From Patescibacteria group bacterium (lineage in GTDB: Bacteria > Patescibacteriota > Patescibacteriia > UBA1558 > GWA2-36-10): a DNA stretch of 64,000 nucleotides. The position numbers and the translations under genes were made by a program. The notes under the pieces are model-generated. The model saw only the letters and a program-made list of their open reading frames with translations. It had not been told where the DNA came from and did not search any database. Where the stretch lies: NCBI GenBank assembly GCA_018819405.1, contig JAHJQF010000001.1, forward strand, positions 665,676 to 729,675, given 5' to 3'. Positions 1-64,000 of the stretch are shown piece after piece; within the stretch, counting starts at the first letter, position 1; every line of letters starts with the position of its first letter.

Positions 1-2
1 AT

Positions 3-704
3 GAGACTGCCAACTGGCAGAAGGCCAGGGACATGGCGGCCATGCTCTCTGGTGGATGGCACCAGATTATCTCGGCCGGCAGTAATGGTATTGCCTCGGC
101 GGCGGCAGCTGGTGTGCGGCAGATTCATCAGGTGCCTGTGCCTGGTCAGTTTTCTCACCTCAGGGTGCTCACTGACATCGGGGACTCATCCAACTACTTC
201 CCCTCAGAATCCAACGAGAACGACTACTTCGGCAACCTGAGCAAACTGGTTATGTGTCCCGACATCTGGGTCTTCTTTCCTGGACAGGATGGTACGGCCC
301 AGCAGCTGACTTCTGTGCTGCATCTGTTGCGTAAGGGCGTATTGTCCTTGCACTACAAGTGGATTGTTATGATGGACTCGGAAAATCCTCTGATCAACTG
401 GGGTACTGCCTTTCTCAAGATGCGTGATTCCAAGATCAGCTGGATCGTGACCGATGACATTGGTCGCATTGAGGAGCTGATCGACGATATCGAGTTTCGG
501 GCGATGGATCTCATTGTCCGTGTCTGGCAGGACTCTCAGCTTGATGGTGTCATGACCAGCCGGGAGCTTCGGCAGCAGGTGATGATGGCCGATCCTCGGA
601 TGGGCTACGATCTCTGTGAACGGATGATCAACAAGGCCGCCAGTTACGGCGACATCAAGATCACCGACAAGAGACACGTCAAGTCGTGGCTCAGCATCAG
701 CTAG
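3..704 (+). CDS. Hypothetical protein in a GC-rich island. The reading frame is open to the window start, so the gene may be 5'-truncated.
   Basis: A 223-aa ORF (33..704) with its frame open back to nt 3. It ends immediately before a plus-strand hairpin followed by a T-run (705-770). The antisense ORF 204..677 is judged spurious. No family was recognised. Confidence 0.4.
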   Translation, partial: ETANWQKARDMAAMLSGGWHQIISAGSNGIASAAAAGVRQIHQVPVPGQFSHLRVLTDIGDSSNYFPSESNENDYFGNLSKLVMCPDIWVFFPGQDGTAQQLTSVLHLLRKGVLSLHYKWIVMMDSENPLINWGTAFLKMRDSKISWIVTDDIGRIEELIDDIEFRAMDLIVRVWQDSQLDGVMTSRELRQQVMMADPRMGYDLCERMINKAASYGDIKITDKRHVKSWLSIS

Positions 705-770
705 AGCCGCTGTGTCGGGGCCTCAACACACTACTGCGTGTGTCGGGGCCCTTTTTTATCTTGAGGACTT
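705..770 (+). terminator. Intrinsic terminator. Two copies of GTGTCGGGGCC form a GC stem followed by TTTTTT.
   Basis: The sequence reads gtgtcggggcctcaacacactactgcgtgtgtcggggcccttttttat. Confidence 0.5.
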
Positions 771-776
771 TGATTT

Positions 777-805
777 TTGACAAAAAATGTGATTTATTTT
801 AAGAT
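777..805 (+). promoter_or_regulatory. Sigma-70-like promoter, TTGACA-N17-TAAGAT, for the operon of three small genes.
   Basis: TTGACA lies at 777-782, a 17-nt spacer follows, and TAAGAT lies at 800-805. This is about 55 nt upstream of the SD-bearing start at 862. Confidence 0.4.
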
Positions 806-861
806 AGCAAGCTAATTGTTCCCTTTGTCATGAGTCCACAAATCCGACATGGAGGTGTAAA

Positions 862-1185
862 ATGGTGTCTTACAAAGTCAAGCTACAACACGGCAAAATT
901 ACAGCAGTTGAGTTCTGGGAAGAAGGGCTCAGAGCCAGGTTTTGCAAGATCATGATTGAGAAGCTCTCAGAAACACGCTATTACACTACTACCAACTGGC
1001 TTGGTCGTGGTCAGGGTGGTCTGAATGTGACCAAGAGCTTGGCCAAGGCCTTGGCTGGCTTGCCTGAGGACTTTCAGTCCAAGGTGGAGAGGGCTTTTCA
1101 GATGGAAAGCCTCACGCCAGCAGACATCTGGCATATCTTTCCTGGTGCTGAGGTGATTACCCCTATCAAAAAAGTAAGGAGCTAG
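862..1185 (+). CDS. Hypothetical small protein of 107 aa; first gene of a three-gene mini-operon in a GC-rich island.
   Basis: An SD of the form ggaggtgtaaaATGg precedes it. The next ORF starts 2 nt after its stop. No family was recognised. Confidence 0.4.
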   Translation: MVSYKVKLQHGKITAVEFWEEGLRARFCKIMIEKLSETRYYTTTNWLGRGQGGLNVTKSLAKALAGLPEDFQSKVERAFQMESLTPADIWHIFPGAEVITPIKKVRS

Positions 1186-1187
1186 TC

Positions 1188-1397
1188 ATGTCAGACATGG
1201 AGAAGCTAAAAGCCAAGATCATGGAGCTGGTCAGAGAAGGTGGTGTTAGCCATCGTTATACCCGCGATTTTCTAGTGGGACAGGTCGCTTGGCATGAACA
1301 TGTCAGCTACAAAGTGGCTGACGCGGCCTTTGGGCAGCTGGTCAGAGAAGGTGTCATCGCCTTTGGCGGTGAAGAAAGCATGGTTGTCATAGTCTAG
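1188..1397 (+). CDS. Hypothetical small protein, 69 aa.
   Basis: An SD of the form aaggagctagtcATG precedes it. It is tightly coupled to the flanking ORFs. Confidence 0.4.
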   Translation: MSDMEKLKAKIMELVREGGVSHRYTRDFLVGQVAWHEHVSYKVADAAFGQLVREGVIAFGGEESMVVIV

Positions 1398-1408
1398 GGA
1401 GGTCATGG

Positions 1409-1618
1409 ATGTACAGCACAGCTGAAGCGGCCAGACTCATCTTGCAACATATGCAGGAACAGTGTTTGCTCAAGTTTGAGCGTCGTGATCTGGTCATGTG
1501 GATGCGTACAGTTCACAGCAGTCAGTGTAACGACTGCATTTCTGAAGAAGCCATTGACATGTTGGCGGCCGAAGGTACTGTTGAATCGCTAGGTGATATC
1601 ATAGTATTGGAAAACTGA
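1409..1618 (+). CDS. Hypothetical small protein, 69 aa.
   Basis: An SD of the form gggaggtcatggATG precedes it. It is the last gene of the mini-operon, which is followed by a cluster of hairpins. Confidence 0.4.
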   Translation: MYSTAEAARLILQHMQEQCLLKFERRDLVMWMRTVHSSQCNDCISEEAIDMLAAEGTVESLGDIIVLEN

Positions 1619-1700
1619 AGCAGACTGATCTAAATAAAACAGGTGATCGTCAATTGTCATCTAGGCTAGAGCAGGCTGTATAGGCCTAGGAAGAAAAGCG

Positions 1701-1893
1701 AAAAAGGAGCATAGGCTATCATAGCAGGCTCCTTTTTCTTTTGTTTTCTTTTGCCACTTTTTGGCAGCAAAAAGTGGCGCAAAAACTGCCTCACAGTAGA
1801 AAAATTTTGGAATTTGTTGCTACTAGTCGCTATTTTTGTGAACTCGCCCTCGCTACGCTCGTAGCTCAAACAACACAAAAATAGCCGCGACTA
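1701..1893. other. Cluster of three GC-clamped hairpins (bidirectional terminator-like) at the junction between the 5' GC-rich island and the AT-rich backbone.
   Basis: The first is aaaaaggagc..gctccttttt at 1703-1740. The second is gccactttttggcagcaaaaagtggcgc at 1753-1780. The third is agtcgctatttttgtg..cacaaaaatagccgcgact at 1826-1893. Confidence 0.45.
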
Positions 1894-1930
1894 TCCGCGG
1901 CCAAATTCTGGCAATTTTTCTAAAGTTCGG

Positions 1931-2578
1931 TTATTTATTAAGCATTTTATCTACTATATAGGCGTTATTTTCTAGGATTTCTTTAATGTACTCTTTTTCA
2001 TTTTCGTTTAATTCTTTCTTTAATAAGGCAAACATAGTCTTAGTTTTAGCTTGATATCTGTACCACAACCATTCTTCTTTTTGTGCAGCTAGATTTTTAC
2101 TTGTATATTTTATATTTATTATAAAAAACAAATCTCCTGATGCAACTTCACGGTTTCTTTTAAAATGAGCAGCTCCAATATTATTGATACTTTCTTGATA
2201 CATACTATTTACTAAAGAGTCTTCATATAGTTTGTTAGTTGTAAATGCAGAATTATCAATTTCTTTATTTAAAGTGGTAGTATATAAGGAGAATGATATA
2301 TTTGTGGCCTGATCATGACCTATATTTTTTAGGAAAAAATTCACGTCCATATTCTCAAAATTATTATCTTCTTCGTTATCGGATAATTCTATGGATGGTG
2401 TAAGTAATACTAAGTTAGCTTCATTTAGAGGGTTGAGTTTTGACGACCAGTATATAGAATAGATAGAAGTGCCTATAGAAACTATTAAAGCAAATATAGA
2501 TATTCCTATAGATATTCCTATAGGTAATTTACTGTTTTTTGGCCAATTGATGATTTTGATTTTTTTAGGTAAATCCAT
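1931..2578 (-). CDS. Hypothetical membrane-anchored protein (N-terminal transmembrane segment), AT-rich backbone.
   Basis: A 215-aa ORF with a hydrophobic N-terminus (ISIGISIFALIVSIGTSIYSIYW). It lies directly downstream of the PEGA-domain gene on the same strand. Confidence 0.45.
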   Translation of the reverse strand: MDLPKKIKIINWPKNSKLPIGISIGISIFALIVSIGTSIYSIYWSSKLNPLNEANLVLLTPSIELSDNEEDNNFENMDVNFFLKNIGHDQATNISFSLYTTTLNKEIDNSAFTTNKLYEDSLVNSMYQESINNIGAAHFKRNREVASGDLFFIINIKYTSKNLAAQKEEWLWYRYQAKTKTMFALLKKELNENEKEYIKEILENNAYIVDKMLNK

Positions 2579-2580
2579 TT

Positions 2581-3873
2581 TTATTGTATAGTCAAATAAA
2601 AATTTTCTTCGGGAGTGAGAATAAAAAGTCTATCTCCTTTTTTGTTGAACAAATACATTTTCTTGCGGGGATTTTCCAAAAGATTGATGGTATTACGCTG
2701 GTCACGTCCGTCTATTTCAATCAGATTGGTGCGATCATTTATCTCAGAGATAAAATAACTACCATTGGGATGCCACATAATCTCCGAAACTAGATTGGAA
2801 GACCTATCAATCAGGCTTTGCCACTGATTTTTGTAATCAAAAAGGATTATTTCATGACCATTCGAAAGAAGTAGTCTCTCGTCGTGAAGCTCTGCCAAAG
2901 TCACTGGGATAGTGACCAGATCCTGAAAAGTATTTTTTATGTATAGCTTGGAGCCCATCAAGAAAATAAGATAATTATTGTCTGCTAGTAGGATTCTCAA
3001 ATTTCCGATACTGGCATCATTGATAAATTGTTTTGATTCTAGGGTGTAGCGGTCAAACTGCTCTATATAATTTTCTTTATCCAGAGTGTACTGGACAATC
3101 AGCCAGTTGCCTTCTATATCAAAGTCATTTATAGATTGATCAATTTCCAAGAGCTTATCAGGATAAGCAGAAGAGTCCCAAGGCTCTCGTCTTTCTTTTC
3201 GGTATAGTTTATTATCTTTGAGATATATAAAGGTAGAAGAATTTTCTTCCCAAAGTATTTTTTGGATTTTGTCCAAGAGCAGAGGAGTTAGAGTTTTTTG
3301 GTTGATATCAAAATAAAAATATTCGCTTTGATTTTTTAAAAGCATCATTTGATTGTCAGCTGACCAGTCTACTAGGTCAAAGTCTTCTTCCAGATTGAAG
3401 ACATCAAATTTTTTACCTTGCTCTACATCAGTAATTATCAATTTATTTTCGTCAATATAAGCGTATTGATATTTTTGTTTGTTTATCAAAAATCTGTCAC
3501 TGCCCTGACCCAAAAGAGTTTTTTCTCTGTTTTCCAAAAATAAAACAATATCTTCGGCAAAAGTAGTCTCGCCTGAGGAGACGTCAAGATTTTTTTGCCA
3601 ACTAACATATTTATTTTTACTGACCACTATTTTGTGTTTGCCTGGTTTTATGTTGAGCACCTGACTGGGGGTTTGACGTTTACTTTTTTGGTCATCCACA
3701 TAGATATCAGCCCCTCGGGGGTATGACTTAATATAAAAAGCGCCATTTTTTTCAATATTGCCAGTATCAAAATCATAGCGATAACCTAAAGAATAGACCG
3801 TTAGTAATGGGGCTATTATAAAAAATAAGAGAAAAAAGAAAGAATATGTAAGTCTACGCAGTGTTTTTTCCAT
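2581..3873 (-). CDS. Membrane-anchored PEGA-domain protein with a C-terminal beta-rich domain.
   Basis: There is an N-terminal transmembrane segment. The stretch FYIKSYPRGADIYVDDQKSKRQTPSQVLNIKPGKHKIVVSKNKYVSWQK matches the PEGA domain pattern. Confidence 0.55.
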   Translation of the reverse strand: MEKTLRRLTYSFFFLLFFIIAPLLTVYSLGYRYDFDTGNIEKNGAFYIKSYPRGADIYVDDQKSKRQTPSQVLNIKPGKHKIVVSKNKYVSWQKNLDVSSGETTFAEDIVLFLENREKTLLGQGSDRFLINKQKYQYAYIDENKLIITDVEQGKKFDVFNLEEDFDLVDWSADNQMMLLKNQSEYFYFDINQKTLTPLLLDKIQKILWEENSSTFIYLKDNKLYRKERREPWDSSAYPDKLLEIDQSINDFDIEGNWLIVQYTLDKENYIEQFDRYTLESKQFINDASIGNLRILLADNNYLIFLMGSKLYIKNTFQDLVTIPVTLAELHDERLLLSNGHEIILFDYKNQWQSLIDRSSNLVSEIMWHPNGSYFISEINDRTNLIEIDGRDQRNTINLLENPRKKMYLFNKKGDRLFILTPEENFYLTIQ

Positions 3874-4032
3874 CCCGTATAGAAATTAATTAATTAGTTT
3901 TTTTGTAAAAATTTTAGCTAATTTTTGACTTTGTCCCTTAGAATTATGATAGTGAATCTATAATGAGACACGCCTTGTTATAAATCCGGTTTTGAGGTAT
4001 TATTTATATTGTAAATTTAATATTACTATACT

Positions 4033-5340
4033 ATGTCTAGTTTTATTATTCAAGGTGGAAAAAGCCTAGGAGGATCAATCAAAGTAGCAGGTTTTAAAAA
4101 TGCTGCTACTCCTATTATTGCCGCTTGTTTGTTGTCCAAAGAAGAAATCACATTACACAATGTGCCGCTTATTGAAGATGTCAAAAGAATGATCCAGATT
4201 TTGGTCTCTATGGGAGCTAAAGTCACTTGGAGTGACAAAAATAGCGTCAAGATTAATTGTGCGGATGTTGATCCATCTAAAATGGATATGAAACTGGTCT
4301 CTACTATGAGATCCTCCACACTACTTATGGGAGCATTAGTCGGCCGCTTTGGAAAACTGACTACCAAAGAGCCGGGCGGATGCAACATTGGGTCTCGTCC
4401 TTTGGACGCCCATTTTTTGGGTTTTAGTAAATTAGGTATTGATGTGATCAGAGACAAAGAAGATGACCGTTTTTATACTTTAGAAAAAAAACGTCCAGCG
4501 GAAGAAGAAATCACTTTGAGTGAATTTTCTGTGACCGGTACTGAAAATATGATTTTGGCTTCGGTATTAAACCAAGGCAAAGTACAAATAAATATTGCTG
4601 CGGCTGAGCCTTCAGTCCAGGATTTGTGCTGGTTTTTGCAATCAATGGGGGCAGATATAGAAGGTGTGGGCACTCATACTTTGGTTATACAAGGGGTCAA
4701 AAAGCTCAAAGGCGCCGAATATTACGTAATGCCAGATCCGATTGAGACCGGTACTTTTATATCACTAGCTGGTGCTACCCGTTCTAAGTTTGTCATAGAA
4801 AATGTGGCTCCTGATTTTATTGCTTTGGAAATTGAAAAATATCGTGAAGTTGGTTTGAAGATGGATATTAAATATATTGACCTAAAACCAAACGGTAAAT
4901 ATAGACTGGCCAATATTACGGTGGACGGCAAAGTAGAGCTAAAAGCTATCAAAAAGCTTCATGACATGCCTCATCCAGGCTTTGCCCCAGATCTTATCCA
5001 GCCTTTTACAGTTATGATGACTCAGGCTCAGGGCACTTCATTGATACATGATTGGATGTATGACGGAAGGCTCAAGTATATAGCCGAGCTCAAAAAAATG
5101 GGAGCTAATATTGTCGTGTCTGATCCCCACAGGATAGTAGTGATAGGTCCTTCGCCTTTGTTTGGTAAGGAAATAACCAGTTTTGATTTACGAGCTGGAG
5201 CAACACTTATTATTGCCGCTTTATCAGCTTCGGGAGAATCCAAACTAACTAATATCTATCAGGTAGATAGAGGATACGAAATGCTTGATAATCGTTTGTC
5301 ACAATTGGGAGCCAAAATACAAAGAGTTGACCAAGATTAA
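4033..5340 (+). CDS. murA: UDP-N-acetylglucosamine 1-carboxyvinyltransferase.
   Basis: The N-terminus IQGGKSLGGSIKVAGFKNAATPIIAACLL is typical, and the catalytic Cys loop GGCNIGSRPLD is present. A length of 435 aa fits the EPSP-synthase fold. Confidence 0.9.
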   Translation: MSSFIIQGGKSLGGSIKVAGFKNAATPIIAACLLSKEEITLHNVPLIEDVKRMIQILVSMGAKVTWSDKNSVKINCADVDPSKMDMKLVSTMRSSTLLMGALVGRFGKLTTKEPGGCNIGSRPLDAHFLGFSKLGIDVIRDKEDDRFYTLEKKRPAEEEITLSEFSVTGTENMILASVLNQGKVQINIAAAEPSVQDLCWFLQSMGADIEGVGTHTLVIQGVKKLKGAEYYVMPDPIETGTFISLAGATRSKFVIENVAPDFIALEIEKYREVGLKMDIKYIDLKPNGKYRLANITVDGKVELKAIKKLHDMPHPGFAPDLIQPFTVMMTQAQGTSLIHDWMYDGRLKYIAELKKMGANIVVSDPHRIVVIGPSPLFGKEITSFDLRAGATLIIAALSASGESKLTNIYQVDRGYEMLDNRLSQLGAKIQRVDQD

Positions 5341-5361
5341 GAATTTAAAAATATAAAATAT

Positions 5362-6636
5362 ATGGACCAATTTAGCACTGGTAATCAGTTTTCGGTTGAA
5401 AAAAAGAAATCTTTATGGATTAAATTAGCCAAAATATATGCTCTTGCCTTATTTATTCTGGCTATTTTTATTTTTGGCTTAGCCTTGGGCAAAAGCACTA
5501 GTCAGTCTCCTAAAGATTCAGGTCAAGTACTCAAATATACAGCCAATGAATTAAAAAATATATTTTCAGATAACAATAATGATATAGATGTAGAACTATT
5601 TTCTGAGGTTTGGAATATTATACACAATGATTATTTGGATAAAAATCAGATAAATGATAAAGATTTATTTTATGGAGCATTAGCTGGCATGGTAGATAGT
5701 TTGGGTGATCCTCATTCTACATTTTTTGATCCCAAAATCACTCGTGAGTTTTCTCAGGAGCTTGAGGGTAGTTTTTATGGCATTGGTGCTGAGATAGGAC
5801 GAAAAAATGGTTGGATTGTAGTAGTAGCGCCGCTACCAAACACACCAGCTGATAACGCTGGTTTAAAAGCGGGAGACAAAATATTGGCTATTGATGGCAT
5901 TGATGCTACTACCATATCAGTAGATAAGGCAGTCAGTCTCATTAGAGGAGACAAAGGTAAAGAAGTAATATTGACTATTTATTCTGAAGATGATGAGGCA
6001 GCTCGTGAGGTGTCTATCATCAGAGATAAGATTGATATACCAAGCGTGGTTTACAAACTGGAAAATAATATTGCTATTGTAGAATTGACCAATTTTAATG
6101 ATGATACTGATAAGCGTTTTTCCAAAGTAGCTCAACAGATAATCAATGATAATCCAAAAGGAATAATTTTGGATATGAGGAACAATCCAGGGGGCTATTT
6201 GGCAACCTCTGTGTCCATTGCCAGTTATTGGCTGGAGCCAGGTCAAGTTGTGGTCCGAGAATCTTTTTCTGACAAGAGAAAAGACAATGATTATAAAGCA
6301 GAAAATGCTATTAGTCTGGCTCAGTTTAAGACCGTGGTACTAGTCAACGAAGGCTCAGCTTCAGCTTCGGAAATTGTTGCCGGCGCACTTCAGGATTATG
6401 GTATAGCTAAAGTGGTGGGTATGACTACTTTTGGTAAGGGTTCAGTCCAGGAGCTGGTAAGCCTGTCAGATAACTCATCAGTCAAAATTACAGTTGCCCG
6501 TTGGCTGACACCAAATGGACGGACTATAGAAGGTCAAGGAGTGGTGCCAGATGTGGAAATAGATTTGACTACTGATGATTACAACAACGACCTTGATCCA
6601 CAGTTAGACAAGGCCAAAGAAATGATTTTTGAATAA
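5362..6636 (+). CDS. ctpA: Carboxyl-terminal processing protease (S41 family) with a PDZ domain.
   Basis: An N-terminal transmembrane segment is followed by a PDZ stretch (GLKAGDKILAIDG) and the S41 motif ILDMRNNPGGYL. Confidence 0.85.
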   Translation: MDQFSTGNQFSVEKKKSLWIKLAKIYALALFILAIFIFGLALGKSTSQSPKDSGQVLKYTANELKNIFSDNNNDIDVELFSEVWNIIHNDYLDKNQINDKDLFYGALAGMVDSLGDPHSTFFDPKITREFSQELEGSFYGIGAEIGRKNGWIVVVAPLPNTPADNAGLKAGDKILAIDGIDATTISVDKAVSLIRGDKGKEVILTIYSEDDEAAREVSIIRDKIDIPSVVYKLENNIAIVELTNFNDDTDKRFSKVAQQIINDNPKGIILDMRNNPGGYLATSVSIASYWLEPGQVVVRESFSDKRKDNDYKAENAISLAQFKTVVLVNEGSASASEIVAGALQDYGIAKVVGMTTFGKGSVQELVSLSDNSSVKITVARWLTPNGRTIEGQGVVPDVEIDLTTDDYNNDLDPQLDKAKEMIFE

Positions 6637-6638
6637 CA

Positions 6639-7088
6639 ATGAAAGTAGTATTAATTGAAAATATAAATTCTCTGGGCAAGAAAGGGGATATAAAAGATGT
6701 GTCCGATGGTTATGCGGCCAATTTTTTGTTGCCACATGGCCTGGTAGTTTTGGCTACCAGTGAAAATATCGCCAAGTGGCAGGCTCAGGAAAAACAAATT
6801 CAGCAAAATACAGATTTGCGTCAGGAAAATTATGATAAGATTGCCAAGACTCTCAACAAACAAAGTTTGACTTTTGCGGGTAAAGTATCGGAAAAAGATA
6901 TATTATTTCAAGGGATATCACCCAAGGACATCGTCACAAGTATCAAGGAAAAATTTAATCTTGATATCAATGAAAAATGGTTTGTAAAATCAGAACATTT
7001 CAAAACGACAGGTAGGCATTCTGTTTTTTTGAGACTACCAAACAATAAATTAATTAGTTTTTTTATTAATATTAACCCCGTTAAATAA
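6639..7088 (+). CDS. rplI: 50S ribosomal protein L9.
   Basis: MKVVLIENINSLGKKGDIKDVSDGYAANFLLPHGLVVLAT matches the L9 N-domain. Length is 149 aa. Confidence 0.9.
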   Translation: MKVVLIENINSLGKKGDIKDVSDGYAANFLLPHGLVVLATSENIAKWQAQEKQIQQNTDLRQENYDKIAKTLNKQSLTFAGKVSEKDILFQGISPKDIVTSIKEKFNLDINEKWFVKSEHFKTTGRHSVFLRLPNNKLISFFININPVK

Positions 7089-7208
7089 TAAATAGCTATG
7101 GCTATTTATTAAATTTAATTTATATTTGTGATTAGAGAGAATATGATTTATAATTTTATATATTCAATTAATTATAATTTCCCGTTATTAAATTTATTTA
7201 ACGGGGTT
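7074..7208 (+). repeat. Long-range inverted repeat bridging the rplI stop codon and the pyrG start codon. It is a variant of the stop/start stem-loop family.
   Basis: AACCCCGTTAAATAA at 7074-7088 includes the rplI stop TAA. It is perfectly complementary to TTATTTAACGGGGTT at 7194-7208, which lies 17 nt before the pyrG ATG. The loop holds a nested CCCGTTA..TAACGGG mini-hairpin. Confidence 0.5.
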
Positions 7209-7225
7209 AACGCAGCATAGTCAAT

Positions 7226-8833
7226 ATGGCCAAAACAAAATACATTTTCATAACCGGCGGTGTTTGCTCAGGATTGGGTAAGGGGATTGCTTCTGCCTCA
7301 ATTGGGGCAATACTCAAGTCAGCCGGTTATTCTGTTTTTACCAGCAAGCTTGATCCTTATCTTAATATTGATCCGGGTACCATGAGTCCTTATCAGCATG
7401 GGGAAGTATTTGTGACAGACGATGGTACAGAGACTGATCTTGATTTGGGTCACTATGAGAGATTTATAGATACGTCTCTCTCCAAGCTTTCCAATCTGAC
7501 AACTGGTCGGGTCTATGAAAAAGTGTTGCAAGGTGAAAGAAGTGGTACTTATCTTGGCAAAACCATACAGATTGTGCCGCACATTACCAATGAAATAAAA
7601 GATTATATCAGAAGGGCCGCTACAGAATCCAAAGCTGATTTTTTGTTGACCGAAATTGGTGGTACAGTCGGAGACATTGAAGGTGAGCCTTTTTTGGAAG
7701 CTTTGCGTCAGTTTCACAATGAAATGGGTGATGAAAATGTCATGTTTGTGCATTTGACACTTTTGCCATATCTGACAGCTTCAATGGAACTCAAGACCAA
7801 ACCAACTCAAATGTCTGTCAGAGAATTACACCGTCGGGGTATTCAGCCGGATATTATATTAGCTAGAAGTGATCTCAAAATTGGTCAAGATGAACTGTAT
7901 AAAATTGCTATGTTTGCTGATATTGATCCCAAAGCGGTCATACCAGCGCTGACAGTCAGTAGCATCTATGAAGTACCGCTCAATTTTGAAAAACATGGTC
8001 ACATCTCTGATATAATTTTCAAAAAAATGAATTTGCCAAAGAGAAAACCAAAGCTAGACGATTGGGAGGCACTTATCAAGCGTATCAAAACTACCAAAAA
8101 GAAATTGCCTATTGCCCTGGTCGGCAAGTACAACGAAAATATAGATGCTTATATCAGTGTGATAGAAGCTATCAAATCAGCCTGTTATCACAATGGTGTC
8201 AAATTAGATTTGGTTTGGATTCATTCCGGTAAGTTGGAAAAAGGTGACAAAAAAGAATACGACAAACTCAAAAAAGTAAAAGGTATTATTGTACCAGGTG
8301 GTTTTGGTCATCGTGGAGTAGAAGGCAAAATTATGGCTGCTAAATATGCCCGTGAAAACAAAAAACCCTATCTTGGTCTTTGTCTTGGTATGCAGGTAGC
8401 TACTATTGAATTTGCTCGCCATGTCTTGGGCACCAAAGATGCTAATAGTACTGAGTTTGACAAAAATACCAAAAATCCAGTTATACACATATTGCCAGGG
8501 CACACTGAAGACGAAGACAAAGGTGGCACCCTGAGACTCGGTGCTTATCCTTGTGTCTTGGATAAAGATTCGCTGAGCTACAAAGCTTATGGGGAGACTA
8601 AGATTTCCGAGCGTCATCGCCATCGTTATGAATTCAACAATGATTATCTAGAAGTACTGGAAAAAGCTGGTATGAGATTTGCTGGTATGAGTCCAGATGG
8701 CAAGCTGGTAGAAATCATAGAATACAAAGACCATCCATATTTTGTGGCATCTCAATTTCATCCGGAATTTAAATCCCGACCACTAAGACCACATCCACTA
8801 TTTCGAGATTTTATTAAAGCAGCTGTAAAATAA
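7226..8833 (+). CDS. pyrG: CTP synthase.
   Basis: The N-terminus KYIFITGGVCSGLGKGIASASIGAILK and the motif DPYLNIDPGTMSPYQHGEVFVTDDG match CTP synthase. The glutamine amidotransferase motif GLCLGMQ is present. Confidence 0.95.
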   Translation: MAKTKYIFITGGVCSGLGKGIASASIGAILKSAGYSVFTSKLDPYLNIDPGTMSPYQHGEVFVTDDGTETDLDLGHYERFIDTSLSKLSNLTTGRVYEKVLQGERSGTYLGKTIQIVPHITNEIKDYIRRAATESKADFLLTEIGGTVGDIEGEPFLEALRQFHNEMGDENVMFVHLTLLPYLTASMELKTKPTQMSVRELHRRGIQPDIILARSDLKIGQDELYKIAMFADIDPKAVIPALTVSSIYEVPLNFEKHGHISDIIFKKMNLPKRKPKLDDWEALIKRIKTTKKKLPIALVGKYNENIDAYISVIEAIKSACYHNGVKLDLVWIHSGKLEKGDKKEYDKLKKVKGIIVPGGFGHRGVEGKIMAAKYARENKKPYLGLCLGMQVATIEFARHVLGTKDANSTEFDKNTKNPVIHILPGHTEDEDKGGTLRLGAYPCVLDKDSLSYKAYGETKISERHRHRYEFNNDYLEVLEKAGMRFAGMSPDGKLVEIIEYKDHPYFVASQFHPEFKSRPLRPHPLFRDFIKAAVK

Positions 8834-8839
8834 ATTTAA

Positions 8840-8880
8840 AAACAACCCTGCACCATCACGGTGCAGGGTCGTTTTTATTT
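8840..8880 (+). terminator. Intrinsic terminator of pyrG.
   Basis: The hairpin ccctgcaccatcacggtgcaggg is followed by tcgtttttatttt. Confidence 0.6.
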
Positions 8881-8976
8881 TGGATAAAAATTGACAAAAG
8901 AAAACGGGTCGGGAATCGTGTGATTCCCGACCCGCAAGCGGACGTTTAGTCCATGAGTGTGGTCACATCATGTGGT

Positions 8977-9597
8977 TTATCTCATTATAAACCACATGAC
9001 AGTGACTATTGCCCAAGTGATGACATTGCCTAGCTCGCCAATAAATAGTCCTTTGGTACTCCTATCCCAACCTCCTTGGTGGGCGTTTATCCAGACTTGT
9101 AAAAATCTGGGGAAAGAAGTGATGTGACTGGCTATCAGAGAAACAGTGGGTAGACCTTCGGAACTACCGGCTTGGTAGATGACATAGGCCATCCATAGTT
9201 GAGGGATGCCTTTGCACCACATCGACAAAAAACCTTTGGCAACATCATCTTTATAACTGCCAAATTTGTAGATGGTTGTCATAGATAGTCCAGAGACTAA
9301 TATGACAACTATTGTGTCTCCGTGTTGCCAGCGAATAGATCGTATTCCGATGATAAACAATCAGGTAAAAATGGCGATAAATTGAATAAAAATACTGATG
9401 ATTCGGCGCCGATCTACCGTGGGATTGTTACGGTAGGAAGACACAGACAGAACTAGGCTAAAACACAGGTAGGCGACAAATAGCAGCCACAAGGCTAGGG
9501 TCAGCCCTTTTGTATGACCACTAAAGACCTGTATAGTCTGAAACAGAGCATAGGTCCAAGCCGCAATGACTTGGATCCAAAAGAGGATTCTAGTCAT
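8977..9597 (-). pseudogene. Small polytopic membrane protein (PQ-loop/SemiSWEET-like?) split by an in-frame TGA at 9361-9363. Either a pseudogene or a read-through gene.
   Basis: The 78-aa ORF (9361..9597) and the 127-aa ORF (8977..9360, TTG start) are contiguous and in frame, separated only by TGA. Together they give about 205 aa with multiple hydrophobic helices and a PQ dipeptide (KGIPQLWMAY). An SD (agaaaggccaaagtcATG) and a dedicated promoter lie upstream, and a hairpin plus T-run terminator lies downstream. Confidence 0.4.
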
Positions 9598-9646
9598 GAC
9601 TTTGGCCTTTCTCTTTGAGTTGGTAATGAAACAAAACGGACTAGCG

Positions 9647-9675
9647 ACTATATCATATTTTGTCTATTTTGTCAA
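9647..9675 (-). promoter_or_regulatory. Consensus sigma-70 promoter, TTGACA-N17-TATAGT, reading leftward into the membrane-protein gene.
   Basis: The reverse complement is TTGACA AAATAGACAAAATATGA TATAGT. The first 19 nt (TTGACAAAATAGACAAAAT) are duplicated at 10497-10515. Confidence 0.55.
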
Positions 9676-9764
9676 TGATAAATAATATAAAAAGAAAAAC
9701 CGTCTTGTATGAACAAGATGGTTTTTCTTGTTCACAACGACGGTTGGTGAGAGATCTACTTGGG

Positions 9765-10007
9765 TTAGCTCTCGGGAGTTTCCGACATGAGCTGGTCTTT
9801 GTTGTCCAGCAGTCGCTGGCGGACGATCAGAGCTTGCTCGCTCAAGTCTTCCAAGTAGTTGGCCAGCATCTCGACCGTGCAACTCGGACCAATGACACTC
9901 CGAACATCTCGGAGTATCCTCATGATATGGACCAGGTTGATGGAGGTGGAGAGTTCTTCGTTGGTTCCGACCTGTCGGAGCAGTTCGTAAGTGTGAATTA
10001 CTTTCAT
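9765..10007 (-). CDS. Hypothetical 80-aa protein, GC-rich. It has its own promoter, SD and terminator.
   Basis: It has a strong SD (aaggagatcactATG) and a promoter TTGACA-N17-TATAAA at 10059-10087 (minus strand). The terminator hairpin aaaaaccgtcttgtatgaacaagatggtttttc lies at 9697-9729. The overlapping plus-strand ORF 9660..10223 is judged spurious. Confidence 0.55.
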   Translation of the reverse strand: MKVIHTYELLRQVGTNEELSTSINLVHIMRILRDVRSVIGPSCTVEMLANYLEDLSEQALIVRQRLLDNKDQLMSETPES

Positions 10008-10139
10008 AGTGATCTCCTTGGTGGGTGTTTGTGGGTGGGAGGGAACTTTGTATATCTTTTTATATATTATTTAATACTTTTTGTCAATGAAAAAACCGCC
10101 TCACAAGAAGAACGGTTTTTCCCGTTGTTTGAGGGCGGT

Positions 10140-10434
10140 GTTTATTTGCCGAAGATTTCAGCGATATTTCGGCTGATTTCATCACCGGTCAGGGGACATA
10201 GCTCCTTGATGTTGATGGTATAGCCTTCTTGGTTGGTGGTCAGACCTTTTTCCAGGTAGTACCCCCAGCGTACTTGATGCATTTACGGTAGCCTTCGGGC
10301 GCTTGGTTGTGGCAACTACTGGAAATAATGATGCGTAGATTCCGATCAAGTAGCCAGGTGGCTGAAGGCGCCAAATCGCGCTGGTTGATTGTACGGCCAC
10401 ACTGTTTGGTGCAGCCACAGTTGTAGGTGTCCAC
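10140..10434 (-). pseudogene. Cys-rich small protein gene (about 97 aa) disrupted by a 1-nt frameshift in a C5/G5 homopolymer at 10261-10265.
   Basis: A GTG start with an upstream aggaaag SD gives MDTYNCGCTKQCGRT..SSSCHNQAPEGYRKCIKYAGG. The +1 frame then continues YYLEKGLTTNQEGYTINIKELCPLTGDEISRNIAEIFGK and stops with TAA directly before a terminator hairpin at 10089-10122. One extra G in the run would restore a single ORF. Confidence 0.45.
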
Positions 10435-10488
10435 GTCTTTCCTTTCCGGTGATTTGGTGTGGTGGTTGGTACATAAATAATTATTATT

Positions 10489-10515
10489 TCTATAACATTT
10501 TGTCTATTTTGTCAA
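10489..10515 (-). promoter_or_regulatory. Promoter module for the Cys-rich gene. It duplicates the -35 box and spacer of the promoter at 9647-9675.
   Basis: The reverse complement is TTGACAAAATAGACAAAAT GT TATAGA. It shares an identical 19-mer with the other promoter, but here the spacer is 15 nt. Confidence 0.45.
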
Positions 10516-10618
10516 TATAATAGTAAGCTGAGTTGATTTTTTTTCTTATAAATGGGAAAATATTAGAAGTATTAGTGTTGCTAAAATAGGAGATTTCTTA
10601 AAAAATCAGTTTTTCTTT

Positions 10619-11815
10619 ATGCTAAAAAAAATAGTTGTTACAGTTTTGATAATAATATTTTCCTTGGCCGCTTATTTTGGCGGTCAAGCACTTTATTGGT
10701 ATATCAAAAGTGCTCCAGAGCGCGCTTTGGGAAAAGCTCAGGCTCAGGCTGTAGAGGATTTGCTTGTTTTACGTCGGAAAGAGCAGTTGACTAATAGTCA
10801 GGATAATCCTTTTAATGATAATGGCCGAGTTAGTATTCTTTTTATTGGTTTGGACAAGCGAGCAAGCGATGACAATTCTGGACATTGTGATGCTATCCAG
10901 CTGATAGAAATTGATAAAAATATTAATCAAGTGATGATAACAGCTGTGCCAAGGGGTACTTATTCGCCTCTGCCACTGGGCAAGGGCGCGACCTCATCTG
11001 ATTATTATATTTCTAATGCCTGTGATCTGGGTGGTTTGGAATATGGTATCAAACAAATTGAAAAAGTATTGGGCAAAAAGGCTGATTATCTGGCTATAGT
11101 TGGTTTTTCTCAAACTCTAGGTATTTTGCGTAATTTGCAATTGCCGGCAGTGGATACTTTGCGTTGGCTACGCCATCGTCAGAGTTATGCAGTTGGTGAG
11201 CCTCAAAGAGCCCATAATCATTCCACTTTTATCAAGCAAATGGCTCTCAAATATCTAAGTAACGATATTTCTAAAATAGATTTGGCTTGGCAGTATTTAC
11301 TTTACAAAAAAGTGCAGACTGATTTGAGTTTTGACCAAGTAAAAATAATAGTGCGGGCGCTCTCAGAAATGGGCTTGGCGCAAAATCCAGACAATATCAA
11401 ACTTGCTATGCAGCCACCTTATGTAGTAGATGATATTAGCTATGATCCGGAAAATCTAGGCGCTTATCTGGATTCAAGACTGGAGCCAATAAAGCATTTA
11501 TTGTCAGTGGCTGACTATCAAGGACTGGATCAGGAGACGGTGCAGCAAAAATTGCTAGCTAGTATTACAGACCAAAAAGATAATCCCGAGTTTGTCACTT
11601 GGGCTTATCAAAATTATCTTTGGCAGCAAATAGATGATGAAGATTTGCGCTATCAGAATCAATACGATTTACTAGTAGCTTATTTAGATACGATGGAGGA
11701 GGCTAGTGAGCGCCAGGCAGTAATTGGTGATTATATTTTGGAAATGGAATATTATGGAGAAGATTTTTGGGTTCAGGCTGGTCATGAGCTTTTACTCTAT
11801 GAATTGGGTTATTAA
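10619..11815 (+). CDS. LytR-CpsA-Psr (LCP) family cell-envelope phosphotransferase/attenuator.
   Basis: An N-terminal transmembrane segment is followed by VSILFIGLDKRASDDNSGHCDAIQLIEIDKNINQVMITAVPRGTY..CDLGGLEYGIKQIEKVLGKKADYLAIVGFSQTLGILRNL, which matches the LCP domain pattern. Confidence 0.75.
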   Translation: MLKKIVVTVLIIIFSLAAYFGGQALYWYIKSAPERALGKAQAQAVEDLLVLRRKEQLTNSQDNPFNDNGRVSILFIGLDKRASDDNSGHCDAIQLIEIDKNINQVMITAVPRGTYSPLPLGKGATSSDYYISNACDLGGLEYGIKQIEKVLGKKADYLAIVGFSQTLGILRNLQLPAVDTLRWLRHRQSYAVGEPQRAHNHSTFIKQMALKYLSNDISKIDLAWQYLLYKKVQTDLSFDQVKIIVRALSEMGLAQNPDNIKLAMQPPYVVDDISYDPENLGAYLDSRLEPIKHLLSVADYQGLDQETVQQKLLASITDQKDNPEFVTWAYQNYLWQQIDDEDLRYQNQYDLLVAYLDTMEEASERQAVIGDYILEMEYYGEDFWVQAGHELLLYELGY

Positions 11816-11854
11816 ATTTTTAAACAAGATAAAATATAAATAAAGAATAAAATT

Positions 11855-12604
11855 ATGTATATCTCTCTAGATATCGGTGCTACCAATACCCGTATGGCAG
11901 CTAGTCAATCTCTAGATGATGTCCAGTTGACTGCTAAAACTATTTTCCCGACCAATCAATTTTTTGAGTCTGGTATCTCAGAAATTATAATAAAAATCAA
12001 AAAAATTTCAGAACATCCTGAAGCAATTGGTATTGGGATTGCTGGTCGGGTGTCTGAGGGTGAACTGGAGGCCTCTACTAATCTGCCGGATTGGGTAAAT
12101 AAAAAATTAGTCAAAAGACTAAACAATGAATTTGATTGTCCGGTTTATATAGCCAATGACGCTGTGGCTCAGGGTTTGGCGGAAGTTTATTTTGGTCACG
12201 GCTTAAAAGAAAAATTTTTGTATCTGGTCTTAGGTACCGGCTTGGGAGGAGCTATAGTAGATGGTCAAAGTAAAAAAGCGGGCTCTATAAAATTTGATAG
12301 GGAGTTTTTGAGGACTTGGGAGCAAAAATTTGGTGGCAAGAATATAAAAAACATATTTGGCAAATCAGCTGAAAATTTGTCAGACAGCCAGTGGCAAATA
12401 GTGACTGATGATTTTAGCGATTGTATCAAAGATTTGTCTAGTAGAGTGTCGGTAAAATATATTATCTTAAGTGGTGGTATGATAGATAAACAAAAAGATA
12501 GATTTGTCAGGGCTTTATCTAATATCCAAAAGCCAAAGATTTTGTTTTCGGACTTGAGAGATGATATTGGATTATATGGTAGTTTAGCTTTGATAAAAAA
12601 ATAA
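11855..12604 (+). CDS. ROK/BadF-type sugar kinase (glucokinase or N-acetylglucosamine kinase-like).
   Basis: The motifs ISLDIGATNTRMA, ANDAVAQGLAEVYFG and LVLGTGLGGAIVDG match ROK-family kinases. Confidence 0.65.
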   Translation: MYISLDIGATNTRMAASQSLDDVQLTAKTIFPTNQFFESGISEIIIKIKKISEHPEAIGIGIAGRVSEGELEASTNLPDWVNKKLVKRLNNEFDCPVYIANDAVAQGLAEVYFGHGLKEKFLYLVLGTGLGGAIVDGQSKKAGSIKFDREFLRTWEQKFGGKNIKNIFGKSAENLSDSQWQIVTDDFSDCIKDLSSRVSVKYIILSGGMIDKQKDRFVRALSNIQKPKILFSDLRDDIGLYGSLALIKK

Positions 12605-12635
12605 AAAACAACCCGTCGGGTTGTTTTTTTGTTGT
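12603..12635. terminator. Bidirectional intrinsic terminator shared by the convergent ROK-kinase and speH genes.
   Basis: The sequence is aaaaaacaacccgtcgggttgttttttt. Confidence 0.55.
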
Positions 12636-12992
12636 TTATCCTCTATATATATTATGAAATTTCATTTTTTTACCTTTGAAAAAATCTCGGCAAAACTTTT
12701 TGGCTTTTGGTGTAGAAAATTTCTTGCAGCTAAAGATATCAATAAAGACCCGATTGTATATTTCGTCACAATGTACAGTGATATTTGATGTTTGTATCAG
12801 CTGTACAGCTGTATTGCCTTCTAGGTCACCGTCGCCAAACCTTTTGACTATTGGTTTTCCATAAGGAACCATATCAATTTCTTTACACAGATCCAGGCAG
12901 AATTTTCCCAATCCCTTTTTATTAGTAATTGGCTCCCTGTCACAGTCGTAAAGATCAATGGACAAAAGCTGTCCCCAGATTTTTTTATTCAT
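12636..12992 (-). CDS. speH: Pyruvoyl-dependent S-adenosylmethionine decarboxylase proenzyme (SpeH-type).
   Basis: LLSIDLYDCDREPI aligns with the LVAEFYECDREVL region. NTAVQLIQTSNITVHCDEIYNRVFIDIFSCKK aligns with [32 protein letters not shown], and the processing Ser is retained. Length is 118 aa. A TTGATA-N17-TAAAAT promoter lies upstream. Confidence 0.75.
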   Translation of the reverse strand: MNKKIWGQLLSIDLYDCDREPITNKKGLGKFCLDLCKEIDMVPYGKPIVKRFGDGDLEGNTAVQLIQTSNITVHCDEIYNRVFIDIFSCKKFSTPKAKKFCRDFFKGKKMKFHNIYRG

Positions 12993-13117
12993 CTCTTTTA
13001 CATAAAATGCTAAAAGCTTAGTTAATTAAATGTTTGATAATTTTAGCAGAAAGATTTTAAAATATCAATACTTTTTGGGTTATTTGTGGATATCTTTTTA
13101 AAATCAGGGGGAGTATA

Positions 13118-13192
13118 ATGAAAATATGGAAAAGATCAATGATATATGTTACTATGTTTAATAGATTAGATCATTATAATAGGATATATTAA
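13118..13192 (+). CDS. Candidate 24-codon mini-ORF (MKIWKRSMIYVTMFNRLDHYNRIY) with a strong SD. Speculative.
   Basis: It has an SD of the form cagggggagtataATG, which is unusual in this SD-poor backbone. A palindromic hairpin (ctagccaaggtggctag) plus a T-run follows directly. It sits immediately upstream of the repeat-peptide gene. Confidence 0.2.
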   Translation: MKIWKRSMIYVTMFNRLDHYNRIY

Positions 13193-13300
13193 GAAAATCT
13201 AGCCAAGGTGGCTAGGTTAAAGCAACTCTTTTTTTGAAAGGAGGATTTTGTCAGAAGACAGTGCCGCTTTAAACCCTCCACCCCACCTGGAGAGAAAACC

Positions 13301-13609
13301 ATGAAGAAAGTGTTGTACATCGTCATTTTCGCGCTGTTTTCATATTCGCTGGCCTTGGCCGGCGATCCCATCGATGGCAACGACGAGCCGATGAGGTCTG
13401 CTACGACCACGTCTGTGGCCGGCGATCCCATCGATGGCAACGATCATCCGATGAGGTCTGCTACGACCATGTCTGTGGCCGGCGATCCCATCGACGGCAA
13501 CGATCATCCGATGAGGTCTGCTACGACCACGTCTGTGGCCGGCGAACCCATCGACGGAAACGACGGACCGGTATATCTGTGGCAGGTGATTTTCTACCTG
13601 CTGTTCTAG
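13301..13609 (+). CDS. Secreted repeat peptide. A signal peptide is followed by 3.5 copies of a 20-aa unit (A)GDPIDGNDHPMRSATTTSVA and a hydrophobic C-tail VYLWQVIFYLLF.
   Basis: An SD (ggagagaaaaccATG) precedes it. The cleavage site looks like SLALA|G. The repeats are perfect in-frame 60-nt copies, and a terminator hairpin (ggggcacctattagctagtaggtgccc) plus a T-run follows. The locus is GC-rich and the antisense ORF is judged spurious. Confidence 0.6.
   Translation: MKKVLYIVIFALFSYSLALAGDPIDGNDEPMRSATTTSVAGDPIDGNDHPMRSATTMSVAGDPIDGNDHPMRSATTTSVAGEPIDGNDGPVYLWQVIFYLLF
13358..13570 (+). repeat. Tandem direct repeat: three complete 60-nt units (13358-13417, 13418-13477, 13478-13537) and a partial fourth copy.
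   Basis: The unit is gccggcgatcccatcgatggcaacgatcatccgatgaggtctgctacgaccacgtctgtg, with 2-4 substitutions per copy. Confidence 0.9.
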
Positions 13610-13710
13610 AGCCGGCATCAATCCAACCGGGGCACCTATTAGCTAGTAGGTGCCCTGTTTTTTATTATAAACTATAGCTACTATTGTGTTATATTGTTTA
13701 TTTTTGCAAA

Positions 13711-13739
13711 TTGACAATAAACTAATTTTATAGTATTAT
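13711..13739 (+). promoter_or_regulatory. Sigma-70-like promoter for tRNA-Gln(TTG), TTGACA-N17-TATTAT.
   Basis: TTGACA lies at 13711-13716 and TATTAT at 13734-13739, about 20 nt before the tRNA 5' end. Confidence 0.5.
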
Positions 13740-13759
13740 ATCTGCGTATTTTGAACTAT

Positions 13760-13833
13760 TCGGGGATCGTCTAATGGTAGGACAACGGGTTTTGGTCCCG
13801 TCAATCGGGGTTCGACTCCCTGTCCCCGAGCCA
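13760..13833 (+). tRNA. tRNA-Gln (anticodon UUG), with CCA encoded.
   Basis: The cloverleaf was folded by hand. The acceptor stem is tcgggga/tccccga with the U1-A72 pair characteristic of bacterial tRNA-Gln. The D-stem is gtct/ggac. The anticodon stem is acggg/cccgt with loop ttTTGgt. The T-arm is cgggg-ttcgact-ccctg. The discriminator is G and CCA follows. Confidence 0.9.
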
Positions 13834-13961
13834 AACGAACAAGGTGAGTGTAGGCTCGGGTTAAAAAAATCCGAGTCGAAGACGAGGTTCCTAAGATGCT
13901 GTGCAATAGCACAGCGCCCCGAGCCAAACGAACAAGGTGAGTGTAGGCTCGAGTTAAAAAA
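13834..13961 (+). other. Conserved tRNA-Gln 3' trailer module of 93 nt ending in a copy of the tRNA 3' end (GCCCCGAGCCA), followed by a 35-nt partial tandem repeat of its own 5' part. A hairpin terminator follows at 13962-13992.
   Basis: The module 13834-13926 is about 89% identical to 57353-57445, downstream of the second tRNA-Gln. It contains the hairpins cccgagcc..ggctcggg and gctgtgcaatagcacagc. The segment aacgaacaaggtgagtgtaggctcg(g/a)gttaaaaaa occurs twice, at 13827-13866 and 13927-13961. Confidence 0.5.
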
Positions 13962-14052
13962 TAGATGAAATTTATATTTCATTTTTTTATTTGTATATTT
14001 TTTTATTAGATGATAAAATTTAAATCAAGATTGTTAATTCTTATATTATTTT

Positions 14053-14271
14053 ATGGCTAAGAAAAAATTAACTTTGAGTTATTTGGTGGATAATCTTTTT
14101 ATTGTAGTTGGTCTTGTTTTAATTTGGCGGGGCGTTTGGTATATATTGGATGCATTGGATTTGTTAATTTTCAATGGTAATCATTCTTGGACAGCTTTAG
14201 GTGGTGTTGTTTTGGGTTTGTTGATATTGTATTTGCCTGATAAAGATTTGAAAGAAATTAGTAAGTTGTAG
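14053..14271 (+). CDS. Small hypothetical membrane protein, 72 aa with two hydrophobic helices.
   Basis: The ORF contains LFIVVGLVLIWRGVWYIL and ALGGVVLGLLILYL, and an intrinsic terminator (cagagctcttgggctctgtttttt) follows it. Confidence 0.45.
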   Translation: MAKKKLTLSYLVDNLFIVVGLVLIWRGVWYILDALDLLIFNGNHSWTALGGVVLGLLILYLPDKDLKEISKL

Positions 14272-14427
14272 TGAATAAAGATTTTTTTAGGAAAATAAAT
14301 TACAGAGCTCTTGGGCTCTGTTTTTTGTTCCTATTATATTGACATAATAAGTTATTTATATTATAGTTAAATGTTAATTTAGGCACTTTGAAAAGTGAGT
14401 GTTTTCAAAACAGAGGGAGGCAGTAAA

Positions 14428-15609
14428 ATGCGCGCTAGCACAAAGAAAAGTCAGTTTGTCGCCTTGTTTGTTGTTTTTTTGGTCATGGCCATTGGTTTTG
14501 GCTCTGGCTTTGGAAGCGATGAACAGGTGATGGAAATTTGGCACTGGCAAGAGGATTGGCGTCTGGGCGGAGAAGACGAGAGTTTTATCTTCGCCTCAAT
14601 TAGCAAGGTGCTTTTGGGTCATGACAACAATTTGTACATCTTGGATGGCAGAAGTTCCAAGATTTATGTTGTTGCTGTTGCCGATGGCAAGCACCAAAGA
14701 ACCATCAGCATTTCTGGCGAAGGGCCAGGTGAGCTCAGTTTTTCCGGCAATATGTTTTTGATGGGTGATGAGCACATTGGTCTTTTGCGGACCACTCCGG
14801 CCAAAATCGTCTATATTGATTACCAAGGGAAACCTGGGCCAAGCATTTACTTGAATGAGAATCCTTCTGGCATGTTTCTCTCTACCTTTGCCAAATGGCA
14901 AAATGGTATATTGGTTATTGCCGGAAGCAATTCTATTCCCGGAGAAACTTGGCTCGGCCAATACGTTGAGTATGGTGAGAAGTTTCGTTATGTCAACTAT
15001 CCTTTGCGTTCCTTGTTTCTTGAACAAAAGTTAGTGGAAGAGGATACCTATTTTTACTCTTACAAACCTTGGGATCTTGATAAAGATGGCAATCTTTATC
15101 TTGCTCCTTATTGGGGTGATAAGAGTAAAAATGAATATCACTTCAATGTATATGACACGCAGGGGAAAAAGCTACGAGAGATCAGTCATGAATTTGAGCC
15201 ATACGAGCGTTCAAATGAGGAGAAACGCTTGGCAAAGGCTTCACTTGTGGGCGGTGTCGAGGACTTGAAGATGATGGAGAGCTTGGGCGGTGAATGTGTA
15301 GTTGAAGATATTGCGCCAAATATCTTTGACATTACCATTCACTCTGATGGTAGGATTTGGGTGGAAACCAGTCGTAGCGCAAAGAATCAGCCCGAGGGCA
15401 TATTCAAAACCTACGACATTTTCCTGCCAAGTGGCGAGTTTTCCCATCGGGTAGCGCTAGCTTTGCCGGCCAACGGAGAAAAAGACATAGTTTACTTTAT
15501 TTCTGACGACCAGCTCATTGTGGTCAAAGGCCAAAAAGATATATTGAGTTTTGGCGCGTATCCGGATGCCGATGTTTTGGAAATTATTTGCTACTCTCTA
15601 TCAAGGTGA
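14428..15609 (+). CDS. Secreted hypothetical protein (about 393 aa) with a signal peptide; possibly a beta-propeller fold.
   Basis: The SD gagggaggcagtaaaATG places the start at 14428; the track ORF begins earlier, at 14395. The N-terminus is MRASTKKSQFVALFVVFLVMAIGFGSG. GC content is moderate. No family was recognised. Confidence 0.5.
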   Translation: MRASTKKSQFVALFVVFLVMAIGFGSGFGSDEQVMEIWHWQEDWRLGGEDESFIFASISKVLLGHDNNLYILDGRSSKIYVVAVADGKHQRTISISGEGPGELSFSGNMFLMGDEHIGLLRTTPAKIVYIDYQGKPGPSIYLNENPSGMFLSTFAKWQNGILVIAGSNSIPGETWLGQYVEYGEKFRYVNYPLRSLFLEQKLVEEDTYFYSYKPWDLDKDGNLYLAPYWGDKSKNEYHFNVYDTQGKKLREISHEFEPYERSNEEKRLAKASLVGGVEDLKMMESLGGECVVEDIAPNIFDITIHSDGRIWVETSRSAKNQPEGIFKTYDIFLPSGEFSHRVALALPANGEKDIVYFISDDQLIVVKGQKDILSFGAYPDADVLEIICYSLSR

Positions 15610-15734
15610 TAGAGAAAGGAGGTCAAGAGAGGTCAATAAGTATATTGGCCTCTCATTTTTTTTGATCAAAAAAAGAGGACTCGTTTGTAACAGTGACGAG
15701 TCCCCGGAAGAAGTGTCTGGCGCCGAGTTGGTGT

Positions 15735-16058
15735 TTAGGCGCGCAGATGATAGGTGGTCACGGTGTCGCCGGCGTCGTCGACCTCGATAATAGTCGTTTC
15801 TTCGACGTTCTCCGCGGGACCTTGCACGAAGTCCCATTCCCATTCCTGGCCCTCCAGCTGCATGTAGGCCAGACACATCGCGTTCCAGCCCCAGGACTCC
15901 CAGTTGTGCTCCTCGGCTGCTGTGCAAGCGACCGGAAGCAAATCCTGCTCCTGGGTCTCCGAGGAGACAACAGCGGCCTCACTGGTCTGAGGCATGATCA
16001 TGATGATGACACCGATCGCCAAGAAGGCGATGAGTGCCATCGTGGTGAGCTTCTTCAT
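15735..16058 (-). CDS. Small secreted Trp/Glu-rich hypothetical protein (107 aa, signal peptide), GC-rich.
   Basis: The sequence is MKKLTTMALIAFLAIGVIIMIMPQTSEAAV.. with an upstream SD (gggaagagaggaagagATG). Bidirectional hairpins lie downstream at 15625-15735. The overlapping ORFs 15601..15927, 15693..16124 and 15758..15982 are judged spurious. Confidence 0.45.
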   Translation of the reverse strand: MKKLTTMALIAFLAIGVIIMIMPQTSEAAVVSSETQEQDLLPVACTAAEEHNWESWGWNAMCLAYMQLEGQEWEWDFVQGPAENVEETTIIEVDDAGDTVTTYHLRA

Positions 16059-16145
16059 CTCTTCCTCTCTTCCCTTTGGGGTTGGCGGTTACTTGGAATT
16101 TACTATAAGTCTCCTTTGTTCTAGAGTGACGGCCACAATGTAATC

Positions 16146-16805
16146 CTAGGGTGTTTTTGCGGCCAGTGTACCAACGATTCCTATTCTAGTTGGGTCTATG
16201 TCCAAGCCAATGAGTTGGTATTGGCTGTACTTTTTGGGTAAACGGACATAAACAGCATTGGGCCGTTTATTGTAATCCGGTTTATTGTTGAATTGCCGGT
16301 TGAAGACAATAGTGCTTTGCCTTGAATCGTATGGCTTGCCCACATTGCCTTCATAGTAAACAGCTAGACAACCAAGGTCATCGGTTTCCACAATAGAGCT
16401 GTCTGGCGTCAAAAATCGGAAGTGAAAGGCTTTTTGAGAGATATTGATGTCTACTCCATCTTTGATGAAAAATCCTAGGACATAGAAAGCAAAATTTTGC
16501 TTTCTGATTTCCCGTCCCATCATGATTTCCAAGGGGCGGGTCCTTGGTAACGTAGCATCAAACTGTGCGAGCACATCGCTAGGTGCGTTCATACCACGCA
16601 GAGTTTCTTTTTTGTCTGCCATCTGGCTTTCAAACTTGGCGATGTTGAACCAACCGCCCTTGACGATTTTGAAGGAGCTGGTGCTGACCAGCTCATTGTG
16701 GTGGGACTTGGTGGTTGCCTGTGTTTGAATTTGTTGATTGGTCACAGCACAGGCCGAGACCAAAAACACACTTGCCAGCAGGATGATATGTAGAAGGCGT
16801 TTCAT
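16146..16805 (-). CDS. Putative lipoprotein of unknown function.
   Basis: The SD aagaggagctaaaATG precedes it. The signal peptide ends in a lipobox (LVSAC). A promoter-like TTGACA lies upstream at about 16905, minus strand. GC content is moderate. Confidence 0.6.
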   Translation of the reverse strand: MKRLLHIILLASVFLVSACAVTNQQIQTQATTKSHHNELVSTSSFKIVKGGWFNIAKFESQMADKKETLRGMNAPSDVLAQFDATLPRTRPLEIMMGREIRKQNFAFYVLGFFIKDGVDINISQKAFHFRFLTPDSSIVETDDLGCLAVYYEGNVGKPYDSRQSTIVFNRQFNNKPDYNKRPNAVYVRLPKKYSQYQLIGLDIDPTRIGIVGTLAAKTP

Positions 16806-16924
16806 TTTAGCTCCTCTTAGGTCCCAAAAAGAACCTTTTGCTTCAGGGTTAGAGAGTTATTTCAAAGGACCATTCACTTATATCTTTATCATTTTCTTTG
16901 TTTTTTGTCAATATTTAAAAAAAG

Positions 16925-16975
16925 GGGGACTCGCCGTAGCCGGGGGGAATTGGCTACAAATGGCGAGTCCCTGTG
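16925..16975 (-). terminator. Intrinsic terminator on the minus strand, downstream of the response-regulator gene.
   Basis: The stem is gggactcgcc..ggcgagtccc. On the minus strand it is followed by cccttttttt. Confidence 0.5.
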
Positions 16976-17161
16976 CTACCCTCTAGAGGCAGCATTATTA
17001 GCAGTTAAGTATTGACTAACTGCGCAGAGGATAAATGAACATTTTTTCTGGTGGGCTACTTCCTGAGCCACCAGAACAGATAAATGAGCGCCAGACTCAT
17101 CTCATAATGCATGCCGCATTTCCTTTCGTGTGTCTGGGGTTATTTTTCCCCTAGCCAACAA

Positions 17162-17576
17162 TCAGCAGGAAACGGCCAGGAAAGTTTCAATGTACTCCAC
17201 AAAGTGCAGGACATTGAAGGGCTTGGGGAAAAAATGCGCTCCGTAGAGCTTCAACAGGTGTTCGATTTTCTTGGTCTTTTTGTGGCCGACGAGGATCACC
17301 GAACAATTTTTGCCCAGCTCCATGTCGTAGATAAGACCGCAGAGCCAGTTTCCGTCGATACGCTCGGCTTCGGCGATGACCACGTCCGGGAAAGGTCGTG
17401 TCTGGATCAACAACCCGATGACATCGACTGCACTGGTGACCAACTTGGCTTGTTTGTCCTGATTGGACCAGACGATGTTGGCGAGTACTTCATGACCAGC
17501 ACCACTGGTTTCCAGAGCGTGACGAAGGGTCTTGATGGTGTCGGCGTTGTCGTCGTAGATGAAAATGCGAGACATG
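17162..17576 (-). CDS. Single-domain CheY-like response-regulator receiver protein, possibly atypical at the phospho-acceptor position.
   Basis: The SD ataggaggtcccaacATG gives MSRIFIYDDNADTIKTLRHALE..PDVVIAEAERIDGNWL..KPF. The acidic pocket DD and the conserved Lys (KPF) are present. By alignment, the usual phospho-acceptor Asp appears to be Glu (VIAEAE). The track ORF 17162..17659 begins further upstream. Confidence 0.55.
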
Positions 17577-17655
17577 TTGGGACCTCCTATGTTCTGATTT
17601 GGCAAAACAAAAAAACGTCCCAACAATGAGACATTTTGTGTACGCCAAACCAGCG

Positions 17656-17889
17656 TCAATGCCGGTTGCGCTACTGACTCCCCATTGCCCTTGTCTCGAC
17701 ACTAAGTCGGACTAAGCGCCCAATTAATAGGCAACGGTTCTTCGTCTCATTGATTTTATAGAATCCTTTCTGTTTTGAAAGAGCTTGATTTATCAAAAAA
17801 ACACCTTTTTGAGGCGTTCCGACAAATCAAGCATCTGTTGCTTTGTTAATGTCGGTTACGCTACTAGCTCCCGACTGCCCTTAGCCTCG
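17656..17889. repeat. Two imperfect 43-nt direct repeats (17656-17698 and 17847-17889) flanking a 12-bp-stem hairpin (gcttgatttatc..gacaaatcaagc). They lie in the roughly 400-nt leader of the response-regulator gene.
   Basis: caatgccggttgcgctactgactccccattgcccttgtctcg and taatgtcggttacgctactagctcccgactgcccttagcctcg match at about 33 of 43 positions. A minus-strand promoter TTGACA-N17-TACTAT lies at 17987-18015. Confidence 0.4.
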
Positions 17890-18064
17890 GTTGGATTTAT
17901 TCCTTAGAATAATTTACCGGGCACAAGCGTCCAAATTACAGACAGTCATTCATTGCTCCATTGGTATTTTATTGTAAATTTATGACATAGTAGCACATAA
18001 TAAAATATTTGTCAAGAGTAGACAAATTGAAAAAAAGACCATTTTGTGGTATATTTGAGCCATA

Positions 18065-18153
18065 TGAATCCCGTTAGAAATTTACAAACTTTTGATGGGA
18101 TAAAATATTTAAAGTGTTTTAATAATTTTACTTAAATTTCTAACGGGATGAAA
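18065..18153 (+). repeat. Stop/start-bridging inverted-repeat element, copy A. The 5' arm is TGAATCCCGTTAGAAATTT. A 42-nt loop is followed by the 3' arm AAATTTCTAACGGG ATG AAA.
   Basis: The stem is 16 bp and perfect. The 3' arm ends in the start codon at 18148. An extended -10 element (TGgTATATT, about 18050-18060) puts the likely transcription start at the 5' arm. Confidence 0.75.
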
Positions 18154-19755
18154 ATATCACCAGAAATAATTTTGCTTTACAAAAAACTGGAGCAAATTTA
18201 TAAACATCAGGAGTCTCGGTCCAAAGAAGAAAACAAAATAGAGGTTGATGAAATTACCAGTCATTTTTCGGCTTTATATGAAAAGCTTAGAAATACCGTA
18301 GATTTTAAAGAAGTTCATCTTTTGCGCCGCTATGCTATAGAACGCAATCTTAAGAGGCGTTTTATTATGGAAGTTCTCAAGCCGCAAATCGCCCAAGGAC
18401 TGGTGGAGGATTTGGTTAGATCTGGATATCTGCCAAATAGGTCAATCCCTGAATATCAGATCAAAGAAGTTGAAAAAATTATCACCAAGTATAATGAATT
18501 GTTTTTATTAATGAACGATCTTTATCATGGTGATGAAATAAAAGAATACTTTGACTGGCTGATTGCGGTTGAGGCTTGTGAGATAGATATACTACTTCAT
18601 CCAGAGGATATTGCTGATGCAGTCATTGAGGCAATGTATCAGATTACCAAATCTAGGGTAAAGCTAAAAGGGGACGATCAGTTGAGTATCAAAGAAAAAA
18701 ATATTCAGCTTTATATTTCTATACATAAATCTTTGGTCAAGTCAGATGATATTATTATTTCTTATCATTTATTGAATTTGTATTATAGTGATTGGCAAAA
18801 TCCAGGTAGTCAGGCCATCAAAACTATGGCCACACATTTGCCGGAAATTTATAAGACCATTCAACATCATTTGAAGCATCCCTATCAAAGAAGTATTTTA
18901 AATTCCATCAAAGAACCAGTTGTGACTTTCAAGATTTTGCACGAGTTGATTATAGAGCAGGGCAAAGAAATATCCGAGCTATTGGTTGACCCTGATAGGC
19001 TAGAAGCTGAGGCCAAGCTTTTGATAAACAAAAAATACAAAAAAATCCGCAAAAGAATTTCCAACGCTTCCGTACGAGCTATTATTTATATTTTTATCAC
19101 CAAGGTAATGCTGGCTTTTATTTTGGAATTTCCGTATGAGATGTATATAATCAAACATCTTAATTATTTTAATCTTGGTATAAATGTTGTCTTTCCACCG
19201 CTCTTAATGTTTTTTGTAACTTTGACTATCAAACCTCCTAGTCAAAAAAATACCGACAGAATTTTGGAAAATATTCATAAAGTTGTATACAATGAGGCCG
19301 AGCAGTCAATCCTTTGTCAACTCAAGACCAAATACAACAAAAACATTGGCTACCAGATTTTTTATAATTTTATGTACACAGTTTTGTATATAGTTGTTTT
19401 TGGCGGTATCATCTATTGGCTCAAACGTATGGATTTTAATATACTTTCTGGGGCGATCTTTATTTTCTTTTTGACGGCAGTTAGTTTTTTTGCTATCAGA
19501 ATACGCTCCACAGCCAAAGAGCTGGTCATAGAAAAAAACAAAGAAGGGATATTTTCTTGGTTGATGAACTTTTTTGCTTTGCCAATTGTATCAGTCGGAC
19601 GATGGATGTCTACCAAATTTAAAAAAATTAACTTATTTGCCTTTATTATGGACTATATTATTGAGGCACCATTCAAGTTGTTTGTAGCTGCTTTTGAAGA
19701 TTGGTTGGGCTTTATGAGAGAAAAGAAAGAAGAGGTATTTCATGACAACAACTAA
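18148..19755 (+). CDS. Hypothetical polytopic membrane protein: a soluble N-terminal half and several C-terminal transmembrane helices.
   Basis: A 535-aa ORF. The C-terminus carries hydrophobic helices (IIYIFITKVMLAFILEF.., VVFPPLLMFFVTLTI..). No family was recognised. Confidence 0.5.
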   Translation: MKISPEIILLYKKLEQIYKHQESRSKEENKIEVDEITSHFSALYEKLRNTVDFKEVHLLRRYAIERNLKRRFIMEVLKPQIAQGLVEDLVRSGYLPNRSIPEYQIKEVEKIITKYNELFLLMNDLYHGDEIKEYFDWLIAVEACEIDILLHPEDIADAVIEAMYQITKSRVKLKGDDQLSIKEKNIQLYISIHKSLVKSDDIIISYHLLNLYYSDWQNPGSQAIKTMATHLPEIYKTIQHHLKHPYQRSILNSIKEPVVTFKILHELIIEQGKEISELLVDPDRLEAEAKLLINKKYKKIRKRISNASVRAIIYIFITKVMLAFILEFPYEMYIIKHLNYFNLGINVVFPPLLMFFVTLTIKPPSQKNTDRILENIHKVVYNEAEQSILCQLKTKYNKNIGYQIFYNFMYTVLYIVVFGGIIYWLKRMDFNILSGAIFIFFLTAVSFFAIRIRSTAKELVIEKNKEGIFSWLMNFFALPIVSVGRWMSTKFKKINLFAFIMDYIIEAPFKLFVAAFEDWLGFMREKKEEVFHDNN

Positions 19756-20209
19756 AGATTTTTATATAATCTGCCACAATATTAGGAGTTTATATAATAT
19801 TGGGACTATGTTTAGGACAGCTGATGCCTTGGGGCTTAGTCAGCTGTTTTTGACAGGTTATAGTGGTCGTCCGCCCAGAAAAGAAATATCTAAGGTAGCC
19901 CTAGGTGCCGAAGAGTCTGTATCTTGGCAGTATTATAAAAATATTTCTTATTTAATAAAAAAATTAAAAAGCAGAGGAGTGTCTATCGTAGCTTTGGAGA
20001 CTGACAAAAGATCTATCAACTATCTAGATTTTAAACCAAAATTTCCTCTAGCTCTTATAGTAGGTAATGAAGTACGAGGGATATCAAAATCAACTCTCAA
20101 AAACGCTGATTACATAATAGAGCTACCAATGCATGGCATCAAAGAATCTCTCAATGTTGGTGTGGCTATGGCAGTGGCTGGTTATTATATTGGTCAGTTT
20201 AAAAACTAG
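19742..20209 (+). CDS. SpoU/TrmH-family RNA 2'-O-methyltransferase (TrmL-like, 155 aa).
   Basis: The stretches FYIICHNIRSLYNIGTMFRTADALG, LIVGNEVRGIS and ELPMHGIKESLNVGVAMAV match the SPOUT fold motifs. It overlaps the upstream gene by 14 nt. Confidence 0.75.
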   Translation: MTTTKDFYIICHNIRSLYNIGTMFRTADALGLSQLFLTGYSGRPPRKEISKVALGAEESVSWQYYKNISYLIKKLKSRGVSIVALETDKRSINYLDFKPKFPLALIVGNEVRGISKSTLKNADYIIELPMHGIKESLNVGVAMAVAGYYIGQFKN

Positions 20210-20317
20210 TGGCATAGATTGTTTATTTTTGGTATAATAAATTTAAGTTTCAGGTTATAAAGCTTCTCTGGCTTTAGATTTTGGACTTTAAATGGGCTTA
20301 ACTTTTAACTAAAACTT

Positions 20318-20545
20318 ATGTCACTGCATAAAGTTGTTGAGTTAATATTTACATTGGTAATACTTTTATTTTTGGCTATTATAGTGCTGGGCGTATTAGT
20401 AGGTATTACTATAGTCCAACAATTATCTTATTTTGATGTGGGAGTTACCGGACAATTTATTTTTGTCGGTGGAATGTTTGCAATTTTTATGTATATCATG
20501 AAGATGATTGTTGATCGCATCAAAGATTATAATCGCTATATCTAA
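20318..20545 (+). CDS. Small hypothetical membrane protein, 75 aa with two transmembrane helices.
   Basis: The sequence includes LIFTLVILLFLAIIVLGVLVGITIV and FIFVGGMFAIFMYIM. Confidence 0.4.
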   Translation: MSLHKVVELIFTLVILLFLAIIVLGVLVGITIVQQLSYFDVGVTGQFIFVGGMFAIFMYIMKMIVDRIKDYNRYI

Positions 20546-20572
20546 TTAAGTTTAACTTCAACTTGAGATCAG

Positions 20573-21577
20573 TTGAAAGTTCAAAATATGATAAAAAATA
20601 AAGTTACTACCATTGGCGGAGCAACTCGCGATATAATGTTTTATACTGATGATATGCTTATTTTGGATAATAAAGCCGATTTGCTTCGTCAAAAGCTGAT
20701 TGCTTTTGAATACGGCGCCAAGATTTATAGTAAAGATGTTTACTTGACTTTTGGTGGCGGGGGTATGAATACGGCAGTCAATTTTGCTAATTTGGGCATC
20801 AGCACTCAGACGGTTTTGTCTTTGGGTAGTGATTTGGTGGGACTTGAAATAATCAAATATCTGAAGGATAAAAAAATCTCTACCAAATTTGTCCAAACTC
20901 AAAAAAATATTCATACCGGCACCTCATTTATTGTCAATGTTGGCCACTTCAATGAACATGTTATCTTTGCCTACCGTGGTGCCAATGAAAAAATGGATTT
21001 ATCCAAAGCAGTTATTAAAAAGATAAATACAGACTGGGTTTATTTGACTTCACTTTCTGGTAATTTTAAAGCGGGTTTGGATAATATTTTTGATCAGGCG
21101 CTAAAGAAAAATATAAAAATAGCCTGGAATCCTGGGTCAAATCAGCTCAAAATGGGCCTAAAAAAACTGGCTAGATATATGAAACATACCACTATTTTTG
21201 ATGTCAATCGTGATGAAGCTTTGGAATTAGTAATTAGTATCAAAGGCAAAAACATTAAAAATAATATTAATCAGCTTTTAAAATTTTTGCATAGTTATGG
21301 TCAAAAAATAACAGTCATTACCGATGGACACAAAGGCGCTTATGTTTATGACGGCGAAAAGACATATTTTCGGGCAGCTTCTAAAAAACGTGGTATCAAT
21401 ACTACCGGAGCTGGTGATTCTTTTGGTTCCAGTTTTGTAGCCGGTCTTATCAGATACAAAGGTAATGTAGAAAAATCTCTCAAGCTGGCCATTATAAACA
21501 GTAATGCAGTAATTATGAAAATTGGTGCTCAAGAGGGTTTGCTGACAGTCAGGGATTTAAAAAAATATAATTTATAA
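20573..21577 (+). CDS. PfkB-family carbohydrate kinase (ribokinase-like).
   Basis: The N-terminus VTTIGGATRD and the stretch TFGGGGMNTAVNFANLG match the family. The C-terminus carries the PfkB signature NTTGAGDSFGSSFVAGL. An alternative start lies at 20588. Confidence 0.75.
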   Translation: MKVQNMIKNKVTTIGGATRDIMFYTDDMLILDNKADLLRQKLIAFEYGAKIYSKDVYLTFGGGGMNTAVNFANLGISTQTVLSLGSDLVGLEIIKYLKDKKISTKFVQTQKNIHTGTSFIVNVGHFNEHVIFAYRGANEKMDLSKAVIKKINTDWVYLTSLSGNFKAGLDNIFDQALKKNIKIAWNPGSNQLKMGLKKLARYMKHTTIFDVNRDEALELVISIKGKNIKNNINQLLKFLHSYGQKITVITDGHKGAYVYDGEKTYFRAASKKRGINTTGAGDSFGSSFVAGLIRYKGNVEKSLKLAIINSNAVIMKIGAQEGLLTVRDLKKYNL

Positions 21578-21579
21578 AT

Positions 21580-22146
21580 ATGAAAAAAGTAATTGCTGAA
21601 ATTTCCGCTAGACATATTCATATTTCCAGAGCCCATTTGGACAAGCTTTTTGGTAAAGGCTACCAATTAAAATCAATCAAAGAATTGTCACAGCCTGGTG
21701 AATTTGGGGCCGAAGAAAGAGTAGAGGTAATTGGTCCAAAAAATAGTATAATGATGCGTATAGTTGGTCCGATAAGAGATAAGACTCAGATTGAGCTGGC
21801 CGCTACTGATGCCAGAACTCTAGGAATTAGACCTGAATTTAGAGTATCTGGTGATCTCAAAGGCACGCCAGGTGGTGTGACACTCAAAGGGCCAAAAGGC
21901 TCAGTCAAATTGCTAACTGGCGTGATAGTGCCACTTAGACATCTGCATATATCAACTGAAGAAGCCAAAAAATGGCAATTAAAAACCGGCCAAAAAGTAA
22001 AAGCCAAAGTAGGTGGTCCCCGCGGATTGATACTGGAAAATATCGTAGTCCGAGTTGGCAACTTTAGTACTAGTATTCATCTGGATACCGACGAAGGCAA
22101 CGCCGCCGGATTACTGAGTTGTAGCAAAATAGACTTGATTTTATGA
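21580..22146 (+). CDS. PduL-like phosphate acyltransferase (phosphotransacylase).
   Basis: Two PduL-type motifs are present: SARHIHISRAHLDKLFG and PLRHLHISTEEAKKW. Length is 188 aa. It sits directly upstream of acetate kinase. Confidence 0.7.
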   Translation: MKKVIAEISARHIHISRAHLDKLFGKGYQLKSIKELSQPGEFGAEERVEVIGPKNSIMMRIVGPIRDKTQIELAATDARTLGIRPEFRVSGDLKGTPGGVTLKGPKGSVKLLTGVIVPLRHLHISTEEAKKWQLKTGQKVKAKVGGPRGLILENIVVRVGNFSTSIHLDTDEGNAAGLLSCSKIDLIL

Positions 22147-22224
22147 ACCCAGTTAGAAATTCACAAAATTATATTTTACTAATGGGGAAAAATTATTTAA
22201 TAATTAATTTCTAACGGGGTGAAA
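22144..22224 (+). repeat. Stop/start-bridging inverted-repeat element, copy B. The 5' arm TGAACCCAGTTAGAAATTC contains the pduL stop TGA; the 3' arm AATTTCTAACGGG GTG AAA contains the ackA GTG start.
   Basis: The stem is 14 bp with one mismatch and the loop is 42 nt. The loop holds a 10-codon mini-ORF (ATGGGGAAAAATTATTTAATAATTAATTTCTAA) that ends at the TAA inside the 3' arm. Confidence 0.75.
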
Positions 22225-23367
22225 CATTTACTCGTCTTAAACAATGGAAGTAGTAGTTTGAAATTTGCGGTTTTTGAAACTGTCGGTCAGAAGCTTGGTA
22301 AAGAAATATTATCAGGAGCTGTCTCTCTTAGCGGCGACAAGAGTGTTTTGTCATATCGTTTAAAAAGAAAAAAATATAAAATAAATTATCAAAGCGGATA
22401 CAATATTAAGCTTTGGTGGGAGTATATTTATGACTTACTTGGTCAGTTTGATATACAATATGTTGGTTTTCGGATGGTCCATGGTGGTGAAGAATTTACC
22501 AGCACTACAAAAGTAGATAGTTTATTTTTGAACAAAATAAAAAAATATAATAAATTAGCGCCACTTCACAATCCAGTTACTTTACTTCTTATCAGATTGG
22601 TCAAAACTAGCTTACCTAGAGTCAAAATGTCAGTTTCCTTTGATACTTCTTGGTACAAAAATCTTGAGCCAGAAGCTTATCTGTATTCAATCCCCTTAAA
22701 ATATTATACTGAACACAAAATCAGAAAATATGGTTTTCACGGTTTGAGTCACGAAGCGGCCACCAGTTATGCCGGACTGCTTTTACACAAAAAACCTGAT
22801 AAACTACGACTGATTACTTGTCATCTGGGCTCAGGCAGTAGTATTACTTGGTATATGGATGGCTTGGTCAAGGACACTACTATGGGCTTTTCACCCAATG
22901 AAGGACTGACTATGGCTACCAGAAGTGGTGATATACCAGCCAACATTGTATTTTATTTGGCCAAGTCTGCCAAAATGACTTTGATAGAAATAAATAAATT
23001 ATTAAATAAAAAATCAGGGCTATTAGGTTTATCTGGTATGGCCGATCTCAGAGAGGTTTTGTTGGCCAGTGGTTACAAGGTAGAAGGCTACAAATCAAAG
23101 AAAAAATTTAGTCCCCTTCAAAAAAAATCCGCCCGCTTAGCTTTACATATTTATATATATGATATTAAAAGATATTTGGCCTCATATCTTGGTATGAGTA
23201 AAAATCTAGACGCTATTGTTTTTACTGGGGCAGTCGGAGCCAATCCTCAGATTAGAAAAATGGTTTTAGCGGGTTTGAACATAGATAAAAAAACAAAAGT
23301 TTTATTTGCTCCAGAAGGAGAAATAGAAAATATCGCTAAAAAAACAATCTTATGTTTGATAAAATAA
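22219..23367 (+). CDS. ackA: Acetate kinase (GTG start).
   Basis: The N-terminus LLVLNNGSSSLKFAVFE matches acetate kinase. FRMVHGGEEF and ITCHLGSGSSI are the acetate/propionate kinase signatures. Confidence 0.85.
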   Translation: MKHLLVLNNGSSSLKFAVFETVGQKLGKEILSGAVSLSGDKSVLSYRLKRKKYKINYQSGYNIKLWWEYIYDLLGQFDIQYVGFRMVHGGEEFTSTTKVDSLFLNKIKKYNKLAPLHNPVTLLLIRLVKTSLPRVKMSVSFDTSWYKNLEPEAYLYSIPLKYYTEHKIRKYGFHGLSHEAATSYAGLLLHKKPDKLRLITCHLGSGSSITWYMDGLVKDTTMGFSPNEGLTMATRSGDIPANIVFYLAKSAKMTLIEINKLLNKKSGLLGLSGMADLREVLLASGYKVEGYKSKKKFSPLQKKSARLALHIYIYDIKRYLASYLGMSKNLDAIVFTGAVGANPQIRKMVLAGLNIDKKTKVLFAPEGEIENIAKKTILCLIK

Positions 23368-23732
23368 AATTAATTGCTCAGGCCGATGATCAGATTTTAA
23401 AAAATCTTAATCAGACAGAGCAGGAATTAATAGACTTAAATAATGAAGTAAATATTATGTTGTCCGATTATGACAAAAATTCCCATAGTTTTTCCTCATT
23501 TTTTGATTTTTCTAATCCATTTTTTCTGGTGACTCTGATAGGTTTGACGCTTCTAGCTATTGGCTTGTGGTTTTTGTATCTGGAATTAAAAAATTCTCCT
23601 GGCAAAGCAAAGACAAGGCCACAAACTGAACCGTCAAAGCCAAGCCAGCCTAGTCCTAAAGAAGAAAAGAAAGACATACCACCAGTTAAAAAGAAAAAAT
23701 CAGTCAAAATAAAAGTTGTCAAAGTAAAATAG
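23352..23732 (+). CDS. Hypothetical membrane-anchored protein with a Lys/Pro-rich C-terminus.
   Basis: There is one transmembrane segment (FFLVTLIGLTLLAIGLWFLYL). The tail reads KTRPQTEPSKPSQPSPKEEKKDIPPVKKKKSVKIKVVKVK. Confidence 0.4.
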   Translation: MFDKIKLIAQADDQILKNLNQTEQELIDLNNEVNIMLSDYDKNSHSFSSFFDFSNPFFLVTLIGLTLLAIGLWFLYLELKNSPGKAKTRPQTEPSKPSQPSPKEEKKDIPPVKKKKSVKIKVVKVK

Positions 23733-23749
23733 TTTTGTTAAAATGACTC

Positions 23750-23782
23750 GTGTTTAAACCCCCAATTATAAAGGGGGTTTAA
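23750..23782 (+). terminator. GC-clamped hairpin TTTAAACCCCC-aattataaa-GGGGGTTTAA, placed 12 nt before the recJ ATG. It is terminator-like and belongs to the TTAA-CCCC hairpin class.
   Basis: The inverted repeat is perfect and 11 bp long. Confidence 0.5.
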
Positions 23783-23794
23783 GTATCTAAAATT

Positions 23795-25495
23795 ATGTCA
23801 TATACTTGGAAATTACCTGAAAAAAATAATATAGACTTTAGCAAAAATTTTCCTGAGCTGGATCAAACTGTTGCTCAGTTGCTTTTTAATCGTGGTCTGA
23901 CTAGCCAGGCTCAGGTTGATGAGTTTTTACAGCCTGACTATAGTCAGGATATACATGATCCATATTTATTTAAAGATATGGAAAAAGCCTGTAACAGGGT
24001 TTATCAGGCAGTAGACAAAAATGAATTAATTACTATCTACGGAGATTATGATGCCGACGGAGTATGTTCGTCAGTTATTTTAAAAACAGCCTTAGAAATC
24101 ATTGGCGCCAAAGTAGAGGTATATTTACCCCATCGAGAAAAAGAAGGTTATGGGCTCAATGCTAGAGCAATAGAAGAGCTCGCGGAAAATAATACTAAAC
24201 TTATTATTACTTGTGATTGTGGCATTAGTAATGCTTTGGAGGTTGATATAGCCAACAAAAAAGCTATGGACGTTATAGTGACGGATCATCATGCCATACC
24301 GGAAAATTTGCCAAAAGCCAAAGCGATTATTCATCCTCAGGTAGAAGGTGAAAAATATCCCTTCAAATTTTTGGCTGGCGGGGGAGTGGCTTTTAAATTT
24401 TCTCAGGCACTTATTATCAATTTAAAAAACAAGCAGTCCGACAATGAAAAAGAACTACATGAAAAATGGTTGCTTGATTTAGTAGCTGTTTCCACTGTAG
24501 CCGATATGGTACCTCTGTTGGGAGAAAATAGGACTTTACTTAAATATGGTCTAAAAGTCTTGAAAAAAAATAGGCGCCTAGGTATGAAAAAGCTGATAGA
24601 AGTAGCTAATCTTGATGTTGAAAAATTAGATGCCAGAACTATTGCATTTTCTATTGCCCCACGTATCAATGCTGCTGGACGAATGGATCATGCCAATTTG
24701 GCCTATTATCTGATGATAGAAAAAGATCAAGACAATGCCACGCAGCTAGCTCGTGATCTTAATAGCTCAAATATTGAAAGACAAAAACTCACCGAACAGA
24801 TTATAAAATCAGCTAGAACCAAAGAAATTAATGAAGATGATTATCTTTATACATTTTTTGATAAAGATTGGTCAGTTGGTCTGACTGGTTTAGTAGCCGG
24901 CCGCCTGGTCAGAGAGTTTGCCAAACCAGCGATAGTCATGACGGAAGTAGACGGCAAGATAATCGGTTCTGGTCGAAGCGTCAAAGGATTTAATATTTCC
25001 AAAGCCTTAAAAGAACTAGAATCATTCTTGGAAAGATATGGTGGTCACCCGCAGGCGGCCGGATTTGCTATGGATAAAAAAAATCTGGACGAATTTTGTA
25101 AAGGTTTGAAAAAAATAGCTGCCCGTGATCTGGCCGGCCAAGATCTAAAACCCGAATTAGAAATAGAACTAGTGATAGATTTTGAAGATATAAATTGGTC
25201 TATAGTGGATATGTTGGACAAATTTGATCCCTATGGACAGGCCAATCCTGAACCGGTTTTTATGTCAAAAGAGGTCAAAGTAACTGGTGTTAGAAAAGTT
25301 GGCAACGATAATCGTCATCTCAAATTGGAACTAGCCAAAGGAAATAAAACCAAGGGGGCAATTGCTTTTGGTCTTGGCGATAGGGAGATTGAAATTGGTG
25401 ATATGGTTGATATAGTATATAATTTAAATATCAATCAATGGAATGGCAATCGAGAAATTCAATTAAATATTTTAGATATTCATCCCGTGAAATAA
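23795..25495 (+). CDS. recJ: Single-stranded-DNA-specific exonuclease RecJ.
   Basis: The DHH motifs ITIYGDYDADGVCSSVIL and VIVTDHHAIPE are present. The DHHA1 region is GGHPQAAGFAM. Length is 566 aa. Confidence 0.85.
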   Translation: MSYTWKLPEKNNIDFSKNFPELDQTVAQLLFNRGLTSQAQVDEFLQPDYSQDIHDPYLFKDMEKACNRVYQAVDKNELITIYGDYDADGVCSSVILKTALEIIGAKVEVYLPHREKEGYGLNARAIEELAENNTKLIITCDCGISNALEVDIANKKAMDVIVTDHHAIPENLPKAKAIIHPQVEGEKYPFKFLAGGGVAFKFSQALIINLKNKQSDNEKELHEKWLLDLVAVSTVADMVPLLGENRTLLKYGLKVLKKNRRLGMKKLIEVANLDVEKLDARTIAFSIAPRINAAGRMDHANLAYYLMIEKDQDNATQLARDLNSSNIERQKLTEQIIKSARTKEINEDDYLYTFFDKDWSVGLTGLVAGRLVREFAKPAIVMTEVDGKIIGSGRSVKGFNISKALKELESFLERYGGHPQAAGFAMDKKNLDEFCKGLKKIAARDLAGQDLKPELEIELVIDFEDINWSIVDMLDKFDPYGQANPEPVFMSKEVKVTGVRKVGNDNRHLKLELAKGNKTKGAIAFGLGDREIEIGDMVDIVYNLNINQWNGNREIQLNILDIHPVK

Positions 25496-25525
25496 ATTTA
25501 AATATATTATATTTGTGAAAAAAAC

Positions 25526-25933
25526 ATGACTTATAGATTATTTACAGACGGCGGAGCACGTGGCAATCCAGGGCCAGCTGCTATTGGCGGGATTTTGTAT
25601 CAGGATAAACAAGAAATTTCTTCTTTTTCCGAATATATTGGTGAGACTACCAATAATCAAGCCGAATATAAAGCGCTTATCAAAGGGCTGGAAACAGCTT
25701 TGGCAAAGGATGTGTTTGAGTTGTCTTGTTTTTTGGATAGTGAATTGGTAGTCAAGCAGCTGAATAAAGAATATAAAGTAAAGGATAAAGAACTGGCTAA
25801 AATTTTTGTCCAAGCTTGGAATCTAACATTAAAATTCAAAAAAATTACTTTTTCTCATGTCAGGCGAGAATTAAACAAAGAAGCTGATAAATTGGTCAAT
25901 CAAGCGTTGGACAATAAGATGAGAACTGCCTAA
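25526..25933 (+). CDS. rnhA: Ribonuclease H (compact RNase HI-like).
   Basis: LFTDGGARGNPGPAAIGGILY..TNNQAEYKALIKGLETAL matches the RNase H catalytic core. A terminator (gcctaagtaggcggttttta) follows. Confidence 0.8.
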   Translation: MTYRLFTDGGARGNPGPAAIGGILYQDKQEISSFSEYIGETTNNQAEYKALIKGLETALAKDVFELSCFLDSELVVKQLNKEYKVKDKELAKIFVQAWNLTLKFKKITFSHVRRELNKEADKLVNQALDNKMRTA

Positions 25934-25998
25934 GTAGGCGGTTTTTATTTAGATATCAACAGTTGATTTTTAATAGCAAAAATGGTATTTTATATGTA

Positions 25999-27000
25999 AT
26001 GCCATATGAATTCAAATGGCCTATTTATGGTCATAAAAATCAGCTAAAATTTCTTCAACAGGCAATTTTGCAAGACAAATTGCCTAATACTTATCTTTTT
26101 TATGGTCCAGCCGGCTTGGGCAAAAAAATGGTAGTAGATTATTTTGTCAAAAGTTATTATTGTTTGGATACCAAAGCCAAGCCTTGTGACAAGTGCGATC
26201 ATTGTCGGATGATAAATAAAGGCACTTTTTTAAATGTATACAAACTGGGAGACAGAGAAGATTTGTCTATAGAAAATATACGTGAATTTTTGTACAAGCT
26301 GTCTCTTTCCAATTTTGAGGGTAATCACAAGATTGCTATTATCTATGGCACCGAAACAATCAATTTATTTGGAGCCAATGCTCTTTTAAAGACTTTGGAA
26401 GAACCACCAACCAATACTACTATCATTATGATAGCTGATTCAATAGTAGATTTGCCGGCCACAGTAATATCTCGTGCCCAATTGCTAAAGTTTCAATCTT
26501 TATCTAGGGTTGATATGCAAGAGTGGTTGGCAAGCTATGATTATAGTCGTGAAGAAAAAGATACTATTATCAATTTATCTTTTGGTAAACCGGGCGTAGC
26601 GCTGCGTCTAATGGGAGACAATTTAGCTAGTTTTAAGAAAAATTGTAATTTTATAATCAAACTATTATCAGCTGATACTTTTAGTTATATGCAAGCTATA
26701 GACAGATGGTTTGAAATTTTAAAAAAAGAATATCCGGGGTACAAGGTCTATGAACTGGGCAAATTAACTTCTCAATATTTAGATTTGTTGGAGATATTTT
26801 TGCGCGATATTTTATGGATCAAGATTGACAAGTCTATTGCCAATGAAATTTATCGTACAGATTTGGAAAAAATTGCCAAAAATTTTGATTTGAAAAAATT
26901 ATTAAATAATCTCTTATCATTAAACAGTGTTAAGCAGAAAATAAAACATAATGTGTCTCCTCAGCTTTTGTGGGAAAATTTATTTTTAAGTATCAAATAA
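25999..27000 (+). CDS. holB: DNA polymerase III delta' subunit (clamp-loader).
   Basis: The stretch LPNTYLFYGPAGLGKKMV, the zinc module CDKCDHCRMI and the motif ALLKTLEEPP match delta'. An ATG start is assumed at 25999; the track ORF starts at the TTG at 25963. Confidence 0.7.
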   Translation: MPYEFKWPIYGHKNQLKFLQQAILQDKLPNTYLFYGPAGLGKKMVVDYFVKSYYCLDTKAKPCDKCDHCRMINKGTFLNVYKLGDREDLSIENIREFLYKLSLSNFEGNHKIAIIYGTETINLFGANALLKTLEEPPTNTTIIMIADSIVDLPATVISRAQLLKFQSLSRVDMQEWLASYDYSREEKDTIINLSFGKPGVALRLMGDNLASFKKNCNFIIKLLSADTFSYMQAIDRWFEILKKEYPGYKVYELGKLTSQYLDLLEIFLRDILWIKIDKSIANEIYRTDLEKIAKNFDLKKLLNNLLSLNSVKQKIKHNVSPQLLWENLFLSIK

Positions 27001-27083
27001 TAAAATAATTTATTTTTATGAGCAGAGAAAAACAAATAAAAATTTCTAATCCCGTTAGAGGTTTAGCTATAGACGGGACTAAG

Positions 27084-28286
27084 CAGGTGAAAATAAAAAA
27101 ATATTTTATTTTACTTCTGATTTTACCTGTATTTTTATCTGGTTGCATTTTGAGTGTAAATCAGAAAAAACCAGCCAGCACTGAAACTAGCGGCGGTCTT
27201 TTTAGAAGTAGTGATCAGGCCAAGACTTGGGAAAAGGTAACTACTTTATATACCACTGGTGGACAAAAAGCTACATTTGATGCAGCTAGTATTACCGTGA
27301 TGGCTTTTGATCATTTGGATGACTCAGCTATTTATTTGGGTACGCAGCATGATGGTATATTTTATAGTTACAATTATGGAGATGGTTGGTTCAATACGCT
27401 TAGTGGTATTGGCACAATCAATGATATAGTGGTTGATCAGGCTCAAAACTGTACAATCTATGCAGCCGCACATAATAAAATATATAAAACTACAGATTGC
27501 TCTCGTACTTGGAATAGGATGTTTTTTGAAACCAGAAAAGGCCAATATATAACCGCGGTCAACATTAGTCCTCGGGATAATCAAATAATTTATGCTGGTA
27601 ATTCCAGTGGAGACTTTTTAAGAAGTAATGATGGTGGTCTGACTTGGGATGTATTAGACAGATTTGGCGCTAGAATAACGGATATTTTCGTTTTAGAAAA
27701 AGAAGATAGTCCTATAGTTTATGCTGTAGTGCAAGATAAAGGAATCTATAAGAGTGAAGATGAAGCAGAAATTTGGACAAATCTTATGGATTTGCGTGTT
27801 GATAGAGCCGAGATTGATGAAGATGAGGCATTTATAACAATTATAGAAGATGAAGAAAAGAAAATGGGACGAAAACTTACCAATCAAGAAAAATATGATT
27901 TGGAGCAAGAAAAAAAATATTTAAGCCTATACAAAATAAAAGGAGCTACTAGTATTGTTACAGCTAGTATAGACCGAAGTATAGAAGATGGTATTATATT
28001 TACATCTCGTGGTACTATATATCGCTTGACTGATGGTCGTATCTGGAAGCAAATTAAATTGCTCACTCCACCAAGTAGTAAAGAAATTATTTATTCAGTT
28101 CTAGTCAATCCCAAAAATACTCAAGAGATTTTTTATGGTACTTCCAAAGCTTTGTATCATTCACTGGACAACGGTAGTACTTGGTCTATTGATAGTTTGC
28201 CGACTGATTTTACAGCTCGTGGTTTAGCTTATTCATTGGATAATAAATATTTATACTTAGGAGCATTTAAAATTGAGGAAAAATAA
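27084..28286 (+). CDS. Lipoprotein with BNR/sortilin-like repeats (SxDxGxTW).
   Basis: A signal peptide and lipobox (LLILPVFLSGC) are followed by the repeats SSDQAKTWEKV, SNDGGLTWDVL and SLDNGSTWSI. A GTG start is assumed at 27084. The track ORF from 27018 would put about 20 residues ahead of the signal peptide. Confidence 0.5.
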   Translation, partial: QVKIKKYFILLLILPVFLSGCILSVNQKKPASTETSGGLFRSSDQAKTWEKVTTLYTTGGQKATFDAASITVMAFDHLDDSAIYLGTQHDGIFYSYNYGDGWFNTLSGIGTINDIVVDQAQNCTIYAAAHNKIYKTTDCSRTWNRMFFETRKGQYITAVNISPRDNQIIYAGNSSGDFLRSNDGGLTWDVLDRFGARITDIFVLEKEDSPIVYAVVQDKGIYKSEDEAEIWTNLMDLRVDRAEIDEDEAFITIIEDEEKKMGRKLTNQEKYDLEQEKKYLSLYKIKGATSIVTASIDRSIEDGIIFTSRGTIYRLTDGRIWKQIKLLTPPSSKEIIYSVLVNPKNTQEIFYGTSKALYHSLDNGSTWSIDSLPTDFTARGLAYSLDNKYLYLGAFKIEEK

Positions 28287-28290
28287 TAAT

Positions 28291-28845
28291 ATGCATAATT
28301 TAATAGAGACAAATAAAGAACACTTTGATAAAACCATTGACTTTCTAAAAAAAGATATTGGTTCACTTCGTACTGGACGTATTTCACCAAGTTTGGTAGA
28401 AAAAATAATGGTTGAAAGTTACGGTGTAAAAACTGAACTTTTACAATTGGCGGCTATTAGTTCGCCGGAGCCACAATCCATTGCTATAAAGCCTTGGGAT
28501 AAGGGAGTGGTTAGTAGTATTGAAAAAGCTATTAACCAGTCTGATTTGAATGTAAATCCGGTGGTGGATGGGGATTTGGTAAGATTAAATTTTCCTCCTT
28601 TGACAGAAGAAAGTAGAAAAAATTTGGTTAAAATATTACATAAAAAATTAGAAGAATCACGTATTGCCCTTCGCGGACAGCGTGAAAAAATAAGAGAGGA
28701 CATAATATCCAAAGAAAGAAGTGGAGAAATCGCTGAAGATGGTAAATTTCAGGCTCTTAATGATCTTGATGAGCTGATCAAAGAGTATAATGAAAAAATC
28801 AAACAAATTGGCGATGAAAAAGAAAAAGAAATAATGACAATTTAA
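28291..28845 (+). CDS. frr: Ribosome recycling factor.
   Basis: LRTGRISPSLVEKIMVESYG, KPWDKGVVSSIEKAINQSDLNVNP and LVRLNFPPLTEESRKNLVK match RRF along its whole length. Length is 184 aa. Confidence 0.85.
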   Translation: MHNLIETNKEHFDKTIDFLKKDIGSLRTGRISPSLVEKIMVESYGVKTELLQLAAISSPEPQSIAIKPWDKGVVSSIEKAINQSDLNVNPVVDGDLVRLNFPPLTEESRKNLVKILHKKLEESRIALRGQREKIREDIISKERSGEIAEDGKFQALNDLDELIKEYNEKIKQIGDEKEKEIMTI

Positions 28846-28848
28846 AAT

Positions 28849-29955
28849 ATGGAAACAATTATAACATTTATATTAATTTTAGGTTTGCTAATCCTAGTTC
28901 ATGAACTAGGACACTTTATTAGTGCGCGTCGTTTGGGAGTAGATGTGGAGGAGTTTGCGATTGGTTTTCCACCCAAGATTTTTTCCAAAAAGAAAAATGG
29001 AGTGAAATATTCAATCAACTGGATACCACTGGGCGGTTATGTAAAAATTAAAGGGGAGTCTGGAGACAATACTGACGATCCAAATAGTTTTGCTGTCCAG
29101 CCGGCTTGGAAAAAACTTATTATTGTTTCAGCTGGTGTATTTATGAATTTTCTCTTGTCTTTTATTTTACTATCAATTATTTTTGTATCTGGATTTCCAC
29201 AAGAACTAGACGGTAGTATCCCGGCTGACAAAATAACTGATAAAAGAGTAACGGTTTTGGAAATAGTCAAAAACAGCCCAGCTGATAAAGCGGGTATTGA
29301 GATAGGCGATAAAGTAGTTTCTATAAATGGCGAGGTATTTGATGATTATAATGCTGCTCATGATAAAATAGAGAGCCTAAGGGGTCAGACAGTTGATATT
29401 ATCGTAGAAAAATCAAACAAACAGACCGAACAATACAAGATAGAACATGCTCAATTAGATGGCGAAGAGGCTTCAATGATTGGTATTGGTATTATTAATA
29501 CTGGTGTTGTAAATTATGGATTTTTTGGCGGTATATGGCAGGGTTTGAAAGTCACGGGCATTATGATATTTCGTATTATCCAAGCTTTGTATTATCTAAT
29601 TGCTGACTTAGTTACCAAAGGTGCTGTGCCTGAGGGATTTGGTGGGCCGGTAGCAGTAGCGATGGTGACTGGCGAAGTCATAAAATTAGGATTTTTACGT
29701 ATTGTATATTTTGCTGCTGTCTTATCTATCAATCTAGGGGTTATAAATTTCTTCCCTTTCCCGGCTCTGGATGGAGGTCGCGCCTTATTTATTAGTTTGC
29801 AGGCCATCACCAGGCGAAAGCTAAATGAAAAAGTAGAGGCTTGGATACATAATAGCGGTTTTATCATTTTGGTGGCTTTATTAGTTATTATTACTGTTAG
29901 AGATTTTAAGAATTATGGACCAATGATATTTAATTCTATCAAAAATTTATTTTAA
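28849..29955 (+). CDS. rseP: Site-2 protease (RseP-type, M50 family) with a PDZ domain.
   Basis: The HExxH motif (ILVHELGHFISARRLGV) and a PDZ stretch (GIEIGDKVVSINGEVF) are present. The C-terminal motif LSINLGVINFFPFPALDGGR is also present. Confidence 0.8.
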   Translation: METIITFILILGLLILVHELGHFISARRLGVDVEEFAIGFPPKIFSKKKNGVKYSINWIPLGGYVKIKGESGDNTDDPNSFAVQPAWKKLIIVSAGVFMNFLLSFILLSIIFVSGFPQELDGSIPADKITDKRVTVLEIVKNSPADKAGIEIGDKVVSINGEVFDDYNAAHDKIESLRGQTVDIIVEKSNKQTEQYKIEHAQLDGEEASMIGIGIINTGVVNYGFFGGIWQGLKVTGIMIFRIIQALYYLIADLVTKGAVPEGFGGPVAVAMVTGEVIKLGFLRIVYFAAVLSINLGVINFFPFPALDGGRALFISLQAITRRKLNEKVEAWIHNSGFIILVALLVIITVRDFKNYGPMIFNSIKNLF

Positions 29956-29958
29956 GAT

Positions 29959-30252
29959 ATGAAATTTTCCATAAAAACAGCAGATATAAAAGAAAATCCT
30001 TTGACTATGATGAGGCGCTTGGGATATCATCCACATCGTGGCTCTTCGATGAGCTTTGCCCGTCGCTTGACGCATGATGAATTTCCCAGACTACACGTGT
30101 ATATGAATGATCAAGGAGACTCTCTAGAGATTTCTATACATTTGGATCAAAAAGCAGCTTGTCATAATGACCAGACAGCTCACAGCGGTGAATATGATGG
30201 TCAGATTTTGGAAGACGAGAAAAGACGTATAACAGAGCAATTAAAAAATTAG
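29959..30252 (+). CDS. Hypothetical protein, 97 aa.
   Basis: The ORF is tightly coupled between rseP and proS. No family was recognised. Confidence 0.35.
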   Translation: MKFSIKTADIKENPLTMMRRLGYHPHRGSSMSFARRLTHDEFPRLHVYMNDQGDSLEISIHLDQKAACHNDQTAHSGEYDGQILEDEKRRITEQLKN

Positions 30253-30255
30253 TGT

Positions 30256-31500
30256 ATGAGACAATCAAAATTATTTGGTAAGACTAGACGTGATATTAGT
30301 CAGGATGAAAAAAGTATCAATGCGGAGTTGCTTATCCGTGGCGGTTTTATTGAAAAGCACATGGCTGGTGTTTATAATTATTTGCCACTTGGTTTAAGAG
30401 TATTTAGAAAAGTGGAAAATATTATCAGAGATGAAATGAATGCAGTGGATGGGCAGGAGATGCTCATGACTGCTCTTCAACCAAAAGATTTGTGGCAGAA
30501 AACAGGCCGTTGGGATGAGATGCAAGATATTATGTATCAGTTTCCTGATGGTCATGGCAATGAAGTTGGTTTAGCTACTACTCATGAGGAGGTAGTCACA
30601 GAATTAGCAAAGCAACAAATAAACTCTTATAAAGATTTACCAATTTATATTTATCAGATTCAGGATAAATTTCGCAATGAAAAGAGAGCTAAGTCAGGAT
30701 TACTTCGTGGTCGTGAATTTTCTATGAAAGATTTGTATAGTTTTCACGCTGATGAAAAAGATTTGGATAAATATTATATGTTGGTGCATGATGCTTATCT
30801 TAAAATTTTTAAACGTCTAGGTTTGGAGGCATTTTCAGTAGAGGCATCTGGTGGCACTATGAGTAAACAATTTTCTCATGAGTTTATGGTAATTACCGAG
30901 GCCGGGGAAGATGTGACTGTACTTTGCAAAAAATGTTTTTGGGCACAAAACAAAGAAATAGCACAATCTAAAGCAGGCGACAAATGTCCAAAGTGTGGTC
31001 ATAAACTAGAGGAAGCCAAGACTGTAGAGGCAGGTAATATTTTTAGACTTGGTACAAAGTATTCTAGCTCACTTGCTTTGCAATACACCGACAAAGAAGG
31101 TAAAAAGCATGATGTTTTAATGGGATCTTATGGTATAGGTTTAGGCAGAGTAATGGGCACTGTGGTAGAAGCTAGTCACGACAAAGACGGAATCATTTGG
31201 ACTAAGACTACTACGCCTTACCATATACATTTGCTAAATTTTGCAAAAAATGGTAAGACAGATGAGAAAAGTGACAGTATTTATGAATCATTAAAGTCAG
31301 CTGGATTTGATGTCTTATATGATGATAGGGAAATTTCTTTTGGTAAAAAACTCAAAGATGCTGACTTGATTGGTATACCTTATCAATTAGTAATTTCTGA
31401 CAAAAATCAGGATTTAGAACTTATTAGCCGTTTTGATCATAAAAAAGAAATGATGGATATCAAACAAGTCATAAATGCTCTAGATAAATTTTATAAATAA
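30256..31500 (+). CDS. proS: Prolyl-tRNA synthetase, a compact form without the editing insertion and with an inserted zinc ribbon.
   Basis: The N-terminus LFGKTRRDISQDEKSINAELLIRGGFIEK..VYNYLPLGLRVFRKVENIIRDEM and the motifs LQPKDLWQKTGRWDEM and YQIQDKFRNEKRAKSGLLRGREFSMKDLYSFH match bacterial ProRS. CKKCFWAQ..CPKCGH is a CxxC..CxxC module. Confidence 0.85.
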   Translation: MRQSKLFGKTRRDISQDEKSINAELLIRGGFIEKHMAGVYNYLPLGLRVFRKVENIIRDEMNAVDGQEMLMTALQPKDLWQKTGRWDEMQDIMYQFPDGHGNEVGLATTHEEVVTELAKQQINSYKDLPIYIYQIQDKFRNEKRAKSGLLRGREFSMKDLYSFHADEKDLDKYYMLVHDAYLKIFKRLGLEAFSVEASGGTMSKQFSHEFMVITEAGEDVTVLCKKCFWAQNKEIAQSKAGDKCPKCGHKLEEAKTVEAGNIFRLGTKYSSSLALQYTDKEGKKHDVLMGSYGIGLGRVMGTVVEASHDKDGIIWTKTTTPYHIHLLNFAKNGKTDEKSDSIYESLKSAGFDVLYDDREISFGKKLKDADLIGIPYQLVISDKNQDLELISRFDHKKEMMDIKQVINALDKFYK

Positions 31501-32552
31501 TGTTTAAAAGACTATTTCGAAATTTTTCTAAAGACATTGGTATTGACCTGGGAACGGCCAATACTTTAGTTTATGTCAAAGATCAGGGAATTATTATCAA
31601 TGAGCCATCTATAGTGGCAATAAATAATCGTACCGAAAAAATTGTAGCAGTTGGTGAAGATGCCAAAATCATGATGGGTAAGACTCCTCAGCATATTACT
31701 GTCAGTCGTCCTTTGGTAGACGGGATTATTTCTGATTTTGAAGTATCTGAAAAAATGCTCAAGCATTTTATAGAAAAAGTCCATCGTGAATCATTTACAT
31801 TTATGCCTCGACCAAGAGTAGTGATTGGTCTCCCTCTTGATGTGACAGAAGTAGAAAGAAAGGCAGTAGAAGATTCAGTGATGGGGGCTGGTGCTTCAGA
31901 AGTGCTGCTTATAGAAGAGCCAATGGCAGCTGCCATTGGAGCTGGTTTACCAATTTTGGAGGCTTCAGGATCAATGATAGTTGACATTGGAGGTGGTACT
32001 ACAGAGATTGCGGTTATTTCATTAGGAGGAGTAGTTTCTTGGAAATCTCTCAAACTGGCCGGTGATAAATTAAACGAAGCTATTATTCAGTATGCTCGTG
32101 ATAAATTTAATTTGCTTTTAGGGGAGAGGACTGCGGAAAAGATTAAGATACAGGTAGCTTCGGTGTTGCCAATGGACAAGGTATTAAAAACTACCATGCG
32201 TGGTCGTGACCTTTTGACTGGTTTGCCAAAAGAGGTTCAAATTACTGATGCTAATATTCGTGAGGCTATTATACGGCCGGTGAAATTGATAGTAGAAAAT
32301 ATTAAGGCTACTATTGAAAACACTCCCCCGGAGCTTGTCGCCGATCTTTATGAAAAAGGCATGGTCTTATCAGGTGGTGGGGCCTTACTGAGGGGTTTGG
32401 ATACTCTTATTTCACAAGAAACTAAAATGCCTGTTCATATTACTGATGAACCACTGACGGCAGTGGTCCGAGGTACCGGAAAAATATTGGATGATTTAGA
32501 TAATTTACAAGATATAATTTTACCTTCTACTAAAGATTTGGGACTAAATTAA
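31500..32552 (+). CDS. mreB: Rod shape-determining protein MreB.
   Basis: DIGIDLGTANTLVYVKDQGIIINEPSIVA and DIGGGTTEIAVISLGG match the actin-like ATPase motifs. Confidence 0.9.
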   Translation: MFKRLFRNFSKDIGIDLGTANTLVYVKDQGIIINEPSIVAINNRTEKIVAVGEDAKIMMGKTPQHITVSRPLVDGIISDFEVSEKMLKHFIEKVHRESFTFMPRPRVVIGLPLDVTEVERKAVEDSVMGAGASEVLLIEEPMAAAIGAGLPILEASGSMIVDIGGGTTEIAVISLGGVVSWKSLKLAGDKLNEAIIQYARDKFNLLLGERTAEKIKIQVASVLPMDKVLKTTMRGRDLLTGLPKEVQITDANIREAIIRPVKLIVENIKATIENTPPELVADLYEKGMVLSGGGALLRGLDTLISQETKMPVHITDEPLTAVVRGTGKILDDLDNLQDIILPSTKDLGLN

Positions 32553-32565
32553 AAAACCACAATTT

Positions 32566-33306
32566 ATGCTAAAACAAAATCTAAGAGTTTTTTTGCTTTT
32601 CATATTGGTTGTGATTTTTTTAATTTTATTTAAAAATGGTCAAATTTTTGATGTAGGGATTTTGTTTCGTAGTTGGTTTGGTCCCAAGGGATCGGTAAAT
32701 CAGCTTTATGATCAGCCAAGTGATCTGGAAGAGGATTATAAAAATCTGTTGGTTGAAAATAATCAACTAAAAACTCTAGCCAAAGAAAATCAAGAACTTC
32801 GTGAATTATTAGCGCTAAAGGAAAAAGAAAATTATACCTTAGCTATTGCCGATATATTGGGTCGTGATCCGGTCAATAGAAACATTTTGATTATTGATAT
32901 TGGAAAAAATAAAAATGTGGAGTTGGGTCAGGCGGTTGTAGTAAACAATGGTATTATTGTAGGGAAGGTAATAGATGTTGGGCAGGATTCTTCAAAGGTG
33001 CGTCTTTTGACTGATAGTTTTAGCAAATTAGCTGTCAAAGTAGGTGATCAACAAAATATTTCTGGTATTTTGACTGGCTCCTTGGGTTTGGTGATGGACT
33101 TGAGTTATATACCACAGGAGCAGGAGATAAAAAAAGGAGATCTGGTAGTAAGTGCCGATATAGATGCCAAGATTCCTAGCGGTCTGGTGATTGGTAAGGT
33201 GGAGGAAGTAGAATTTTCTCAGGAGGAGCTATTTAAAAATGCGTCTATTAGCCCGCTTATAAATTATGATAATTTAAGTATGTTAGCAATTATTACTAGT
33301 TTATGA
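32566..33306 (+). CDS. mreC: Rod shape-determining protein MreC.
   Basis: An N-terminal transmembrane segment is followed by a coiled coil (LKTLAKENQELRELLALKE) and a beta domain (GQAVVVNNGIIVGKVIDVG). Confidence 0.8.
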   Translation: MLKQNLRVFLLFILVVIFLILFKNGQIFDVGILFRSWFGPKGSVNQLYDQPSDLEEDYKNLLVENNQLKTLAKENQELRELLALKEKENYTLAIADILGRDPVNRNILIIDIGKNKNVELGQAVVVNNGIIVGKVIDVGQDSSKVRLLTDSFSKLAVKVGDQQNISGILTGSLGLVMDLSYIPQEQEIKKGDLVVSADIDAKIPSGLVIGKVEEVEFSQEELFKNASISPLINYDNLSMLAIITSL

Positions 33307-33806
33307 AGTATTTAGTTATAATTTTTATTTATCTTCTGTCTGCTTTTTCTTTTATTGTTCTGAATCTTTATGATAATGGTTGGCAATTTTTGCAGCCATT
33401 TTTAGTCACTAGTCTTTTAGTGTATTACAATCAGAAGAACCCTTGGATTTATTATGCTTATGCTGGTCTGGCCGGCTTGTTTGTAGATTCCTTTACAGGT
33501 GTGTTTGGACTTCATGCAATATTTTTTATGCTCATTATTTTTATTTTAGCTAGTTTACAACTTACAATTTTAACTTCAAAAAATATTTTGACTATTATAC
33601 TTTTATCTTTGTCTGCCTTTGTCATGTTTTGGCTGTTTTTTTTGACAGCAAATTTTATTTTCCCTTGGAACTTATATATTATAAATTTTGATATGATGTT
33701 GCAGGTGATCAAGATGATGGGTATAAATTTGTTTATACTTATCTTAGTTCATTTGCTTTATTATAATTTTTGGGCCAAACACCATGATAAAAAGCAATCC
33801 TTTTAA
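33303..33806 (+). CDS. mreD: MreD-like polytopic membrane protein.
   Basis: A 167-aa all-hydrophobic ORF lying between mreC and PBP2. Confidence 0.5.
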   Translation: MKYLVIIFIYLLSAFSFIVLNLYDNGWQFLQPFLVTSLLVYYNQKNPWIYYAYAGLAGLFVDSFTGVFGLHAIFFMLIIFILASLQLTILTSKNILTIILLSLSAFVMFWLFFLTANFIFPWNLYIINFDMMLQVIKMMGINLFILILVHLLYYNFWAKHHDKKQSF

Positions 33807-35691
33807 AATTCAAGAGGGGTCAGTCAAGGATTCAAAGGTCAGCGGCTTTATAAAACAAAAAAAAAGCGGTGATTATTTAGAGTTGGGTTGGTTGGGAAAG
33901 CATCAGAGGCTTGGTAAGTTTTTTGCCGATAGAAAAATCAGAAATCTTTTTATTTTATTTTTATTTATTCTTTTTATTTTATTTGGCCGAGCTTTTTATT
34001 TGCAAGTTGTCAGGGGGGAATATTTTAGGAATGTGGCTGAGGGAAATAGGATTAAATCCAATATAATCAAAGCCAATCGTGGTTTATTTTATGATCGTTT
34101 TGGAAATTTGATGGTCAAAAATGTTTCATATTTCTTTTTATATCTTATTCCTGATTTTTTGCCGACTGAGATTGAGATCAGAGATGAAATACTCAATCAA
34201 GTAGCCTCAACTTTGGGAATAGATAAAACAGAAATTGAAGCTCGTATTCAAGAGGAGTCTGATAGCTCAGATCAGGTTTTGATTTATGAAAATATTTCTT
34301 ATCAGACAGCTATCAAGCTAATTATCATGTCAGAAAATTATCCAGCTATTAATATTTCTTTTGAACCTCGCCGTCAATATTTTGCTGATTTGGGTTCAGC
34401 TCATATCTTGGGTTATTTGGGAGCAGTCGGTGAAGAAGATGTTAAAGATGCTAAGTATAATTATCATGATAGAATAGGTAAAAGCGGTTTGGAGTTGATC
34501 TATGAAGATGTACTCAGGGGAAAAGATGGCAGTCAGGAGGTAGAGGTAGACGCTTTATTTAGAGAAAAAAATATGCTGTCTATAACTGATCCAATTGACG
34601 GGGATGATTTATATTTAACATTAGATAATAAGGCTCAGGCCAAACTAGCTGAAATAATGAAAAAATATGCGGCTAACTATGATAAACCAAAAATGGCGGC
34701 TATAGTTTTGGATCCTAAAGATGGCGGAATATTGGCTATGAATAGTTTGCCCGATTATGATAGTAATATTTTTACCAGTGTTTTAAATACTGGGCAATAT
34801 CAAGAGATTATTCAAGATGAAAACAATCCCTTATTGAATAGGGTTATTTCTGGGACTTACCCATTGGGTTCTGTCTTTAAAACAGTGGTTGCTTCAGCTG
34901 CCCTTGAAGAAAAAGTAATAAATAAAAATTTTAAAGTAAATAGTACGGGAGGAGTGAGTGTTGGCGGTAGTTTTTTTCCTGACTGGCGAGCTGGCGGCCA
35001 TGGCATGACAGATATTTATTGGGCAATAGCTGATTCAGTAAATACATTTTTTTATTCTATTGGCGGTGGCAACAATGAATGGCTCAGTCGTGGCTTGGGA
35101 GTAGACAAAATTATTGACTATGCCAAAAAATTTGGCTTTGGCAACAAGACTGGTGTTGATTTACCATCTGAAGCTGTGGGATTTTTGCCTTCCAAAGATT
35201 GGAAAGAAGATACCTTTGGTGAAAGGTGGTATCTGGGGGATACTTATAATCTATCTATTGGTCAAGGATTTTTGACAGTCACACCAATACAAACTGCTGT
35301 TATGATGTCATATTTTGCCAATCAAGGAGTAGCTTATCAACCACATTTTGTCAAAGAAATAAAACAAGGCGATAAAATTGTTCCCTATGAGCCCAAAGCT
35401 ATTTTGACGAATCTTGTAGCATCTGATAATTTAAGTACTGTCAGAGAGGCTCTGAGGTTAACTGTCACCCAAGGCACAGCTCAAAGTCTTCAGTCTGTCC
35501 CAGTCAAAGTAGCCGGCAAAACGGGCACAGCGCAGTTTCGTAAAGATAAAATTCCGCATTCTTGGATGGCAGCCTTTGCACCTTATGATGACCCCAAAAT
35601 TGTGACAGTTGTTTTGGTGGAAGAAGGCGGCGATGTTGGTTGGGCTGTTGCTATAACTCGAGAGTTTATGGAGTGGTATTTTTCCCAATAA
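33784..35691 (+). CDS. mrdA: Penicillin-binding protein 2 (elongasome transpeptidase).
   Basis: A transmembrane segment and dimerisation domain are followed by the transpeptidase motifs GSVFKT (SxxK) and KTGTAQ (KTG). Confidence 0.85.
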   Translation: MIKSNPFKIQEGSVKDSKVSGFIKQKKSGDYLELGWLGKHQRLGKFFADRKIRNLFILFLFILFILFGRAFYLQVVRGEYFRNVAEGNRIKSNIIKANRGLFYDRFGNLMVKNVSYFFLYLIPDFLPTEIEIRDEILNQVASTLGIDKTEIEARIQEESDSSDQVLIYENISYQTAIKLIIMSENYPAINISFEPRRQYFADLGSAHILGYLGAVGEEDVKDAKYNYHDRIGKSGLELIYEDVLRGKDGSQEVEVDALFREKNMLSITDPIDGDDLYLTLDNKAQAKLAEIMKKYAANYDKPKMAAIVLDPKDGGILAMNSLPDYDSNIFTSVLNTGQYQEIIQDENNPLLNRVISGTYPLGSVFKTVVASAALEEKVINKNFKVNSTGGVSVGGSFFPDWRAGGHGMTDIYWAIADSVNTFFYSIGGGNNEWLSRGLGVDKIIDYAKKFGFGNKTGVDLPSEAVGFLPSKDWKEDTFGERWYLGDTYNLSIGQGFLTVTPIQTAVMMSYFANQGVAYQPHFVKEIKQGDKIVPYEPKAILTNLVASDNLSTVREALRLTVTQGTAQSLQSVPVKVAGKTGTAQFRKDKIPHSWMAAFAPYDDPKIVTVVLVEEGGDVGWAVAITREFMEWYFSQ

Positions 35692-35751
35692 TTTGCTAAG
35701 ATATAATTTATTAATAATAAATTAACAAAAATTAAAAAGTATAGAAAGATT

Positions 35752-36210
35752 ATGGATAAAAAAGTTTTTAGCCAAGCTGGGCTGGACAAGCTCAAAAATG
35801 AGCTCGAACACCTCAAAACTGAAAAAAGACCTCAGGTATCTGAGAGGATAAAAACAGCCAAAGAGCTAGGCGATTTATCAGAAAATGCTGAATATCAAGA
35901 TGCCAAAGAAGAGCAGTCTTTTGTTGAAGGCCGTATTTTAGAATTGGAGCATTTGATAAAAACAGCCGTTGTCGCAGAGACCAATGCAGATAGCGATAAA
36001 GTTTATATTGGCTCACAGGTAAAGATTGATAAAGATGGTCAGATTTTAGATTTTACTATAGTTGGTAGTACCGAGGCCGAGCCACTAAGTGGCCGTATTT
36101 CTCTAGAATCTCCATTTGGTAAAGCTTTATTAAACAAAAAAGTTGGTGATGAAGCAGAAGTTGATTTGCCAGGTGGCAAAGTAAAGTGTAAGATTTTAGA
36201 AATAAAATAA
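35752..36210 (+). CDS. greA: Transcription elongation factor GreA.
   Basis: LKNELEHLKTEKRPQVSERIKTAKELGDLSENAEYQDAKEEQSFVEGRILELE matches the GreA N-terminal domain. Confidence 0.9.
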   Translation: MDKKVFSQAGLDKLKNELEHLKTEKRPQVSERIKTAKELGDLSENAEYQDAKEEQSFVEGRILELEHLIKTAVVAETNADSDKVYIGSQVKIDKDGQILDFTIVGSTEAEPLSGRISLESPFGKALLNKKVGDEAEVDLPGGKVKCKILEIK

Positions 36211-36217
36211 AACTATA

Positions 36218-37231
36218 ATGTTTATAAAAAAGATAGGAATTGATTTGGGCACTACTTATACTTTGGTTTATATTCCAAAACGCGGTATTGTAATACACGA
36301 GCCATCTGTTGTGGCTGTTTCTATCTTGGACAATAAAGTAATGGCAGTGGGCGATGAAGCCAAAGAAATGATTGGCCGTACACCGGATTCTATTGTAGCT
36401 GCTAGGCCATTAAAAAATGGAGTAATTGCTGACTATCGTACTACAGAAAGCATGCTTAAATATTTTATAAACAAAGCTGTGGGTGGTATGAAAATATTCA
36501 GACCGGAAGTCATGATTGCCGTACCAGCCGGCATCACCTCTACAGAGAGAAGGGCAGTAATTGATGCTACTTTAAATGCCGGTGCCAAAGCTGCTTATAT
36601 TATCAAAGAGCCGATTGCAGCCGCTATAGGAGCCGATATTCCAATTGGTAGTGCTTCTGGACACATGATTGTTGATATGGGGGGAGGCACCAGTGAAATT
36701 GCTGTTATTTCTTTGGGTGGTATTGTAGCTAGTACATCTGTCAGAATAGGTGGCAATAAATATGACAGTGCCATAGGTGAATTTATAAAAAAGAAATATA
36801 ATTTGGCTATTGGTGAAAGAACTGCTGAAGAAGTAAAAATAAAAATTGGTAGCGCTCAATTTTTACCAAAAGAAGAAAAATTATTTATGGATATCAAAGG
36901 GCGGGATATGATTACTGGGTTGCCACGGACTATCAATGTCAGTTCAGATGATGTGACAGAAGCTTTACAAAATGAATTACAAAGTTTGATCTCGGCTGTA
37001 AAATCTGTCTTATATCAAACACCACCCGAGCTTTCAGCTGATATCATGGACAAGGGCATGGTTTTATCTGGTGGCACTTCACTGCTTAGAAACATGGATA
37101 AATTGCTATCCCAAGCCACTGGCGTACCGGCTTATGTAGCTGATGATTCTCTACTTTGTGTAGCTCGTGGCACAGGTATTGCCCTAGAAAATTTGGAAAG
37201 TTATAAACGAAGTATTTTATCGGCCAAATAA
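36218..37231 (+). CDS. MreB-like actin homolog, a second paralog (Mbl-like).
   Basis: IGIDLGTTYTLVYIPKRGIVIHEPSVVAV and DMGGGTSEIAVISLGG match the actin-like ATPase motifs. It is clearly a paralog of mreB at 31500. Confidence 0.85.
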   Translation: MFIKKIGIDLGTTYTLVYIPKRGIVIHEPSVVAVSILDNKVMAVGDEAKEMIGRTPDSIVAARPLKNGVIADYRTTESMLKYFINKAVGGMKIFRPEVMIAVPAGITSTERRAVIDATLNAGAKAAYIIKEPIAAAIGADIPIGSASGHMIVDMGGGTSEIAVISLGGIVASTSVRIGGNKYDSAIGEFIKKKYNLAIGERTAEEVKIKIGSAQFLPKEEKLFMDIKGRDMITGLPRTINVSSDDVTEALQNELQSLISAVKSVLYQTPPELSADIMDKGMVLSGGTSLLRNMDKLLSQATGVPAYVADDSLLCVARGTGIALENLESYKRSILSAK

Positions 37232-37331
37232 TGAATCCCGTTAGAAATTCACGGGATATTGTGTATAAATAAAGATAGTGTAGTATATATTTCTTGTATG
37301 TTTTATGAAGTAAATTTCTAACGGGATGAAA
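37232..37331 (+). repeat. Stop/start-bridging inverted-repeat element, copy C. The 5' arm TGAATCCCGTTAGAAATTC lies 1 nt after the mreB-paralog stop TAA. The 3' arm AAATTTCTAACGGG ATG AAA contains the glycosyltransferase start.
   Basis: The stem is 15 bp and the loop is 61 nt. The loop contains a TGtagTATATAT extended -10-like motif and a 7-codon mini-ORF (ATGTTTTATGAAGTAAATTTCTAA) that ends at the arm TAA. Confidence 0.75.
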
Positions 37332-45720: not shown

Positions 45721-48162
45721 TTGATGTCAATCAAAGATACTAAAAATATCTATGAGCTTAAACAAGAACTTTTAGAGGAGTTGGATGATTTTTTGGTAGA
45801 TGAAAATTTAGTTGGGCTTGTAAAAACTGAAAAAAAGAAAAAAGCTTTAGAGGAGTTGGATAAGCTTATTAAGCAGGATTTGTCATATCCTCAGATTTTA
45901 TCTGCTTTGAAAAAAGATGTTAAAGAAGAGATAGTCACAGAGCCAAAAGCTAACAATAGCTCTATTGCATCTCCATCTAACCATGTTTTAGATCTGAGGA
46001 GTAATAAAAATTCTCCCAAATCCAAAGAATCTGTCTTTAAAAAATATCAGGGCAGTTGGCAGAGGACAGTTGAAAAAATAAACAACCCAAAATTAAAAAA
46101 AGCAAAAACTCAACAAATAGTGCCTAAAGAACCAACTAATAAGACTTCTAAAATAGCTTTTTATGTGCCAGCTATTGGCTTATCAGCTTTAGCTAGCCGT
46201 TTGGCGGTCTTTGTTCTAGTTTTGGCTGTGATATTGATGCCTATTCGAGCTCTAGTCTTTTATGGTCAAATAAAAGATGATAAGGCTAAAATTATTGATC
46301 TTGGGCAACGTGGCATGTTGAGTTTAGAATCGGGTGTGATATTGGCTTCAGAAAATTCCTATCAAGAAGCTCAATCCAACTTTGATGAGGCTCTAGACAA
46401 TTTTTCTCAAGCTCGTCAGGTATTGGATGAATACCACAAATGGATGCTTAATGCAGCCGGTGTACTACCAATAGTTGGCAAGCCAATATCATTGAGTTCC
46501 AATATGTTGAATATTGCTAGCAATATTTCTGAAGCCGCTGGTATATTGAGTCAAAAAATGCAAAATAATGAGAGTCCAACTGATTATATTGCAGTTTTAA
46601 ATACACAAATTGATAAAACATTACCATATTTGGAAAAGGCAAATAAAGACTTGGACGGCATCTCTAGTAATATACTACCAGCCAACATGCAAGTTTATTT
46701 TGATAGTTTGAAAGATTATTTACCTTCTACTATTGAGAGCCTAAAAAGTTTAAATCAAACTTTTGATACTATACTACCACTCTTGGGTCATGATGCAGAA
46801 AAAAGATATTTAGTACTTTTCCAAAACAATCACGAGCTTAGACCAACTGGTGGTTTTGTTGGTAGTTTTGCGATGTTTGATGTTTACCGAGGTAAAATTG
46901 TAAATTTGGATATTCCAGAAGGGGGTTTGTATGATTTGGAAGCTGGTCAAGGTCCGGCCATCAAAGCCCCAGATGCTTTGTCGCTTATAAATTCTCATTT
47001 TAATATTTGGGATGCCAACTGGTGGTATGATTTTCCAAGCTCTGCCAAAAAAATTACTTGGTTTTATAACCAAGCAGGGCAATCTTCTATAGATGGTGTG
47101 ATAGCTATAAATGCAGATGTCCTCCAAGATTTATTGGCTGTATTAGGCCCTATTAGATTAGATGGATATAATCTTACTATAGACCAGTTCAATGTATTTG
47201 AAGTTTTACAGGAAGAAGTAGAATTAAATTATGATAAAGAAGAAAATAAACCAAAAGCCGTAGTAGCAGATTTGGTGCCAATAGTTTTAGAAAGGCTTTT
47301 GTCAAATACTGAAAAGCAAAAAGAAATAGTCTCAGTTTTGGTCCAGACCTTGGCCAAAAAAGATATACAAATTTATAGTAATCATCCTGATATTCAATCA
47401 CAAATTGCTGACTTTGGTTGGGCCGGTCAGGCCTTATCGACCAATCGTGATTATTTGGCGGTCATCAATACCAATATTGGTGGTGGTAAAACAGATAATT
47501 ATATATACCAAACTATTGACCACCAAGCTGAGATAATGCCAAACGGTGAGATTATTGATACAGTGCGTATCACCAGATCACATCGTGGAGATAAAGATAA
47601 CCCTTTTGCCGGCTTAGACGGAGGTAATTTTAGTTATATAAGGGTATATACACCCTTAGGCAGTGATTTTATCCAAGCTATTGGTTTTGATAGTAGGCCA
47701 TTTTCTTATATCCAAGCTGATAATAATGCTCAATTAGATCCAGATATTGCCCAAGAAGAATATAAAATGATTGATAGTGAGTCATCAACTGAGATATTTT
47801 CTAGTTTGGACAAAACAGTTTTTGCTGGTTGGACAGCTTTAAAGCCCGGAGAAACAAAAACAGTTTCTATCAAATATAAATTACCTTTTAAACTCAATAC
47901 ATCTGATCCTTTGATCAACGATTGGTGGCAGAAAATTTTGAAAAAAGATATTCGTCTTGATAATTACAGCCTCTTGGTCCAGTCACAGTCTGGCTTAAAA
48001 AATAATATATTTTATTCCTCAATCCTGTTACCAAATAATTTAAAAGTAATTTTTAATAATGCTACAGACAGTGATAGTCTCAATATTACCAATGACTTGA
48101 TAACATATAGTACCGAACTTGTCCGAGATCAATATTTTGGCTTTATTGTAGCTAGTAAATAA
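45721..48162 (+). CDS. Membrane-anchored protein with a large extracytoplasmic DUF4012-like domain.
   Basis: A cytoplasmic coiled coil is followed by one transmembrane segment (IAFYVPAIGLSALASRLAVFVLVLAVILMPI). The downstream region contains YLVLFQNNHELRPTGGFVGSFAMFDVYRGKI, recalled as DUF4012-like. The family assignment is from memory and uncertain. Confidence 0.45.
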   Translation: MMSIKDTKNIYELKQELLEELDDFLVDENLVGLVKTEKKKKALEELDKLIKQDLSYPQILSALKKDVKEEIVTEPKANNSSIASPSNHVLDLRSNKNSPKSKESVFKKYQGSWQRTVEKINNPKLKKAKTQQIVPKEPTNKTSKIAFYVPAIGLSALASRLAVFVLVLAVILMPIRALVFYGQIKDDKAKIIDLGQRGMLSLESGVILASENSYQEAQSNFDEALDNFSQARQVLDEYHKWMLNAAGVLPIVGKPISLSSNMLNIASNISEAAGILSQKMQNNESPTDYIAVLNTQIDKTLPYLEKANKDLDGISSNILPANMQVYFDSLKDYLPSTIESLKSLNQTFDTILPLLGHDAEKRYLVLFQNNHELRPTGGFVGSFAMFDVYRGKIVNLDIPEGGLYDLEAGQGPAIKAPDALSLINSHFNIWDANWWYDFPSSAKKITWFYNQAGQSSIDGVIAINADVLQDLLAVLGPIRLDGYNLTIDQFNVFEVLQEEVELNYDKEENKPKAVVADLVPIVLERLLSNTEKQKEIVSVLVQTLAKKDIQIYSNHPDIQSQIADFGWAGQALSTNRDYLAVINTNIGGGKTDNYIYQTIDHQAEIMPNGEIIDTVRITRSHRGDKDNPFAGLDGGNFSYIRVYTPLGSDFIQAIGFDSRPFSYIQADNNAQLDPDIAQEEYKMIDSESSTEIFSSLDKTVFAGWTALKPGETKTVSIKYKLPFKLNTSDPLINDWWQKILKKDIRLDNYSLLVQSQSGLKNNIFYSSILLPNNLKVIFNNATDSDSLNITNDLITYSTELVRDQYFGFIVASK

Positions 48163-48173
48163 TTTTTTATATC

Positions 48174-49763
48174 ATGTGGCGGAAGCTGTGGTACAAAATC
48201 AATAACACAGTCACAGGGGGTGCATTTATAATCGCCTGTTTTTCTTTTTTGGCCAAAATAATTGCTTTGTTTAGAGAGAGACTTATTGCTCACAATTTTG
48301 GCGCCAGTGAGATATCTGATGTTTACTACGCAGCTTTTCGTCTGCCTGATCTTATATTCAATACTTTGGTCTTAGGAGCTCTTACCTCGGCCTTTATCCC
48401 TGTCTTTCAAAAAGTCTGGCGCAAAGATAAGGAAGAGGGGATTTATCTTTCAAATTCAGTCTTGAATTTTTTCTTATTGTTTGTTGGGGTTTTGGTTATA
48501 TTGGCGATTATTTTTGCTGATAGAATAATGCCTCTTATTACACCAGGGTTTTCCGAATGGCAGATGACCGAGCTTATAAGATTGACCAGAATTATGCTTT
48601 TGGCCGTTATATTTTTTGTAATCTCCAATGTAGTGGGTGGAGTATTGAATTCTATGAAAAGATTTTTTAGTTTTTCTTTGGCTGCTAGTTTTTACAATAT
48701 TGGTATTATCATCGGAATTGTGTATTTTTATAAGATATATGGCCTCTTGGGTTTAGCTTATGGAGTTTTATTAGGCGCTGTACTTCATCTTTTAGTTCAA
48801 CTGCCAGAAATTATAAAAAATGGTTGGCGTTATAAATTAGTTTTAACCTTTGATAAAAATCTTTTTAAGATATTAAAACTAATGTTGCCTCGGACAATTG
48901 GTTTGGCAGCCGGTCAAGTCAATTTGATTGCCATTACCATGATTGCTTCTACTCTTAGTGTTGGTAGTATTGCCGTTTTTAATTTAGCTAATAATTTGCA
49001 AAGTTTGCCGGTCAGTTTATTTGCTGTGTCATTGGCAGTGGCAGTATTTCCGACTTTTACTCAGGCGGCTAGTGAAAAAAATGATGCTATGTTTGCTGAA
49101 AATTTTTCCAAAAGTTTTAGGCGGATATTATTTTTATTGATTCCCACTTCAGTTTTATTAGTTATTTTACGAGCTCAGATAGTGCGTGTCATATTAGGCA
49201 CCGGGGCATTTAGCTGGTCCAATACTGCTGATACAGCTCAAGCGCTGGGCTTTTTTGCCATATCTATATTTGCTCAGGGGCTTATACCACTCTTGGCTAG
49301 ATCTTTTTATGCATATGAGGACACCAAGACGCCAATGACAATTAGTATTTTTAGTATTGCTTTAAATATTGTTTTATCTTGGTATCTGGCCAAAATTTAT
49401 GGAGTAGTTGGTCTAGCATTGTCATTTAGTATCAGTAGTATATTAAATATGTTCTTATTATACGTGACTTTAAATTTGAAAGTACAAAATCTTGATACTA
49501 ATAAAATAGTTAATTCATTACTTAAAATTTTATTTAATTCATTTTTTGCCGCTTCAGTAACCTACGCCGGCCTTCATTTGTTTGCTCCATTGGTAGATAT
49601 GCGTACCTTTTTAGGTATATTTTTGCAAGGCTTGGCCGCCGGCTCACTGGGCTTGATAACTTACTTAGTTTTAGGTATAGTATTCAAACTAGATGAGTTA
49701 GCAATTGTAAAACAGTTATTAAAGAGGTCATTATTATTGTTTAAAAATGGAAAACATACGTAA
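48174..49763 (+). CDS. murJ: Lipid II flippase MurJ (MviN).
   Basis: The N-terminus FRERLIAHNFGASEISDVYYAAFRLPDLIFNTLVLGALTSAFIPVFQ matches MurJ. It has about 14 transmembrane helices. Confidence 0.85.
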   Translation: MWRKLWYKINNTVTGGAFIIACFSFLAKIIALFRERLIAHNFGASEISDVYYAAFRLPDLIFNTLVLGALTSAFIPVFQKVWRKDKEEGIYLSNSVLNFFLLFVGVLVILAIIFADRIMPLITPGFSEWQMTELIRLTRIMLLAVIFFVISNVVGGVLNSMKRFFSFSLAASFYNIGIIIGIVYFYKIYGLLGLAYGVLLGAVLHLLVQLPEIIKNGWRYKLVLTFDKNLFKILKLMLPRTIGLAAGQVNLIAITMIASTLSVGSIAVFNLANNLQSLPVSLFAVSLAVAVFPTFTQAASEKNDAMFAENFSKSFRRILFLLIPTSVLLVILRAQIVRVILGTGAFSWSNTADTAQALGFFAISIFAQGLIPLLARSFYAYEDTKTPMTISIFSIALNIVLSWYLAKIYGVVGLALSFSISSILNMFLLYVTLNLKVQNLDTNKIVNSLLKILFNSFFAASVTYAGLHLFAPLVDMRTFLGIFLQGLAAGSLGLITYLVLGIVFKLDELAIVKQLLKRSLLLFKNGKHT

Positions 49764-51522
49764 TTTTTGCATAATTGCCCATATAGACCATGGTAAATCT
49801 ACTTTAGCAGATAGAATGTTGGAGATTACCGGTACAGTAGAAAAACGAAGAATGAAGGCTCAACTGCTTGATCAGATGGACCTAGAAAGAGAAAGGGGTA
49901 TTACTATCAAACTTCAGCCGGCCAGAATGATGTGGCAAGGTAAAATTTTGAATTTGATAGATACACCGGGGCATGTTGATTTTAGCTATGAAGTATCACG
50001 TTCTTTGGCGGCGGTAGAAGGAGCTATATTATTGGTGGATGCTACTCAAGGTGTAGAAGCTCAGACTCTAGCCAACCTTTATTTAGCTGTTGATCAAAAC
50101 CTGGATATTATATCAGTAATAAATAAAATTGATTTACCAGCTGCTGATGTCGAAAAGGTTACTACCGAGATTATAAACCTATTGGGTTGTCAAAAAGATG
50201 ACATCCTACATGTGTCGGCCAAAACAGGGCAGGGGGTAGATAAGGTATTAGATAAAATTGTAGATAAAATTAAAACACCTCAGGACAATAATCCGGATTT
50301 GCAGGCTTTAATTTTTGATTCGGCTTATGATGAATATAGGGGTGTGGTTATATATACTAGAGTTTTTGGTGGTAGAATAAAAAAAGGTGACAAAATAAAA
50401 TTTGTAGCCAATCAAGAAGAAACTGAAGTTTTGGATGTGGGTTATTTTGTACCAAGCTGGCAAAGCTCCGGTAAACTAGAAAATGGTGAAATTGGGTATT
50501 TGGTAACTGGTATAAAAAACTTAGAAAAAGCCAAAGTAGGAGATACTATAGTTTCTTATGATAAGAATACAGCCGCTTTGCCTGGCTATAAACAAATCAA
50601 GCCGGTGGTTTATGCTGGTATATTTCCTCAGGAAGGCAGTCAATATCAGAGACTTAGAGAGGCTATCTTAAAGCTAAAACTCAGTGACGCCAGTTTGGTG
50701 TTTGAGCCAGCTAGCTCTGTGGCTCTTGGTTTTGGTTTTAGGTGTGGTTTTCTTGGGCTTTTACATTTGGAAATATTTCAAGAAAGACTAAAAAGAGAAC
50801 ACAAATTAGATCTTATTGTCACTACGCCAACCGTAGCTTATAAAATATTTTTGACAAACGGACAAACTCAAGTCTTGACCTCTCCATCTGATCTGCCGGA
50901 GCACAGTAAAATAGCTTATATAGAAGAGCCATATATGCATATTGAAGTGATTAGTCCCAAAAAATATATGGGTTCACTAATGGAATATATAATTTCCCAA
51001 AAAGGTATTTCCAAAAGCACAGAGTTTATTGATGAGGGTAGACTTATTTTACGCTTTGATATACCTCTAGCTAGTATTTTGGTGGATTTTTATGACAACA
51101 TAAAAAGTATTTCATCCGGCTATGCGTCCTTAAATTATGATTTGGCAGATTATCGCAAGTGTGAAATTGTAAAAATGGATATATTGGTAGCCGAACAGCC
51201 AGTAGAAGCTCTGACTACGCTGGTCTACAAAGACGAAGCACATCAGATTGGTAAAAGGATTGTCAACAAACTAAAAGAAGTATTGCCTCGCCAACAGTTT
51301 GCTCTCAAATTGCAAGCTGCCGTGGGAGGGAAAATAGTGGCCGGTGAAAAACTCTCAGCTCTGAGAAAAGATGTTACGGCAAAACTGTATGGCGGTGATG
51401 TCACTCGTAAGCGAAAACTTTTGGAAAAACAAAAAAAGGGCAAGAAAAAAATGGCCCAAATTGGCAAAGTAGAAATACCCCAGGAAGCCTATCTGGCAGT
51501 CCTTAAAAAAGACAATCGTTAG
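49747..51522 (+). CDS. lepA: Elongation factor 4 (LepA).
   Basis: The G-domain IRNFCIIAHIDHGKSTLADRMLEITG and DTPGHVDFSYEV are present. The LepA-specific C-terminus YGGDVTRKRKLLEKQKKGKKKM is present. Length is 591 aa. Confidence 0.9.
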   Translation: MENIRNFCIIAHIDHGKSTLADRMLEITGTVEKRRMKAQLLDQMDLERERGITIKLQPARMMWQGKILNLIDTPGHVDFSYEVSRSLAAVEGAILLVDATQGVEAQTLANLYLAVDQNLDIISVINKIDLPAADVEKVTTEIINLLGCQKDDILHVSAKTGQGVDKVLDKIVDKIKTPQDNNPDLQALIFDSAYDEYRGVVIYTRVFGGRIKKGDKIKFVANQEETEVLDVGYFVPSWQSSGKLENGEIGYLVTGIKNLEKAKVGDTIVSYDKNTAALPGYKQIKPVVYAGIFPQEGSQYQRLREAILKLKLSDASLVFEPASSVALGFGFRCGFLGLLHLEIFQERLKREHKLDLIVTTPTVAYKIFLTNGQTQVLTSPSDLPEHSKIAYIEEPYMHIEVISPKKYMGSLMEYIISQKGISKSTEFIDEGRLILRFDIPLASILVDFYDNIKSISSGYASLNYDLADYRKCEIVKMDILVAEQPVEALTTLVYKDEAHQIGKRIVNKLKEVLPRQQFALKLQAAVGGKIVAGEKLSALRKDVTAKLYGGDVTRKRKLLEKQKKGKKKMAQIGKVEIPQEAYLAVLKKDNR

Positions 51523-51665
51523 TAGCTACCAGAGCCAATAGAAGATCCTAAAGTCCACATTATCATAGAAAATATGATAAATATTGAAAAAATAATCCAA
51601 ATAATTCTTTGAGTTTTTCTTTTCATCTGGCTAAAAATTAATTATCAAATAATTTTTCTTTCAGG

Positions 51666-52112
51666 GTGCATAATATGGATAATTTTAACAAATTTTTACA
51701 TTCAGGGGAAGAGCTAGTAACGATAGTTAGGTCAAAATCAGCCTCATACAATATTTTTTTAACTATTAGCCTTATTTTATTAGCTTTTTTTATGTTATTT
51801 CCTATGTGGAAAGTAGGTAGGCAGGGATTTTGGCTATGGATTTTTTTAGTATTTTTTTTGATTTATTTATTAATCACACAAATTTTAAACAAGGAAAGTC
51901 TGTATTTAATCACTAACCGGCGTATAATCCACCTAAAAATATATACTAAAGATGATTACAAATCTGCTGGCTCGGTAAAAATAAATCAAATAGAAAATAT
52001 AAAAAAACAAAATAATACTATACAAATTTTTATAAACAACAAAAAATATTACCTTACTAACATTGAAAAAGCTGACAAGGTATATAATTTTATAAAGTCC
52101 AAAATTTTATAG
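51666..52112 (+). CDS. Small membrane protein with a bacterial PH-like (bPH_2/YdbT-like) domain.
   Basis: Two transmembrane helices are followed by LYLITNRRIIHLKIY. Confidence 0.4.
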   Translation: MHNMDNFNKFLHSGEELVTIVRSKSASYNIFLTISLILLAFFMLFPMWKVGRQGFWLWIFLVFFLIYLLITQILNKESLYLITNRRIIHLKIYTKDDYKSAGSVKINQIENIKKQNNTIQIFINNKKYYLTNIEKADKVYNFIKSKIL

Positions 52113-52148
52113 CTATGATTGTAGCCTAAAAAATGTTATAATATAGCC

Positions 52149-52622
52149 ATGCCAGAAGTTTTGGAACCAAAGATATTGAAAGTTGAAAAAATGCCGGCTC
52201 CGGAAACATCTCCAGAGCAAATTTCTAGTTCTGAAAAAAATTCGGAAAAAATGCCGACTTTGGATAAAGAAAGCCAACAAGTATCAGAAATTTCTTTGCC
52301 ACAAACTCCAACAAACCAGGCCATAGTATCAGATGATGAAATGGTTTTGCAAAAAGTGGAAAATATTTTATCAGCAAATATGGATAAAGTATTTTTGTCA
52401 CTAGATATTTCTATGCAGACTAGATTTAAAATCAAAGGTGAAGAAACGGCCAAAAAAATATCTGGACTTTTAAGAAATACCAGTGTCAAAACAAAAGATA
52501 TCTTATCCCTTATACTTGAATGGTTACGTATTGTCCCTAAAATTAATAAGCATTTTTTGGAGCAAGAAGCAAAAATAAAAACTGATAATATATTAAAACT
52601 TCATAAAGAAAAACAAAATTAA
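52149..52622 (+). CDS. Hypothetical acidic protein, 157 aa.
   Basis: An ORF directly upstream of the VirB4-like ATPase. No family was recognised. Confidence 0.35.
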   Translation: MPEVLEPKILKVEKMPAPETSPEQISSSEKNSEKMPTLDKESQQVSEISLPQTPTNQAIVSDDEMVLQKVENILSANMDKVFLSLDISMQTRFKIKGEETAKKISGLLRNTSVKTKDILSLILEWLRIVPKINKHFLEQEAKIKTDNILKLHKEKQN

Positions 52623-52625
52623 ATC

Positions 52626-55097
52626 ATGCTAGATTACATTGTTATAGGGTTTATAATATTATTTTTCTTAACCGTAATAACTATTCTATTACGCTGGCTT
52701 TACATACGTTGGGGTGACAAAAGTAACAAAGGAGTATCCTTTGTTGTTTTACGTATAAAGGTTCCCCAATATTCTACTCAAGAAAAAGACAAAGAAAATA
52801 AGGAATATATCCAAAATAGTTTAGGTCAAATTGAAAATTTTTTTACAGTGCTAAGTGGCTTAAAGGCTCAGCGCAAAATAAGACGAACTGATTTATTTTC
52901 TATAGAGCTGGTCTCAGATAGTGGTATTATAAATATATATGCTGCTATGCCACCATCTTTAAAGGATTTTTTTGTGGAACACTTGCAATCTGTCTACCCA
53001 CATATACATTATGAAGAAGTGAGTGATTATAATATATTTCAGCCAAATGGCGTGATACTTGCCGGATCTCTTCGTTTTGCTAGGGATTATAGTCTACCTA
53101 TTAGGACTTACCGTAAGTTTGAAAATGACCCAATGGAGTCAATTACTAATGCTTTGAGTAAGCTAAATGAAAATGAAGGCGCGGCAATTCAATATGTTTT
53201 CCGTTCGTCTAAGTCAAAATGGCATTCTCGTGGCCGAAAAATAGCTCAGCATATGCACCGGGGCTTGACTTATAATGAGGCTTTGAAAAAAGCGGGGGGA
53301 GGGGGAGGATTTTTTAATACTAGCGCCAAAATTTTTGGTTTTTTTATAGATTTCTTTACAACTCGTGATCCTAATAAAGAAAAAGAAAAAACACCAGAAC
53401 CACAGCCATTATCTGCTATGGAGCAAGAAAGAGCCAAAGGTATGGAAGAAAAAACTGCCAAATCAGGTTTGGATGTCAATATTCGGATGGTTGTTTCTAC
53501 ACCATCTAAGGAAAGATCTACAGCCATTCTTTCAGATATAATGAATAGTTTTTCCCAATACAATATATATGAATTTGGTAATAGTTTCAAAATTTTTTTA
53601 CCGAGAAATATTGATACTTATGTAGAACATTTTATATACAGACATTTTGTTCCTCAAAACAGTATGCTTCTCAATTCTGAAGAAATGACCAGCGTTGTCC
53701 ACTTACCTATACCTGGCACTCATACTCCAAACATTGATTGGTTAGGAGCAGTGGAAGCTGCCCCACCAACCAATATGCCTACTGAGGGTATTATTTTAGG
53801 TTTAAATACTTATCGTGGTAAAAAGACTGTAGTGCGTATAAAAGATGAGGATAGGCGTCGTCATATGTATGAGATTGGTCAAACGGGCACTGGTAAATCC
53901 GTATTTTTAGAAAGTCTAGTTATTCAGGATATAGAAGCTGGCAGAGGCGTTTGTGTCTTAGATCCACACGGCGACCTAGTAGAAAAAGTCTTGGCCCATA
54001 TTCCAAAAGAAAGAGCTGAAGATGTAATTCTTTTTGATCCCTCTGATGTTGGTAGACCAATGGGTATGAATATGTTGGAATTTGAGACTGAAGAACAAAA
54101 AAGTTTTGTGATCAATGAAATGATTGCTATTTTTGATAAATTATATGATCTCAAAGCAACAGGTGGGCCTATGTTTGAGCAGTATATGAGAAATGCCATG
54201 TTGCTTATTATGGAAGACAAAGAATCCGGGGCAACACTTTTAGAAATCCCCAAAGTTTTATCGGATAGTTTATATAGGAAACAAAAATTAGAAAAAGTAA
54301 AAAACTATTTAGTTCGTGATTTTTGGGAAAAAGAAGCCCAAAAAGCTGGTGGTGAAGCATCACTTGCCAATATGGTACCTTATATCACCAGTAAGCTGAC
54401 ACCTTTTCTTTCCAACGACCTTATTCGTCCTATTGTTTCTCAGGAAAAGAGCGCTTTCAATTTCAGAAAAGCCATGGATGAAGATAAGATTATTTTGGTC
54501 AACCTGTCTAAAGGTAAGATTGGTGATATGAATAGTAGTTTGCTGGGTATGATTGTGATTGGTAAAATACTATATGCTGCTTTGAGCAGAGTAGACATGC
54601 CAGAAGACCAACGAAAAGATTTTTATCTTTATATTGATGAGTTTCAAAATTATATTACCGATAGTATTTCTGTAATTTTATCAGAAGCTAGAAAATATAA
54701 ATTAAATCTTATTTTGGCTCATCAATTTTTGGCTCAGTTGGTCAAAAATAATGATACCCGAATCAAGGATGCTGTGTTTGGAAATGTAGGCACTATAATT
54801 TCCTATAGGATAGGTGTAGATGATGCTGAGGTAATAGCCAAACAAATGGCTCCAGTTGTATCAGAATATGATCTGTTAAACATGCCCAAGTATACCTGTT
54901 ATGTAAAACTTTTGATAGATAATCAAAATCCACCAGCTTTCAATTTTATGCCTGTTTTACCTGAAAAAGGAAATTATGAATTAGCCAAAACAATCAAAGA
55001 GTTGTCTCGCTTAAAGTATGGTAGAGATAAACAAGTAGTGGAAAATGAGATCAGAATACGTTCAAATATTGTAGCTGATCCACCAAAAGTGGCCTAA
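52626..55097 (+). CDS. Membrane-anchored VirB4/TraC/HerA-class P-loop ATPase (type IV secretion-like).
   Basis: An N-terminal transmembrane segment and a domain of about 400 aa are followed by Walker A YEIGQTGTGKSVFLE, then VCVLDPHGDLVE (the D-x-G-D/E motif typical of VirB4/HerA). Walker B is FYLYIDEFQNYI. The C-terminus has LNLILAHQFLAQL. Length is 823 aa. Confidence 0.5.
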   Translation: MLDYIVIGFIILFFLTVITILLRWLYIRWGDKSNKGVSFVVLRIKVPQYSTQEKDKENKEYIQNSLGQIENFFTVLSGLKAQRKIRRTDLFSIELVSDSGIINIYAAMPPSLKDFFVEHLQSVYPHIHYEEVSDYNIFQPNGVILAGSLRFARDYSLPIRTYRKFENDPMESITNALSKLNENEGAAIQYVFRSSKSKWHSRGRKIAQHMHRGLTYNEALKKAGGGGGFFNTSAKIFGFFIDFFTTRDPNKEKEKTPEPQPLSAMEQERAKGMEEKTAKSGLDVNIRMVVSTPSKERSTAILSDIMNSFSQYNIYEFGNSFKIFLPRNIDTYVEHFIYRHFVPQNSMLLNSEEMTSVVHLPIPGTHTPNIDWLGAVEAAPPTNMPTEGIILGLNTYRGKKTVVRIKDEDRRRHMYEIGQTGTGKSVFLESLVIQDIEAGRGVCVLDPHGDLVEKVLAHIPKERAEDVILFDPSDVGRPMGMNMLEFETEEQKSFVINEMIAIFDKLYDLKATGGPMFEQYMRNAMLLIMEDKESGATLLEIPKVLSDSLYRKQKLEKVKNYLVRDFWEKEAQKAGGEASLANMVPYITSKLTPFLSNDLIRPIVSQEKSAFNFRKAMDEDKIILVNLSKGKIGDMNSSLLGMIVIGKILYAALSRVDMPEDQRKDFYLYIDEFQNYITDSISVILSEARKYKLNLILAHQFLAQLVKNNDTRIKDAVFGNVGTIISYRIGVDDAEVIAKQMAPVVSEYDLLNMPKYTCYVKLLIDNQNPPAFNFMPVLPEKGNYELAKTIKELSRLKYGRDKQVVENEIRIRSNIVADPPKVA

Positions 55098-55179
55098 TTT
55101 ATCTACATTGCCAAGAGGTATAATTTATGATAAATTTATAGGGCAAATAAGTTTGCAAAAGCGATAAATAAAAACAAAA

Positions 55180-55764
55180 ATGGCAAACACAAAAAAAATC
55201 AAAGATTTAGAAGCTTTGGTATATAATCTAGAATTGGAACTCAAAAAAACCAAACAAGTTTTGGGTGAGCTGAGCGGAAAAAGCGGCCGAGAGTCAATTG
55301 ATTATTCATTACGGGCGGCTGAACTAGGCAGTGAAAAAGACACTGATAATGGTTTGATTATTGAAGGAGTTTTCAACGGGCAGATAATGATTGGTCCAGA
55401 TGGCAAACAATATAGTGTGCCAGCCAATTATGCTTCAAAATCCAAGTTAGTTGAAGGAGATATACTAAAACTTACTATAATAAACGACGGTTCTTTTATT
55501 TTCAAACAAATATCGCCAGTGGAAAGAAGGCGAATGGTTGGCCATTTGATCAAAGACAAAAAAACCAATGATTTTGTGGTATTGTCTGGAGACAAGATTT
55601 ATAAAGTATTAATGGCTTCCGTTACTTATTTCAAAGGTGAAGAAGGTGATGAAGTGGTTATTTTGGCGCCCAAGGACTCTGATAGTAACTGGGCGGCTGT
55701 GGAAAATATAGTCAAAAATAATAATACAACAACTTCTACTGACGATTTCGAACTTAGTTTGTAA
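55180..55764 (+). CDS. Hypothetical protein with an N-terminal coiled coil, 194 aa.
   Basis: An ORF lying between the ATPase and dnaX. No family was recognised. Confidence 0.4.
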   Translation: MANTKKIKDLEALVYNLELELKKTKQVLGELSGKSGRESIDYSLRAAELGSEKDTDNGLIIEGVFNGQIMIGPDGKQYSVPANYASKSKLVEGDILKLTIINDGSFIFKQISPVERRRMVGHLIKDKKTNDFVVLSGDKIYKVLMASVTYFKGEEGDEVVILAPKDSDSNWAAVENIVKNNNTTTSTDDFELSL

Positions 55765-55771
55765 CTTAATT

Positions 55772-57268
55772 ATGTCTGAAGTAATTTATAGAAAGTACCG
55801 ACCTAAAACTTTCAAAGAGGTCGTTGGTCAGAAGCCGATAAAAATTACCCTAGAAAATGAAATAGTAAGTGGGCATATTGCCCACGCTTATTTATTTGTC
55901 GGACCTCGTGGCACTGGTAAAACAACTTTAGCTAGATTGTTTGCCCGTTCTTTAAATTGTTTAAATAGGCCAAACAAAGAAGCTGAGCCCTGTAATGAAT
56001 GTCAAATCTGCCAACTTATACTATCTGGGCAAAGTATGGATATTATAGAAATAGACGCGGCTTCTCACACCGGTGTTGATAATGTACGAGAAAATATTAT
56101 TGCCAATTCTCAGGTGCCTCCCTTTAACAATAAAGGTTTTAAAGTTTTTATTATCGATGAGGTGCATATGCTTTCCAAGTCAGCCTTTAATGCGCTATTA
56201 AAAACTTTGGAAGAGCCGCCAAAAAACGTAATTTTTATATTGGCAACTACAGAAATACATAAAGTACCAGAGACTATTATATCTCGTTGTCAGCGTTTTG
56301 ATTTTAAAAAAATTCCCCTAAAAGATATTGTCAAGAGAATGTCAGAAATTATAGAATGGGAAAAAGTCAGTGTATCTGATAATGTATTGGGTCAGATTGC
56401 TAGACGTAGTGAAGGATGTTTACGTGATGCCGAATCTCTTTTGGGGCAAGTTATTTCTATTAGCTCAGGAGAAGTTACTGATGAGATGGCTTCATTGGTA
56501 TTACCACGCAGCAATTGGCATGAAGTAGATGCTCTAGTAGAATCACTAAGAATGAATAATTTGTCTACCGCTCTCAATCAACTAAACAAATTAGTGGATG
56601 AGGGGATAGACCTAGCTACATTTACCAGTGATCTTATAGATTATCTCCGACAGATTATGCTTTATCAAATTATCGGGCCTAGCTATAATCTTGATTTTGA
56701 TGATAATTTAAGTACTGCCATAAAAAAACACGCCCAAGAATTTCCTTTGGAAAGTCTATCAAAACTATTAGATATACTACTGCGTAGATTGGCAATTAAA
56801 GATTCTGTTATAGATCAACTTCCTCTAGAGTTGGCTTGTGTGGAATTTTTATTGGATAAAGAAATAGAAAATACAGATGTCAAAAAAGATGAAAAACCAA
56901 ATCAGTTGCCAAAAAAAATCGCTTCTGGAAATGACATAAAAGATATACAATCTCTATGGTCACAAGTTGTAGAAAGTACCAAAGAACTAAATCATTCTAT
57001 TTCTACTGTTTTGATAACCAGCCACCCTTTGACAATTGAGCAAAATTCTATTATTATCGGTCTTGAATATAGTTTCCATAAAGAACAACTAGATAAACCC
57101 ATGGTAAAAAACCATTTAGCTAAGGTATTTGAAGATATATTCGACAAAAAATTCTCAATTGGCTTTGAGATAGATAATAATTATAAAGAAAATCACCAGA
57201 ATTTTAAGGGTAAAAATGAAAATGGAGTAGGTGAGGCGCTAGATACTTTTGGTGGCGAGCTACTTTAA
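55772..57268 (+). CDS. dnaX: DNA polymerase III subunit gamma/tau.
   Basis: YRKYRPKTFKEVVGQKPI..HAYLFVGPRGTGKTTLARLFA and the zinc module CNECQIC match the clamp-loader ATPase. IIDEVHMLSKSAFNALLKTLEEPP is also present. Confidence 0.9.
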   Translation: MSEVIYRKYRPKTFKEVVGQKPIKITLENEIVSGHIAHAYLFVGPRGTGKTTLARLFARSLNCLNRPNKEAEPCNECQICQLILSGQSMDIIEIDAASHTGVDNVRENIIANSQVPPFNNKGFKVFIIDEVHMLSKSAFNALLKTLEEPPKNVIFILATTEIHKVPETIISRCQRFDFKKIPLKDIVKRMSEIIEWEKVSVSDNVLGQIARRSEGCLRDAESLLGQVISISSGEVTDEMASLVLPRSNWHEVDALVESLRMNNLSTALNQLNKLVDEGIDLATFTSDLIDYLRQIMLYQIIGPSYNLDFDDNLSTAIKKHAQEFPLESLSKLLDILLRRLAIKDSVIDQLPLELACVEFLLDKEIENTDVKKDEKPNQLPKKIASGNDIKDIQSLWSQVVESTKELNHSISTVLITSHPLTIEQNSIIIGLEYSFHKEQLDKPMVKNHLAKVFEDIFDKKFSIGFEIDNNYKENHQNFKGKNENGVGEALDTFGGELL

Positions 57269-57278
57269 ATTAATATGT

Positions 57279-57352
57279 TCGGGGATCGTCTAATGGTAGG
57301 ACAACGGGTTCTGGTCCCGTCAATTGGGGTTCGAGTCCCTATCCCCGAGCCA
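57279..57352 (+). tRNA. tRNA-Gln (anticodon CUG), with CCA encoded. It lies 10 nt after the dnaX stop.
   Basis: It has the same cloverleaf as 13760-13833 with 4 substitutions. The anticodon loop is ttCTGgt. The U1-A72 pair, the G73 discriminator and CCA are present. Confidence 0.9.
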
Positions 57353-57445
57353 AGCGAACAAAGTGAGCGCGGGCTCGGGTTAAAAAAATCCGAGTCGGAG
57401 ACGATGTTCCTAAGATGCTGTGCAATGGCACAGCGCCCCGAGCCA
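57353..57445 (+). other. Second copy of the conserved tRNA-Gln 3' trailer module (ends GCCCCGAGCCA). It is followed by the hairpin tgaaccgttacggttca, a third CCGAGCCA occurrence and a terminator-like hairpin.
   Basis: It is about 89% identical to 13834-13926. Both hairpin stems are conserved, and the substitutions fall in the loops. Confidence 0.5.
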
Positions 57446-57611
57446 TGAACCGTTACGGTTCATAGCCGAGCCAGCTAGAAAAAGACGAATATTGTTTCGC
57501 CTTTTTTGTTTATTAAAAAACGAGTAGGGACTCGAACGGGCAGAAGTGAGATTATAGTATTTTTAATATATTTATGCTAATATATAAGCAGATAAAAATT
57601 AATCTAAAACC

Positions 57612-57989
57612 ATGAAAAAAATACTATTATTACTTTTGCTGTTTGCGCCAAAATTAGCTAGTGCTTCTACGCCACCCTCAGACCCTTCAGACCCTTGGGG
57701 CATCAATGACTTTTCCAAAACTAATATTGCCTTGGGCAGTAAACCACTACGTGAGACAATTGGTGGGGTCGTCAATATTGCTTTAGGATTTTTAGGAATT
57801 TTGACTACTTTACTTATCCTGTGGGGCGGCTTTAAATGGATGACTTCTGCTGGTAACTCTGAGCAGGTTGATCAGGCCAAAAGAATTATTAGTGCCGGTG
57901 TCATTGGATTGATTATTGTATTGAGTGCTTATGCTATTTCAAGATATGTCTTGATAGAATTACGTAAAGAAACTGTTGAAGGTGTATAA
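57612..57989 (+). CDS. Small secreted membrane protein with a signal peptide and two hydrophobic helices. A VirB2/TrbC-like pilin is one reading; this is uncertain.
   Basis: The sequence is MKKILLLLLLFAPKLASAS.. followed by two hydrophobic helices (VVNIALGFLGILTTLLILWGGF and SAGVIGLIIVLSAYAISRYVLI) separated by a short polar loop. Confidence 0.4.
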   Translation: MKKILLLLLLFAPKLASASTPPSDPSDPWGINDFSKTNIALGSKPLRETIGGVVNIALGFLGILTTLLILWGGFKWMTSAGNSEQVDQAKRIISAGVIGLIIVLSAYAISRYVLIELRKETVEGV

Positions 57990-58028
57990 AATAAAAATTT
58001 AATTTAATAAAATTAATAAACTCTTATT

Positions 58029-58375
58029 ATGAAAAAATTTTCATACTAGGGTTATTATTTCTGCCATCTACAGCTTTAGCAGTTGACCGATGGGGCATCA
58101 ATGACTTTTCCTAAACTAATATTGCTTTGGGCAGTAAACCACTACGTGAGACAATTGGTGGGGTCGTCAATATTGCTTTGGGTTTTTTAGGCATCTTAGC
58201 CACATTACTTATTTTATGGGGCGGTTTTAAATGGATGACTTCTCAAGGTAACTCTGAGCAGGTTGATCAGGCCAAAAAAATTATTGGCGCCGGTGTGGTA
58301 GGATTAGTTATTATCCTAACTGCATATGCAATTTCAAGATTCGTATTGCAATCCTTGTACAACGAGACTATCTAG
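58029..58375 (+). pseudogene. Tandem paralog of the pilin-like gene, disrupted by a frameshift after the ATG and a Lys-to-TAA nonsense change. The mature-region coding is intact from TTG 58127.
   Basis: 58088-58260 is about 93% identical to 57693-57865. ccaaaacta has become cctaaacta, giving a stop. The signal-peptide frame (KIFILGLLFLPSTALAVDRWGINDFS) is offset from the ATG. Confidence 0.45.
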
Positions 58376-58515
58376 CTATAAGCATTTATGTGCAAGCTGC
58401 TTATTTTTACCTTTTAGGCTTTAGAGTAATAATTTATTTATTCAAACACCATCCCTATAGGGATGGTGTTTATTATTAGTTACCAAATTTATGATTTTAC
58501 GCTATACTATAGTAT

Positions 58516-59208
58516 ATGAAGCAAGAAGTTCCCAAACACATAGGCATTATTTTAGATGGCAATCGGCGTTGGGCCAAAGCAAAAAATTTGTCCAGCCTAG
58601 AAGGTCATCGTCAGGGTTTTAGTAATGTCAAAAAAATAACCCGATATACATACTCAAAAGGTATTAAAATTTTAAGTATTTATGCTTTTTCTACCGAAAA
58701 TTGGAATCGTAGCAAAGAAGAAGTGAGTTACCTAATGGGATTGTTTAAGTTACTTCTAACTAAAGAAATCAATGCCTTAAATAAAGAGGGGGTAAAAATT
58801 AATATCTTTGGACGTATTAGTGATTTTGATGATAAGTTAAAAAAATTGATTGTCCAAGCTCAAGATAAAACTTCAAAAAATAACAAGGCCATTTTAAATA
58901 TTTGCATCAGCTATGGCGGTAGAGATGAGATTGTGCGGGCTGTCAAAAAAATTGTAGAGCAAAATATACCCGCCAATAAAATAACAGAAGAACTAATCTC
59001 TCAAAATCTAGATTCAGCCAACATTCCAGATCCTGACTTGATAATACGTACTTCTGGTGAATTGAGACTTTCTGGATTTTTGACCTGGCAATCTGTATAT
59101 AGTGAACTGTATTTCCCAAAAGTCACTTGGCCTGATTTTAGCGAAAAAGATTTGGACTTAGCCCTAGAAGAATATAATAAAAGACAAAGACGTTTTGGGG
59201 CTAATTAA
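58516..59208 (+). CDS. uppS: Undecaprenyl diphosphate synthase.
   Basis: HIGIILDGNRRWAKAKNL..GHRQG..LSIYAFSTENWNRSKEEVSYLM matches the cis-prenyltransferase motifs. The C-terminus has RTSGELRLSGFLTWQSVYSELYF. Confidence 0.9.
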   Translation: MKQEVPKHIGIILDGNRRWAKAKNLSSLEGHRQGFSNVKKITRYTYSKGIKILSIYAFSTENWNRSKEEVSYLMGLFKLLLTKEINALNKEGVKINIFGRISDFDDKLKKLIVQAQDKTSKNNKAILNICISYGGRDEIVRAVKKIVEQNIPANKITEELISQNLDSANIPDPDLIIRTSGELRLSGFLTWQSVYSELYFPKVTWPDFSEKDLDLALEEYNKRQRRFGAN

Positions 59209-59250
59209 TTTTGTGTTATAATAACAAATATAAAAAATAACTATAATTTT

Positions 59251-61329
59251 ATGGCAAAAATCAAAAGAAAAAAAAGAGAGAATACTAAAAATAAAGGTAT
59301 GCTAAACCTTTTAAAAAATAAATTTGGACTTACACCGCTATATCTGATGTTTTTGATCCTTTTATCAGCCGTAGCTTTGGTGATTATAATATCAAATGTT
59401 GACAATGACTCGACTAAAAGTATTGTAAAAAATTTCCCTATTTTAAATAACAATCATAACACTGAACTCAAAAAATTTGCTTCAGCTGAAGAATTTGAAG
59501 ATTATCTACAAAGCAGTGAAGATATCAGTGGCTCTTACAATATGATGGGTATCAGAAATATAGCCATGCCTATGATGGAGGAGTTTGCCATGGATTCGGC
59601 TGTAAAAACTGATTCAGCTATAGGCACTGGTGGCGCCTCATCAATGCCTAATAGGATTTCTGAGACAAATGTCCAGGTTTCTGGCATTGATGAGCCTGAT
59701 ATCCTAAAAACAGATGGAAAAGAAATCTATTTTTCAAATGCTGATACTTACTACTGGCGTATGATGCCTGAGGCGATCCTAGATGTAGAAAGTGATGCTA
59801 TTTTGCCTAGGCCGGATGTATATTATACAACCAAACTATTTAATGCTTGGCCACCTAATGATCTAAAGCTTGATTCAGAAATTAATCTATTGGGAAATCT
59901 ACTTTTATCTGACAACAATCTAATGATACTTTCTGGACAAAGGGTTGATACCTTTGATGTTTCAAATAAGGAAAATCCCGAACAAAAATGGGAATTAAAG
60001 CTTGATAGCCGTAGCAGTATTGTGACTTCACGATTATACAATAACAAATTATATTTGATAGTGCAGAATCCTCTCAATCGCTATAATCCTTGTCCTATTA
60101 TGCCATTATCTATTGGTGGTAGTGATTTAAAAATTGCCTGTACTGATATTTATCACCCTATAAACCCCAGTCCAGTTGATGCGACTTTTGTGGCTATGGT
60201 CATCAATCCTGAAAATGGCCAGGTAGAAAATAAAGTATCCTTTTTGGGTTCGACTTATTCCTCAACTGTCTATATGTCCCAAAAAAATCTATATGTGACA
60301 TATAATGACCAAATTGATATGTTTGAGTTTATGCTAGAATTTTTAAATACAGAAGTTAAAGATTTGCTACCACAAAGTGTCCTAGCCAAATTAAATAAAA
60401 TTAATACTTATGATATTAGTTCAAATTCCAAAATGACTGAAATGCAAATACTTTTGGAAGAATGGCTGTCTTCTACCAATGATGATCAATTACTAAAATT
60501 AGAAAGTGAACTAGAAAATAGAGCTGATAAATATTTTGAGGAACATAAACGCCAAATGTACGGCACAGGTATTGTAAAAATTGGTTTGAATAAACTAGCT
60601 ATTGAAGCTAATGGACGAGTTCCCGGTACTTTGTTAAATCAATTTTCTTTGGATGAATATGATGACCATCTACGAGTAGCTACTACAGTCGGCAATCGTT
60701 GGGGATTTGGTATGTCTGGAGCAGTAGAAGAAGCTAATGATGTCTATGTGCTAGATAAAAATCTTAAGACAGTCGGATCTGTCACTGACTTGGGATTATC
60801 AGAGAGGATATATTCAGCTCGTTTTGTAGGTCCAAATGGATATTTAGTCACCTTTAGACAGACCGATCCATTTTATGTGATTGATCTAAGTGACCACAAA
60901 AATCCAAAAATGGTGGGTGAATTAAAAATTCCTGGTTATTCATCGTACTTACATCCAATATCTGATACTAAAATACTTGGAATTGGCATGGAAGGTGGAC
61001 AGGTAAAAATATCATATTTTGATGTTTCCAATCCGACAGAACCAAAAGAAATTGACAAATATAGTCTGAGTGATTATGGTTCTGATGCTCTTTATAATCA
61101 CCATGCCTTTTTATTAGATTCAAAACACCAAGTATTTTTCTTACCTTCTTACAAAGGCGGCTACGTATTTTCTTATGCCAATGACAAACTGGAGCTAGTC
61201 AGAGCAGTCAGCGTAAATAATGTAAAGCGAGCTTTGTATCTGGAGGATTATATGTATATTGTAGCTGATGAATATATGGCCATACTTGATGAAAACAATT
61301 GGGAAAAAGTAAATGAAATTGATTTCTAA
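59251..61329 (+). CDS. Large hypothetical membrane-anchored extracytoplasmic protein, 692 aa.
   Basis: There is one transmembrane segment (LYLMFLILLSAVALVIIISNV). The remainder is predicted beta-rich. No family was recognised. Confidence 0.45.
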   Translation: MAKIKRKKRENTKNKGMLNLLKNKFGLTPLYLMFLILLSAVALVIIISNVDNDSTKSIVKNFPILNNNHNTELKKFASAEEFEDYLQSSEDISGSYNMMGIRNIAMPMMEEFAMDSAVKTDSAIGTGGASSMPNRISETNVQVSGIDEPDILKTDGKEIYFSNADTYYWRMMPEAILDVESDAILPRPDVYYTTKLFNAWPPNDLKLDSEINLLGNLLLSDNNLMILSGQRVDTFDVSNKENPEQKWELKLDSRSSIVTSRLYNNKLYLIVQNPLNRYNPCPIMPLSIGGSDLKIACTDIYHPINPSPVDATFVAMVINPENGQVENKVSFLGSTYSSTVYMSQKNLYVTYNDQIDMFEFMLEFLNTEVKDLLPQSVLAKLNKINTYDISSNSKMTEMQILLEEWLSSTNDDQLLKLESELENRADKYFEEHKRQMYGTGIVKIGLNKLAIEANGRVPGTLLNQFSLDEYDDHLRVATTVGNRWGFGMSGAVEEANDVYVLDKNLKTVGSVTDLGLSERIYSARFVGPNGYLVTFRQTDPFYVIDLSDHKNPKMVGELKIPGYSSYLHPISDTKILGIGMEGGQVKISYFDVSNPTEPKEIDKYSLSDYGSDALYNHHAFLLDSKHQVFFLPSYKGGYVFSYANDKLELVRAVSVNNVKRALYLEDYMYIVADEYMAILDENNWEKVNEIDF

Positions 61330-62172
61330 ATGTCGGATGAAATATACCTAAATAAAAGCCAAGAACAAAAGGACTATTACAACCAAACAGCCTCATCTTA
61401 TGATAGATGGCATATTGATCCAGCTAGCGCTAAAGTGGTTGATTTATGGAATTTTGATAATTTAGCCAAATTTTTGGCTAATAAAAAAATTACCAAGGCC
61501 TTGGAACTTGGTTCTGGTACAGGACGTCTAGCTAATAATCTATTTAAGATAGCTAAAAATGTGTATGGTATAGACGCTTCCGAAGCAGTACTCAAAATAG
61601 CCCAAGAAAAATATCCCCAATTAAAATTGACTTGTGGCGAGGTGGTAAATTTACCTTATCAGAATAATTTTTTTGATCTGGTCATTATAAACGGATCTTT
61701 GCACCATTTTTTTGCTGTAGAAAAAACTTTTCAAGAAGCTTACCGTGTATTAAAACCAGGCGGGGCATTTGTGCTGCTAGGTGAGCCTAGTTCTCAATTT
61801 TTAAAAGCTTATAATCCGTTTTTTTATTTTTGGGTTTTAAATAGATTAGTGGCAAAAATATTTAGTTTGCTCTTTGGCCAAAAATTTAATAATGAAATTA
61901 TAGAGCCTGATGCGGAGAGTTATAAACCTTGGCTTTTAAAAAAACAACTACAAAAGGCTGGGTTTTACACCCACGCTTTTTATACTTATGATTATTTCAA
62001 TAGGTCAAACAACAAACTCTGGCTAAAAATATATCGCTCATACCTAAATTTTGAAAACAAAACAATTGCCAAAATTTTTCCATACCTTGGTATGGCCATT
62101 CAAGCTTTTACTATTAAAAAATTAACCCCGCACCTTTTGCCGGGGGATAAAATAATAAAAGATAATAATTAA
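61330..62172 (+). CDS. Class I SAM-dependent methyltransferase.
   Basis: Motif I is ALELGSGTGRLANNL. FDLVIINGSLHHF and VLKPGGAFVLLGEP are also present. Confidence 0.75.
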   Translation: MSDEIYLNKSQEQKDYYNQTASSYDRWHIDPASAKVVDLWNFDNLAKFLANKKITKALELGSGTGRLANNLFKIAKNVYGIDASEAVLKIAQEKYPQLKLTCGEVVNLPYQNNFFDLVIINGSLHHFFAVEKTFQEAYRVLKPGGAFVLLGEPSSQFLKAYNPFFYFWVLNRLVAKIFSLLFGQKFNNEIIEPDAESYKPWLLKKQLQKAGFYTHAFYTYDYFNRSNNKLWLKIYRSYLNFENKTIAKIFPYLGMAIQAFTIKKLTPHLLPGDKIIKDNN

Positions 62173-62192
62173 TCGCACAAAAGGTGCGGGGT
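62124..62192 (+). repeat. Long-range inverted repeat AACCCCGCACCTTTTG (inside the methyltransferase 3' end) paired with CAAAAGGTGCGGGGT (ending 5 nt before the ddl ATG). It is a TTAACCCCG-class junction hairpin.
   Basis: The stem is 15 bp and perfect. The loop is about 36 nt and contains the upstream stop TAA. The 3' arm covers the region just upstream of the ddl start. Confidence 0.5.
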
Positions 62193-62197
62193 AAATT

Positions 62198-63088
62198 ATG
62201 AAAGTAGCTGTTTTGACAGGATCAGAAAGCTCAGAAAGAAGTGTTGCTTTAGCCTCATCAAAAAATGTTGTTGAAGCGCTGAGCAAAAAACATCAAGTAG
62301 ACATATATGATTTTCCAACTGATCTGGACAAATTTTTGAACAACTATAAAAATTATAATGCCGCCGTACCTGTTTTTCATGGCCCAGGAGGAGAGGATGG
62401 GAAAATCCAAGGATTTTTAAACACCCTAAAAGTTCCTTTTATTTTTTCTGATGTAGAGGCTCATGCGGTTGCTATGGACAAGGGTCTTAGCAAATTTATT
62501 GCGGAAAAAATTGGTTTGCTTACCTCAGCTTATAAAATTATTTATAATTATCAAGATTTAGATTTTACCAAGCCAGTAGTTGTCAAACCTCTGGTCGGCG
62601 GTAGCTCCATAGGCATATCTATTGTTCATGACAAAAATTCCTTGGACAAAGCTCTGAAAAATGCTTTTAATTACTCAGATAAGGTATTGATAGAGGATTA
62701 TATAGAGGGAAAAGAACTAACTGTAGCGGTCATTGATCAAAATGATGAAACAATTGCTCTGCCAGTTATAGAGGTCAGGTCAAAGAATAATTTTTTTGAT
62801 TATGAAAGTAAATATGACGCCACACTAGCTGAGGAAATATGTCCGGCACCAATCAGTGAAAAATTAGCCAAAGAGCTACAAAGCCAGGCTATCAAAATCC
62901 ACCAAGCTATCGGCATAAGGCATATTAGCCGCACAGATTTTATAGTTTCGGACAATAAAATATATTTTTTAGAAGTAAATACTATACCGGGAATGACTAA
63001 TGAATCCTTGCTCCCAAAAGCTATAAAAGCGGCTAATAAAGATTTTGGCCATTTACTGGATATGTGGTTAAATTCCGTAATAAAATAG
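62198..63088 (+). CDS. ddl: D-alanine--D-alanine ligase.
   Basis: The N-terminus MKVAVLTGSESSERSVALASSKNVVEAL matches Ddl. The ATP-grasp C-terminus has EVNTIPGMTNESLLPKA. Length is 296 aa. Confidence 0.85.
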   Translation: MKVAVLTGSESSERSVALASSKNVVEALSKKHQVDIYDFPTDLDKFLNNYKNYNAAVPVFHGPGGEDGKIQGFLNTLKVPFIFSDVEAHAVAMDKGLSKFIAEKIGLLTSAYKIIYNYQDLDFTKPVVVKPLVGGSSIGISIVHDKNSLDKALKNAFNYSDKVLIEDYIEGKELTVAVIDQNDETIALPVIEVRSKNNFFDYESKYDATLAEEICPAPISEKLAKELQSQAIKIHQAIGIRHISRTDFIVSDNKIYFLEVNTIPGMTNESLLPKAIKAANKDFGHLLDMWLNSVIK

Positions 63089-63193
63089 ATATTAAATTCT
63101 AGTCCACGCTAATTCTTGTTTTTTTACTGTCTTATCTTGCCAAATCTGCTATTTGTGCTAAAATACTGACATTGTGATTTTACCTAAGAATAT

Positions 63194-64000
63194 ATGAATA
63201 AATACAGTAAAGTTTCAAACATTGGCCAAGTAACAACCACAAAGGTAAGGATAACCTTTGTCTTTATTTTTTTACTTACTTTATTTGGCGCTATGATTGT
63301 CTGGCCTAGTTCCCCGGGCTGGTTTGGTAAATTTAAGGTCCACTTGGGCCTAGATTTACAAGGGGGTACTCATTTGGTCTATCAGGCTGATGTATCAGCT
63401 CTTGATAATGCCGAAAAAAAAGATGGTGTAGAGGCACTACGAGAAGTAATAGAGCGTCGTGTCAATGCTTTTGGAGTTTCCGAACCAGTTGTTCAAACCA
63501 ACTATAGTGGCGATAACTATCGTATTATAGTTGAGCTGGCTGGTGTAAAAGATGTCAATGAAGCAATTTCTATAATTGACAAAACACCTTTATTGGAATT
63601 TAAAATACAAGGTGAAGCCGCTCCTATCCCAAGCGATGAAAATACTGATCAGGCTGAAGATCCAATTTTGATAAAAGCCAATGAAGTATTGGCCAGTGCT
63701 TTGGCTGGTGAAGATTTTGCCCAATTAGCCAAGGAATATAGTGAAGATCCCGGCTCATCAGTAAATGGAGGAGACCTTGATTATGTTTCACGCGGAGTTT
63801 TTGTACCAGAATTTGATAAAGCTATTTTTGATGATTTAAAGCCCAATGAAATATCTCCAGAGCTTGTAGAATCGCAATATGGTTATCATATTATCAAAAA
63901 GTATGATGAAAGACTAAATGACCAAGGTGAAATAGAAGTCCATGCCGCCCATATTTTGTTTAGAAAAGATGATGCTGATTTATCAAATATTGTCTGGGAA
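63194..64000 (+). CDS. SecD-like protein with a parvulin (PpiC) peptidyl-prolyl isomerase domain embedded in its periplasmic head. It is 3'-truncated by the window end.
   Basis: A transmembrane segment is followed by KVHLGLDLQGGTHLVYQADV and ERRVNAFGVSEPVVQTNYSGDNYRIIVELAGVKDVNEAISIIDKTPLLEFK, which match the SecD N-terminal/P1 motifs. Then FAQLAKEYSEDPGSSVNGGDLDYVSRGVFVPEFDKAIFDDLKPNEISPELVESQYGYHIIKK matches the parvulin signature. A second domain begins at EVHAAHILF. Confidence 0.55.
   Translation, partial: MNKYSKVSNIGQVTTTKVRITFVFIFLLTLFGAMIVWPSSPGWFGKFKVHLGLDLQGGTHLVYQADVSALDNAEKKDGVEALREVIERRVNAFGVSEPVVQTNYSGDNYRIIVELAGVKDVNEAISIIDKTPLLEFKIQGEAAPIPSDENTDQAEDPILIKANEVLASALAGEDFAQLAKEYSEDPGSSVNGGDLDYVSRGVFVPEFDKAIFDDLKPNEISPELVESQYGYHIIKKYDERLNDQGEIEVHAAHILFRKDDADLSNIVWE

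Follow-up and report, generated by a model that had tools for sequence, protein, structure and literature searches.

The window, by which we mean the entire 64-kb stretch of Patescibacteria DNA under analysis, contains two gene pairs, rplI/pyrG and a methyltransferase gene followed by ddl, whose junctions are bridged by long perfect inverted repeats. At the first junction, a 17-bp repeat with arms at 7072–7088 (TTAACCCCGTTAAATAA) and 7194–7210 (TTATTTAACGGGGTTAA) encloses a 105-nt loop; the rplI stop codon (7086–7088) lies within the 5′ arm and the pyrG ATG follows at 7226. At the second junction, a 15-bp repeat pairs 62125–62139 (ACCCCGCACCTTTTG) with 62178–62192 (CAAAAGGTGCGGGGT) and extends to 20 nt at 95% over 62120–62197, with the methyltransferase stop codon at 62170–62172 and the ddl ATG at 62198. 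The sequence-only reading of this DNA had recognized the pairing correctly but placed the second 3′ arm at 62176–62190, i.e., 2 nt off; the 10-mer it had reported as common to both 5′ arms, ATTAACCCCG, is found at 7071–7080 and 62121–62130, preceding the arms. Repeats of this kind far exceed chance: the window holds four perfect inverted repeats of 15 bp or longer whose loop does not exceed 150 nt, compared to a mean of 0.035 and a maximum of 1 in 200 first-order Markov simulations that kept the dinucleotide frequencies. In all four, the 3′ arm ends 0–16 nt upstream of a start codon on the + strand, positions that make up 1.9% of the window. The claimed presence of the repeats is thus confirmed. 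The 9-mer TTAACCCCG alone is not enriched in the window (7 matches with at most one mismatch, 9.4 expected). The predicted RNA folds of the two long hairpins amount to −41.2 kcal/mol (z = −4.8) and −31.0 kcal/mol (z = −4.85), respectively, and Shine–Dalgarno motifs are scarce, as had been claimed, with GGAG, GAGG or AGGA at −20 to −4 in 3 of 46 genes versus a background of 9%. At gathering score, Rfam matched only RNase P, a c-di-GMP-II riboswitch and two tRNAs in the window and none of the elements, and E-value scans of the elements returned only chance matches to miRNA-like hairpins.

Conservation of the hairpins at orthologous junctions, on which a regulatory interpretation had been staked, was not found in the closest relatives compared, in which PyrG is 89–91% and Ddl 69–85% identical. 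In L001, L003 and L004, for which the PyrG identity applies, rplI and pyrG are separated by 5–6 nt, and in L005–L007 the methyltransferase gene and ddl are separated by 2–11 nt, in each case with no hairpin in between. Four of the element sites of the window are empty in relatives, and 113 kb of the closest relatives contain no such element, compared to six in the window. The two long hairpins are thus recent insertions and not conserved regulatory structures. Both insertions terminate in CCCCG...CGGGG.

The insertion between rplI and pyrG is a MITE-like element of 131 nt (7076–7206), hereafter pyrG type, whose minus orientation within the family was assigned from a subterminal repeat. Its perfect arms, CCCCGTTAAATAA (7076–7088) and TTATTTAACGGGG (7194–7206), span 13 nt and grow to 17 bp with inclusion of the flanking TTAA copies at 7072–7075 and 7207–7210, which correspond to a single TTAA/ATTAAA without insert in L001, L003 and L004. 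Downstream of the right copy follows the unaltered native pyrG leader CGCAGCATAGTCAAT, which aligns to TTAAATCAGCATAGTCAATATG in L001, and upstream the insertion converted the C-terminus of L9 from INI-KSA* to INI-NPVK*, the alignment with relatives holding to residue 145 and diverging thereafter. The nested mini-hairpin reported earlier is present: the subterminal repeat CCCGTTA (7181–7187, + strand) pairs with TAACGGG of the right arm (7199–7205). Moreover, the interior contains a promoter-like TTGTGA-17-TATAAT (7126–7154, + strand) that faces pyrG and agrees with 10 of 12 consensus positions, a consensus match to be read against an average of 2.3 such sites per 300 nt in shuffled AT-rich sequence. 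Within the 1.75 Mb of loci compared, this interior is unique and the arm CCCCGTTAAATAA occurs a single time.

The second insertion, a ddl-type element of 66 nt (62126–62191), has perfect arms of 14 nt, CCCCGCACCTTTTG (62126–62139) and CAAAAGGTGCGGGG (62178–62191), or 15 bp with the flanks. Its duplication is imperfect by one mismatch, with TTAA on the left (62122–62125) and TAAA on the right (62192–62195), next to the ddl ATG. At the position of the left flank L005 reads AAAAAATAACTATG, and judging from this sequence the left flank probably started out as TAAA and underwent a single A>T change, by which the original TAA stop codon was lost. Every relative's methyltransferase stops directly after IKK, whereas the open reading frame in the window continues for 16 codons: the relatives align to residue 264, followed by 16 element-encoded residues, which yields 280 amino acids here compared to 264–271 in L005–L007. 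A close copy of this element is located at 3220–3281 of locus L222 and is flanked by a TTTA duplication.

Four further insertions in the window are copies of what had been called the canonical element, CCCGTTAGAAATT, all on the + strand and with TGAA on both sides, so that the flanking duplications of the window comprise TTAA/TTAA, four times TGAA/TGAA, and TTAA/TAAA. The asserted kinship of the two long hairpins with each other and with the canonical element is supported by common CCC(C)G termini and 4-bp TNAA duplications; the rplI–pyrG copy and the canonical element additionally have the arm start CCCCGTTA and the subterminal CCCGTTA repeat in common. The copy at 18069–18148 (18065–18152 with flanks) splits a start codon: ATGAA on its left is the old start, and the present start of the 535-aa gene is formed at the junction from the A of the element and the duplicated TG, while L003 has an uninterrupted ATGAAAATATC start and the proteins align from M1. 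The copy at 22148–22219 (22144–22223) separates a PduL-type phosphotransacylase gene from ackA, the stop TGA of the former lying within ATGA and the start of the latter being the junction GTG; L003 has no insert here, and its phosphotransacylase gene and ackA share an ATGA overlap. The remaining copies are situated between mreB and a GT4 glycosyltransferase gene (37236–37326; 37232–37330 with flanks) and between two GT4 glycosyltransferase genes (42913–42983; 42909–42987 with flanks).

Two other structures had been assigned to the same system. The junction of AATTTCTAA and TCCCGTTAGAGG upstream of a lipoprotein gene (27041–27061), described as degenerate, is indeed a composite of such elements (27041–27082, + strand), in which a right-arm remnant, AATTTCTAA (27041–27049), abuts a 29-nt mini-element, TCCCGT...ACGGGA (27050–27078), with CTAA on both sides (27046–27049 and 27079–27082). 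An interior-type ATG at 27018 precedes the remnant, the fold of the composite is not significant (z = −0.8), and the true lipoprotein start is likely the GTG at 27087 (VKIKKYFILLL...). The hairpin in the recJ leader (23753–23782, + strand) consists of TTTAAACCCCC (23753–23763), 9 nt and GGGGGTTTAA (23773–23782), ends 12 nt before the ATG at 23795 and folds with −15.8 kcal/mol (z = −3.4). It lies 9 nt 3′ of a promoter-like TTGTCA-17-TGTTAAAAT (23716–23744), has its C-run at the loop end and possesses neither a T-run nor a flanking duplication; in L003, the recJ leader forms another hairpin at this position, of 6 bp and preceded by TTGTCA-17-TACAAT. This hairpin is a promoter-proximal 5′ stem-loop outside the element family: its presence before recJ had been noted correctly, but the C-run, the promoter-like site and the missing duplication speak against a short version of the long hairpins.

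In public genomes and metagenomes, the canonical and the ddl-type families each comprise at least 120 loci with copies of 55–85 nt, all built alike: CCC(C)G at the ends, a TNAA duplication of 4 bp, and an interior that varies. Across the superfamily the termini read 5′-(C/T)CC(C)G...C(G)GG(G/A)-3′, the duplications are mostly TNAA (TGAA, TAAA, TCAA, TTAA), and the interior is short and AT-rich. The arms are complementary within each copy and different between families; they vary beyond the first 5 nt yet stay complementary, other arm variants having the same ends and duplications, and the two terminal bases covary, being paired as either C-G or T-A in 48 of 51 copies. Perfect complementarity of arms that differ between families could mean that structure rather than sequence is recognized, which would suggest a mechanism other than that of a classical DDE transposase. 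The combination of variable interiors with near-invariant arms is atypical of a recent MITE burst, the arms in our collections being fixed by the search patterns used. Among the matches listed, the flanks repeat each other exactly over 4 bp or more in 81 of 112 canonical copies, compared to 15% for randomly paired flanks, and an exact 4-bp repeat accompanies 67 of 122 ddl-type copies (TGAA 28, TAAA 23, TCAA 13), which makes TAAA, in 23 of these 67, a common duplication there.

All 79 TGAA-flanked canonical relatives among the matches listed lie exactly on start codons, and they rebuild ATG or GTG from the element's own last base. An inner GGG/CCC repeat is found 10–15 nt from one arm in 35 of 51 oriented canonical copies. 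Interior ATGs of start-codon copies are frame-specific (28 of 51 in frame, compared to 1 and 6 in the other frames), which implies that translation of the downstream gene is under selection around the insertions, and mini-ORFs ending on the junction GTG are present in other copies of the families. Across copies, −10-like boxes have no fixed position, and sense-strand G-U pairs in the arms show no bias. The family arms are found at unrelated genes in many phyla, the hosts being mostly uncultured Patescibacteria.

The two elements at rplI–pyrG and methyltransferase–ddl are short and non-coding, have terminal inverted repeats and a target-site duplication, and vary in presence at orthologous sites, in agreement with the general definition of MITEs (PMC11602168). 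At 131 and 66 nt, they fall within the MITE size range of about 50–800 bp and cannot encode a transposase. Presence and absence in relatives, flanking duplications, altered C-termini and the wide multi-copy distribution of the ddl-type and canonical families are demonstrated by these data; hence, we consider it highly probable that both hairpins are the terminal inverted repeats of small non-coding MITE-like elements inserted in this lineage. Apparently, the elements form a widespread and undescribed superfamily.

Among known systems, the Correia elements (CREE/NEMIS) of Neisseria are likewise short, non-coding, multi-copy elements whose terminal inverted repeats form an mRNA hairpin and which are flanked by a target duplication. 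Further likenesses are the location at gene junctions, the variable presence between relatives and possible promoter-like sequences. In contrast to Correia elements, the elements described here have other sequences and a 4-bp TNAA instead of a TA duplication, agree across families in only the first ~5 nt of their ends, and lack conserved interiors. No parent insertion sequence was found for them in the window or the 1.75 Mb of loci, and they reside mainly in uncultured Patescibacteria. Canonical and ddl-type copies that lie on a start codon, and whose interior ATGs are either coupled to the gene or in frame with it, resemble Neisseria REP2 and Borrelia upstream repeats, but REP2 has neither terminal inverted repeats nor a reported duplication, and the pyrG and ddl elements sit at stop regions and not on start codons. 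REP/REPIN sequences, which are mobilized by RAYT, are also short palindromic intergenic hairpin repeats with many copies; REPINs, however, carry a conserved GTAG head and are not known to duplicate their target, and we rejected membership in view of the exact 4-bp duplication and the CCCCG heads. Rickettsia palindromic elements insert in frame within open reading frames and are not known to leave a clear duplication, whereas the insertions here mostly occupy exact gene boundaries. The altered L9 and the methyltransferase extended by 16 residues are nevertheless reminiscent of palindromic repeats (Rickettsia, RUP, BOX, BRE) that are tolerated in or at the ends of coding regions and extend genes in the 3′ or 5′ direction (PMC3184786). 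The TNAA 4-bp duplications and the CCCCG or TCCCG termini resemble those of piggyBac and IS1380 elements. IS1380 ends begin with CC, and the duplication measures 4–5 bp. IS1380 elements are the prokaryotic relatives of the piggyBac superfamily, which duplicates TTAA and rarely TAAA, TCAA or CTAA, and whose inverted repeats diverge apart from a conserved 5′ CCC motif (PMC10813416). In our elements, however, TGAA is the main target and no transposase was found in the window or the 1.75 Mb of loci; the putative membership is a matter of resemblance in design.

The idea that the host evolved these GC-clamped stems for processing polycistronic transcripts (e.g., as RNase III sites) or for presenting start codons that lack a Shine–Dalgarno motif draws on the stable stems ending beside start codons, the depletion of such motifs in 3 of 46 genes and the frame-specific interior ATGs, which indicate that translation matters around the elements. 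We nonetheless regard this reading as very unlikely: none of the seven relative loci has a hairpin at the corresponding junction, target duplications flank the hairpins on both sides, the same arms recur across many phyla beside genes unrelated to one another, L9 and the methyltransferase each had their C-terminus damaged by the insertion, and the arms lack a sense-strand G-U bias. What survives of the junction-hairpin system proposed from the sequence alone is selection on downstream translation. Scarcely any credence can be given to a reading of the stems as intergenic intrinsic terminators or attenuators, as in the attenuation of pyrG in Bacillus; the 3′ arm of the pyrG hairpin does have alternative partners, the distal arm (7076–7088) or the proximal CCCGTTA (7181–7187), but the structure is missing in relatives and no terminator-like site was detected at 7000–7300 or 23650–23850. 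Immediately after the stems come TTAACGCAGC and TAAATTATG, neither of which contains a T-run, and we rejected an intrinsic terminator.

Two further explanations accept mobility and differ in its consequences or its route. Insertions might have been co-opted, the pyrG copy serving as a new promoter and the stems gating translational coupling, with the downstream start opened only if ribosomes translate the upstream open reading frame through the 5′ arm. Such a role would fit the TTGTGA-17-TATAAT that faces pyrG, the two upstream frames spanning the 5′ arm with the L9 stop inside it, the single A>T change that may have created a methyltransferase read-through up to 5 nt before the 3′ arm, and the frame-specific ATGs and mini-ORFs elsewhere in the families; we consider it possible but doubtful, as promoter-like hexamers are frequent in AT-rich DNA, −10-like boxes take no fixed position and the insertions are lineage-specific. 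A non-classical route of spread, for example via RNA or via a nuclease or recombinase that recognizes DNA hairpins by their structure, would explain why arms differ between families yet always pair, and it accords with the covarying terminal base pair, with start-codon targeting far tighter than a 4-bp target predicts, and with the failure to find a transposase or an autonomous element with these ends in the window or the 1.75 Mb of loci. This route appears improbable in light of the exact 4-bp duplication, a hallmark of staggered transposase cuts that neither HUH nor REP-type systems are known to produce; moreover, in the piggyBac superfamily, too, nothing but the terminal CCC of the inverted repeats is retained (PMC10813416).

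For the favored reading of lineage-specific MITE-like insertions, we propose that a trans-acting cut-and-paste transposase with 4-nt staggered cuts, for which a piggyBac/IS1380 type would be the best fit by ends and duplication, mobilized the elements into the last codons or stop regions of rplI and the methyltransferase gene, when the genes of either pair still lay only 2–6 nt apart. The proximity to start codons would then arise because the insertions hit stop/start regions of tightly packed gene pairs, and elements would be found at gene ends and starts because a copy persists only if both neighboring genes can still be expressed. In the transcript, the two arms presumably fold into a stable stem that translating ribosomes should open, since the upstream frames cross the 5′ arm; the ribosomes would finish 5–105 nt before the 3′ arm and leave pyrG with a usable native leader and ddl with a usable start, while the pyrG copy may contribute a promoter. 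In our best reading, any regulatory effect of the elements is secondary. As a more far-reaching and tentative possibility, the elements may constitute an undescribed piggyBac/IS1380-like miniature superfamily, present in Patescibacteria as well as in several further uncultured phyla, whose TGAA-flanked members home to start codons as portable modules of translation initiation or control. Insertion would split ATGAA, retain the old ATG in a short upstream ORF and restore a start codon, ATG or GTG, from the element's last base and the duplicated TG, with many copies providing a coupled mini-ORF or an interior ATG in frame; the targeting would have a mechanistic basis, for instance a preference for the open promoter complexes at leaderless genes, and would not merely reflect survivorship. 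If this holds true, the elements would be portable translation modules and not inert junk.

In the window, four inverted repeats pair perfectly over at least 15 bp around loops of up to 150 nt, against 0.035 expected from 200 first-order Markov simulations that kept the dinucleotide frequencies, and the 3′ ends of all four lie 0–16 nt ahead of a start codon, a class of position that makes up 1.9% of the window. Pfam confirmed the genes at the rplI–pyrG and methyltransferase–ddl junctions, whose stems are the main feature of the predicted RNA folds (z about −4.8). The inverted repeats at both junctions are essentially as the sequence-only reading described them and far exceed the simulated expectation. 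Its regulatory interpretation, in which the hairpins act as transcript-processing or translation-initiation determinants, is largely replaced here by mobile-element insertion: the orthologous junctions of relatives are empty, and a relaxed scan that finds six elements in the window finds none in 113 kb from these relatives.

Between rplI and pyrG, a perfect 17-bp pair (7072–7088 with 7194–7210) encloses a loop of 105 nt; the 5′ arm contains the rplI stop, and the ATG of pyrG comes 16 nt past the 3′ arm. Three relatives with 89–91% identical PyrG have a gap of 5–6 nt between the two genes. Because the empty site in one of them (locus L001) reads ...ATTAATATTAAATCAGCATAGTCAATATG and the filled site in the window ...ATTAATA[TTAA]CCCCGTTAAATAA...TTATTTAACGGGG[TTAA]CGCAGCATAGTCAATATG, the window junction is, as judged from this alignment, a 131-nt insertion (7076–7206) with duplicated TTAA. 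The L9 alignment holds to residue 145, followed by NPVK* where relatives have KSA*, and the pyrG leader 3′ of the insertion is unchanged. The copy starts with CCCCGTTA and carries a subterminal CCCGTTA repeat, both traits of the canonical family of CCC(C)G-ended hairpins (the latter type of repeat in 35 of 51 canonical copies among the matches listed), but it is longer, has the opposite orientation and was met only once in the data examined. A promoter-like TTGTGA-17-TATAAT within it points to pyrG, a kind of match that AT-rich DNA often has.

At the second junction, a perfect 15-bp pair (62125–62139 with 62178–62192) ends 6 nt before the ddl ATG; the arm pairing proposed earlier holds, with the 3′ arm displaced by 2 nt from its original coordinates. 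In three relatives found through Ddl (69–85% identical) and labelled Komeilibacteria, the methyltransferase comprises 264–271 aa and ends 2–11 nt ahead of ddl. The window carries a 66-nt insertion, CCCCGCACCTTTTG...CAAAAGGTGCGGGG, with CCTTTT arms and the flanks TTAA and TAAA, and its methyltransferase aligns through residue 264, after which 16 codons are element-encoded. As the simplest history we infer an insertion at TAAA (AAA AAA TAA A), after which a single A>T in the left copy would have deleted the stop. A close relative of this copy in a collected locus (L222) has a perfect TTTA duplication.

The four canonical copies of the window, two long perfect repeats and two imperfect ones, lie at 18069–18148, 22148–22219, 37236–37326 and 42913–42983 (with flanks, 18065–18152, 22144–22223, 37232–37330 and 42909–42987). 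Each has the arms (C/T)CCNGTTAGAAATT and AATTTCTAACGGG(G/A) and TGAA on both flanks: the left TGAA lies inside ATGAA, and the last base of the element together with the right TGAA yields the ATG or GTG of the downstream gene. These copies, too, are insertions: in L003, a relative's rplI–pyrG locus, the end of the phosphotransacylase gene and the start of ackA share an ATGA with no insert, and the gene for a 535-aa protein starts ATGAAAATATC, the proteins aligning from M1. The ATG of this gene is preceded, at a distance of about 8 nt, by a −10-like box that reads TGGTATATT in the window (18040–18066) and TATATTAT in L003 (14195–14223). The shared box suggests leaderless or near-leaderless mRNAs, in agreement with the scarcity of Shine–Dalgarno sites in the genome (3 of 46 genes versus 9% background).

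Two further features had been grouped with the junction hairpins. The recJ hairpin (23753–23782, −15.8 kcal/mol), formerly taken for a short version of them, carries its C-run next to the loop, lacks a flank repeat and starts 9 nt past a promoter-like TTGTCA-17-TGTTAAAAT; the L003 recJ leader has a different 6-bp hairpin following a similar promoter-like site. It is best read as a 5′-terminal leader stem-loop unrelated to the elements. The composite at 27041–27082, in which a right-arm remnant after an interior-type ATG abuts a 29-nt TCCCGT...ACGGGA mini-element with CTAA on both sides, has no significant fold and looks like decayed element debris; the GTG at 27087 downstream of it is a probable start codon.

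Both families extend far beyond the window. Scanned against one genome per species, the pattern GTTAGAAATT-N35-65-AATTTCTAACNGG returned at least 120 canonical loci, and the record titles among the matches listed span many Patescibacteria lineages as well as Pirellulales, Omnitrophica, Elusimicrobia, KSB1, Ignavibacteria and others; the GC content of the loci lies between 30% and 57%, and some genome bins may be mis-binned. The matches listed, together with the four window copies, comprise 112 canonical copies; in 81 of them the 14-nt arms are directly bordered by an exact direct repeat of 4 bp or more (exactly 4 bp in 77), compared with 15% upon random flank pairing; the repeats are TGAA/TTCA (51), TAAA/TTTA (13) and a varied remainder. 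A metagenome scan with CCCCGCACCTT-N30-60-AAGGTGCGGGG likewise gave at least 120 ddl-type loci, with an exact 4-bp repeat in 67 of the 122 copies among the matches listed (TGAA 28, TAAA 23, TCAA 13). Other arm variants, such as CCCCGTTAC, CCCCGCACT, CCCCGCGCC and CCCCGCTCT, keep the same ends and duplications; the ATTAACCCCG noticed at both window junctions is therefore indeed shared, but as target duplication plus conserved element tip. The arms are near-identical across many phyla, and an alignment of 51 oriented canonical copies keeps the arms only.

The placement relative to start codons is exact. Among the matches listed, NTGAA stands at the left flank of every one of the 51 TGAA-flanked canonical copies (ATGAA in 47) and ATG or GTG at the right junction, where an ORF of at least 60 codons begins exactly in 47; the upstream ORF also ends on TGA in only 13. 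The same placement holds for all 28 TGAA-flanked ddl-type copies listed, giving 79 of 79 exactly on start codons. The window offers 18 NTGAA gene starts versus 50 intergenic TGAA/TTCA sites; a 4-bp preference combined with survival does not explain this figure. Of the 51 canonical copies listed, 28 have an interior ATG whose reading frame stays open to the right arm and matches that of the gene (other frames 1 and 6), which yields N-terminal extensions ending ISNG(V/M). In the ddl-type family, the interior ATG is preferentially in the frame whose stop is a TGA overlapping the junction GTG (11 of the 28 listed). TGAA-flanked ddl-type copies mostly have CCTTCT arms, the right arm then being GGAGAAGG, whereas TAAA- and TCAA-flanked ones have CCTTTT arms. 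To judge from the sequences, these frame and arm patterns are signatures of selection for keeping the downstream gene translated. Tandem elements with one common 4-bp duplication (...CGGGG TGAA CCCCG...) occur in two collected loci (L165, ~1478–1560; L059, ~2350–2440) and would imply repeated insertion at the same start-codon site. In L052 (minus strand, ORF 4891–6651) a penicillin-binding-protein-like ORF starts ...MNPVRHYRSADGVKRNKNVMSNGVKKW, and a repeated ORF in L181 contains an internal ...HPVRKSFSNGV...; element sequence has thus been annotated as coding, and several 'ISNGV' or 'MNPVRN' N-terminal peptides in proteins of uncultured bacteria are likewise element-derived.

Taken from sequence comparison, these data argue firmly for insertions that are specific to this lineage, duplicate their targets and come from multi-copy families. 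The mobilizing enzyme would be a transposase that acts in trans and cuts with a 4-nt stagger. In design, the elements agree with the piggyBac superfamily, which has a 4-bp TTAA-like duplication, inverted repeats alike only in the CCC tip, and IS1380 as prokaryotic relatives (PMC10813416); the resemblance is one of ends and duplication alone. As each upstream ORF at the two junctions now extends across the 5′ arm, its translation should melt the stem. No transposase with these ends was found in the window or the collected loci, Pfam detected none in the variable island at 8.9–16.8 kb, and 830 long ORFs from 240 loci clustered into housekeeping families only. Distant arm pairs considered as transposon ends proved to be separate small elements or unrelated 140–166-nt repeats, and phage carriage received no match in a viral contig collection. 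Such 140–166-nt inverted repeats with 99% complementarity surround segments of 1.5–1.9 kb in L205 (8458–10247) and L103 (2486–4733), one with a 519-aa ORF; these segments may represent an assembly artefact, or else a larger element that moves or inverts.

Several other readings were rejected. Rfam returned no relevant match at gathering or permissive thresholds, and stems without following T-runs speak against terminators or attenuators. The sense strands show no excess of G-U over A-C mismatches that would betray selection on an RNA stem, and too few of the positions can vary; −10-like boxes have no fixed position among the 51 oriented copies, contrary to a conserved interior promoter. The repeated TGAA suggested take-off and landing sites for translational bypassing of the T4 gene 60 or mitochondrial byp type, which is unneeded: the first ATG has no stop after it, and the codon at the junction is a start codon in its own right. 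Integron attC sites have the reverse GTT/AAC arm order in R''/R', and housekeeping genes rather than a cassette array surround the elements. Mobile insertion remains our preferred reading: save for an identified parent, the elements are MITEs by structure and work like Correia-type elements, and the start-codon copies resemble Neisseria REP2 (PMC3184786). Our literature search returned no paper with the arm sequences and none reporting MITEs from members of the candidate phyla radiation; a census of MITEs in prokaryotes from 2024 covers RefSeq genomes and does not mention Patescibacteria.

Several other features were recorded in the window. A c-di-GMP-II riboswitch aptamer match (17651–17758, minus strand, 59.7 bits, gathering score 53.5) lies directly 5′ of the minus-strand ORF 17659..17162 in this small Patescibacteria genome. 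Bacterial class A RNase P RNA (38534–38963, plus strand, 187 bits) accounts for long GC-rich inverted repeats at 38486–38930. A variable island of ~9.3 kb (~8900–18100, GC 0.40, tRNA-Gln at 13760) separates pyrG from the 535-aa gene, in the place that a PMT_2/Zip segment of 2.6 kb takes in L003; in 10 of the island's ORFs, Pfam detected neither an integrase nor a transposase. A perfect 18-bp overlapping palindrome, AAACACCATCCCTATAGGGATGGTGTTT, occupies 58444–58471, intergenic and ahead of a prenyltransferase-like gene.

For the window, recent mobile-element insertions give a simpler account than regulation and correct the annotation, as the L9 C-terminus and 16 methyltransferase residues are element-encoded. 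The superfamily and its start-codon precision are an interesting by-product of the inquiry. Streamlined Patescibacteria genomes of ~1 Mb are thought to be poor in repeats; a MITE-like superfamily that has invaded one lineage but not its nearest relatives matters for how genomes change, and exchange DNA horizontally, in these uncultured groups. The start-codon copies, finally, offer a natural experiment on how genes without a Shine–Dalgarno site, or with leaderless mRNAs, put up with a stable hairpin at their start codon or make use of it.

Follow-up and report, generated by a model that had tools for sequence, protein, structure and literature searches.

Three short genes on the minus strand, two of them with interrupted reading frames, lie within a 64,000-nucleotide stretch of a Patescibacteria group bacterium genome (hereafter the window), and they raise the question of whether the interruptions reflect recoding, error or decay. 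The locus is best read as a case of ordinary gene gain and decay and not of recoding. It is probably a laterally acquired accessory island of three self-sufficient genes, of which unit 1 is stopped by a nonsense codon, unit 2 is intact and unit 3 is broken in its frame.

The three monocistronic units occupy window positions 8894-10515, each with a promoter, a purine-rich ribosome-binding site and a hairpin/T-run terminator (Table 1), between pyrG (7226-8833) on one side and an LCP-like gene (10619-11815) on the other. A first-pass annotation had described them as three independent transcription units, and a TTGACA start and a terminator were found for each. The surrounding backbone has about 35% GC and long table-11 open reading frames (ORFs), almost all on the plus strand, and the closest relatives of its pyrG come from Parcubacteria- and Komeilibacteria-like MAGs. 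The housekeeping genes flanking the island are untouched. NCBI annotates the island as three hypothetical proteins of 101, 80 and 46 amino acids (aa), an annotation that splits the two broken genes.

Table 1. Features of the three-unit island, in window coordinates. Terminator z-scores compare the fold with those of shuffled sequences.
Feature	Position	Strand	Details
Unit 3 promoter	10487..10515	minus	TTGACA 10510-10515; includes the 19-mer at 10497-10515
Unit 3 candidate -10	10487-10492 or 10489-10494	minus	TAGAAA (10487-10492, 17-nt spacer) or TATAGA (10489-10494, 15-nt spacer)
Unit 3 ORF A	10240..10434	minus	GTG start, Cys-rich, 64 codons to TGA
Unit 3 ORF B, KKH39_03470	10142..10282	minus	46 codons; frame favoured downstream of the G-run
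Unit 3 intrinsic terminator	10089..10139	minus	nested hairpin 10095-10139, T-run 10089-10094; z = -3.25
Unit 2 promoter	10059..10087	minus	TTGACA 10087-10082, 17-nt spacer, TATAAA
Unit 2 gene, KKH39_03465	9765..10007	minus	80 aa, helical, AAGGAG Shine-Dalgarno
Unit 2 intrinsic terminator	9690..9745	minus	hairpin 9698-9745, then T-run; z = -5.47
Unit 1 promoter	9647..9675	minus	TTGACA 9675-9670, 17-nt spacer, TATAGT, TG extended -10; includes the 19-mer at 9657-9675
Unit 1, seven-TM membrane protein gene, predicted PQ-loop/KDEL-receptor fold	8977..9597	minus	206 codons, TGA-interrupted
Unit 1 intrinsic terminator	8894..8935	minus	14-bp stem 8904-8935, then T-run; z = -7.16

Both interruptions survive a second assembler. 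The Logan assembly of SRR6514730 (L001), which may have been built from the very reads that underlie the deposited genome, is 100% identical to the window over positions 8701-10800 (2100 bases) and contains both lesions, making the homopolymer sequencing error envisaged in the first-pass annotation unlikely. More broadly, sequencing or assembly error could account for one lesion or both, or they could be minority alleles, with plain, intact genes in the actual genome. Both lesions involve one base only (G to A in unit 1, a missing G in the homopolymer of unit 3), conservation of unit 1 is perfect apart from its lesion, and the consensus of a metagenome-derived genome may hide a mixed population. 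We give this explanation a slim chance, as the Logan identity extends across both lesion sites, a substitution error in a consensus is unlikely, and, for a homopolymer error in short-read data, five G make a short run.

The expression signals suggest that each unit would be translated from its purine-rich ribosome-binding site and insulated by its own intrinsic terminator. A hairpin with a T-run is present at the end of all three units, in agreement with the first reading of the locus, and an Rfam scan of the region gave only sub-threshold matches, mostly on these terminator hairpins. The accompanying claim of a strong Shine-Dalgarno (SD) sequence in each unit held for unit 2, whose AAGGAG pairs with the anti-SD at -8.3 kcal/mol and is the sole strong SD among the three, but not for unit 3 (GGAAAGGAAAG, GAAAGG-type, -5.9 kcal/mol) or unit 1 (GAAAGG, -3.5 kcal/mol), both of which are weaker.

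Upstream, each unit would be read leftward from a strong sigma-70-type promoter of the clade consensus. The arrangement TTGACA-N17-TATAxx had been proposed for every unit; it is found in units 1 and 2, whereas unit 3 has TAGAAA at N17 and offers TATAGA only at N15. One promoter pair does share an identical 19-mer, with exact copies of TTGACAAAATAGACAAAAT at 9657-9675 (unit 1) and 10497-10515 (unit 3). Allowing up to three mismatches, 0.16 chance matches are expected, and three or more matches occurred in 0 of 100 shuffles. This genome's RNase P RNA gene has TTGACAAAAATAGTAAAATTTGGTATATA in its promoter, similar promoters stand upstream of unrelated genes in CPR loci (L005, L082, L086 and L088), and alignment of the clade promoters gives the consensus aTTGACAAAATAGnTAAAATATGnTATAAt. 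The pattern TTGACAAA-N15-TAnnn[TA] has a density of 12.1 per 100 kb in CPR loci and of 0.55 per 100 kb in the remaining loci fetched. The 19-mer is one instance of this clade-wide promoter consensus. Such a consensus explains the identity of the two copies, so the promoter duplication that had been read from the shared 19-mer is not required, although a local duplication may nonetheless have occurred.

The contrast with an AT-rich backbone that lacks SD sequences, drawn in the first-pass annotation, is borne out by composition. GC3 is 0.22-0.36 in backbone genes and 0.44-0.68 in units 1-3, with other GC-rich genes in the window reaching 0.79. The anti-SD pairing energy has a median of +0.4 kcal/mol in backbone genes (n = 47; -6 or lower in 4 of 47) as against -7.4 kcal/mol in island genes (n = 11; -6 or lower in 7 of 11). 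One genome thus holds two expression styles, an SD-less backbone and GC-rich accessory genes with their own promoter, ribosome-binding site and terminator. Eight relatives with pyrG 83-90% identical share the L9-pyrG segment but have neither the island nor the downstream LCP gene. GC3, SD use and this absence support the lateral origin that had been suggested for the three-unit island. L005 and L006 likewise carry GC-rich genes (GC3 up to 0.9) immediately downstream of pyrG, and L004 has a GC-rich stretch about 4 kb beyond it, which argues that foreign DNA has entered this position repeatedly within the clade. In the scenario we propose, a small foreign island would have settled downstream of pyrG, at a variable site of a Patescibacteria chromosome that is AT-rich and largely free of SD sequences. 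Searches for marks of mobility found no integrase, flanking repeats or nearby tRNA gene, and no phage link emerged: the three products gave no usable match in Pfam, NCBIfam or PHROGs and no phage-family match, and viral-contig scans returned no relatives of unit 1 or unit 2.

Read through its TGA, unit 1 encodes a protein of 206 aa. Among 5.8 billion proteins searched we found 14 homologs (196-223 aa, 43-64% identity), nearly all with full query coverage, which establishes that the family is real and that the TGA interrupts a normally continuous gene. Each homolog is a single gene in a small CPR-like genome, with its own TTGACA promoter and AAAGGAG SD. The family has so far been seen only in small CPR-like genomes. 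An exact look-up of the unit 1 N-terminal ORF in a contig index found none, and a PnuC-like protein of the L005 island, considered as a possible relative, proved unrelated by profile comparison.

Structure modelling of P0002 from the family alignment gave a confident prediction of seven helices (pLDDT 92, pTM 0.85) in a 3+1+3 layout, that is, two three-helix bundles and a linker helix, as in the PQ-loop/SWEET fold. In the PQ-loop/SWEET/KDEL-receptor superfamily (PF04193, PF03083 MtN3_slv, KDEL receptor, cystinosin; MtN3-like clan) a Pro-Gln motif marks the first helix of each repeat (TM1 and TM5). On this motif the family gives a mixed picture: P132 is invariant in helix 5 and is followed by Q133 in at least 90% of sequences, and most members have Pro-Gln in helix 1 as well, where FQ or MQ stands in the window copy and its nearest relatives, P0001-P0004. 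No Pfam or NCBIfam model, PF04193 and PF03083 included, reaches threshold for the family. PF04193 (PQ-loop) matches 2 of the 14 homologs, weakly (best E-value 3.5e-4), and the window protein has no Pfam match at E <= 1. No PDB sequence was matched in a profile search with the family, and identity to solved structures is 7-12%. The label "PQ-loop-like" given at first therefore stands at the level of fold, through the seven-helix model, but not as membership of a curated sequence family.

By this model, unit 1 has the seven-helix KDEL-receptor/cystinosin/SWEET (PQ-loop) fold, from which we infer that it would transport a small solute, by import or export. Seven-helix SWEETs have already been reported in bacteria (PMC5742349). 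The island leaves current understanding unchanged, and its useful by-product is the fold of this CPR family: membrane proteins that had no family name, from bacteria that are uncultured and metabolically dependent, now have a fold-level assignment, and transporters are central to the life of such cells.

The in-frame TGA that joins the two halves of unit 1 lies at 9361-9363, as first described. It is codon 79 and falls within the third transmembrane helix (TM3; model residues 61-84). In the corresponding alignment column the three closest homologs have Trp and the remaining ones A, F, L, V, G, I or T, which identifies the lesion as a TGG-to-TGA change. A single G-to-A transition has thus turned a Trp codon of helix 3 into a stop, and the normal product of unit 1 would be a truncated 78-aa fragment. 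Of the alignment columns that at least 85% of homologs conserve, the window copy keeps 23 of 23 before the stop and 38 of 39 after it; since conserved residues are equally intact on both sides, the lesion is either recent or leaky.

Selenocysteine-like or other programmed recoding at the TGA had been raised as an explanation. Within the window, TGA ends 9 of the 59 listed ORFs: seven ordinary genes of normal length and the two lesion-shortened ORFs of units 1 and 3. Among the ordinary genes there are GT4 glycosyltransferases that cover their Pfam domains in full, and ATGA overlaps with a following gene. A SECIS-like hairpin, suggested as a feature to look for 3' of the TGA, is absent from the 91 nt surrounding and following the unit 1 TGA (fold z = -1.47 against shuffles). 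Because TGA is an ordinary stop elsewhere in the window and there is no such hairpin, selenocysteine and genome-wide reassignment are excluded. Bacterial selenoprotein genes have an in-frame UGA in common with unit 1, but the homologs of unit 1 never have Cys or Sec at this position, the 3' sequence forms no significant hairpin, and the site lies in a membrane helix. Genomes using code 4 (UGA = Trp) or code 25 (UGA = Gly) are AT-rich and reduced, as here, and the UGA of unit 1 occupies a Trp position; the users of code 25 (Gracilibacteria/Absconditabacteria) belong to the same superphylum as this genome. Unlike in those genomes, UGA here ends normal genes, and a scan of the 64 kb for ORFs joined by an in-frame TGA recovered only unit 1 and no other split gene. 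The window contains two tRNA genes, both for tRNA-Gln, and none of the ten backbone proteins scanned is the prfB product.

UGA is the leakiest stop codon, being misread as Trp, and it has been reassigned repeatedly in AT-rich reduced genomes. Unit 1 could accordingly still be functional, with UGA read as Trp by near-cognate tRNA-Trp, or with re-initiation at the TTG codon that directly follows the TGA, at a reduced level of transporter; in that case the stop would be leaky, or would mark the beginning of a move to UGA = Trp. The position of the TGA at the Trp codon of the closest homologs, the conserved residues kept beyond it and the intact promoter, ribosome-binding site and terminator all suit this explanation. 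We nevertheless consider it unlikely. The same codon is the normal stop of seven genes in the window and occurs in frame nowhere else in it, and the base that follows the unit 1 stop is U. Work in E. coli indicates that the UGAU context favours efficient termination. A stop in the middle of helix 3 also means that the two fragments produced by re-initiation would not be natural domains, and the second lesion, in adjacent unit 3, suggests relaxed selection on the island. That the UGA marks a tolerated UGA-to-Trp read-through in a Parcubacteria-like genome still using UGA as a stop is highly improbable; if true, it would represent the ambiguous-decoding stage proposed to precede codon reassignment. 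With the neighbouring unit also broken, we favour the view that unit 1 is a very young pseudogene, with rare read-through at best.

In unit 3, the first-pass annotation had located a frame break at a run of five G at 10261-10265. The run of five is present, one base further along, at 10262-10266, and one added G fuses ORFs A and B into a single ORF of 97 codons (10142-10434) that ends, as had been claimed, at a TAA just before the terminator. We scored the frames by log-likelihood per codon, with ten GC-rich window genes as the source of codon frequencies. Frame A scores best upstream of the run (+0.24, against -0.15 and -0.54) and the shifted frame downstream of it (+0.69, against -0.42 and -0.75), so the frame does break at the run, and the coding frame of ORF A is supported only up to that point. 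The switch is what a one-base deletion would leave in an ORF that used to be single, and two overlapping ORFs would also give it. As unit 3 has no homolog, it is codon statistics that speak for single-ORF ancestry, and a GAAGG placed 9 nt before the ATG of ORF B makes two overlapping ORFs possible.

That unit 3 was never broken, being either a pair of short genes that overlap (64 aa and 46 aa) or a non-coding transcript some 390 nt long, would be in keeping with this GAAGG and with the NCBI annotation, which includes the 46-aa ORF B on its own and not ORF A. The repaired 97-aa product has no homolog among 5.8 billion proteins, in phage records (chance matches only) or in metagenome contigs, and the transcript folds somewhat better than shuffles (z = -2.71). 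The terminator hairpin contributes part of that z-score, however, the transcript matches no Rfam family, and codon usage looks coding first in frame A and afterwards in frame B, changing over exactly at the G-run, so we hold this alternative to be quite doubtful. Most likely, unit 3 is a second young pseudogene, a Cys-rich orphan whose reading frame would have been broken at the five-G run.

Two candidate relatives of unit 3 were rejected. A single metagenome match (L087) lies antisense inside a 445-aa gene and is spurious. Two small Cys-rich proteins with a C-terminal HTH, p108 in L088 and p109 in L005, are homologous to each other (E = 8e-10) and are driven by a nearly identical promoter, and in L088 the unit 2 homolog has p108 immediately upstream. 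An HMM of the two proteins scores unit 3 no higher than shuffles or other window ORFs, so homology of unit 3 to them is not supported.

As in ordinary bacterial pseudogenes of acquired DNA, the lesions here are single-base changes in two genes of foreign composition, with the expression signals intact. Unit 1 differs from such pseudogenes in showing no further decay, so its lesion would be very recent or tolerated.

Unit 2 is an intact cytosolic helical protein kept by selection. A HMMER search of 1.84 billion representatives returned unit 2 itself and one true homolog (P0016, 66% identity over the matched stretch), encoded on a 3.1-kb Logan contig (L088) of a related organism, where an LCP gene fragment has 76% DNA identity to the LCP gene of the window. 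Two giant repetitive proteins (P0017 and P0018) were set aside, their matches being driven by a short repeated motif, and an exact look-up of unit 2 in the contig index found none. Compared with the L088 homolog, unit 2 has a dN/dS of 0.19 over 68 aligned codons, with dS near saturation, which indicates that the minus-strand frame is a protein under purifying selection and that the 80-aa product named in the first reading belongs to a real gene. For this reason a plus-strand ORF of 187 aa at 9660-10223 (a 182-aa gene according to one gene caller), which runs antisense to unit 2, is treated as spurious. The predicted structure of unit 2 is helical, with a pLDDT of 88.

We found that one promoter consensus, aTTGACAAAATAGnTAAAATATGnTATAAt, is common across the clade, with the spacer conserved as well, and that it is enriched 22-fold compared to loci from other phyla. 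In several Patescibacteria genomes this type of promoter precedes the RNase P RNA and many accessory genes led by Shine-Dalgarno (SD) sites, which it is predicted to drive. Related genomes (loci L088 and L005) contain further GC-rich cassettes that carry this promoter type; among their products are small Cys-rich plus HTH proteins, a PnuC-like membrane protein and an M20-type peptidase. The small Cys-rich plus HTH proteins of the two loci, p108 in L088 and p109 in L005, are homologous (E = 8e-10). The presence of these GC-rich cassettes with a shared promoter type in related genomes suggests that the clade draws on a common pool of accessory cassettes.

Coordinates of the features discussed (own numbering for L loci, which come from other Patescibacteria genomes; GC3, third-codon-position GC)
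Feature	Sequence	Position	Detail
Promoter-consensus sites	window	38426-38454
	L005	14072-14100
	L082	8064 and 11987
	L088	1182
GC-rich cassettes	L088	1182-2520
	L005	11900-15500
Additional GC-rich islands	window	1-1700, 13300-13610, 14395-17760	SD-led genes, GC3 0.47-0.79
Tandem repeats in island gene	window	13356-13563	three of 60 nt; 102-aa secreted protein
Receiver-like protein gene, island	window	17162-17659	minus strand
c-di-GMP-II riboswitch	window	17651-17758	receiver-like protein gene placed behind it
tRNA-Gln(UUG)	window	13760-13833
Direct repeat	window	13824-13868 and 13917-13961	45 nt, 98% identical
Backbone intergenic regions bracketed by inverted repeat (n=4)	window	18066-18150, 22145-22221, 37234-37328, 42911-42985
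Separate palindrome	window	7072-7088 / 7194-7210
17-nt stretch, two copies	window	9072-9088 and 10014-10030	16/17 bases identical

Nearly all SD-led genes of the additional GC-rich islands lack a Pfam family; a beta-propeller protein is also encoded among them. The direct repeat begins within the 3' end of tRNA-Gln(UUG) and may represent a copy of the tRNA 3' end such as an integration event would leave behind.

An inverted repeat brackets four intergenic regions of the AT-rich backbone. Its left arm, (A)TGAAYCCNGTTAGAAATT, sits on top of the upstream stop codon at three of the four, the 18066 copy lying in a gene-free stretch, and the last bases of its right arm, AATTTCTAACGGG(A/G)TG, form the start codon of the gene that follows. 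The hairpins predicted here, at -16 to -26 kcal/mol, would sequester that start codon. A mini-ORF, MNPVRN..., can be read in the left arm, and its copies vary synonymously. The motif matched 11 times compared to 2.3 expected, and was not found in the fetched related loci. A possible role for the repeat, in a genome that lacks SD sites, is translational coupling or RNA processing. We also observed a separate palindrome that is unlike this repeat.

Finally, a 17-nt stretch, AAAC(G/A)CCCACCAAGGAG on the minus strand, occurs twice: within the coding sequence of unit 1, the PQ-loop-fold membrane protein gene, and upstream of the 80-aa protein gene of unit 2, where it forms the leader and SD; this match may be due to chance.

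Follow-up and report, generated by a model that had tools for sequence, protein, structure and literature searches.

A small, putatively exported tandem-repeat protein in a Patescibacteria genome belongs to a rare family with phage-borne relatives

We show that the 64-kb window (i.e., the whole stretch of DNA that was analysed) carries a functional-looking gene with its own Shine-Dalgarno (SD) sequence, open reading frame and terminator on the plus strand at 13301-13609, and that its product, a small protein exported by Sec according to sequence rules and an AF2 model, belongs to a rare, previously undescribed family. Members of this family combine an AxA signal peptide with one to four copies of GDP[LI]DxNDxP, which begin within 0-3 residues of the cleavage site. 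Every relative that could be located lies in a phage contig or in a phage-like run of tiny genes that all point the same way, and both the composition and the SD sequence of the gene fit the phages bearing these relatives (56-62% GC) rather than its nearly SD-less host (35% GC). On balance, we think it probable that the gene is a recently imported phage-type gene encoding a small exported repeat protein, whose repeat number changes in frame and which may have a role at the envelope.

The gene starts with ATG and encodes 102 aa (13301-13609 including the stop codon), as supported by ORF calling, by the homologue P0007 and by the GC content at third codon positions (GC3). The SD sequence, GGAGAG, occupies 13289-13294 with the ATG 6 nt downstream, and an intrinsic terminator follows at 13628-13667, where a hairpin (13628-13657, 13 pairs, 7 of them G-C) with a 4-nt loop is succeeded by a T-run. 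The N-terminus of the product, MKKVLYIVIFALFSYSLALA followed by GDP, has a KK n-region, a hydrophobic core and A-x-A at -3/-1; sequence rules, the homologue alignment and AF2 agree on a Sec-type signal peptide covering residues 1-20 (13301-13360, predicted cleavage between ALA and GDP). The original prediction of a 102-aa ORF with a signal peptide is thus borne out. The mature part consists of four G[DE]PIDGNDxP motifs with a 10-aa Ser/Thr/Ala linker between copies, followed by a 12-residue tail. A six-frame regular-expression search placed the motifs at 13361-13390 (GDPIDGNDEP), 13421-13450 and 13481-13510 (both GDPIDGNDHP) and 13541-13570 (GEPIDGNDGP); the outer two are also backed by the family alignment, and the inner two are the ones missing in the L001 allele described below. 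The fourth copy abuts the tail without a gap, as it does in the phage homologues.

The hydrophobic tail noted previously is indeed present as the aromatic C-terminus VYLWQVIFYLLF (12 aa, 13571-13606), identified from the P0007 alignment and AF2. Its residues Y92, W94, V96 and I97 match P0007 positions, but the tail lacks the P-P-N turn that the tails of the phage homologues have. At 12 residues it would be shorter than a canonical transmembrane helix. No C-terminal sorting signature of the LPXTG, PEP or GG kind and no basic residues past the 12-aa hydrophobic stretch were found, and no NCBIfam sorting domain matched the ORF at E ≤ 1. The AF2 model (mean pLDDT 55.6) predicts helices only at residues 2-18 and 93-101, the latter short, of low confidence and within the tail; the protein is accordingly predicted to be largely disordered, with no folded domain. 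Upstream, no sigma-70-like site was found in 13199-13300, using a model that may not represent the promoter type of this host. The closest plus-strand promoter-like site is at 13034-13063, upstream of the GC-rich block, so expression would need read-through from there or a promoter that escaped recognition. An Rfam search with the leader and repeat returned no match, and the fold of the 5' leader (13195-13310) was not significant (z = -1.7).

The gene sits in a GC-rich block of approximately 13199 to 13657, at both edges of which the GC content steps: 54-65% GC inside the block compared with 17-28% in the flanking intergenic DNA. A 7-bp hairpin (CTAGCCA-AGG-TGGCTAG, 13199-13215) coincides with the left edge and the terminator with the right. 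The gene itself has 56% GC and a GC3 of 0.72, whereas GC3 of host genes ranges from 0.22 to 0.36. Strong SD sequences had been described as unlike neighbouring genes, and we find that SD cores occur in just 7 of 57 ORFs, five of the seven being counted in or beside GC-rich patches (one of these five is the AT-rich mini-ORF adjoining the block). Horizontal origin as judged from composition, as originally suggested, is hence upheld by the GC3 value and by an SD sequence atypical of host genes. We propose that the block of approximately 460 bp (13199-13657) would be a recent horizontal acquisition behaving like a phage "moron", i.e., a self-contained gene with its own terminator. The 64-kb window contains no 16S rRNA gene. 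The block is located between the promoter region of an AdoMet-decarboxylase gene and tRNA-Gln; synteny with the nearest relatives, L003 (84% AdoMet_dc identity) and L004 (75%), is not conserved here, and the insertion site is not bracketed. We considered a duplication of the tRNA-Gln 3' end as an att site of the cassette and rejected it because the same element of approximately 95 nt follows a second tRNA-Gln at 57353-57445.

A larger GC-rich cassette (13118-13640) had been proposed, with a 24-codon mini-ORF as its first member. The contrast between a GC-rich segment and an AT-rich backbone stands, but its extent does not, since the mini-ORF (13118-13192, plus strand) has 19% GC by count and falls outside the foreign block. 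Comparison with the nearest relative shows that the first ~20 nt of the mini-ORF align to the beginning of a methyltransferase gene that is transcribed divergently; the mini-ORF looks like a relic rather than a part of the cassette, and is AT-rich host intergenic DNA that probably retains the 5' end of a lost gene. The hairpin terminator ascribed to it fares no better: the structure at 13199-13215 was flagged on the minus strand only, has no adjoining plus-strand T-run and is lost from the minimum free energy (MFE) fold of 13195-13310.

Tandem Repeats Finder (TRF) and a repeat search identified a single plus-strand array of 60-nt units at 13356-13563 (period 60, 3.5 copies, score 360), which is by far the strongest repeat in the window. 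The copy number and period agree with the original prediction, while the claimed perfection does not, because TRF gives 94% identity between units, with eight variable columns and no indels. The 20-aa units end variously as ...NDEP, ...NDHP(..TTM..), ...NDHP and GEP..NDGP. Five of the eight variable columns are third codon positions, and three of the eight affect a single codon, at a position where the family varies too. The non-synonymous hotspot among units is the "x" of NDxP, which is the variable position of the family too.

Repeat number differs between near-identical genomes. The second assembly (L001) is identical to the window at 20,357 of 20,357 flanking positions (0 mismatches), yet lacks a 120-nt, two-unit segment in frame (13418-13537), so that the window holds 3.5 units with four motifs and L001 holds 1.5 units with two. 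The deletion breakpoint lies within a 38-nt stretch common to the ends of units 1 and 3, and the L001 allele, with a predicted product of 62 aa, preserves the reading frame, the signal peptide, two motifs and the tail. A Logan k = 31 contig (L002, SRR6514730) stops where the final 31-mer found in unit 1 alone ends (13417), as would be expected with a second full unit in that data set, and this implies that motif copy 3 exists there. Three assemblies agree on the left junction of the block, and two on the right junction. These observations substantiate the expected repeat-number variation as far as assemblies can speak to it; the 1.5-unit form could instead be a MEGAHIT collapse rather than a true allele. 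We propose that motif number would shift in frame through unequal recombination or slippage between 60-nt units, the L001 allele being the expected product of recombination within the shared 38-nt stretch. The 3.5-unit form is probably the older allele, since units 1 and 2/3 differ at 4-5 sites and the 20-kb flanks carry no differences. The sister phage proteins P0007 and P0026 contain four and two motifs, respectively, and are separated by a 90-nt, two-motif indel, which may reflect the same kind of repeat change.

Exhaustive HMMER and profile searches recovered approximately ten stand-alone relatives of 65-98 aa, in which a signal peptide is followed at once by one to four copies of GDP[LI]DxNDxP. 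With homologues that stand alone, the ORF is not the low-complexity linker of a truncated larger protein, and their recovery answers the proposed search of the repeat unit against protein databases. The best relative, P0007, was found by phmmer among 1.84 billion representative proteins (E = 2 × 10−8, 46% identity over its full length; E = 2.5 × 10−15 by local blastp) and has its signal peptide, motifs and hydrophobic aromatic tail arranged in the same succession, an architecture that the three closest relatives (P0007, P0026 and P0027) share with the 102-aa ORF. The other 24 of the 25 phmmer matches were rejected as repeat-on-repeat artefacts, being large repeat proteins without the motif. 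All ten homologues have Ala at -1 and Ala or Val at -3, and in nine of them the motif begins 0-3 residues past the predicted cleavage site; the tenth, P0034, has a degenerate DQPLDVYDSP at the corresponding place. In the family alignment (A3), P23, D25, D28 and P30 are invariant and G21, D22, L24 and N27 nearly so. The 102-aa ORF is likewise short, has a small-x-Ala Sec site, carries the motif from residue 21 and resembles P0007 significantly. Beyond P0007, the further members are P0026, P0027 and P0028-P0034, bringing the family to ~11 known members, of which the weaker ones (P0028-P0034, E = 1 × 10−3 to 0.8) are tied to it mainly by the 10-residue motif and its position. The C-termini differ: P0007, P0026 and P0027 end in a hydrophobic hairpin, P0028-P0031 in a 4-Cys, Trp-rich domain.

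The family is rare. Similarity to the homologues at the DNA level is limited to short patches of 23-38 nt. Neither a word-indexed search of 5.8 billion proteins, with just the ORF as query, nor an exact-sequence look-up gave a match, no relative of the ORF emerged from translated searches of GTDB representative genomes, JGI metagenomes, IMG/VR or INPHARED phages, and matches on plasmids were dismissed as chance similarity to WD40 repeat genes. Pfam, PHROGs, NCBIfam and the PDB, searched by profile, do not contain the family; a match to phrog_10254 (E = 0.0016) was too weak to use, as was that of P0034 to an "Rz-like spanin" (E = 0.005), which was probably driven by the signal peptide.

Two of the three closest relatives are carried on siphophage contigs of ~58 kb with 58-62% GC. 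These contigs, L053 (59.5 kb) and L054 (57.7 kb), encode DNA polymerase A, a DUF5906 primase-helicase, a GH108 endolysin, a holin and tail proteins, and their polymerase is 51-52% identical to that of Pseudomonas siphophages of the Ab18/PaMx11 type. The remaining loci, L055-L060, are phage-like strings of tiny co-directional genes, and the phage loci bearing relatives range from 56% to 62% GC. In L053, the motif gene lies within a run of four consecutive genes for signal-peptide proteins or lipoproteins. In L053-L055, the gene directly upstream of the motif gene encodes the 4-Cys module on its own, as a secreted protein of 63 aa. At the window itself, no ORF besides 13301-13609 matches those phages, and the neighbouring ORFs tested against PHROGs gave no meaningful match (one weak, E = 0.007), i.e., no prophage is recognisable around the gene.

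What the protein might do can be approached from its resemblance to known systems. The original prediction likened the repeat core to DxDxDG calcium-binding loops, which does not hold: these loops (EF-hand, TSP3, dockerin, RTX) follow D-x-[DN]-x-[DN]-G, in which positions 1, 3 and 5 are acidic or Asn ligands and Gly occupies position 6, whereas in D-P-I-D-G-N-D the acidic residues fall on positions 1, 4 and 7 and the Gly on position 5, and no EF-hand, TSP3, dockerin or RTX match was obtained. Pfam returned nothing for the ORF at E ≤ 0.01 and nothing for the homologues at E ≤ 1. Another calcium-binding sequence, the cadherin linker, has the form DxNDNxPxF. Each motif copy includes D-[GTA]-N-D-x followed by Pro, a weak likeness of just four fixed residues, and the last copy has an aromatic residue two positions on (DGNDGPVY here, DGNDGPHF in P0026). 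The inter-repeat Ca2+ linker of cadherins reads XEX-DXD-D(R/Y)(D/E)-XDX-DXNDN, where the last DXNDN position is a backbone Ca2+ ligand that tolerates substitution, and two folded EC domains bring DXNDN together with four further motifs to complete the site (PMC8691648). In contrast, the 102-aa protein has no Cadherin Pfam match and, being predicted by AF2 to be disordered, no predicted folded domain. We regard the resemblance as a lead from a four-residue pattern in the sequence and not as membership.

Phage envelope proteins offer another parallel. Lipoprotein Ltp of TP-J34, Cor of phi80/HK022 and the Sie proteins block superinfection from the cell envelope. The gene at 13301-13609 resembles such morons and exclusion genes in being small and self-contained, with its own terminator, a deviant composition and a signal peptide, and its relatives are carried in phage genomes amid secreted-protein and lipoprotein genes. 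Unlike the exclusion proteins, its product shows no sequence similarity to them and no meaningful PHROG match and is not a lipoprotein; unlike a typical moron, the gene lies in a bacterial chromosome and not in a (pro)phage genome. In-frame VNTRs and contingency repeats occur in bacterial surface-protein genes. As in such VNTRs, the 60-nt unit is divisible by three, the units are near-identical and copy number differs on an identical background in the assemblies. The difference from contingency repeats is that two alleles only are known here, both from assemblies, and that the change is in valency rather than an on/off switch. A precedent for anti-phage surface repeats is CwpV of Clostridioides difficile, a surface protein whose C-terminal tandem repeats vary and which makes the cell resistant to phages in a phase-variable manner; as predicted for the present protein it is secreted, and its variable repeat region is the functional part, whereas it is large, has cell-wall-binding domains, is switched by DNA inversion and not by repeat number, and shares no homology (PMC4737114).

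By analogy with these systems, we propose that, after signal-peptidase cleavage, the protein would stay at the envelope through its hydrophobic C-terminus and display its Asp/Asn-rich short linear motif in an array of variable valency. The array would bind a divalent cation or a ligand of the envelope or of a phage. In phages, such a product would most plausibly alter the cell surface, for example in superinfection exclusion, and in the new host the gene may serve the same cell-surface role. We put forward the envelope-associated, possibly cation-binding function and the exclusion role with low confidence.

Three other explanations were weighed. The ORF had been suggested to encode a RiPP or pheromone precursor, and multi-core RiPP precursors, such as those of the cyanobactin type, do place several near-identical peptide units behind an N-terminal leader. 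Under this explanation, which also covers a bacteriocin or signalling peptide, the signal peptide plus GDPLDTNDxP would act as a leader or recognition module, and C-terminal parts or repeat units would be released, perhaps by cutting at Asp-Pro or Asn-Asp-Gly. The near-identical units behind the leader of the ORF, the modularity of the family (a conserved N-terminal module with very different C-termini) and the separate upstream 63-aa 4-Cys gene, which resembles leader/core shuffling, are in line with it. On the other hand, an ordinary Sec signal ending in an AxA site serves as the leader, and the repeated element is the conserved motif itself, only the 10-aa linker being variable. Moreover, genes within ±10 kb encode LytR-CpsA-Psr, a ROK kinase, AdoMet decarboxylase, tRNA, a beta-propeller protein, orphans and a SpoU methylase, with no radical-SAM, YcaO, lanthipeptide, protease/ABC-transporter or RRNPP-receptor gene among them, and none is recognisable beside the phage homologues, whose immediate neighbours fall in no recognisable family. 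Nor does an RRNPP/TPR receptor gene, as in Phr- or AimP-like systems, adjoin the ORF or its phage homologues. We therefore set the precursor hypothesis aside as very unlikely.

It is rather unlikely, in our estimate, that the gene is a dead passenger, i.e., a fragment of foreign DNA that is unexpressed or functionless in its host and whose repeats vary neutrally toward loss. No promoter was detected in the block, host genes scarcely use SD sequences so that imported translation signals may not matter, the change seen is a loss of units (3.5 to 1.5), database searches found the gene in this strain alone, and other GC-rich orphan patches exist in the window. Yet ORF, SD sequence and terminator are all intact, the deletion allele is still in frame with signal peptide, two motifs and tail, and substitutions between units avoid conserved motif positions. 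The last explanation, a tandem repeat without coding function (iteron, satellite or assembly artefact) and open on both strands by chance, could appeal to the minus-strand reading frame (93 aa, 13340-13621), to an intergenic-like site next to a tRNA and to the Logan contig that breaks within the array. It is largely refuted and highly improbable: homology is evident at the protein level with only 23-38 nt patches in DNA, the signal peptide, SD sequence and terminator are rightly placed on the plus strand, variation is biased toward third codon positions, and the junctions recur among assemblies as given above.

If the reading of an imported phage-type gene is correct, the family would represent a small, uncatalogued, phage-borne group whose members share a single short acidic motif as their building block, and this motif would be a candidate short linear motif (SLiM) for envelope or cation binding. 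The gene would then be a foreign gene caught soon after transfer, with donor-like codon usage and an SD sequence in an SD-poor genome, and its alleles a natural two-allele system (four versus two motifs on an otherwise identical background) for the study of motif valency. A bolder and quite unlikely version is that GDP[LI]DxNDxP after a Sec signal marks a new class of modular, phage-encoded exported peptides acting on the envelope, of which the window copy would be a very recent cross-lineage capture. Were that true, a conserved N-terminal address or binding module would be combined with interchangeable C-terminal effectors (the hydrophobic beta-hairpin or tail, or the 4-Cys/Trp-rich domain), the peptides would serve, for example, in exclusion, as toxins or bacteriocin-like peptides, or in signalling, and an AT-rich, small-genome, SD-less host would tune motif valency by rapid in-frame gain and loss of repeats. 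On present evidence this is a rare gene, and its importance is modest.

An HMM of seven 4-Cys modules was also run against the 933 ORFs of the window. A GC-rich secreted ORF on the minus strand (15735-16058), considered as a homologue of the phage 4-Cys module, was not among the best-scoring ORFs, the top match (E = 0.26) being to a different ORF, and was rejected as such. Several further GC-rich orphan patches are present in the 64-kb window.

Tandem Repeats Finder reported a single array at 13356-13563 (period 60, 3.5 copies, 94% matches, 0 indels, score 360), the outstanding repeat of the window. The array of the original prediction is thus real, although its 60-nt units are near-identical rather than perfect, with eight variable columns. 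It lies in an ORF of 102 aa at 13301-13609 (+), whose product is laid out as MKKVLYIVIFALFSYSLALA, GDPIDGNDEP-MRSATTTSVA, GDPIDGNDHP-MRSATTMSVA, GDPIDGNDHP-MRSATTTSVA, GEPIDGNDGP, VYLWQVIFYLLF. On the same strand, a Shine-Dalgarno (SD) sequence, GGAGAG (13289-13294), sits 6 nt 5' of the ATG, and a 13-bp hairpin followed by a T-run (13628-13657) begins 19 nt past the stop codon. The N-terminus shows a KK n-region, a hydrophobic core of 14-15 residues and Ala at -3/-1, rule-based hallmarks of a Sec signal that support the secretion proposed earlier. In this frame, third codon positions hold five of the eight variable columns, and three of the eight fall in one codon, that of x in NDxP. This residue also varies among homologues, against a conserved background of G, D, P, D, N, D and P. 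Neither third-position bias nor x-codon clustering nor conserved motif residues are seen in the 93-aa ORF on the minus strand. Judging from these patterns, we consider with high confidence that 13301-13609 (+) is coding.

The first bases encoding the hydrophobic tail, ATATCTGTGGCAGGTGAT (13573-13590), match the last bases of the repeat unit, ACGTCTGTGGCCGGCGAT (13409-13426, 13469-13486 and 13529-13546), with 83% identity, at an offset of 44 nt and hence in a different reading frame; tail or linker may derive from the other via a frame-shifting deletion. A second strong SD-like sequence, AAAGGAGG (13237-13244), lies 56 nt 5' of the gene, and a TTG at 13248 starts an 18-codon ORF (MSEDSAALNPPPHLERKP; region 13237-13304) whose TGA overlaps the ATG of the 102-aa gene (ATGA). 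The reality of this small ORF is doubtful because just 3 nt separate AAAGGAGG from the TTG.

By sequence comparison, the 102-aa product is a newly recognised member of a rare family, so far uncatalogued, of secreted proteins that are carried by phages and built on motif repeats. A word-indexed protein search with the ORF gave no matches, and an exhaustive phmmer search of 1.84 billion representatives yielded one genuine match out of 25, the 95-aa protein P0007 (E 2e-8, 46% identity across the full length). It reads MKFILTLAIALVLCAGVATA, GDPLDTNDGP…, GDPTDTNDSP…, GDPIDGNDGP…, GDPLDANDGP-QYTVVWLPPNTWLVIPW, and both proteins run in the same order from a signal peptide through an array of motifs to an aromatic hydrophobic tail that abuts the last motif. 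Profile searches found the further members. Two motif copies precede a hydrophobic aromatic tail in P0026 (65 aa) and P0027 (98 aa), and a 4-Cys, Trp-rich C-terminal domain in P0028 and P0029 (97 and 96 aa). Single copies occur in P0030, P0031 and P0033 (74-78 aa), which have Cys/Trp-rich C-terminal parts with four Cys in P0030 and P0031 and two in P0033, in P0032 (78 aa, another C-terminal part) and, in degenerate form (DQPLDVYDSP), in P0034 (91 aa, P0027-like tail). The motif starts 0-3 residues past the predicted signal-peptidase site in all members, and searches of Pfam, PHROGs, NCBIfam and PDB returned nothing comparable to the family. That the ORF is a linker of a truncated large protein, a scenario the original prediction itself had raised, is contradicted by the short, stand-alone homologues.

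P0007 and P0026 are encoded on two contigs (59.5 and 57.7 kb, respectively) that are syntenic with each other and also bear DNA polymerase A, a DUF5906 primase-helicase, a GH108 endolysin, a holin and tail genes. The polymerase shares 51-52% identity with its counterpart in Ab18/PaMx11-type Pseudomonas siphophages. The two genes upstream of P0027 are the same two as for P0007 and P0026, and the other family members lie within strings of tiny co-directional genes, which are typical of phage early regions. Between the two sister phages that carry P0007 and P0026, with ~72-78% DNA identity, the motif gene differs by a 90-nt, two-motif indel. At locus L053, the motif gene comes third in a row of four signal-peptide genes, after those for a secreted protein of 198 aa and a 4-Cys protein of 63 aa and before one for a lipoprotein of 383 aa. 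At three phage loci (L053 9769-9960, L054 9773-9964, L055 615-806), the gene for this secreted 63-aa protein (C-x9-C-x2-C-x3-C…LMAD…W) directly precedes the motif gene; the protein is homologous to the C-terminal module joined to the motif in P0028-P0031, so that the two modules are linked by both fusion and adjacency.

The GC content steps up at ~13199 and down at ~13657, from 17-28% in the flanking intergenic DNA to 50-65% inside the block, confirming a GC-rich cassette, though one that begins only at ~13199. The 102-aa ORF has 56% GC and a GC3 of 0.72, uniform over signal peptide, repeats and tail, versus 34-40% and 0.22-0.36 in host genes of the window, and GC is 56-62% at the phage loci encoding its relatives, which supports the proposed horizontal origin. 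The unusual use of SD sequences also held up: an SD core lies within 20 nt of the start in only 7 of the 57 window ORFs, five of which (including the AT-rich mini-ORF discussed below) were counted in or beside GC-rich patches, and this rarity in the host adds to the case for import. The remaining window ORFs do not match the phage loci, nor did the neighbouring ORFs tested give a meaningful match to PHROGs; we therefore reject a prophage and, from these comparisons, regard the ~460-bp block as a solitary insert. The uncultured host bacterium has a genome of at least 1.04 Mb and ordinary housekeeping genes (CTP synthase, L9, RecJ, PBP2, MurJ, LepA); its nearest database relatives share no synteny at the block locus.

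The 24-codon mini-ORF (13118-13192), which had been taken as part of the cassette, is present and preceded by GGGGGAG, but it lies outside the block, and its 19% GC marks it as host-type intergenic DNA; the hairpin terminator assigned to it was unconvincing. The region upstream of the AdoMet decarboxylase gene is conserved with the closest relative, L003, to ~13101. With indels, the opening ~20 nt of the mini-ORF can be aligned to the point where a divergently transcribed isoaspartyl-methyltransferase-like gene begins in L003 (~2440-2460); this gene is absent from the window. A 14-nt segment, AATCAGGGGGAGTA, extra relative to L003 (window 13101-13120), supplies the SD-like G-run, and a TATAAT (13114-13119) overlaps the ATG. 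With moderate confidence, we take the mini-ORF to be what probably remains of a lost gene's 5' end.

Recent change in repeat number, as originally proposed, is supported by a second assembly, L001 (ENA ERZ27247117; a 1.04-Mb MEGAHIT contig), which is identical to window 2636-23112 at 20,357 of 20,357 compared positions and has an array shorter by exactly 120 nt. Its product stays in frame (62 aa, motifs 1 and 4), and the junction is as expected from recombination or slippage in the 38 nt with which units 1 and 3 both end. Since 4-5 sites distinguish unit 1 from units 2 and 3 but none differs in the flanks, the 3.5-unit form is probably ancestral and the short form a deletion. The short array may also be an assembly collapse. 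A Logan assembly made independently from SRR6514730 (k = 31) stops at 13417, at the final 31-mer that occurs in unit 1 only, where a second predecessor (the CAT-type unit) would make the assembly branch; this break implies at least two full units in that read set. The reading of the array itself as a non-coding repeat or assembly artefact is largely refuted and very improbable.

As for function, the protein would cross the membrane, be trimmed at ALA|G and be kept at the envelope by its hydrophobic aromatic tail, displaying a short linear motif rich in Asp/Asn two to four times over. AF2 predicts the acidic array to be disordered (mean pLDDT 55.6), with helices at 2-18 and 93-101 only, and motif valency varies among assemblies of this population as well as between phages. 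By analogy with phage secreted and lipoprotein products that alter the cell surface, and with the repeat-bearing protein CwpV (PMC4737114), a role in exclusion or in masking the surface appears most plausible, albeit tentatively so. The suggested DxDxDG calcium loop found no support. The motif's D-x-N-D-x-P does fit the DXNDN element of Ca2+-binding cadherin linkers (PMC8691648); however, those sites are built by folded domains, which the 102-aa protein lacks, so that cation binding is a lead rather than a finding.

That the block is merely unexpressed passenger DNA is unlikely: no promoter was found inside it and the deletion allele would fit, but the variation is intact, in frame and spares the motif. 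A precursor of a RiPP, bacteriocin or pheromone, as originally suggested, is hinted at by the modularity of the family, yet the leader is of Sec type, no maturase or receptor gene lies within 10 kb on either side or was recognised beside the phage homologues, and the repeated part is the conserved motif itself, making this reading improbable.

Other parts of the window are also GC-rich (1-2000, 9000-10400 and 14400-18000; 44-55% versus 33-37% for the genome) and full of orphan ORFs (GC3 0.47-0.79) with no Pfam and no meaningful PHROG match, which suggests repeated uptake of GC-rich foreign DNA. One 107-aa ORF, 15735-16058 (-), has an SD, a signal peptide, Trp-rich composition and a GC3 of 0.79; its kinship to the phage 4-Cys/Trp module was not supported by an HMM test. 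In patch 14400-18000, Rfam identifies a c-di-GMP-II riboswitch at 17651-17758 (-) (59.7 bits against a gathering score of 53.5; E 9.6e-11), immediately 5' of orphan ORF 17162-17659 (-), whose start it overlaps and which has no Pfam match. Among window genes, (T)AATTTCTAACGGG abuts the start codon in five, e.g., 3873 (-), 18148, 22219, 37326 and 42983, and TATACT or TATAAT stands immediately 5' of the start in others; together with the near-absence of SD sequences, this suggests leaderless or very short-leader mRNAs.

Downstream of the block, a ~95-nt element follows tRNA-Gln and recurs, ~93% identical, 3' of the second tRNA-Gln gene (anticodons TTG and CTG; 13834-13927 and 57353-57445), with a partial extra copy at 13918-13962. 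We rejected it as an att site of the cassette because it follows both genes. It forms two strong hairpins (z = -4.1), closes by repeating the tRNA 3' end, GCCCCGAGCCA, and may be a tRNA-linked small RNA or processing element; Logan contig L052 ends inside it. An 823-aa protein (52626-55097 (+)), 2 kb upstream of the second tRNA-Gln, has weak matches to TraD/VirD4-type coupling proteins and may belong to a system for conjugation or one resembling type IV secretion.

Follow-up and report, generated by a model that had tools for sequence, protein, structure and literature searches.

A trailer module that copies the tRNA acceptor end recurs behind tRNA-Gln genes in Patescibacteria

Why should a tRNA gene be followed, shortly behind its own CCA, by a second copy of its 3' end? 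In the 64,000-nt stretch of Patescibacteria DNA analysed here (the window), tRNA-Gln(UUG) is followed in just this way, and the original prediction had taken the intervening sequence for a functional trailer rather than a one-off integration scar. The features of the two tRNA-Gln loci are these:

13711-13739, + strand: promoter-like site TTGACA-17-TATTAT (11/12, a consensus match only), ~20 nt before tRNA-Gln(UUG)
13760-13833, + strand: tRNA-Gln(UUG) with encoded CCA (ARAGORN, ttg; Rfam tRNA, 58.6 bits)
13834-13926, + strand: class A trailer module, copy 1, 93 nt (covariance model R1, 128.1 bits, E=1e-35)
13927-13961, + strand: partial second unit, the trailer's first 35 nt again, with P1 and switching strand only (GGCTCGAG)
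13964-13988, + strand: AT-rich hairpin and T-run, probable intrinsic terminator of the tRNA-module transcript
57279-57352, + strand: tRNA-Gln(CUG) with encoded CCA (ARAGORN, ctg; Rfam tRNA, 56.9 bits)
57353-57445, + strand: class A trailer module, copy 2, 93 nt (R1, 121.3 bits), with switching strand at 57372-57379, HP3 at 57417-57434 and tail at 57435-57445
57446-57473, + strand: 28-nt mini-module, a hairpin AUGAACCG-UUA-CGGUUCAU followed by a third 3'-end copy, AGCCGAGCCA
57480-57507, + strand: hairpin and T-run gacgaatattgtttcgcctttttt, probable terminator

ARAGORN and the Rfam tRNA scores confirm the two isoacceptors, and neither program calls the module as a tRNA or pseudogene; only the two true tRNAs are called, and the overlap of the module with tRNA sequence is a match of only 10 nt. 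The predicted 93-nt trailer, with its terminal mimic and repeated first 35 nt, is reflected at locus 1 in a 45-nt direct repeat (13824-13868 / 13917-13961) of 98% identity and a spacing of 93. Both modules terminate in CCCCGAGCCA, and the 3' terminus of the locus 1 trailer is GCGCCCCGAGCCA. The second copy had been put at 89% identity; the same module is indeed present, at 91% (85/93), and the third 3'-end copy foreseen behind it, CCGAGCCA, lies at 57466-57473. The tRNAs themselves agree at 70/74 positions. The 60 nt on each side of the tRNA-module block show random identity between the loci (17/60 and 20/60), and the homology block runs exactly from the tRNA 5' end to the module tail. Upstream of tRNA-Gln(UUG) lies the terminator of the preceding gene (13628-13657), and dnaX is directly upstream of tRNA-Gln(CUG). 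The promoter-like site precedes the tRNA, and terminator-like sites are found only 3' of the module(s), although the hairpin at 13964-13988 was left unscored by a terminator scan with a GC requirement. Across the window, CCGAGCCA occurs 8 times versus 0.54 expected (0/100 shuffles attain 8), the anchored tRNA...repeat pattern matches twice versus 0.00 expected, and R1 has two strong matches only.

The trailer is absent from Rfam. At the gathering threshold, Rfam 15 finds only RNase P, c-di-GMP-II and the two tRNAs in the whole window, and only tRNAs and c-di-GMP-II in 16 related loci; a permissive scan of 13700-14050 (E<=10) returned noise of 13-17 bits. Known self-cleaving ribozymes (hammerhead, twister, pistol, hatchet) have no Rfam match at E<=10, and by eye the GA...GA hairpins lack the CUGA/GAAA core of a hammerhead. 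Group I/II intron, hammerhead, k-turn, integron attC and IS605 ends were likewise unmatched, by eye and Rfam. We found no literature on tRNA trailers or tRNA-Gln in Patescibacteria/CPR.

The class A module reads as follows, 5' to 3', in copy 1:

13835-13849, + strand: small hairpin P1, A-C-[GA]-AC-AAG-GU-[GA]-G-U, with tandem G.A pairs and a triloop; the apical part of hairpin H0
13853-13860, + strand: switching strand GGCTCGGG, with complementarity both to 13825-13832 (tRNA 3' end) and to 13918-13925 (module tail)
13871-13887, + strand: hairpin H3, CC-GA-GUC-GAA-GAC-GA-GG, the second tandem-G.A hairpin
13890-13897, + strand: nearly invariant single-stranded CCUAAGAU
13898-13915, + strand: 7-bp hairpin HP3, GCUGUGC-AAUA-GCACAGC, directly abutting the tail in a T-arm-like position
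13916-13926, + strand: tail GCCCCGAGCCA, which repeats acceptor 3' strand, discriminator and CCA

The first hairpin of the original prediction does pair, but its cccgagcc arm lies upstream of the trailer, in the tRNA itself, whose 3' end CCCGAGCC (13825-13832) forms the 5' arm of H0. The switching strand is in general 5-10 nt long (GGYUC...) and complementary to tRNA positions 72-75/76; for GGCUCGGG either partner is possible, tRNA end or module tail. H3 has G.A/A.G in 7/7 sequences and a CG to UA covariation, and in other subtypes its position is taken by an unrelated Watson-Crick hairpin or by none. The sequences between the hairpins are invariant in the alignment, the AAGATGCT columns included. 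Set against IS200/IS605-type ends, where the hairpins near both ends are similar, P1 and HP3 differ from one another in the alignment. HP3 contains an invariant AUG with a frame of 14-25 codons, preceded in some copies by GAGG/GGAG at 8-9 nt, and a peptide gene was considered; its variable first codon positions change pairwise, keeping the hairpin, and the idea was rejected.

Is this conserved structure at the level of RNA? Paired cells make up 93.8% of the alignment versus 24-41% with slid partners. Compensatory change on both sides is seen in 7/16 pairs (26 cells), spread over three helices, and the covariation score is attained by 0/500 shuffles. P1 covaries at alignment columns 14-28 (AU6/GC6/UA2/GU1), 15-27 and 19-23, and HP3 at column pair 86-95 (GC5/UA4/AU2/CG2/UG1). 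Between the two copies in the window, the claim that stems are kept and changes fall in loops is largely right: of 8 differences, 2 form a compensatory pair (A-U to G-C) and 5 are in loops, but 1 breaks a pair. With conservation beyond that of the flanks and compensatory changes above controls, the module has the signature of a structured non-coding RNA.

Beyond the window, at least 13 other sequences from Komeilibacteria-like Patescibacteria (15 distinct sequences counted) have tRNA-Gln, with either anticodon, followed directly by the class A module, in relatives whose DnaX is only ~65-73% identical. This recurrence speaks for a conserved element and against a one-off scar. Strong R1 matches sit directly 3' of tRNA-Gln, in the same orientation, in 21/21 cases, a constancy that is partly built in, the tRNA end having served as anchor for the metagenome search; no inverted copy and no copy away from tRNA-Gln was seen in ~750 kb of related DNA. 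A DnaX search of genome contigs, swamped by distant DnaX genes, gained one close relative. Module identity across genomes is 57-91%, while other intergenic DNA is unalignable.

The original prediction named absence from close relatives as counting against it. The nearest sampled relative (DnaX 85%, identical tRNA-Gln(CUG)) does have no module at either tRNA-Gln locus, so the module is dispensable, but across the clade it is present. L001 and L127 are without it, near-identical strains differ in copy number (L007 has 2 units, L008 has 1), and in one lineage the modules of the two loci are 99% identical, the tRNAs only 93%. The nearest relative's lack, the copy-number variation and the 99% identity indicate that the module has been gained, lost and homogenised independently of the tRNA. 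The suggested co-duplication with tRNA-Gln is an oversimplification.

Other module classes (B, D and X) also terminate in the tRNA 3' end, and mixed arrays occur (A+X, D+A, A+D-mini). In classes B and D a hairpin immediately precedes the acceptor-3'-strand copy, and two class B modules are predicted to fold as a complete minihelix with a free GCCA. Class X is an inverted copy of motif and switching strand; the tail of class D in L108 does not follow the tRNA sequence. The L095 genome has modules only at the tRNA-Gln with the CCCCGAGCCA end, its other tRNA-Gln (with a different acceptor end) having none. Inserts measure 28-165 nt, the duplications are irregular in length (8, 10, 14, 19 and 45 nt), and module ends are conserved around a variable or missing middle. 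High-GC examples from other phyla (L099, L109) resemble ordinary scars. Within the loci, no convincing distal copy of the tRNA end was found that would mark a large island behind the tRNA.

We give very little credence to the reading that the modules are neutral remnants, either decaying integration scars or segmental duplications of tRNA and flank, functionless as RNA or DNA. The classic trace of an integrative element is a direct repeat of a tRNA 3' end, and scar-like L099 and L109 and the missing module of the nearest relative would suit it. Yet neutral DNA should not show 57-91% identity among genomes with otherwise unalignable intergenic sequence, nor compensatory changes in three helices, nor invariant single-stranded motifs in a block that ends exactly at tRNA 5' end and tail.

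Module and tRNA are linked by a three-way covariation of the internal GGYUC strand, the tail and the tRNA 3' end: in L091 the tRNA end is UCUCCGAGCCA, the tail CUCCGAGCCA and the switching strand GGUUCGGA, and in L007 they are GAACCA, GAACCA and GGUUC. The tail follows the tRNA sequence in L091, L007, L089 and L101; covariation between switching strand and tRNA end is seen in L091, L007 and L095. Pairing of GGYUC with the tRNA end or with the tail is possible in 15/15 sequences, and this is the alternative pairing that is conserved. The switch first proposed, ctcgg/ccgag versus cccgagcc/ggctcggg, falls away, as its ctcgg/ccgag hairpin is present in a subset of relatives only. Where the two helices differ in length, the one with the upstream tRNA end is the longer (10 vs 7 in L095; 9 vs 7 in L005).

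Folding in silico adds to this. In 13/13 precursors of tRNA plus module, the tRNA 5' strand is predicted to pair with the mimic tail (base-pair probability 0.71-1.00) and the true tRNA 3' end to be locked by GGYUC. The H0-constrained fold is the minimum-energy structure in 11/13, with a gap of 0.4-8.4 kcal/mol between the two folds, in energy models that leave out tRNA tertiary structure and co-transcriptional folding, both of which favour the cloverleaf. Conserved, mutually exclusive helices that share one strand, as modelled here, are what a two-state switch would present. One caveat is that mismatches in the helices run only ~8:5 for G.U versus C.A, and the strand (RNA) signal is hence weak. 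A more general rule, that every CCA copy is sequestered by the sequence that follows, was rejected: 23% of 64 junctions reach p<=0.05, and sequestration holds only before class A/D starts and a few terminators. At locus 1 the partial unit can hold the tail of the first module in an H0-type hairpin (6-bp helix, p=0.037).

Our preferred reading, a tentative one, is that the module acts as RNA and in cis, as a gate or decoy for pre-tRNA-Gln, and is spread through recombination at the repeated ends. It would be transcribed with pre-tRNA-Gln, having the encoded CCA before it and the terminator behind it. Because the module copies the tRNA acceptor end, the precursor could adopt two mutually exclusive folds. 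In the first, the tRNA would form its ordinary cloverleaf and the switching strand would close on the module's own tail; in the second, the genuine tRNA 3' end would be locked in H0 with the switching strand and the tRNA 5' acceptor strand would pair with the mimic tail; tail and neighbouring hairpin may then jointly imitate the acceptor/T-arm stack. The module would thereby gate or decoy tRNA-Gln maturation or availability in cis, making the precursor a 'pro-tRNA', and cutting behind one or the other CCA would set free the tRNA and a ~93-nt RNA with a tRNA-like end. The repeated ends would also make the module prone to recombination, which would explain the tandem copies, mixed arrays, homogenisation between two genes and loss. 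The gate builds on what was observed: the anatomy with its conservation and covarying pairs, the three-way link to the tRNA end, the lack of any catalogue match and the polymorphism. We infer transcription, the switching, its consequence for maturation and a trigger, be it ligand, protein or nuclease. The early idea of a decoy or regulator of 3' ends agrees with the three-way covariation, and also with the alternative folds predicted here.

A bolder version, which we think unlikely, would make this a form of tRNA control not described before: a trailer-locked pro-tRNA in which the mimic captures the 5' strand, a trigger releases it, and modules are exchanged like cassettes. Candidate triggers would be a metabolite, a protein, or an RNase P with matching arms. 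Modules may even be circularisable RNAs, as a released unit would have its two ends abutting on one splint.

Two further observations count against a gate. Identity of tail and tRNA could be maintained by recombination alone, and mixed arrays, copy-number variation and 99% versus 93% identity are how mobile or recombining DNA behaves. The modules could be miniature non-autonomous DNA cassettes that use the tRNA-Gln 3' end (CCGAGCCA) as attachment or target site, the main rival of the gate, which we nonetheless find rather doubtful. A recombinase or single-strand transposase encoded elsewhere would insert them, duplicating the core each time; the hairpins would be recognition structures in single-stranded DNA, the modules selfish and any RNA incidental. 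One core does terminate every module of every class, unrelated modules are arrayed together while one module occupies two loci, and close relatives are polymorphic for presence and copy number. The tRNA 3'-end direct repeat bounds inserted DNA, as in integrative elements, and the R-S-R layout of locus 1 (45-nt repeat, 48-nt insert) fits a circle integrating by a shared segment. The restriction of L095 modules to the tRNA-Gln with the CCCCGAGCCA end, conserved ends around a variable or missing middle, as in non-autonomous elements, and a motif that recurs in RNase P arms missing from the nearest relative would also follow.

The enzymes and vectors that such cassettes call for were nowhere in evidence in the sequences searched. 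Among 20 ORFs around both loci, part of a 1-Mb genome, there was no recombinase domain and no integrase, transposase (Y1 included) or reverse transcriptase. Viral contigs gave 0 matches to two exact 18-mers and to degenerate HP3+tail, tRNA-anchored and P1+switching-strand patterns; a class B motif matched 45 times there, never with a tRNA-Gln end nearby, and we take these matches for chance on that ground. Blastn against phages and plasmids found no match, and neither search turned up a phage or plasmid with a matching attP. Moreover, inserts of this size are far below any known integrative element, the irregular duplications are unlike a fixed target-site duplication, and the ~750 kb of related DNA gave no copy that is inverted or away from tRNA-Gln. 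Internal unpaired sequence is strongly conserved over deep divergence, and the internal complement follows the tRNA sequence, a match for which a simple att model has no need. A relic att core as the DNA-level mechanism of spread is possible.

Two further alternatives involve a motif shared with RNase P. Both extra arms of this RNA in the window resemble the module start:

38486-38578, + strand: extra P3 arm of RNase P RNA, whose strands carry the module 5' motif (CGAACGGAGUGAGU-GGUUC) and its complement (GAACC-ACUCGCUUUGCUCG)
38849-38932, + strand: extra P19 arm of RNase P RNA, with ACUCACUUCGUUCG, to which the L094 module start is complementary (reversed) at every position

P19 ACUCACUUCGUUCG matches this genome's own modules at 12/14 positions. 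The window has 8 sites of the motif CGAAC-NN-AGUGAGU versus 2.15 expected (0/100 shuffles attain 8); three of them lie in trailers, and the two RNase P arms have four. The nearest relative is without both arms and trailers, a co-occurrence based on three genomes. The P3 arm is possibly related to the trailer.

The trailer might be a stand-alone small RNA made from the tRNA-Gln promoter, freed by tRNA-type processing at the two CCA junctions and acting in trans, with the tail serving only for 3'-end definition, stability or CCA repair; we regard this as decidedly unlikely. Its partner could be a protein or an RNase P arm with a complementary motif, and the 14-nt P1 motif is complementary to the P19 strand (exactly for L094, 12/14 here). 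Discrete, conserved, structured units bounded by CCA would be expected of such an RNA; tandem units would be cut to monomers, and the functional 3' external transcribed spacers of tRNA operons (E. coli 3'ETS-leuZ) offer an analogy. The strongest covariation, however, is a cis contact, made with the upstream tRNA end; in RNase P the strands have cis partners already, within stable arms (-47 and -54 kcal/mol); the nearest relative dispenses with the module; and no target was identified.

Alternatively, the 5' part of the trailer would belong to a family of dispersed palindromic repeats colonising tolerant sites in stable RNAs (tRNA-Gln trailers, the P3 and P19 loops of RNase P), like the small palindromic elements in RNA genes of other reduced genomes, with the rest of the module a passenger. 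The excess of the motif in trailers and arms, their joint lack in the nearest relative and the inverted motif with switching strand in module X are in keeping with this, to which we assign a slim chance. The P3 arm is conserved in the distant relative L123, and so is not a recent insertion; the intergenic DNA of the window holds no motif copies elsewhere; and HP3, the tail and the link to a single tRNA species are left unexplained.

What would follow depends on the reading. We know of no earlier case of a trailer that carries a copy of its own tRNA's acceptor end and gates maturation of that tRNA in cis, so a gate, if true, would be the first known, and in poorly understood, host-dependent Patescibacteria. 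tRNA-Gln is the tRNA that many bacteria charge by an indirect, transamidation route. A ~93-nt RNA with clear covariation is compact and ready for a new Rfam family, and may be linked to lineage-specific arms of RNase P RNA. DNA cassettes, if that is what the modules are, would be the smallest site-specific class described, targeting a tRNA end with no adjacent recombinase. Either way, current genome annotation leaves these segments blank, and island finders that rely on tRNA-fragment repeats would misread them.

Integrative elements that target tRNA genes leave att-site duplications and accrete in tandem with cis-mobilisable elements (review PMC5704250). The trailers share with such elements direct repeats of the tRNA 3' end, multi-core arrays and strain polymorphism, but the inserts here measure 28-165 nt rather than kilobases, no integrase is nearby, no attP phage or plasmid was found, and the inserts are conserved and structured, with compensatory changes. 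Integron attC arrays are also built of short units with conserved structure, variable sequence, a common end core and a junction-spanning hairpin; the trailers differ in having no GTTRRRY core and no IntI/attI seen, in being anchored on a tRNA gene, and in a junction that falls in the 5' arm of a coding-strand hairpin.

Among RNAs, the 3' external transcribed spacers of tRNA operons sponge small RNAs in trans and carry no copy of the tRNA end. They resemble the trailer as a segment between tRNA 3' end and terminator that is transcribed from the promoter of the tRNA and conserved for a separate role. The trailer differs in its copy of acceptor strand and CCA, its strand complementary to the tRNA end, its modular arrays and its occurrence in Patescibacteria. 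With tRNA-like structures and minihelices (mascRNA, plant-virus 3' TLS, the YrlA domain) the modules share an acceptor-like strand that ends in NCCA and has a hairpin stacked on it, and class B modules are predicted to be acceptor plus T-arm minihelices; class A, in contrast, has no 5' acceptor strand of its own and would borrow that of the tRNA. In riboswitches and attenuators a switching strand is shared by two helices, and the T-box pairs with the NCCA end of a tRNA. The likeness lies in one strand with two possible partners and in an acceptor end read by base pairing. The trailer has none of the T-box conserved elements (no Rfam match), its two partners are identical sequences in cis, and what would be controlled is the tRNA itself rather than a downstream gene.

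Both tRNA-Gln genes of the window encode CCA, and their isoacceptor identities were borne out by ARAGORN, with Rfam in agreement. Each gene is directly followed by a 93-nt trailer, termed the class A module; the locus-1 trailer closes, as originally noted, by repeating the 3' terminus of its tRNA. The partial tandem duplication claimed there is also present: a 45-nt direct repeat causes the first 35 nt of the trailer to recur ahead of an AT-rich hairpin and T-run.

Features of the two tRNA-Gln loci
13760-13833, tRNA-Gln(UUG), locus 1
13834-13926, locus-1 trailer module, 93 nt, final bases GCGCCCCGAGCCA
13824-13868 and 13917-13961, 45-nt direct repeat, 98%, spacing 93
13871-13887, H3, second tandem-G.A hairpin of the window subtype, G.A/A.G invariant, one pair CG to UA
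57279-57352, tRNA-Gln(CUG), locus 2
57353-57445, locus-2 trailer module, identical to the locus-1 module at 85/93 positions
directly after the locus-2 module, 28-nt mini-module with a third CCGAGCCA

The related module and further tRNA-end copy noted after tRNA-Gln(CUG) are in place. The tRNAs match at 70/74 positions, and identity between the loci is at the random level in the 60 nt outside the tRNA and module block. CCGAGCCA occurs eight times in the window, versus 0.54 expected. Since a promoter-like site lies upstream of the tRNA and terminators are found only behind the last module, the module is probably part of the tRNA precursor, insofar as transcription can be read from such sites. 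The Rfam search matched the module to no family.

Fifteen distinct class A modules aligned well. RNAalifold alone returned only HP3, a 7-bp hairpin (GCUNNNC-AAUA-GNNNAGC), one position of which shows five pair types. For the covariation test, three helices were set by hand: an outer helix joining the upstream 3' end to the switching strand GGYUC, the small hairpin P1 (R-C-[GA]-AC-NNN-GU-[GA]-G-Y), and HP3. In these helices 93.8% of cells are paired, compared to 24-41% with partners slid, double changes affect 7 of 16 pairs (26 cells), and the covariation score was reached by 0/500 shuffles. The stems are therefore preserved under substitution, as had been claimed, and a neutral remnant is among the less likely explanations. 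Other subtypes either replace H3 by an unrelated Watson-Crick hairpin or have no hairpin at that position. In two related loci (L091 and L007) the tRNA end, tail and switching strand vary in concert, and wherever the two possible partners, upstream and downstream, are not alike, the tRNA-end helix is longer than the alternative. A short peptide frame from the invariant AUG in HP3 (MLCNSTAPRAKRTR*; 13895-13942 and 57414-57464) was rejected, its substitutions being hairpin-like rather than coding; GAGG/GGAG lies 8-9 nt upstream of this AUG in some copies.

Two points of the original description did not hold. The cccgagcc arm placed within the trailer is actually the tRNA's own 3' end (13825-13832), and the ctcgg/ccgag alternative hairpin is unable to form in several homologues. 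Strand GGCTCGGG (13853-13860) can pair with that tRNA 3' end or, equally, with the trailer tail (13918-13925). Among 13 tRNA-module precursors folded in silico, the tRNA 5' acceptor strand is predicted to pair with the mimic tail in all 13 (probability 0.71-1.00), and the fold constrained to H0, in which the genuine 3' end is locked to GGYUC, is the predicted minimum-energy structure in 11. The alternative, a cloverleaf plus closed module, is predicted to lie 0.4-8.4 kcal/mol above. The energy models take no account of the order of folding or of tertiary contacts within the tRNA, so little difference in energy between the two states should be assumed. HP3 adjoins the tail as the T-arm adjoins the acceptor 3' strand. 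Because the tail copies the tRNA end, both could pair with the switching strand, and the tRNA 5' strand could likewise take the genuine or the mimic 3' strand as its partner; the need for such either-partner pairing would account for the copy. We tentatively favor a role in cis as an RNA gate or decoy on pre-tRNA-Gln, with recombination at the repeated ends as the module's means of spread. A stand-alone small RNA is less likely.

The closest relatives of the window's DnaX are from Komeilibacteria/Parcubacteria, and the order dnaX, tRNA-Gln(CUG), pilin gene is conserved. The cluster housing these genes (52626-55097 and 57612-57989; L001-L008 among related loci) contains a TrwB/VirD4-like ATPase (DUF87/T4SS-DNA_transf) and one to three T4SS-pilin genes, then uppS and a beta-propeller protein. 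Homologous trailers follow tRNA-Gln in L005, L007/L008 and L009 (DnaX ∼72% identical), with a diverged form in L003, consistent with the claim that this is no one-off scar. The expectation of trailers in close relatives held for these loci and failed for the closest sampled relative (L001, DnaX 85%), where a terminator directly follows an identical tRNA-Gln(CUG); its UUG locus (L127) lacks the module too. At L001 4569-4606, the terminator 3' strand AAUUUGGCUU is able to form a 10-bp helix with the tRNA end GAGCCAAGUU (0/300 shuffles), and terminator stems of two other loci (L092, L121) likewise reach over CCA. In the window, the covariance model suggested as a check, built from the class A alignment, picks out the two modules alone (128 and 121 bits; next match 13 bits). 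Relatives yield 21 strong matches, every one in the same orientation as a tRNA-Gln and immediately 3' of it; a dispersed palindromic repeat is a less likely reading.

With the tRNA T-arm and a repeated 3' end as anchors, a metagenome scan yielded 33 loci, which sort into several module families, each closed by the tRNA-Gln 3' end.

Module classes
class A, type found in the window
class B, terminator, acceptor-5'-like strand, GGAUGAGAAGUUUA-hairpin-AAUCC, then 19 nt of tRNA 3' end
class D, final bases ...GGGUCCCCGAGCCA
class X, 63-nt module

As in class A, a hairpin directly precedes the tRNA-end copy in classes B and D; for two class B modules, folding gives a minihelix whose GCCA is free. Mixed arrays (A+X, D+A, A+D-mini) occur, and L007 has two full units versus one in the near-identical L008. 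In the L095 genome, a distant relative, modules follow only tRNA-Gln ending in CCCCGAGCCA; its other tRNA-Gln has a different acceptor end and no modules. Among the matches, L099 and L109 are high in GC and resemble ordinary scars; L107 consists of two tRNA genes in true tandem.

Within one lineage, each module is closest to the one at the other locus: identity is 91% for the window pair and 99% for L096 and L097, whose tRNAs match at only 69/74 positions. Together with gain, loss and variation in unit number, this likeness means that recombination at the repeated ends, or insertion there, is frequent. The main rival to an RNA gate or decoy, a DNA-level miniature cassette system, is somewhat less likely. 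Single-stranded DNA hairpins may have a role, given that the ratio of G.U to C.A within helices is only ∼8:5. No recombinase was found among 20 ORFs neighboring the tRNA-Gln loci, and no module homologues in viral, phage or plasmid collections.

Flanking tRNA-Gln(UUG), segments at ∼12600-13600 and 14400-16900 have a G+C of 0.43-0.46 (versus ∼0.34) and tangled ORFs without Pfam matches; in the nearest relative, the same tRNA has a gene of clearly high GC beside it (L127 7400-7900), and the locus is rearranged. These surroundings may be a hot spot for foreign DNA. A c-di-GMP-II riboswitch (17651-17758, minus strand, 59.7 bits) lies ∼3.8 kb from tRNA-Gln(UUG), and the L095 genome has a tandem pair (L095 3568-3651 and 3721-3804, minus strand) at a similar distance, which makes this neighborhood syntenic.

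The P1 motif CGAAC-NN-AGUGAGU occurs eight times in the window versus 2.15 expected, three times in trailers and four in RNase P RNA.

RNase P RNA and its extra arms
38484-38963, RNase P RNA, class A RNase P, ∼480 nt, 192 bits, two long extra arms
38486-38578, P3 arm, extra
38849-38932, P19 arm, extra

The 5' motif of the trailer is present in both arms, together with the complementary sequence. The P3 3' strand, CGAACGGAGUGAGU-GGUUC, resembles the module start, and its 5' strand has 14 nt in common with the class X module start; the P19 5' strand is perfectly reverse-complementary to the start of the L094 module (12/14 against the window genome's own modules). The arms account for an excess of ∼130 nt over the nearest relative's RNase P RNA (L124, 353 nt), which lacks them, as does L125. 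The P3 arm is shared with the RNase P RNA of the L095 genome (L123). Trailers and arms are co-present in the window and L095 genomes and co-absent in the nearest relative, a comparison of three genomes only; the pattern may stem from an interaction, from one protein that binds both, or from a repeat family common to both. Past the locus-2 terminator, TAGGGACTCGAAC (57525-57550, plus strand), 13 nt that exactly repeat the tRNA T-arm in inverted orientation, is fused to motif-like GGGCAGAAGTGAG; the arrangement recurs in L092 (∼4905-4936), there with that locus's T-arm sequence, AAGGATTCGAACGGGCAGCAATGAG. A promoter-like and a terminator-like site flank the inverted copy on the minus strand.

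The trailer is real, neither chance nor a one-off scar. That it represents a new mechanism is doubtful, if conceivable. The nearest known kinds are functional tRNA 3' spacers, tRNA-like mimics and att-site arrays, and the module shares fully the defining features of none of them.
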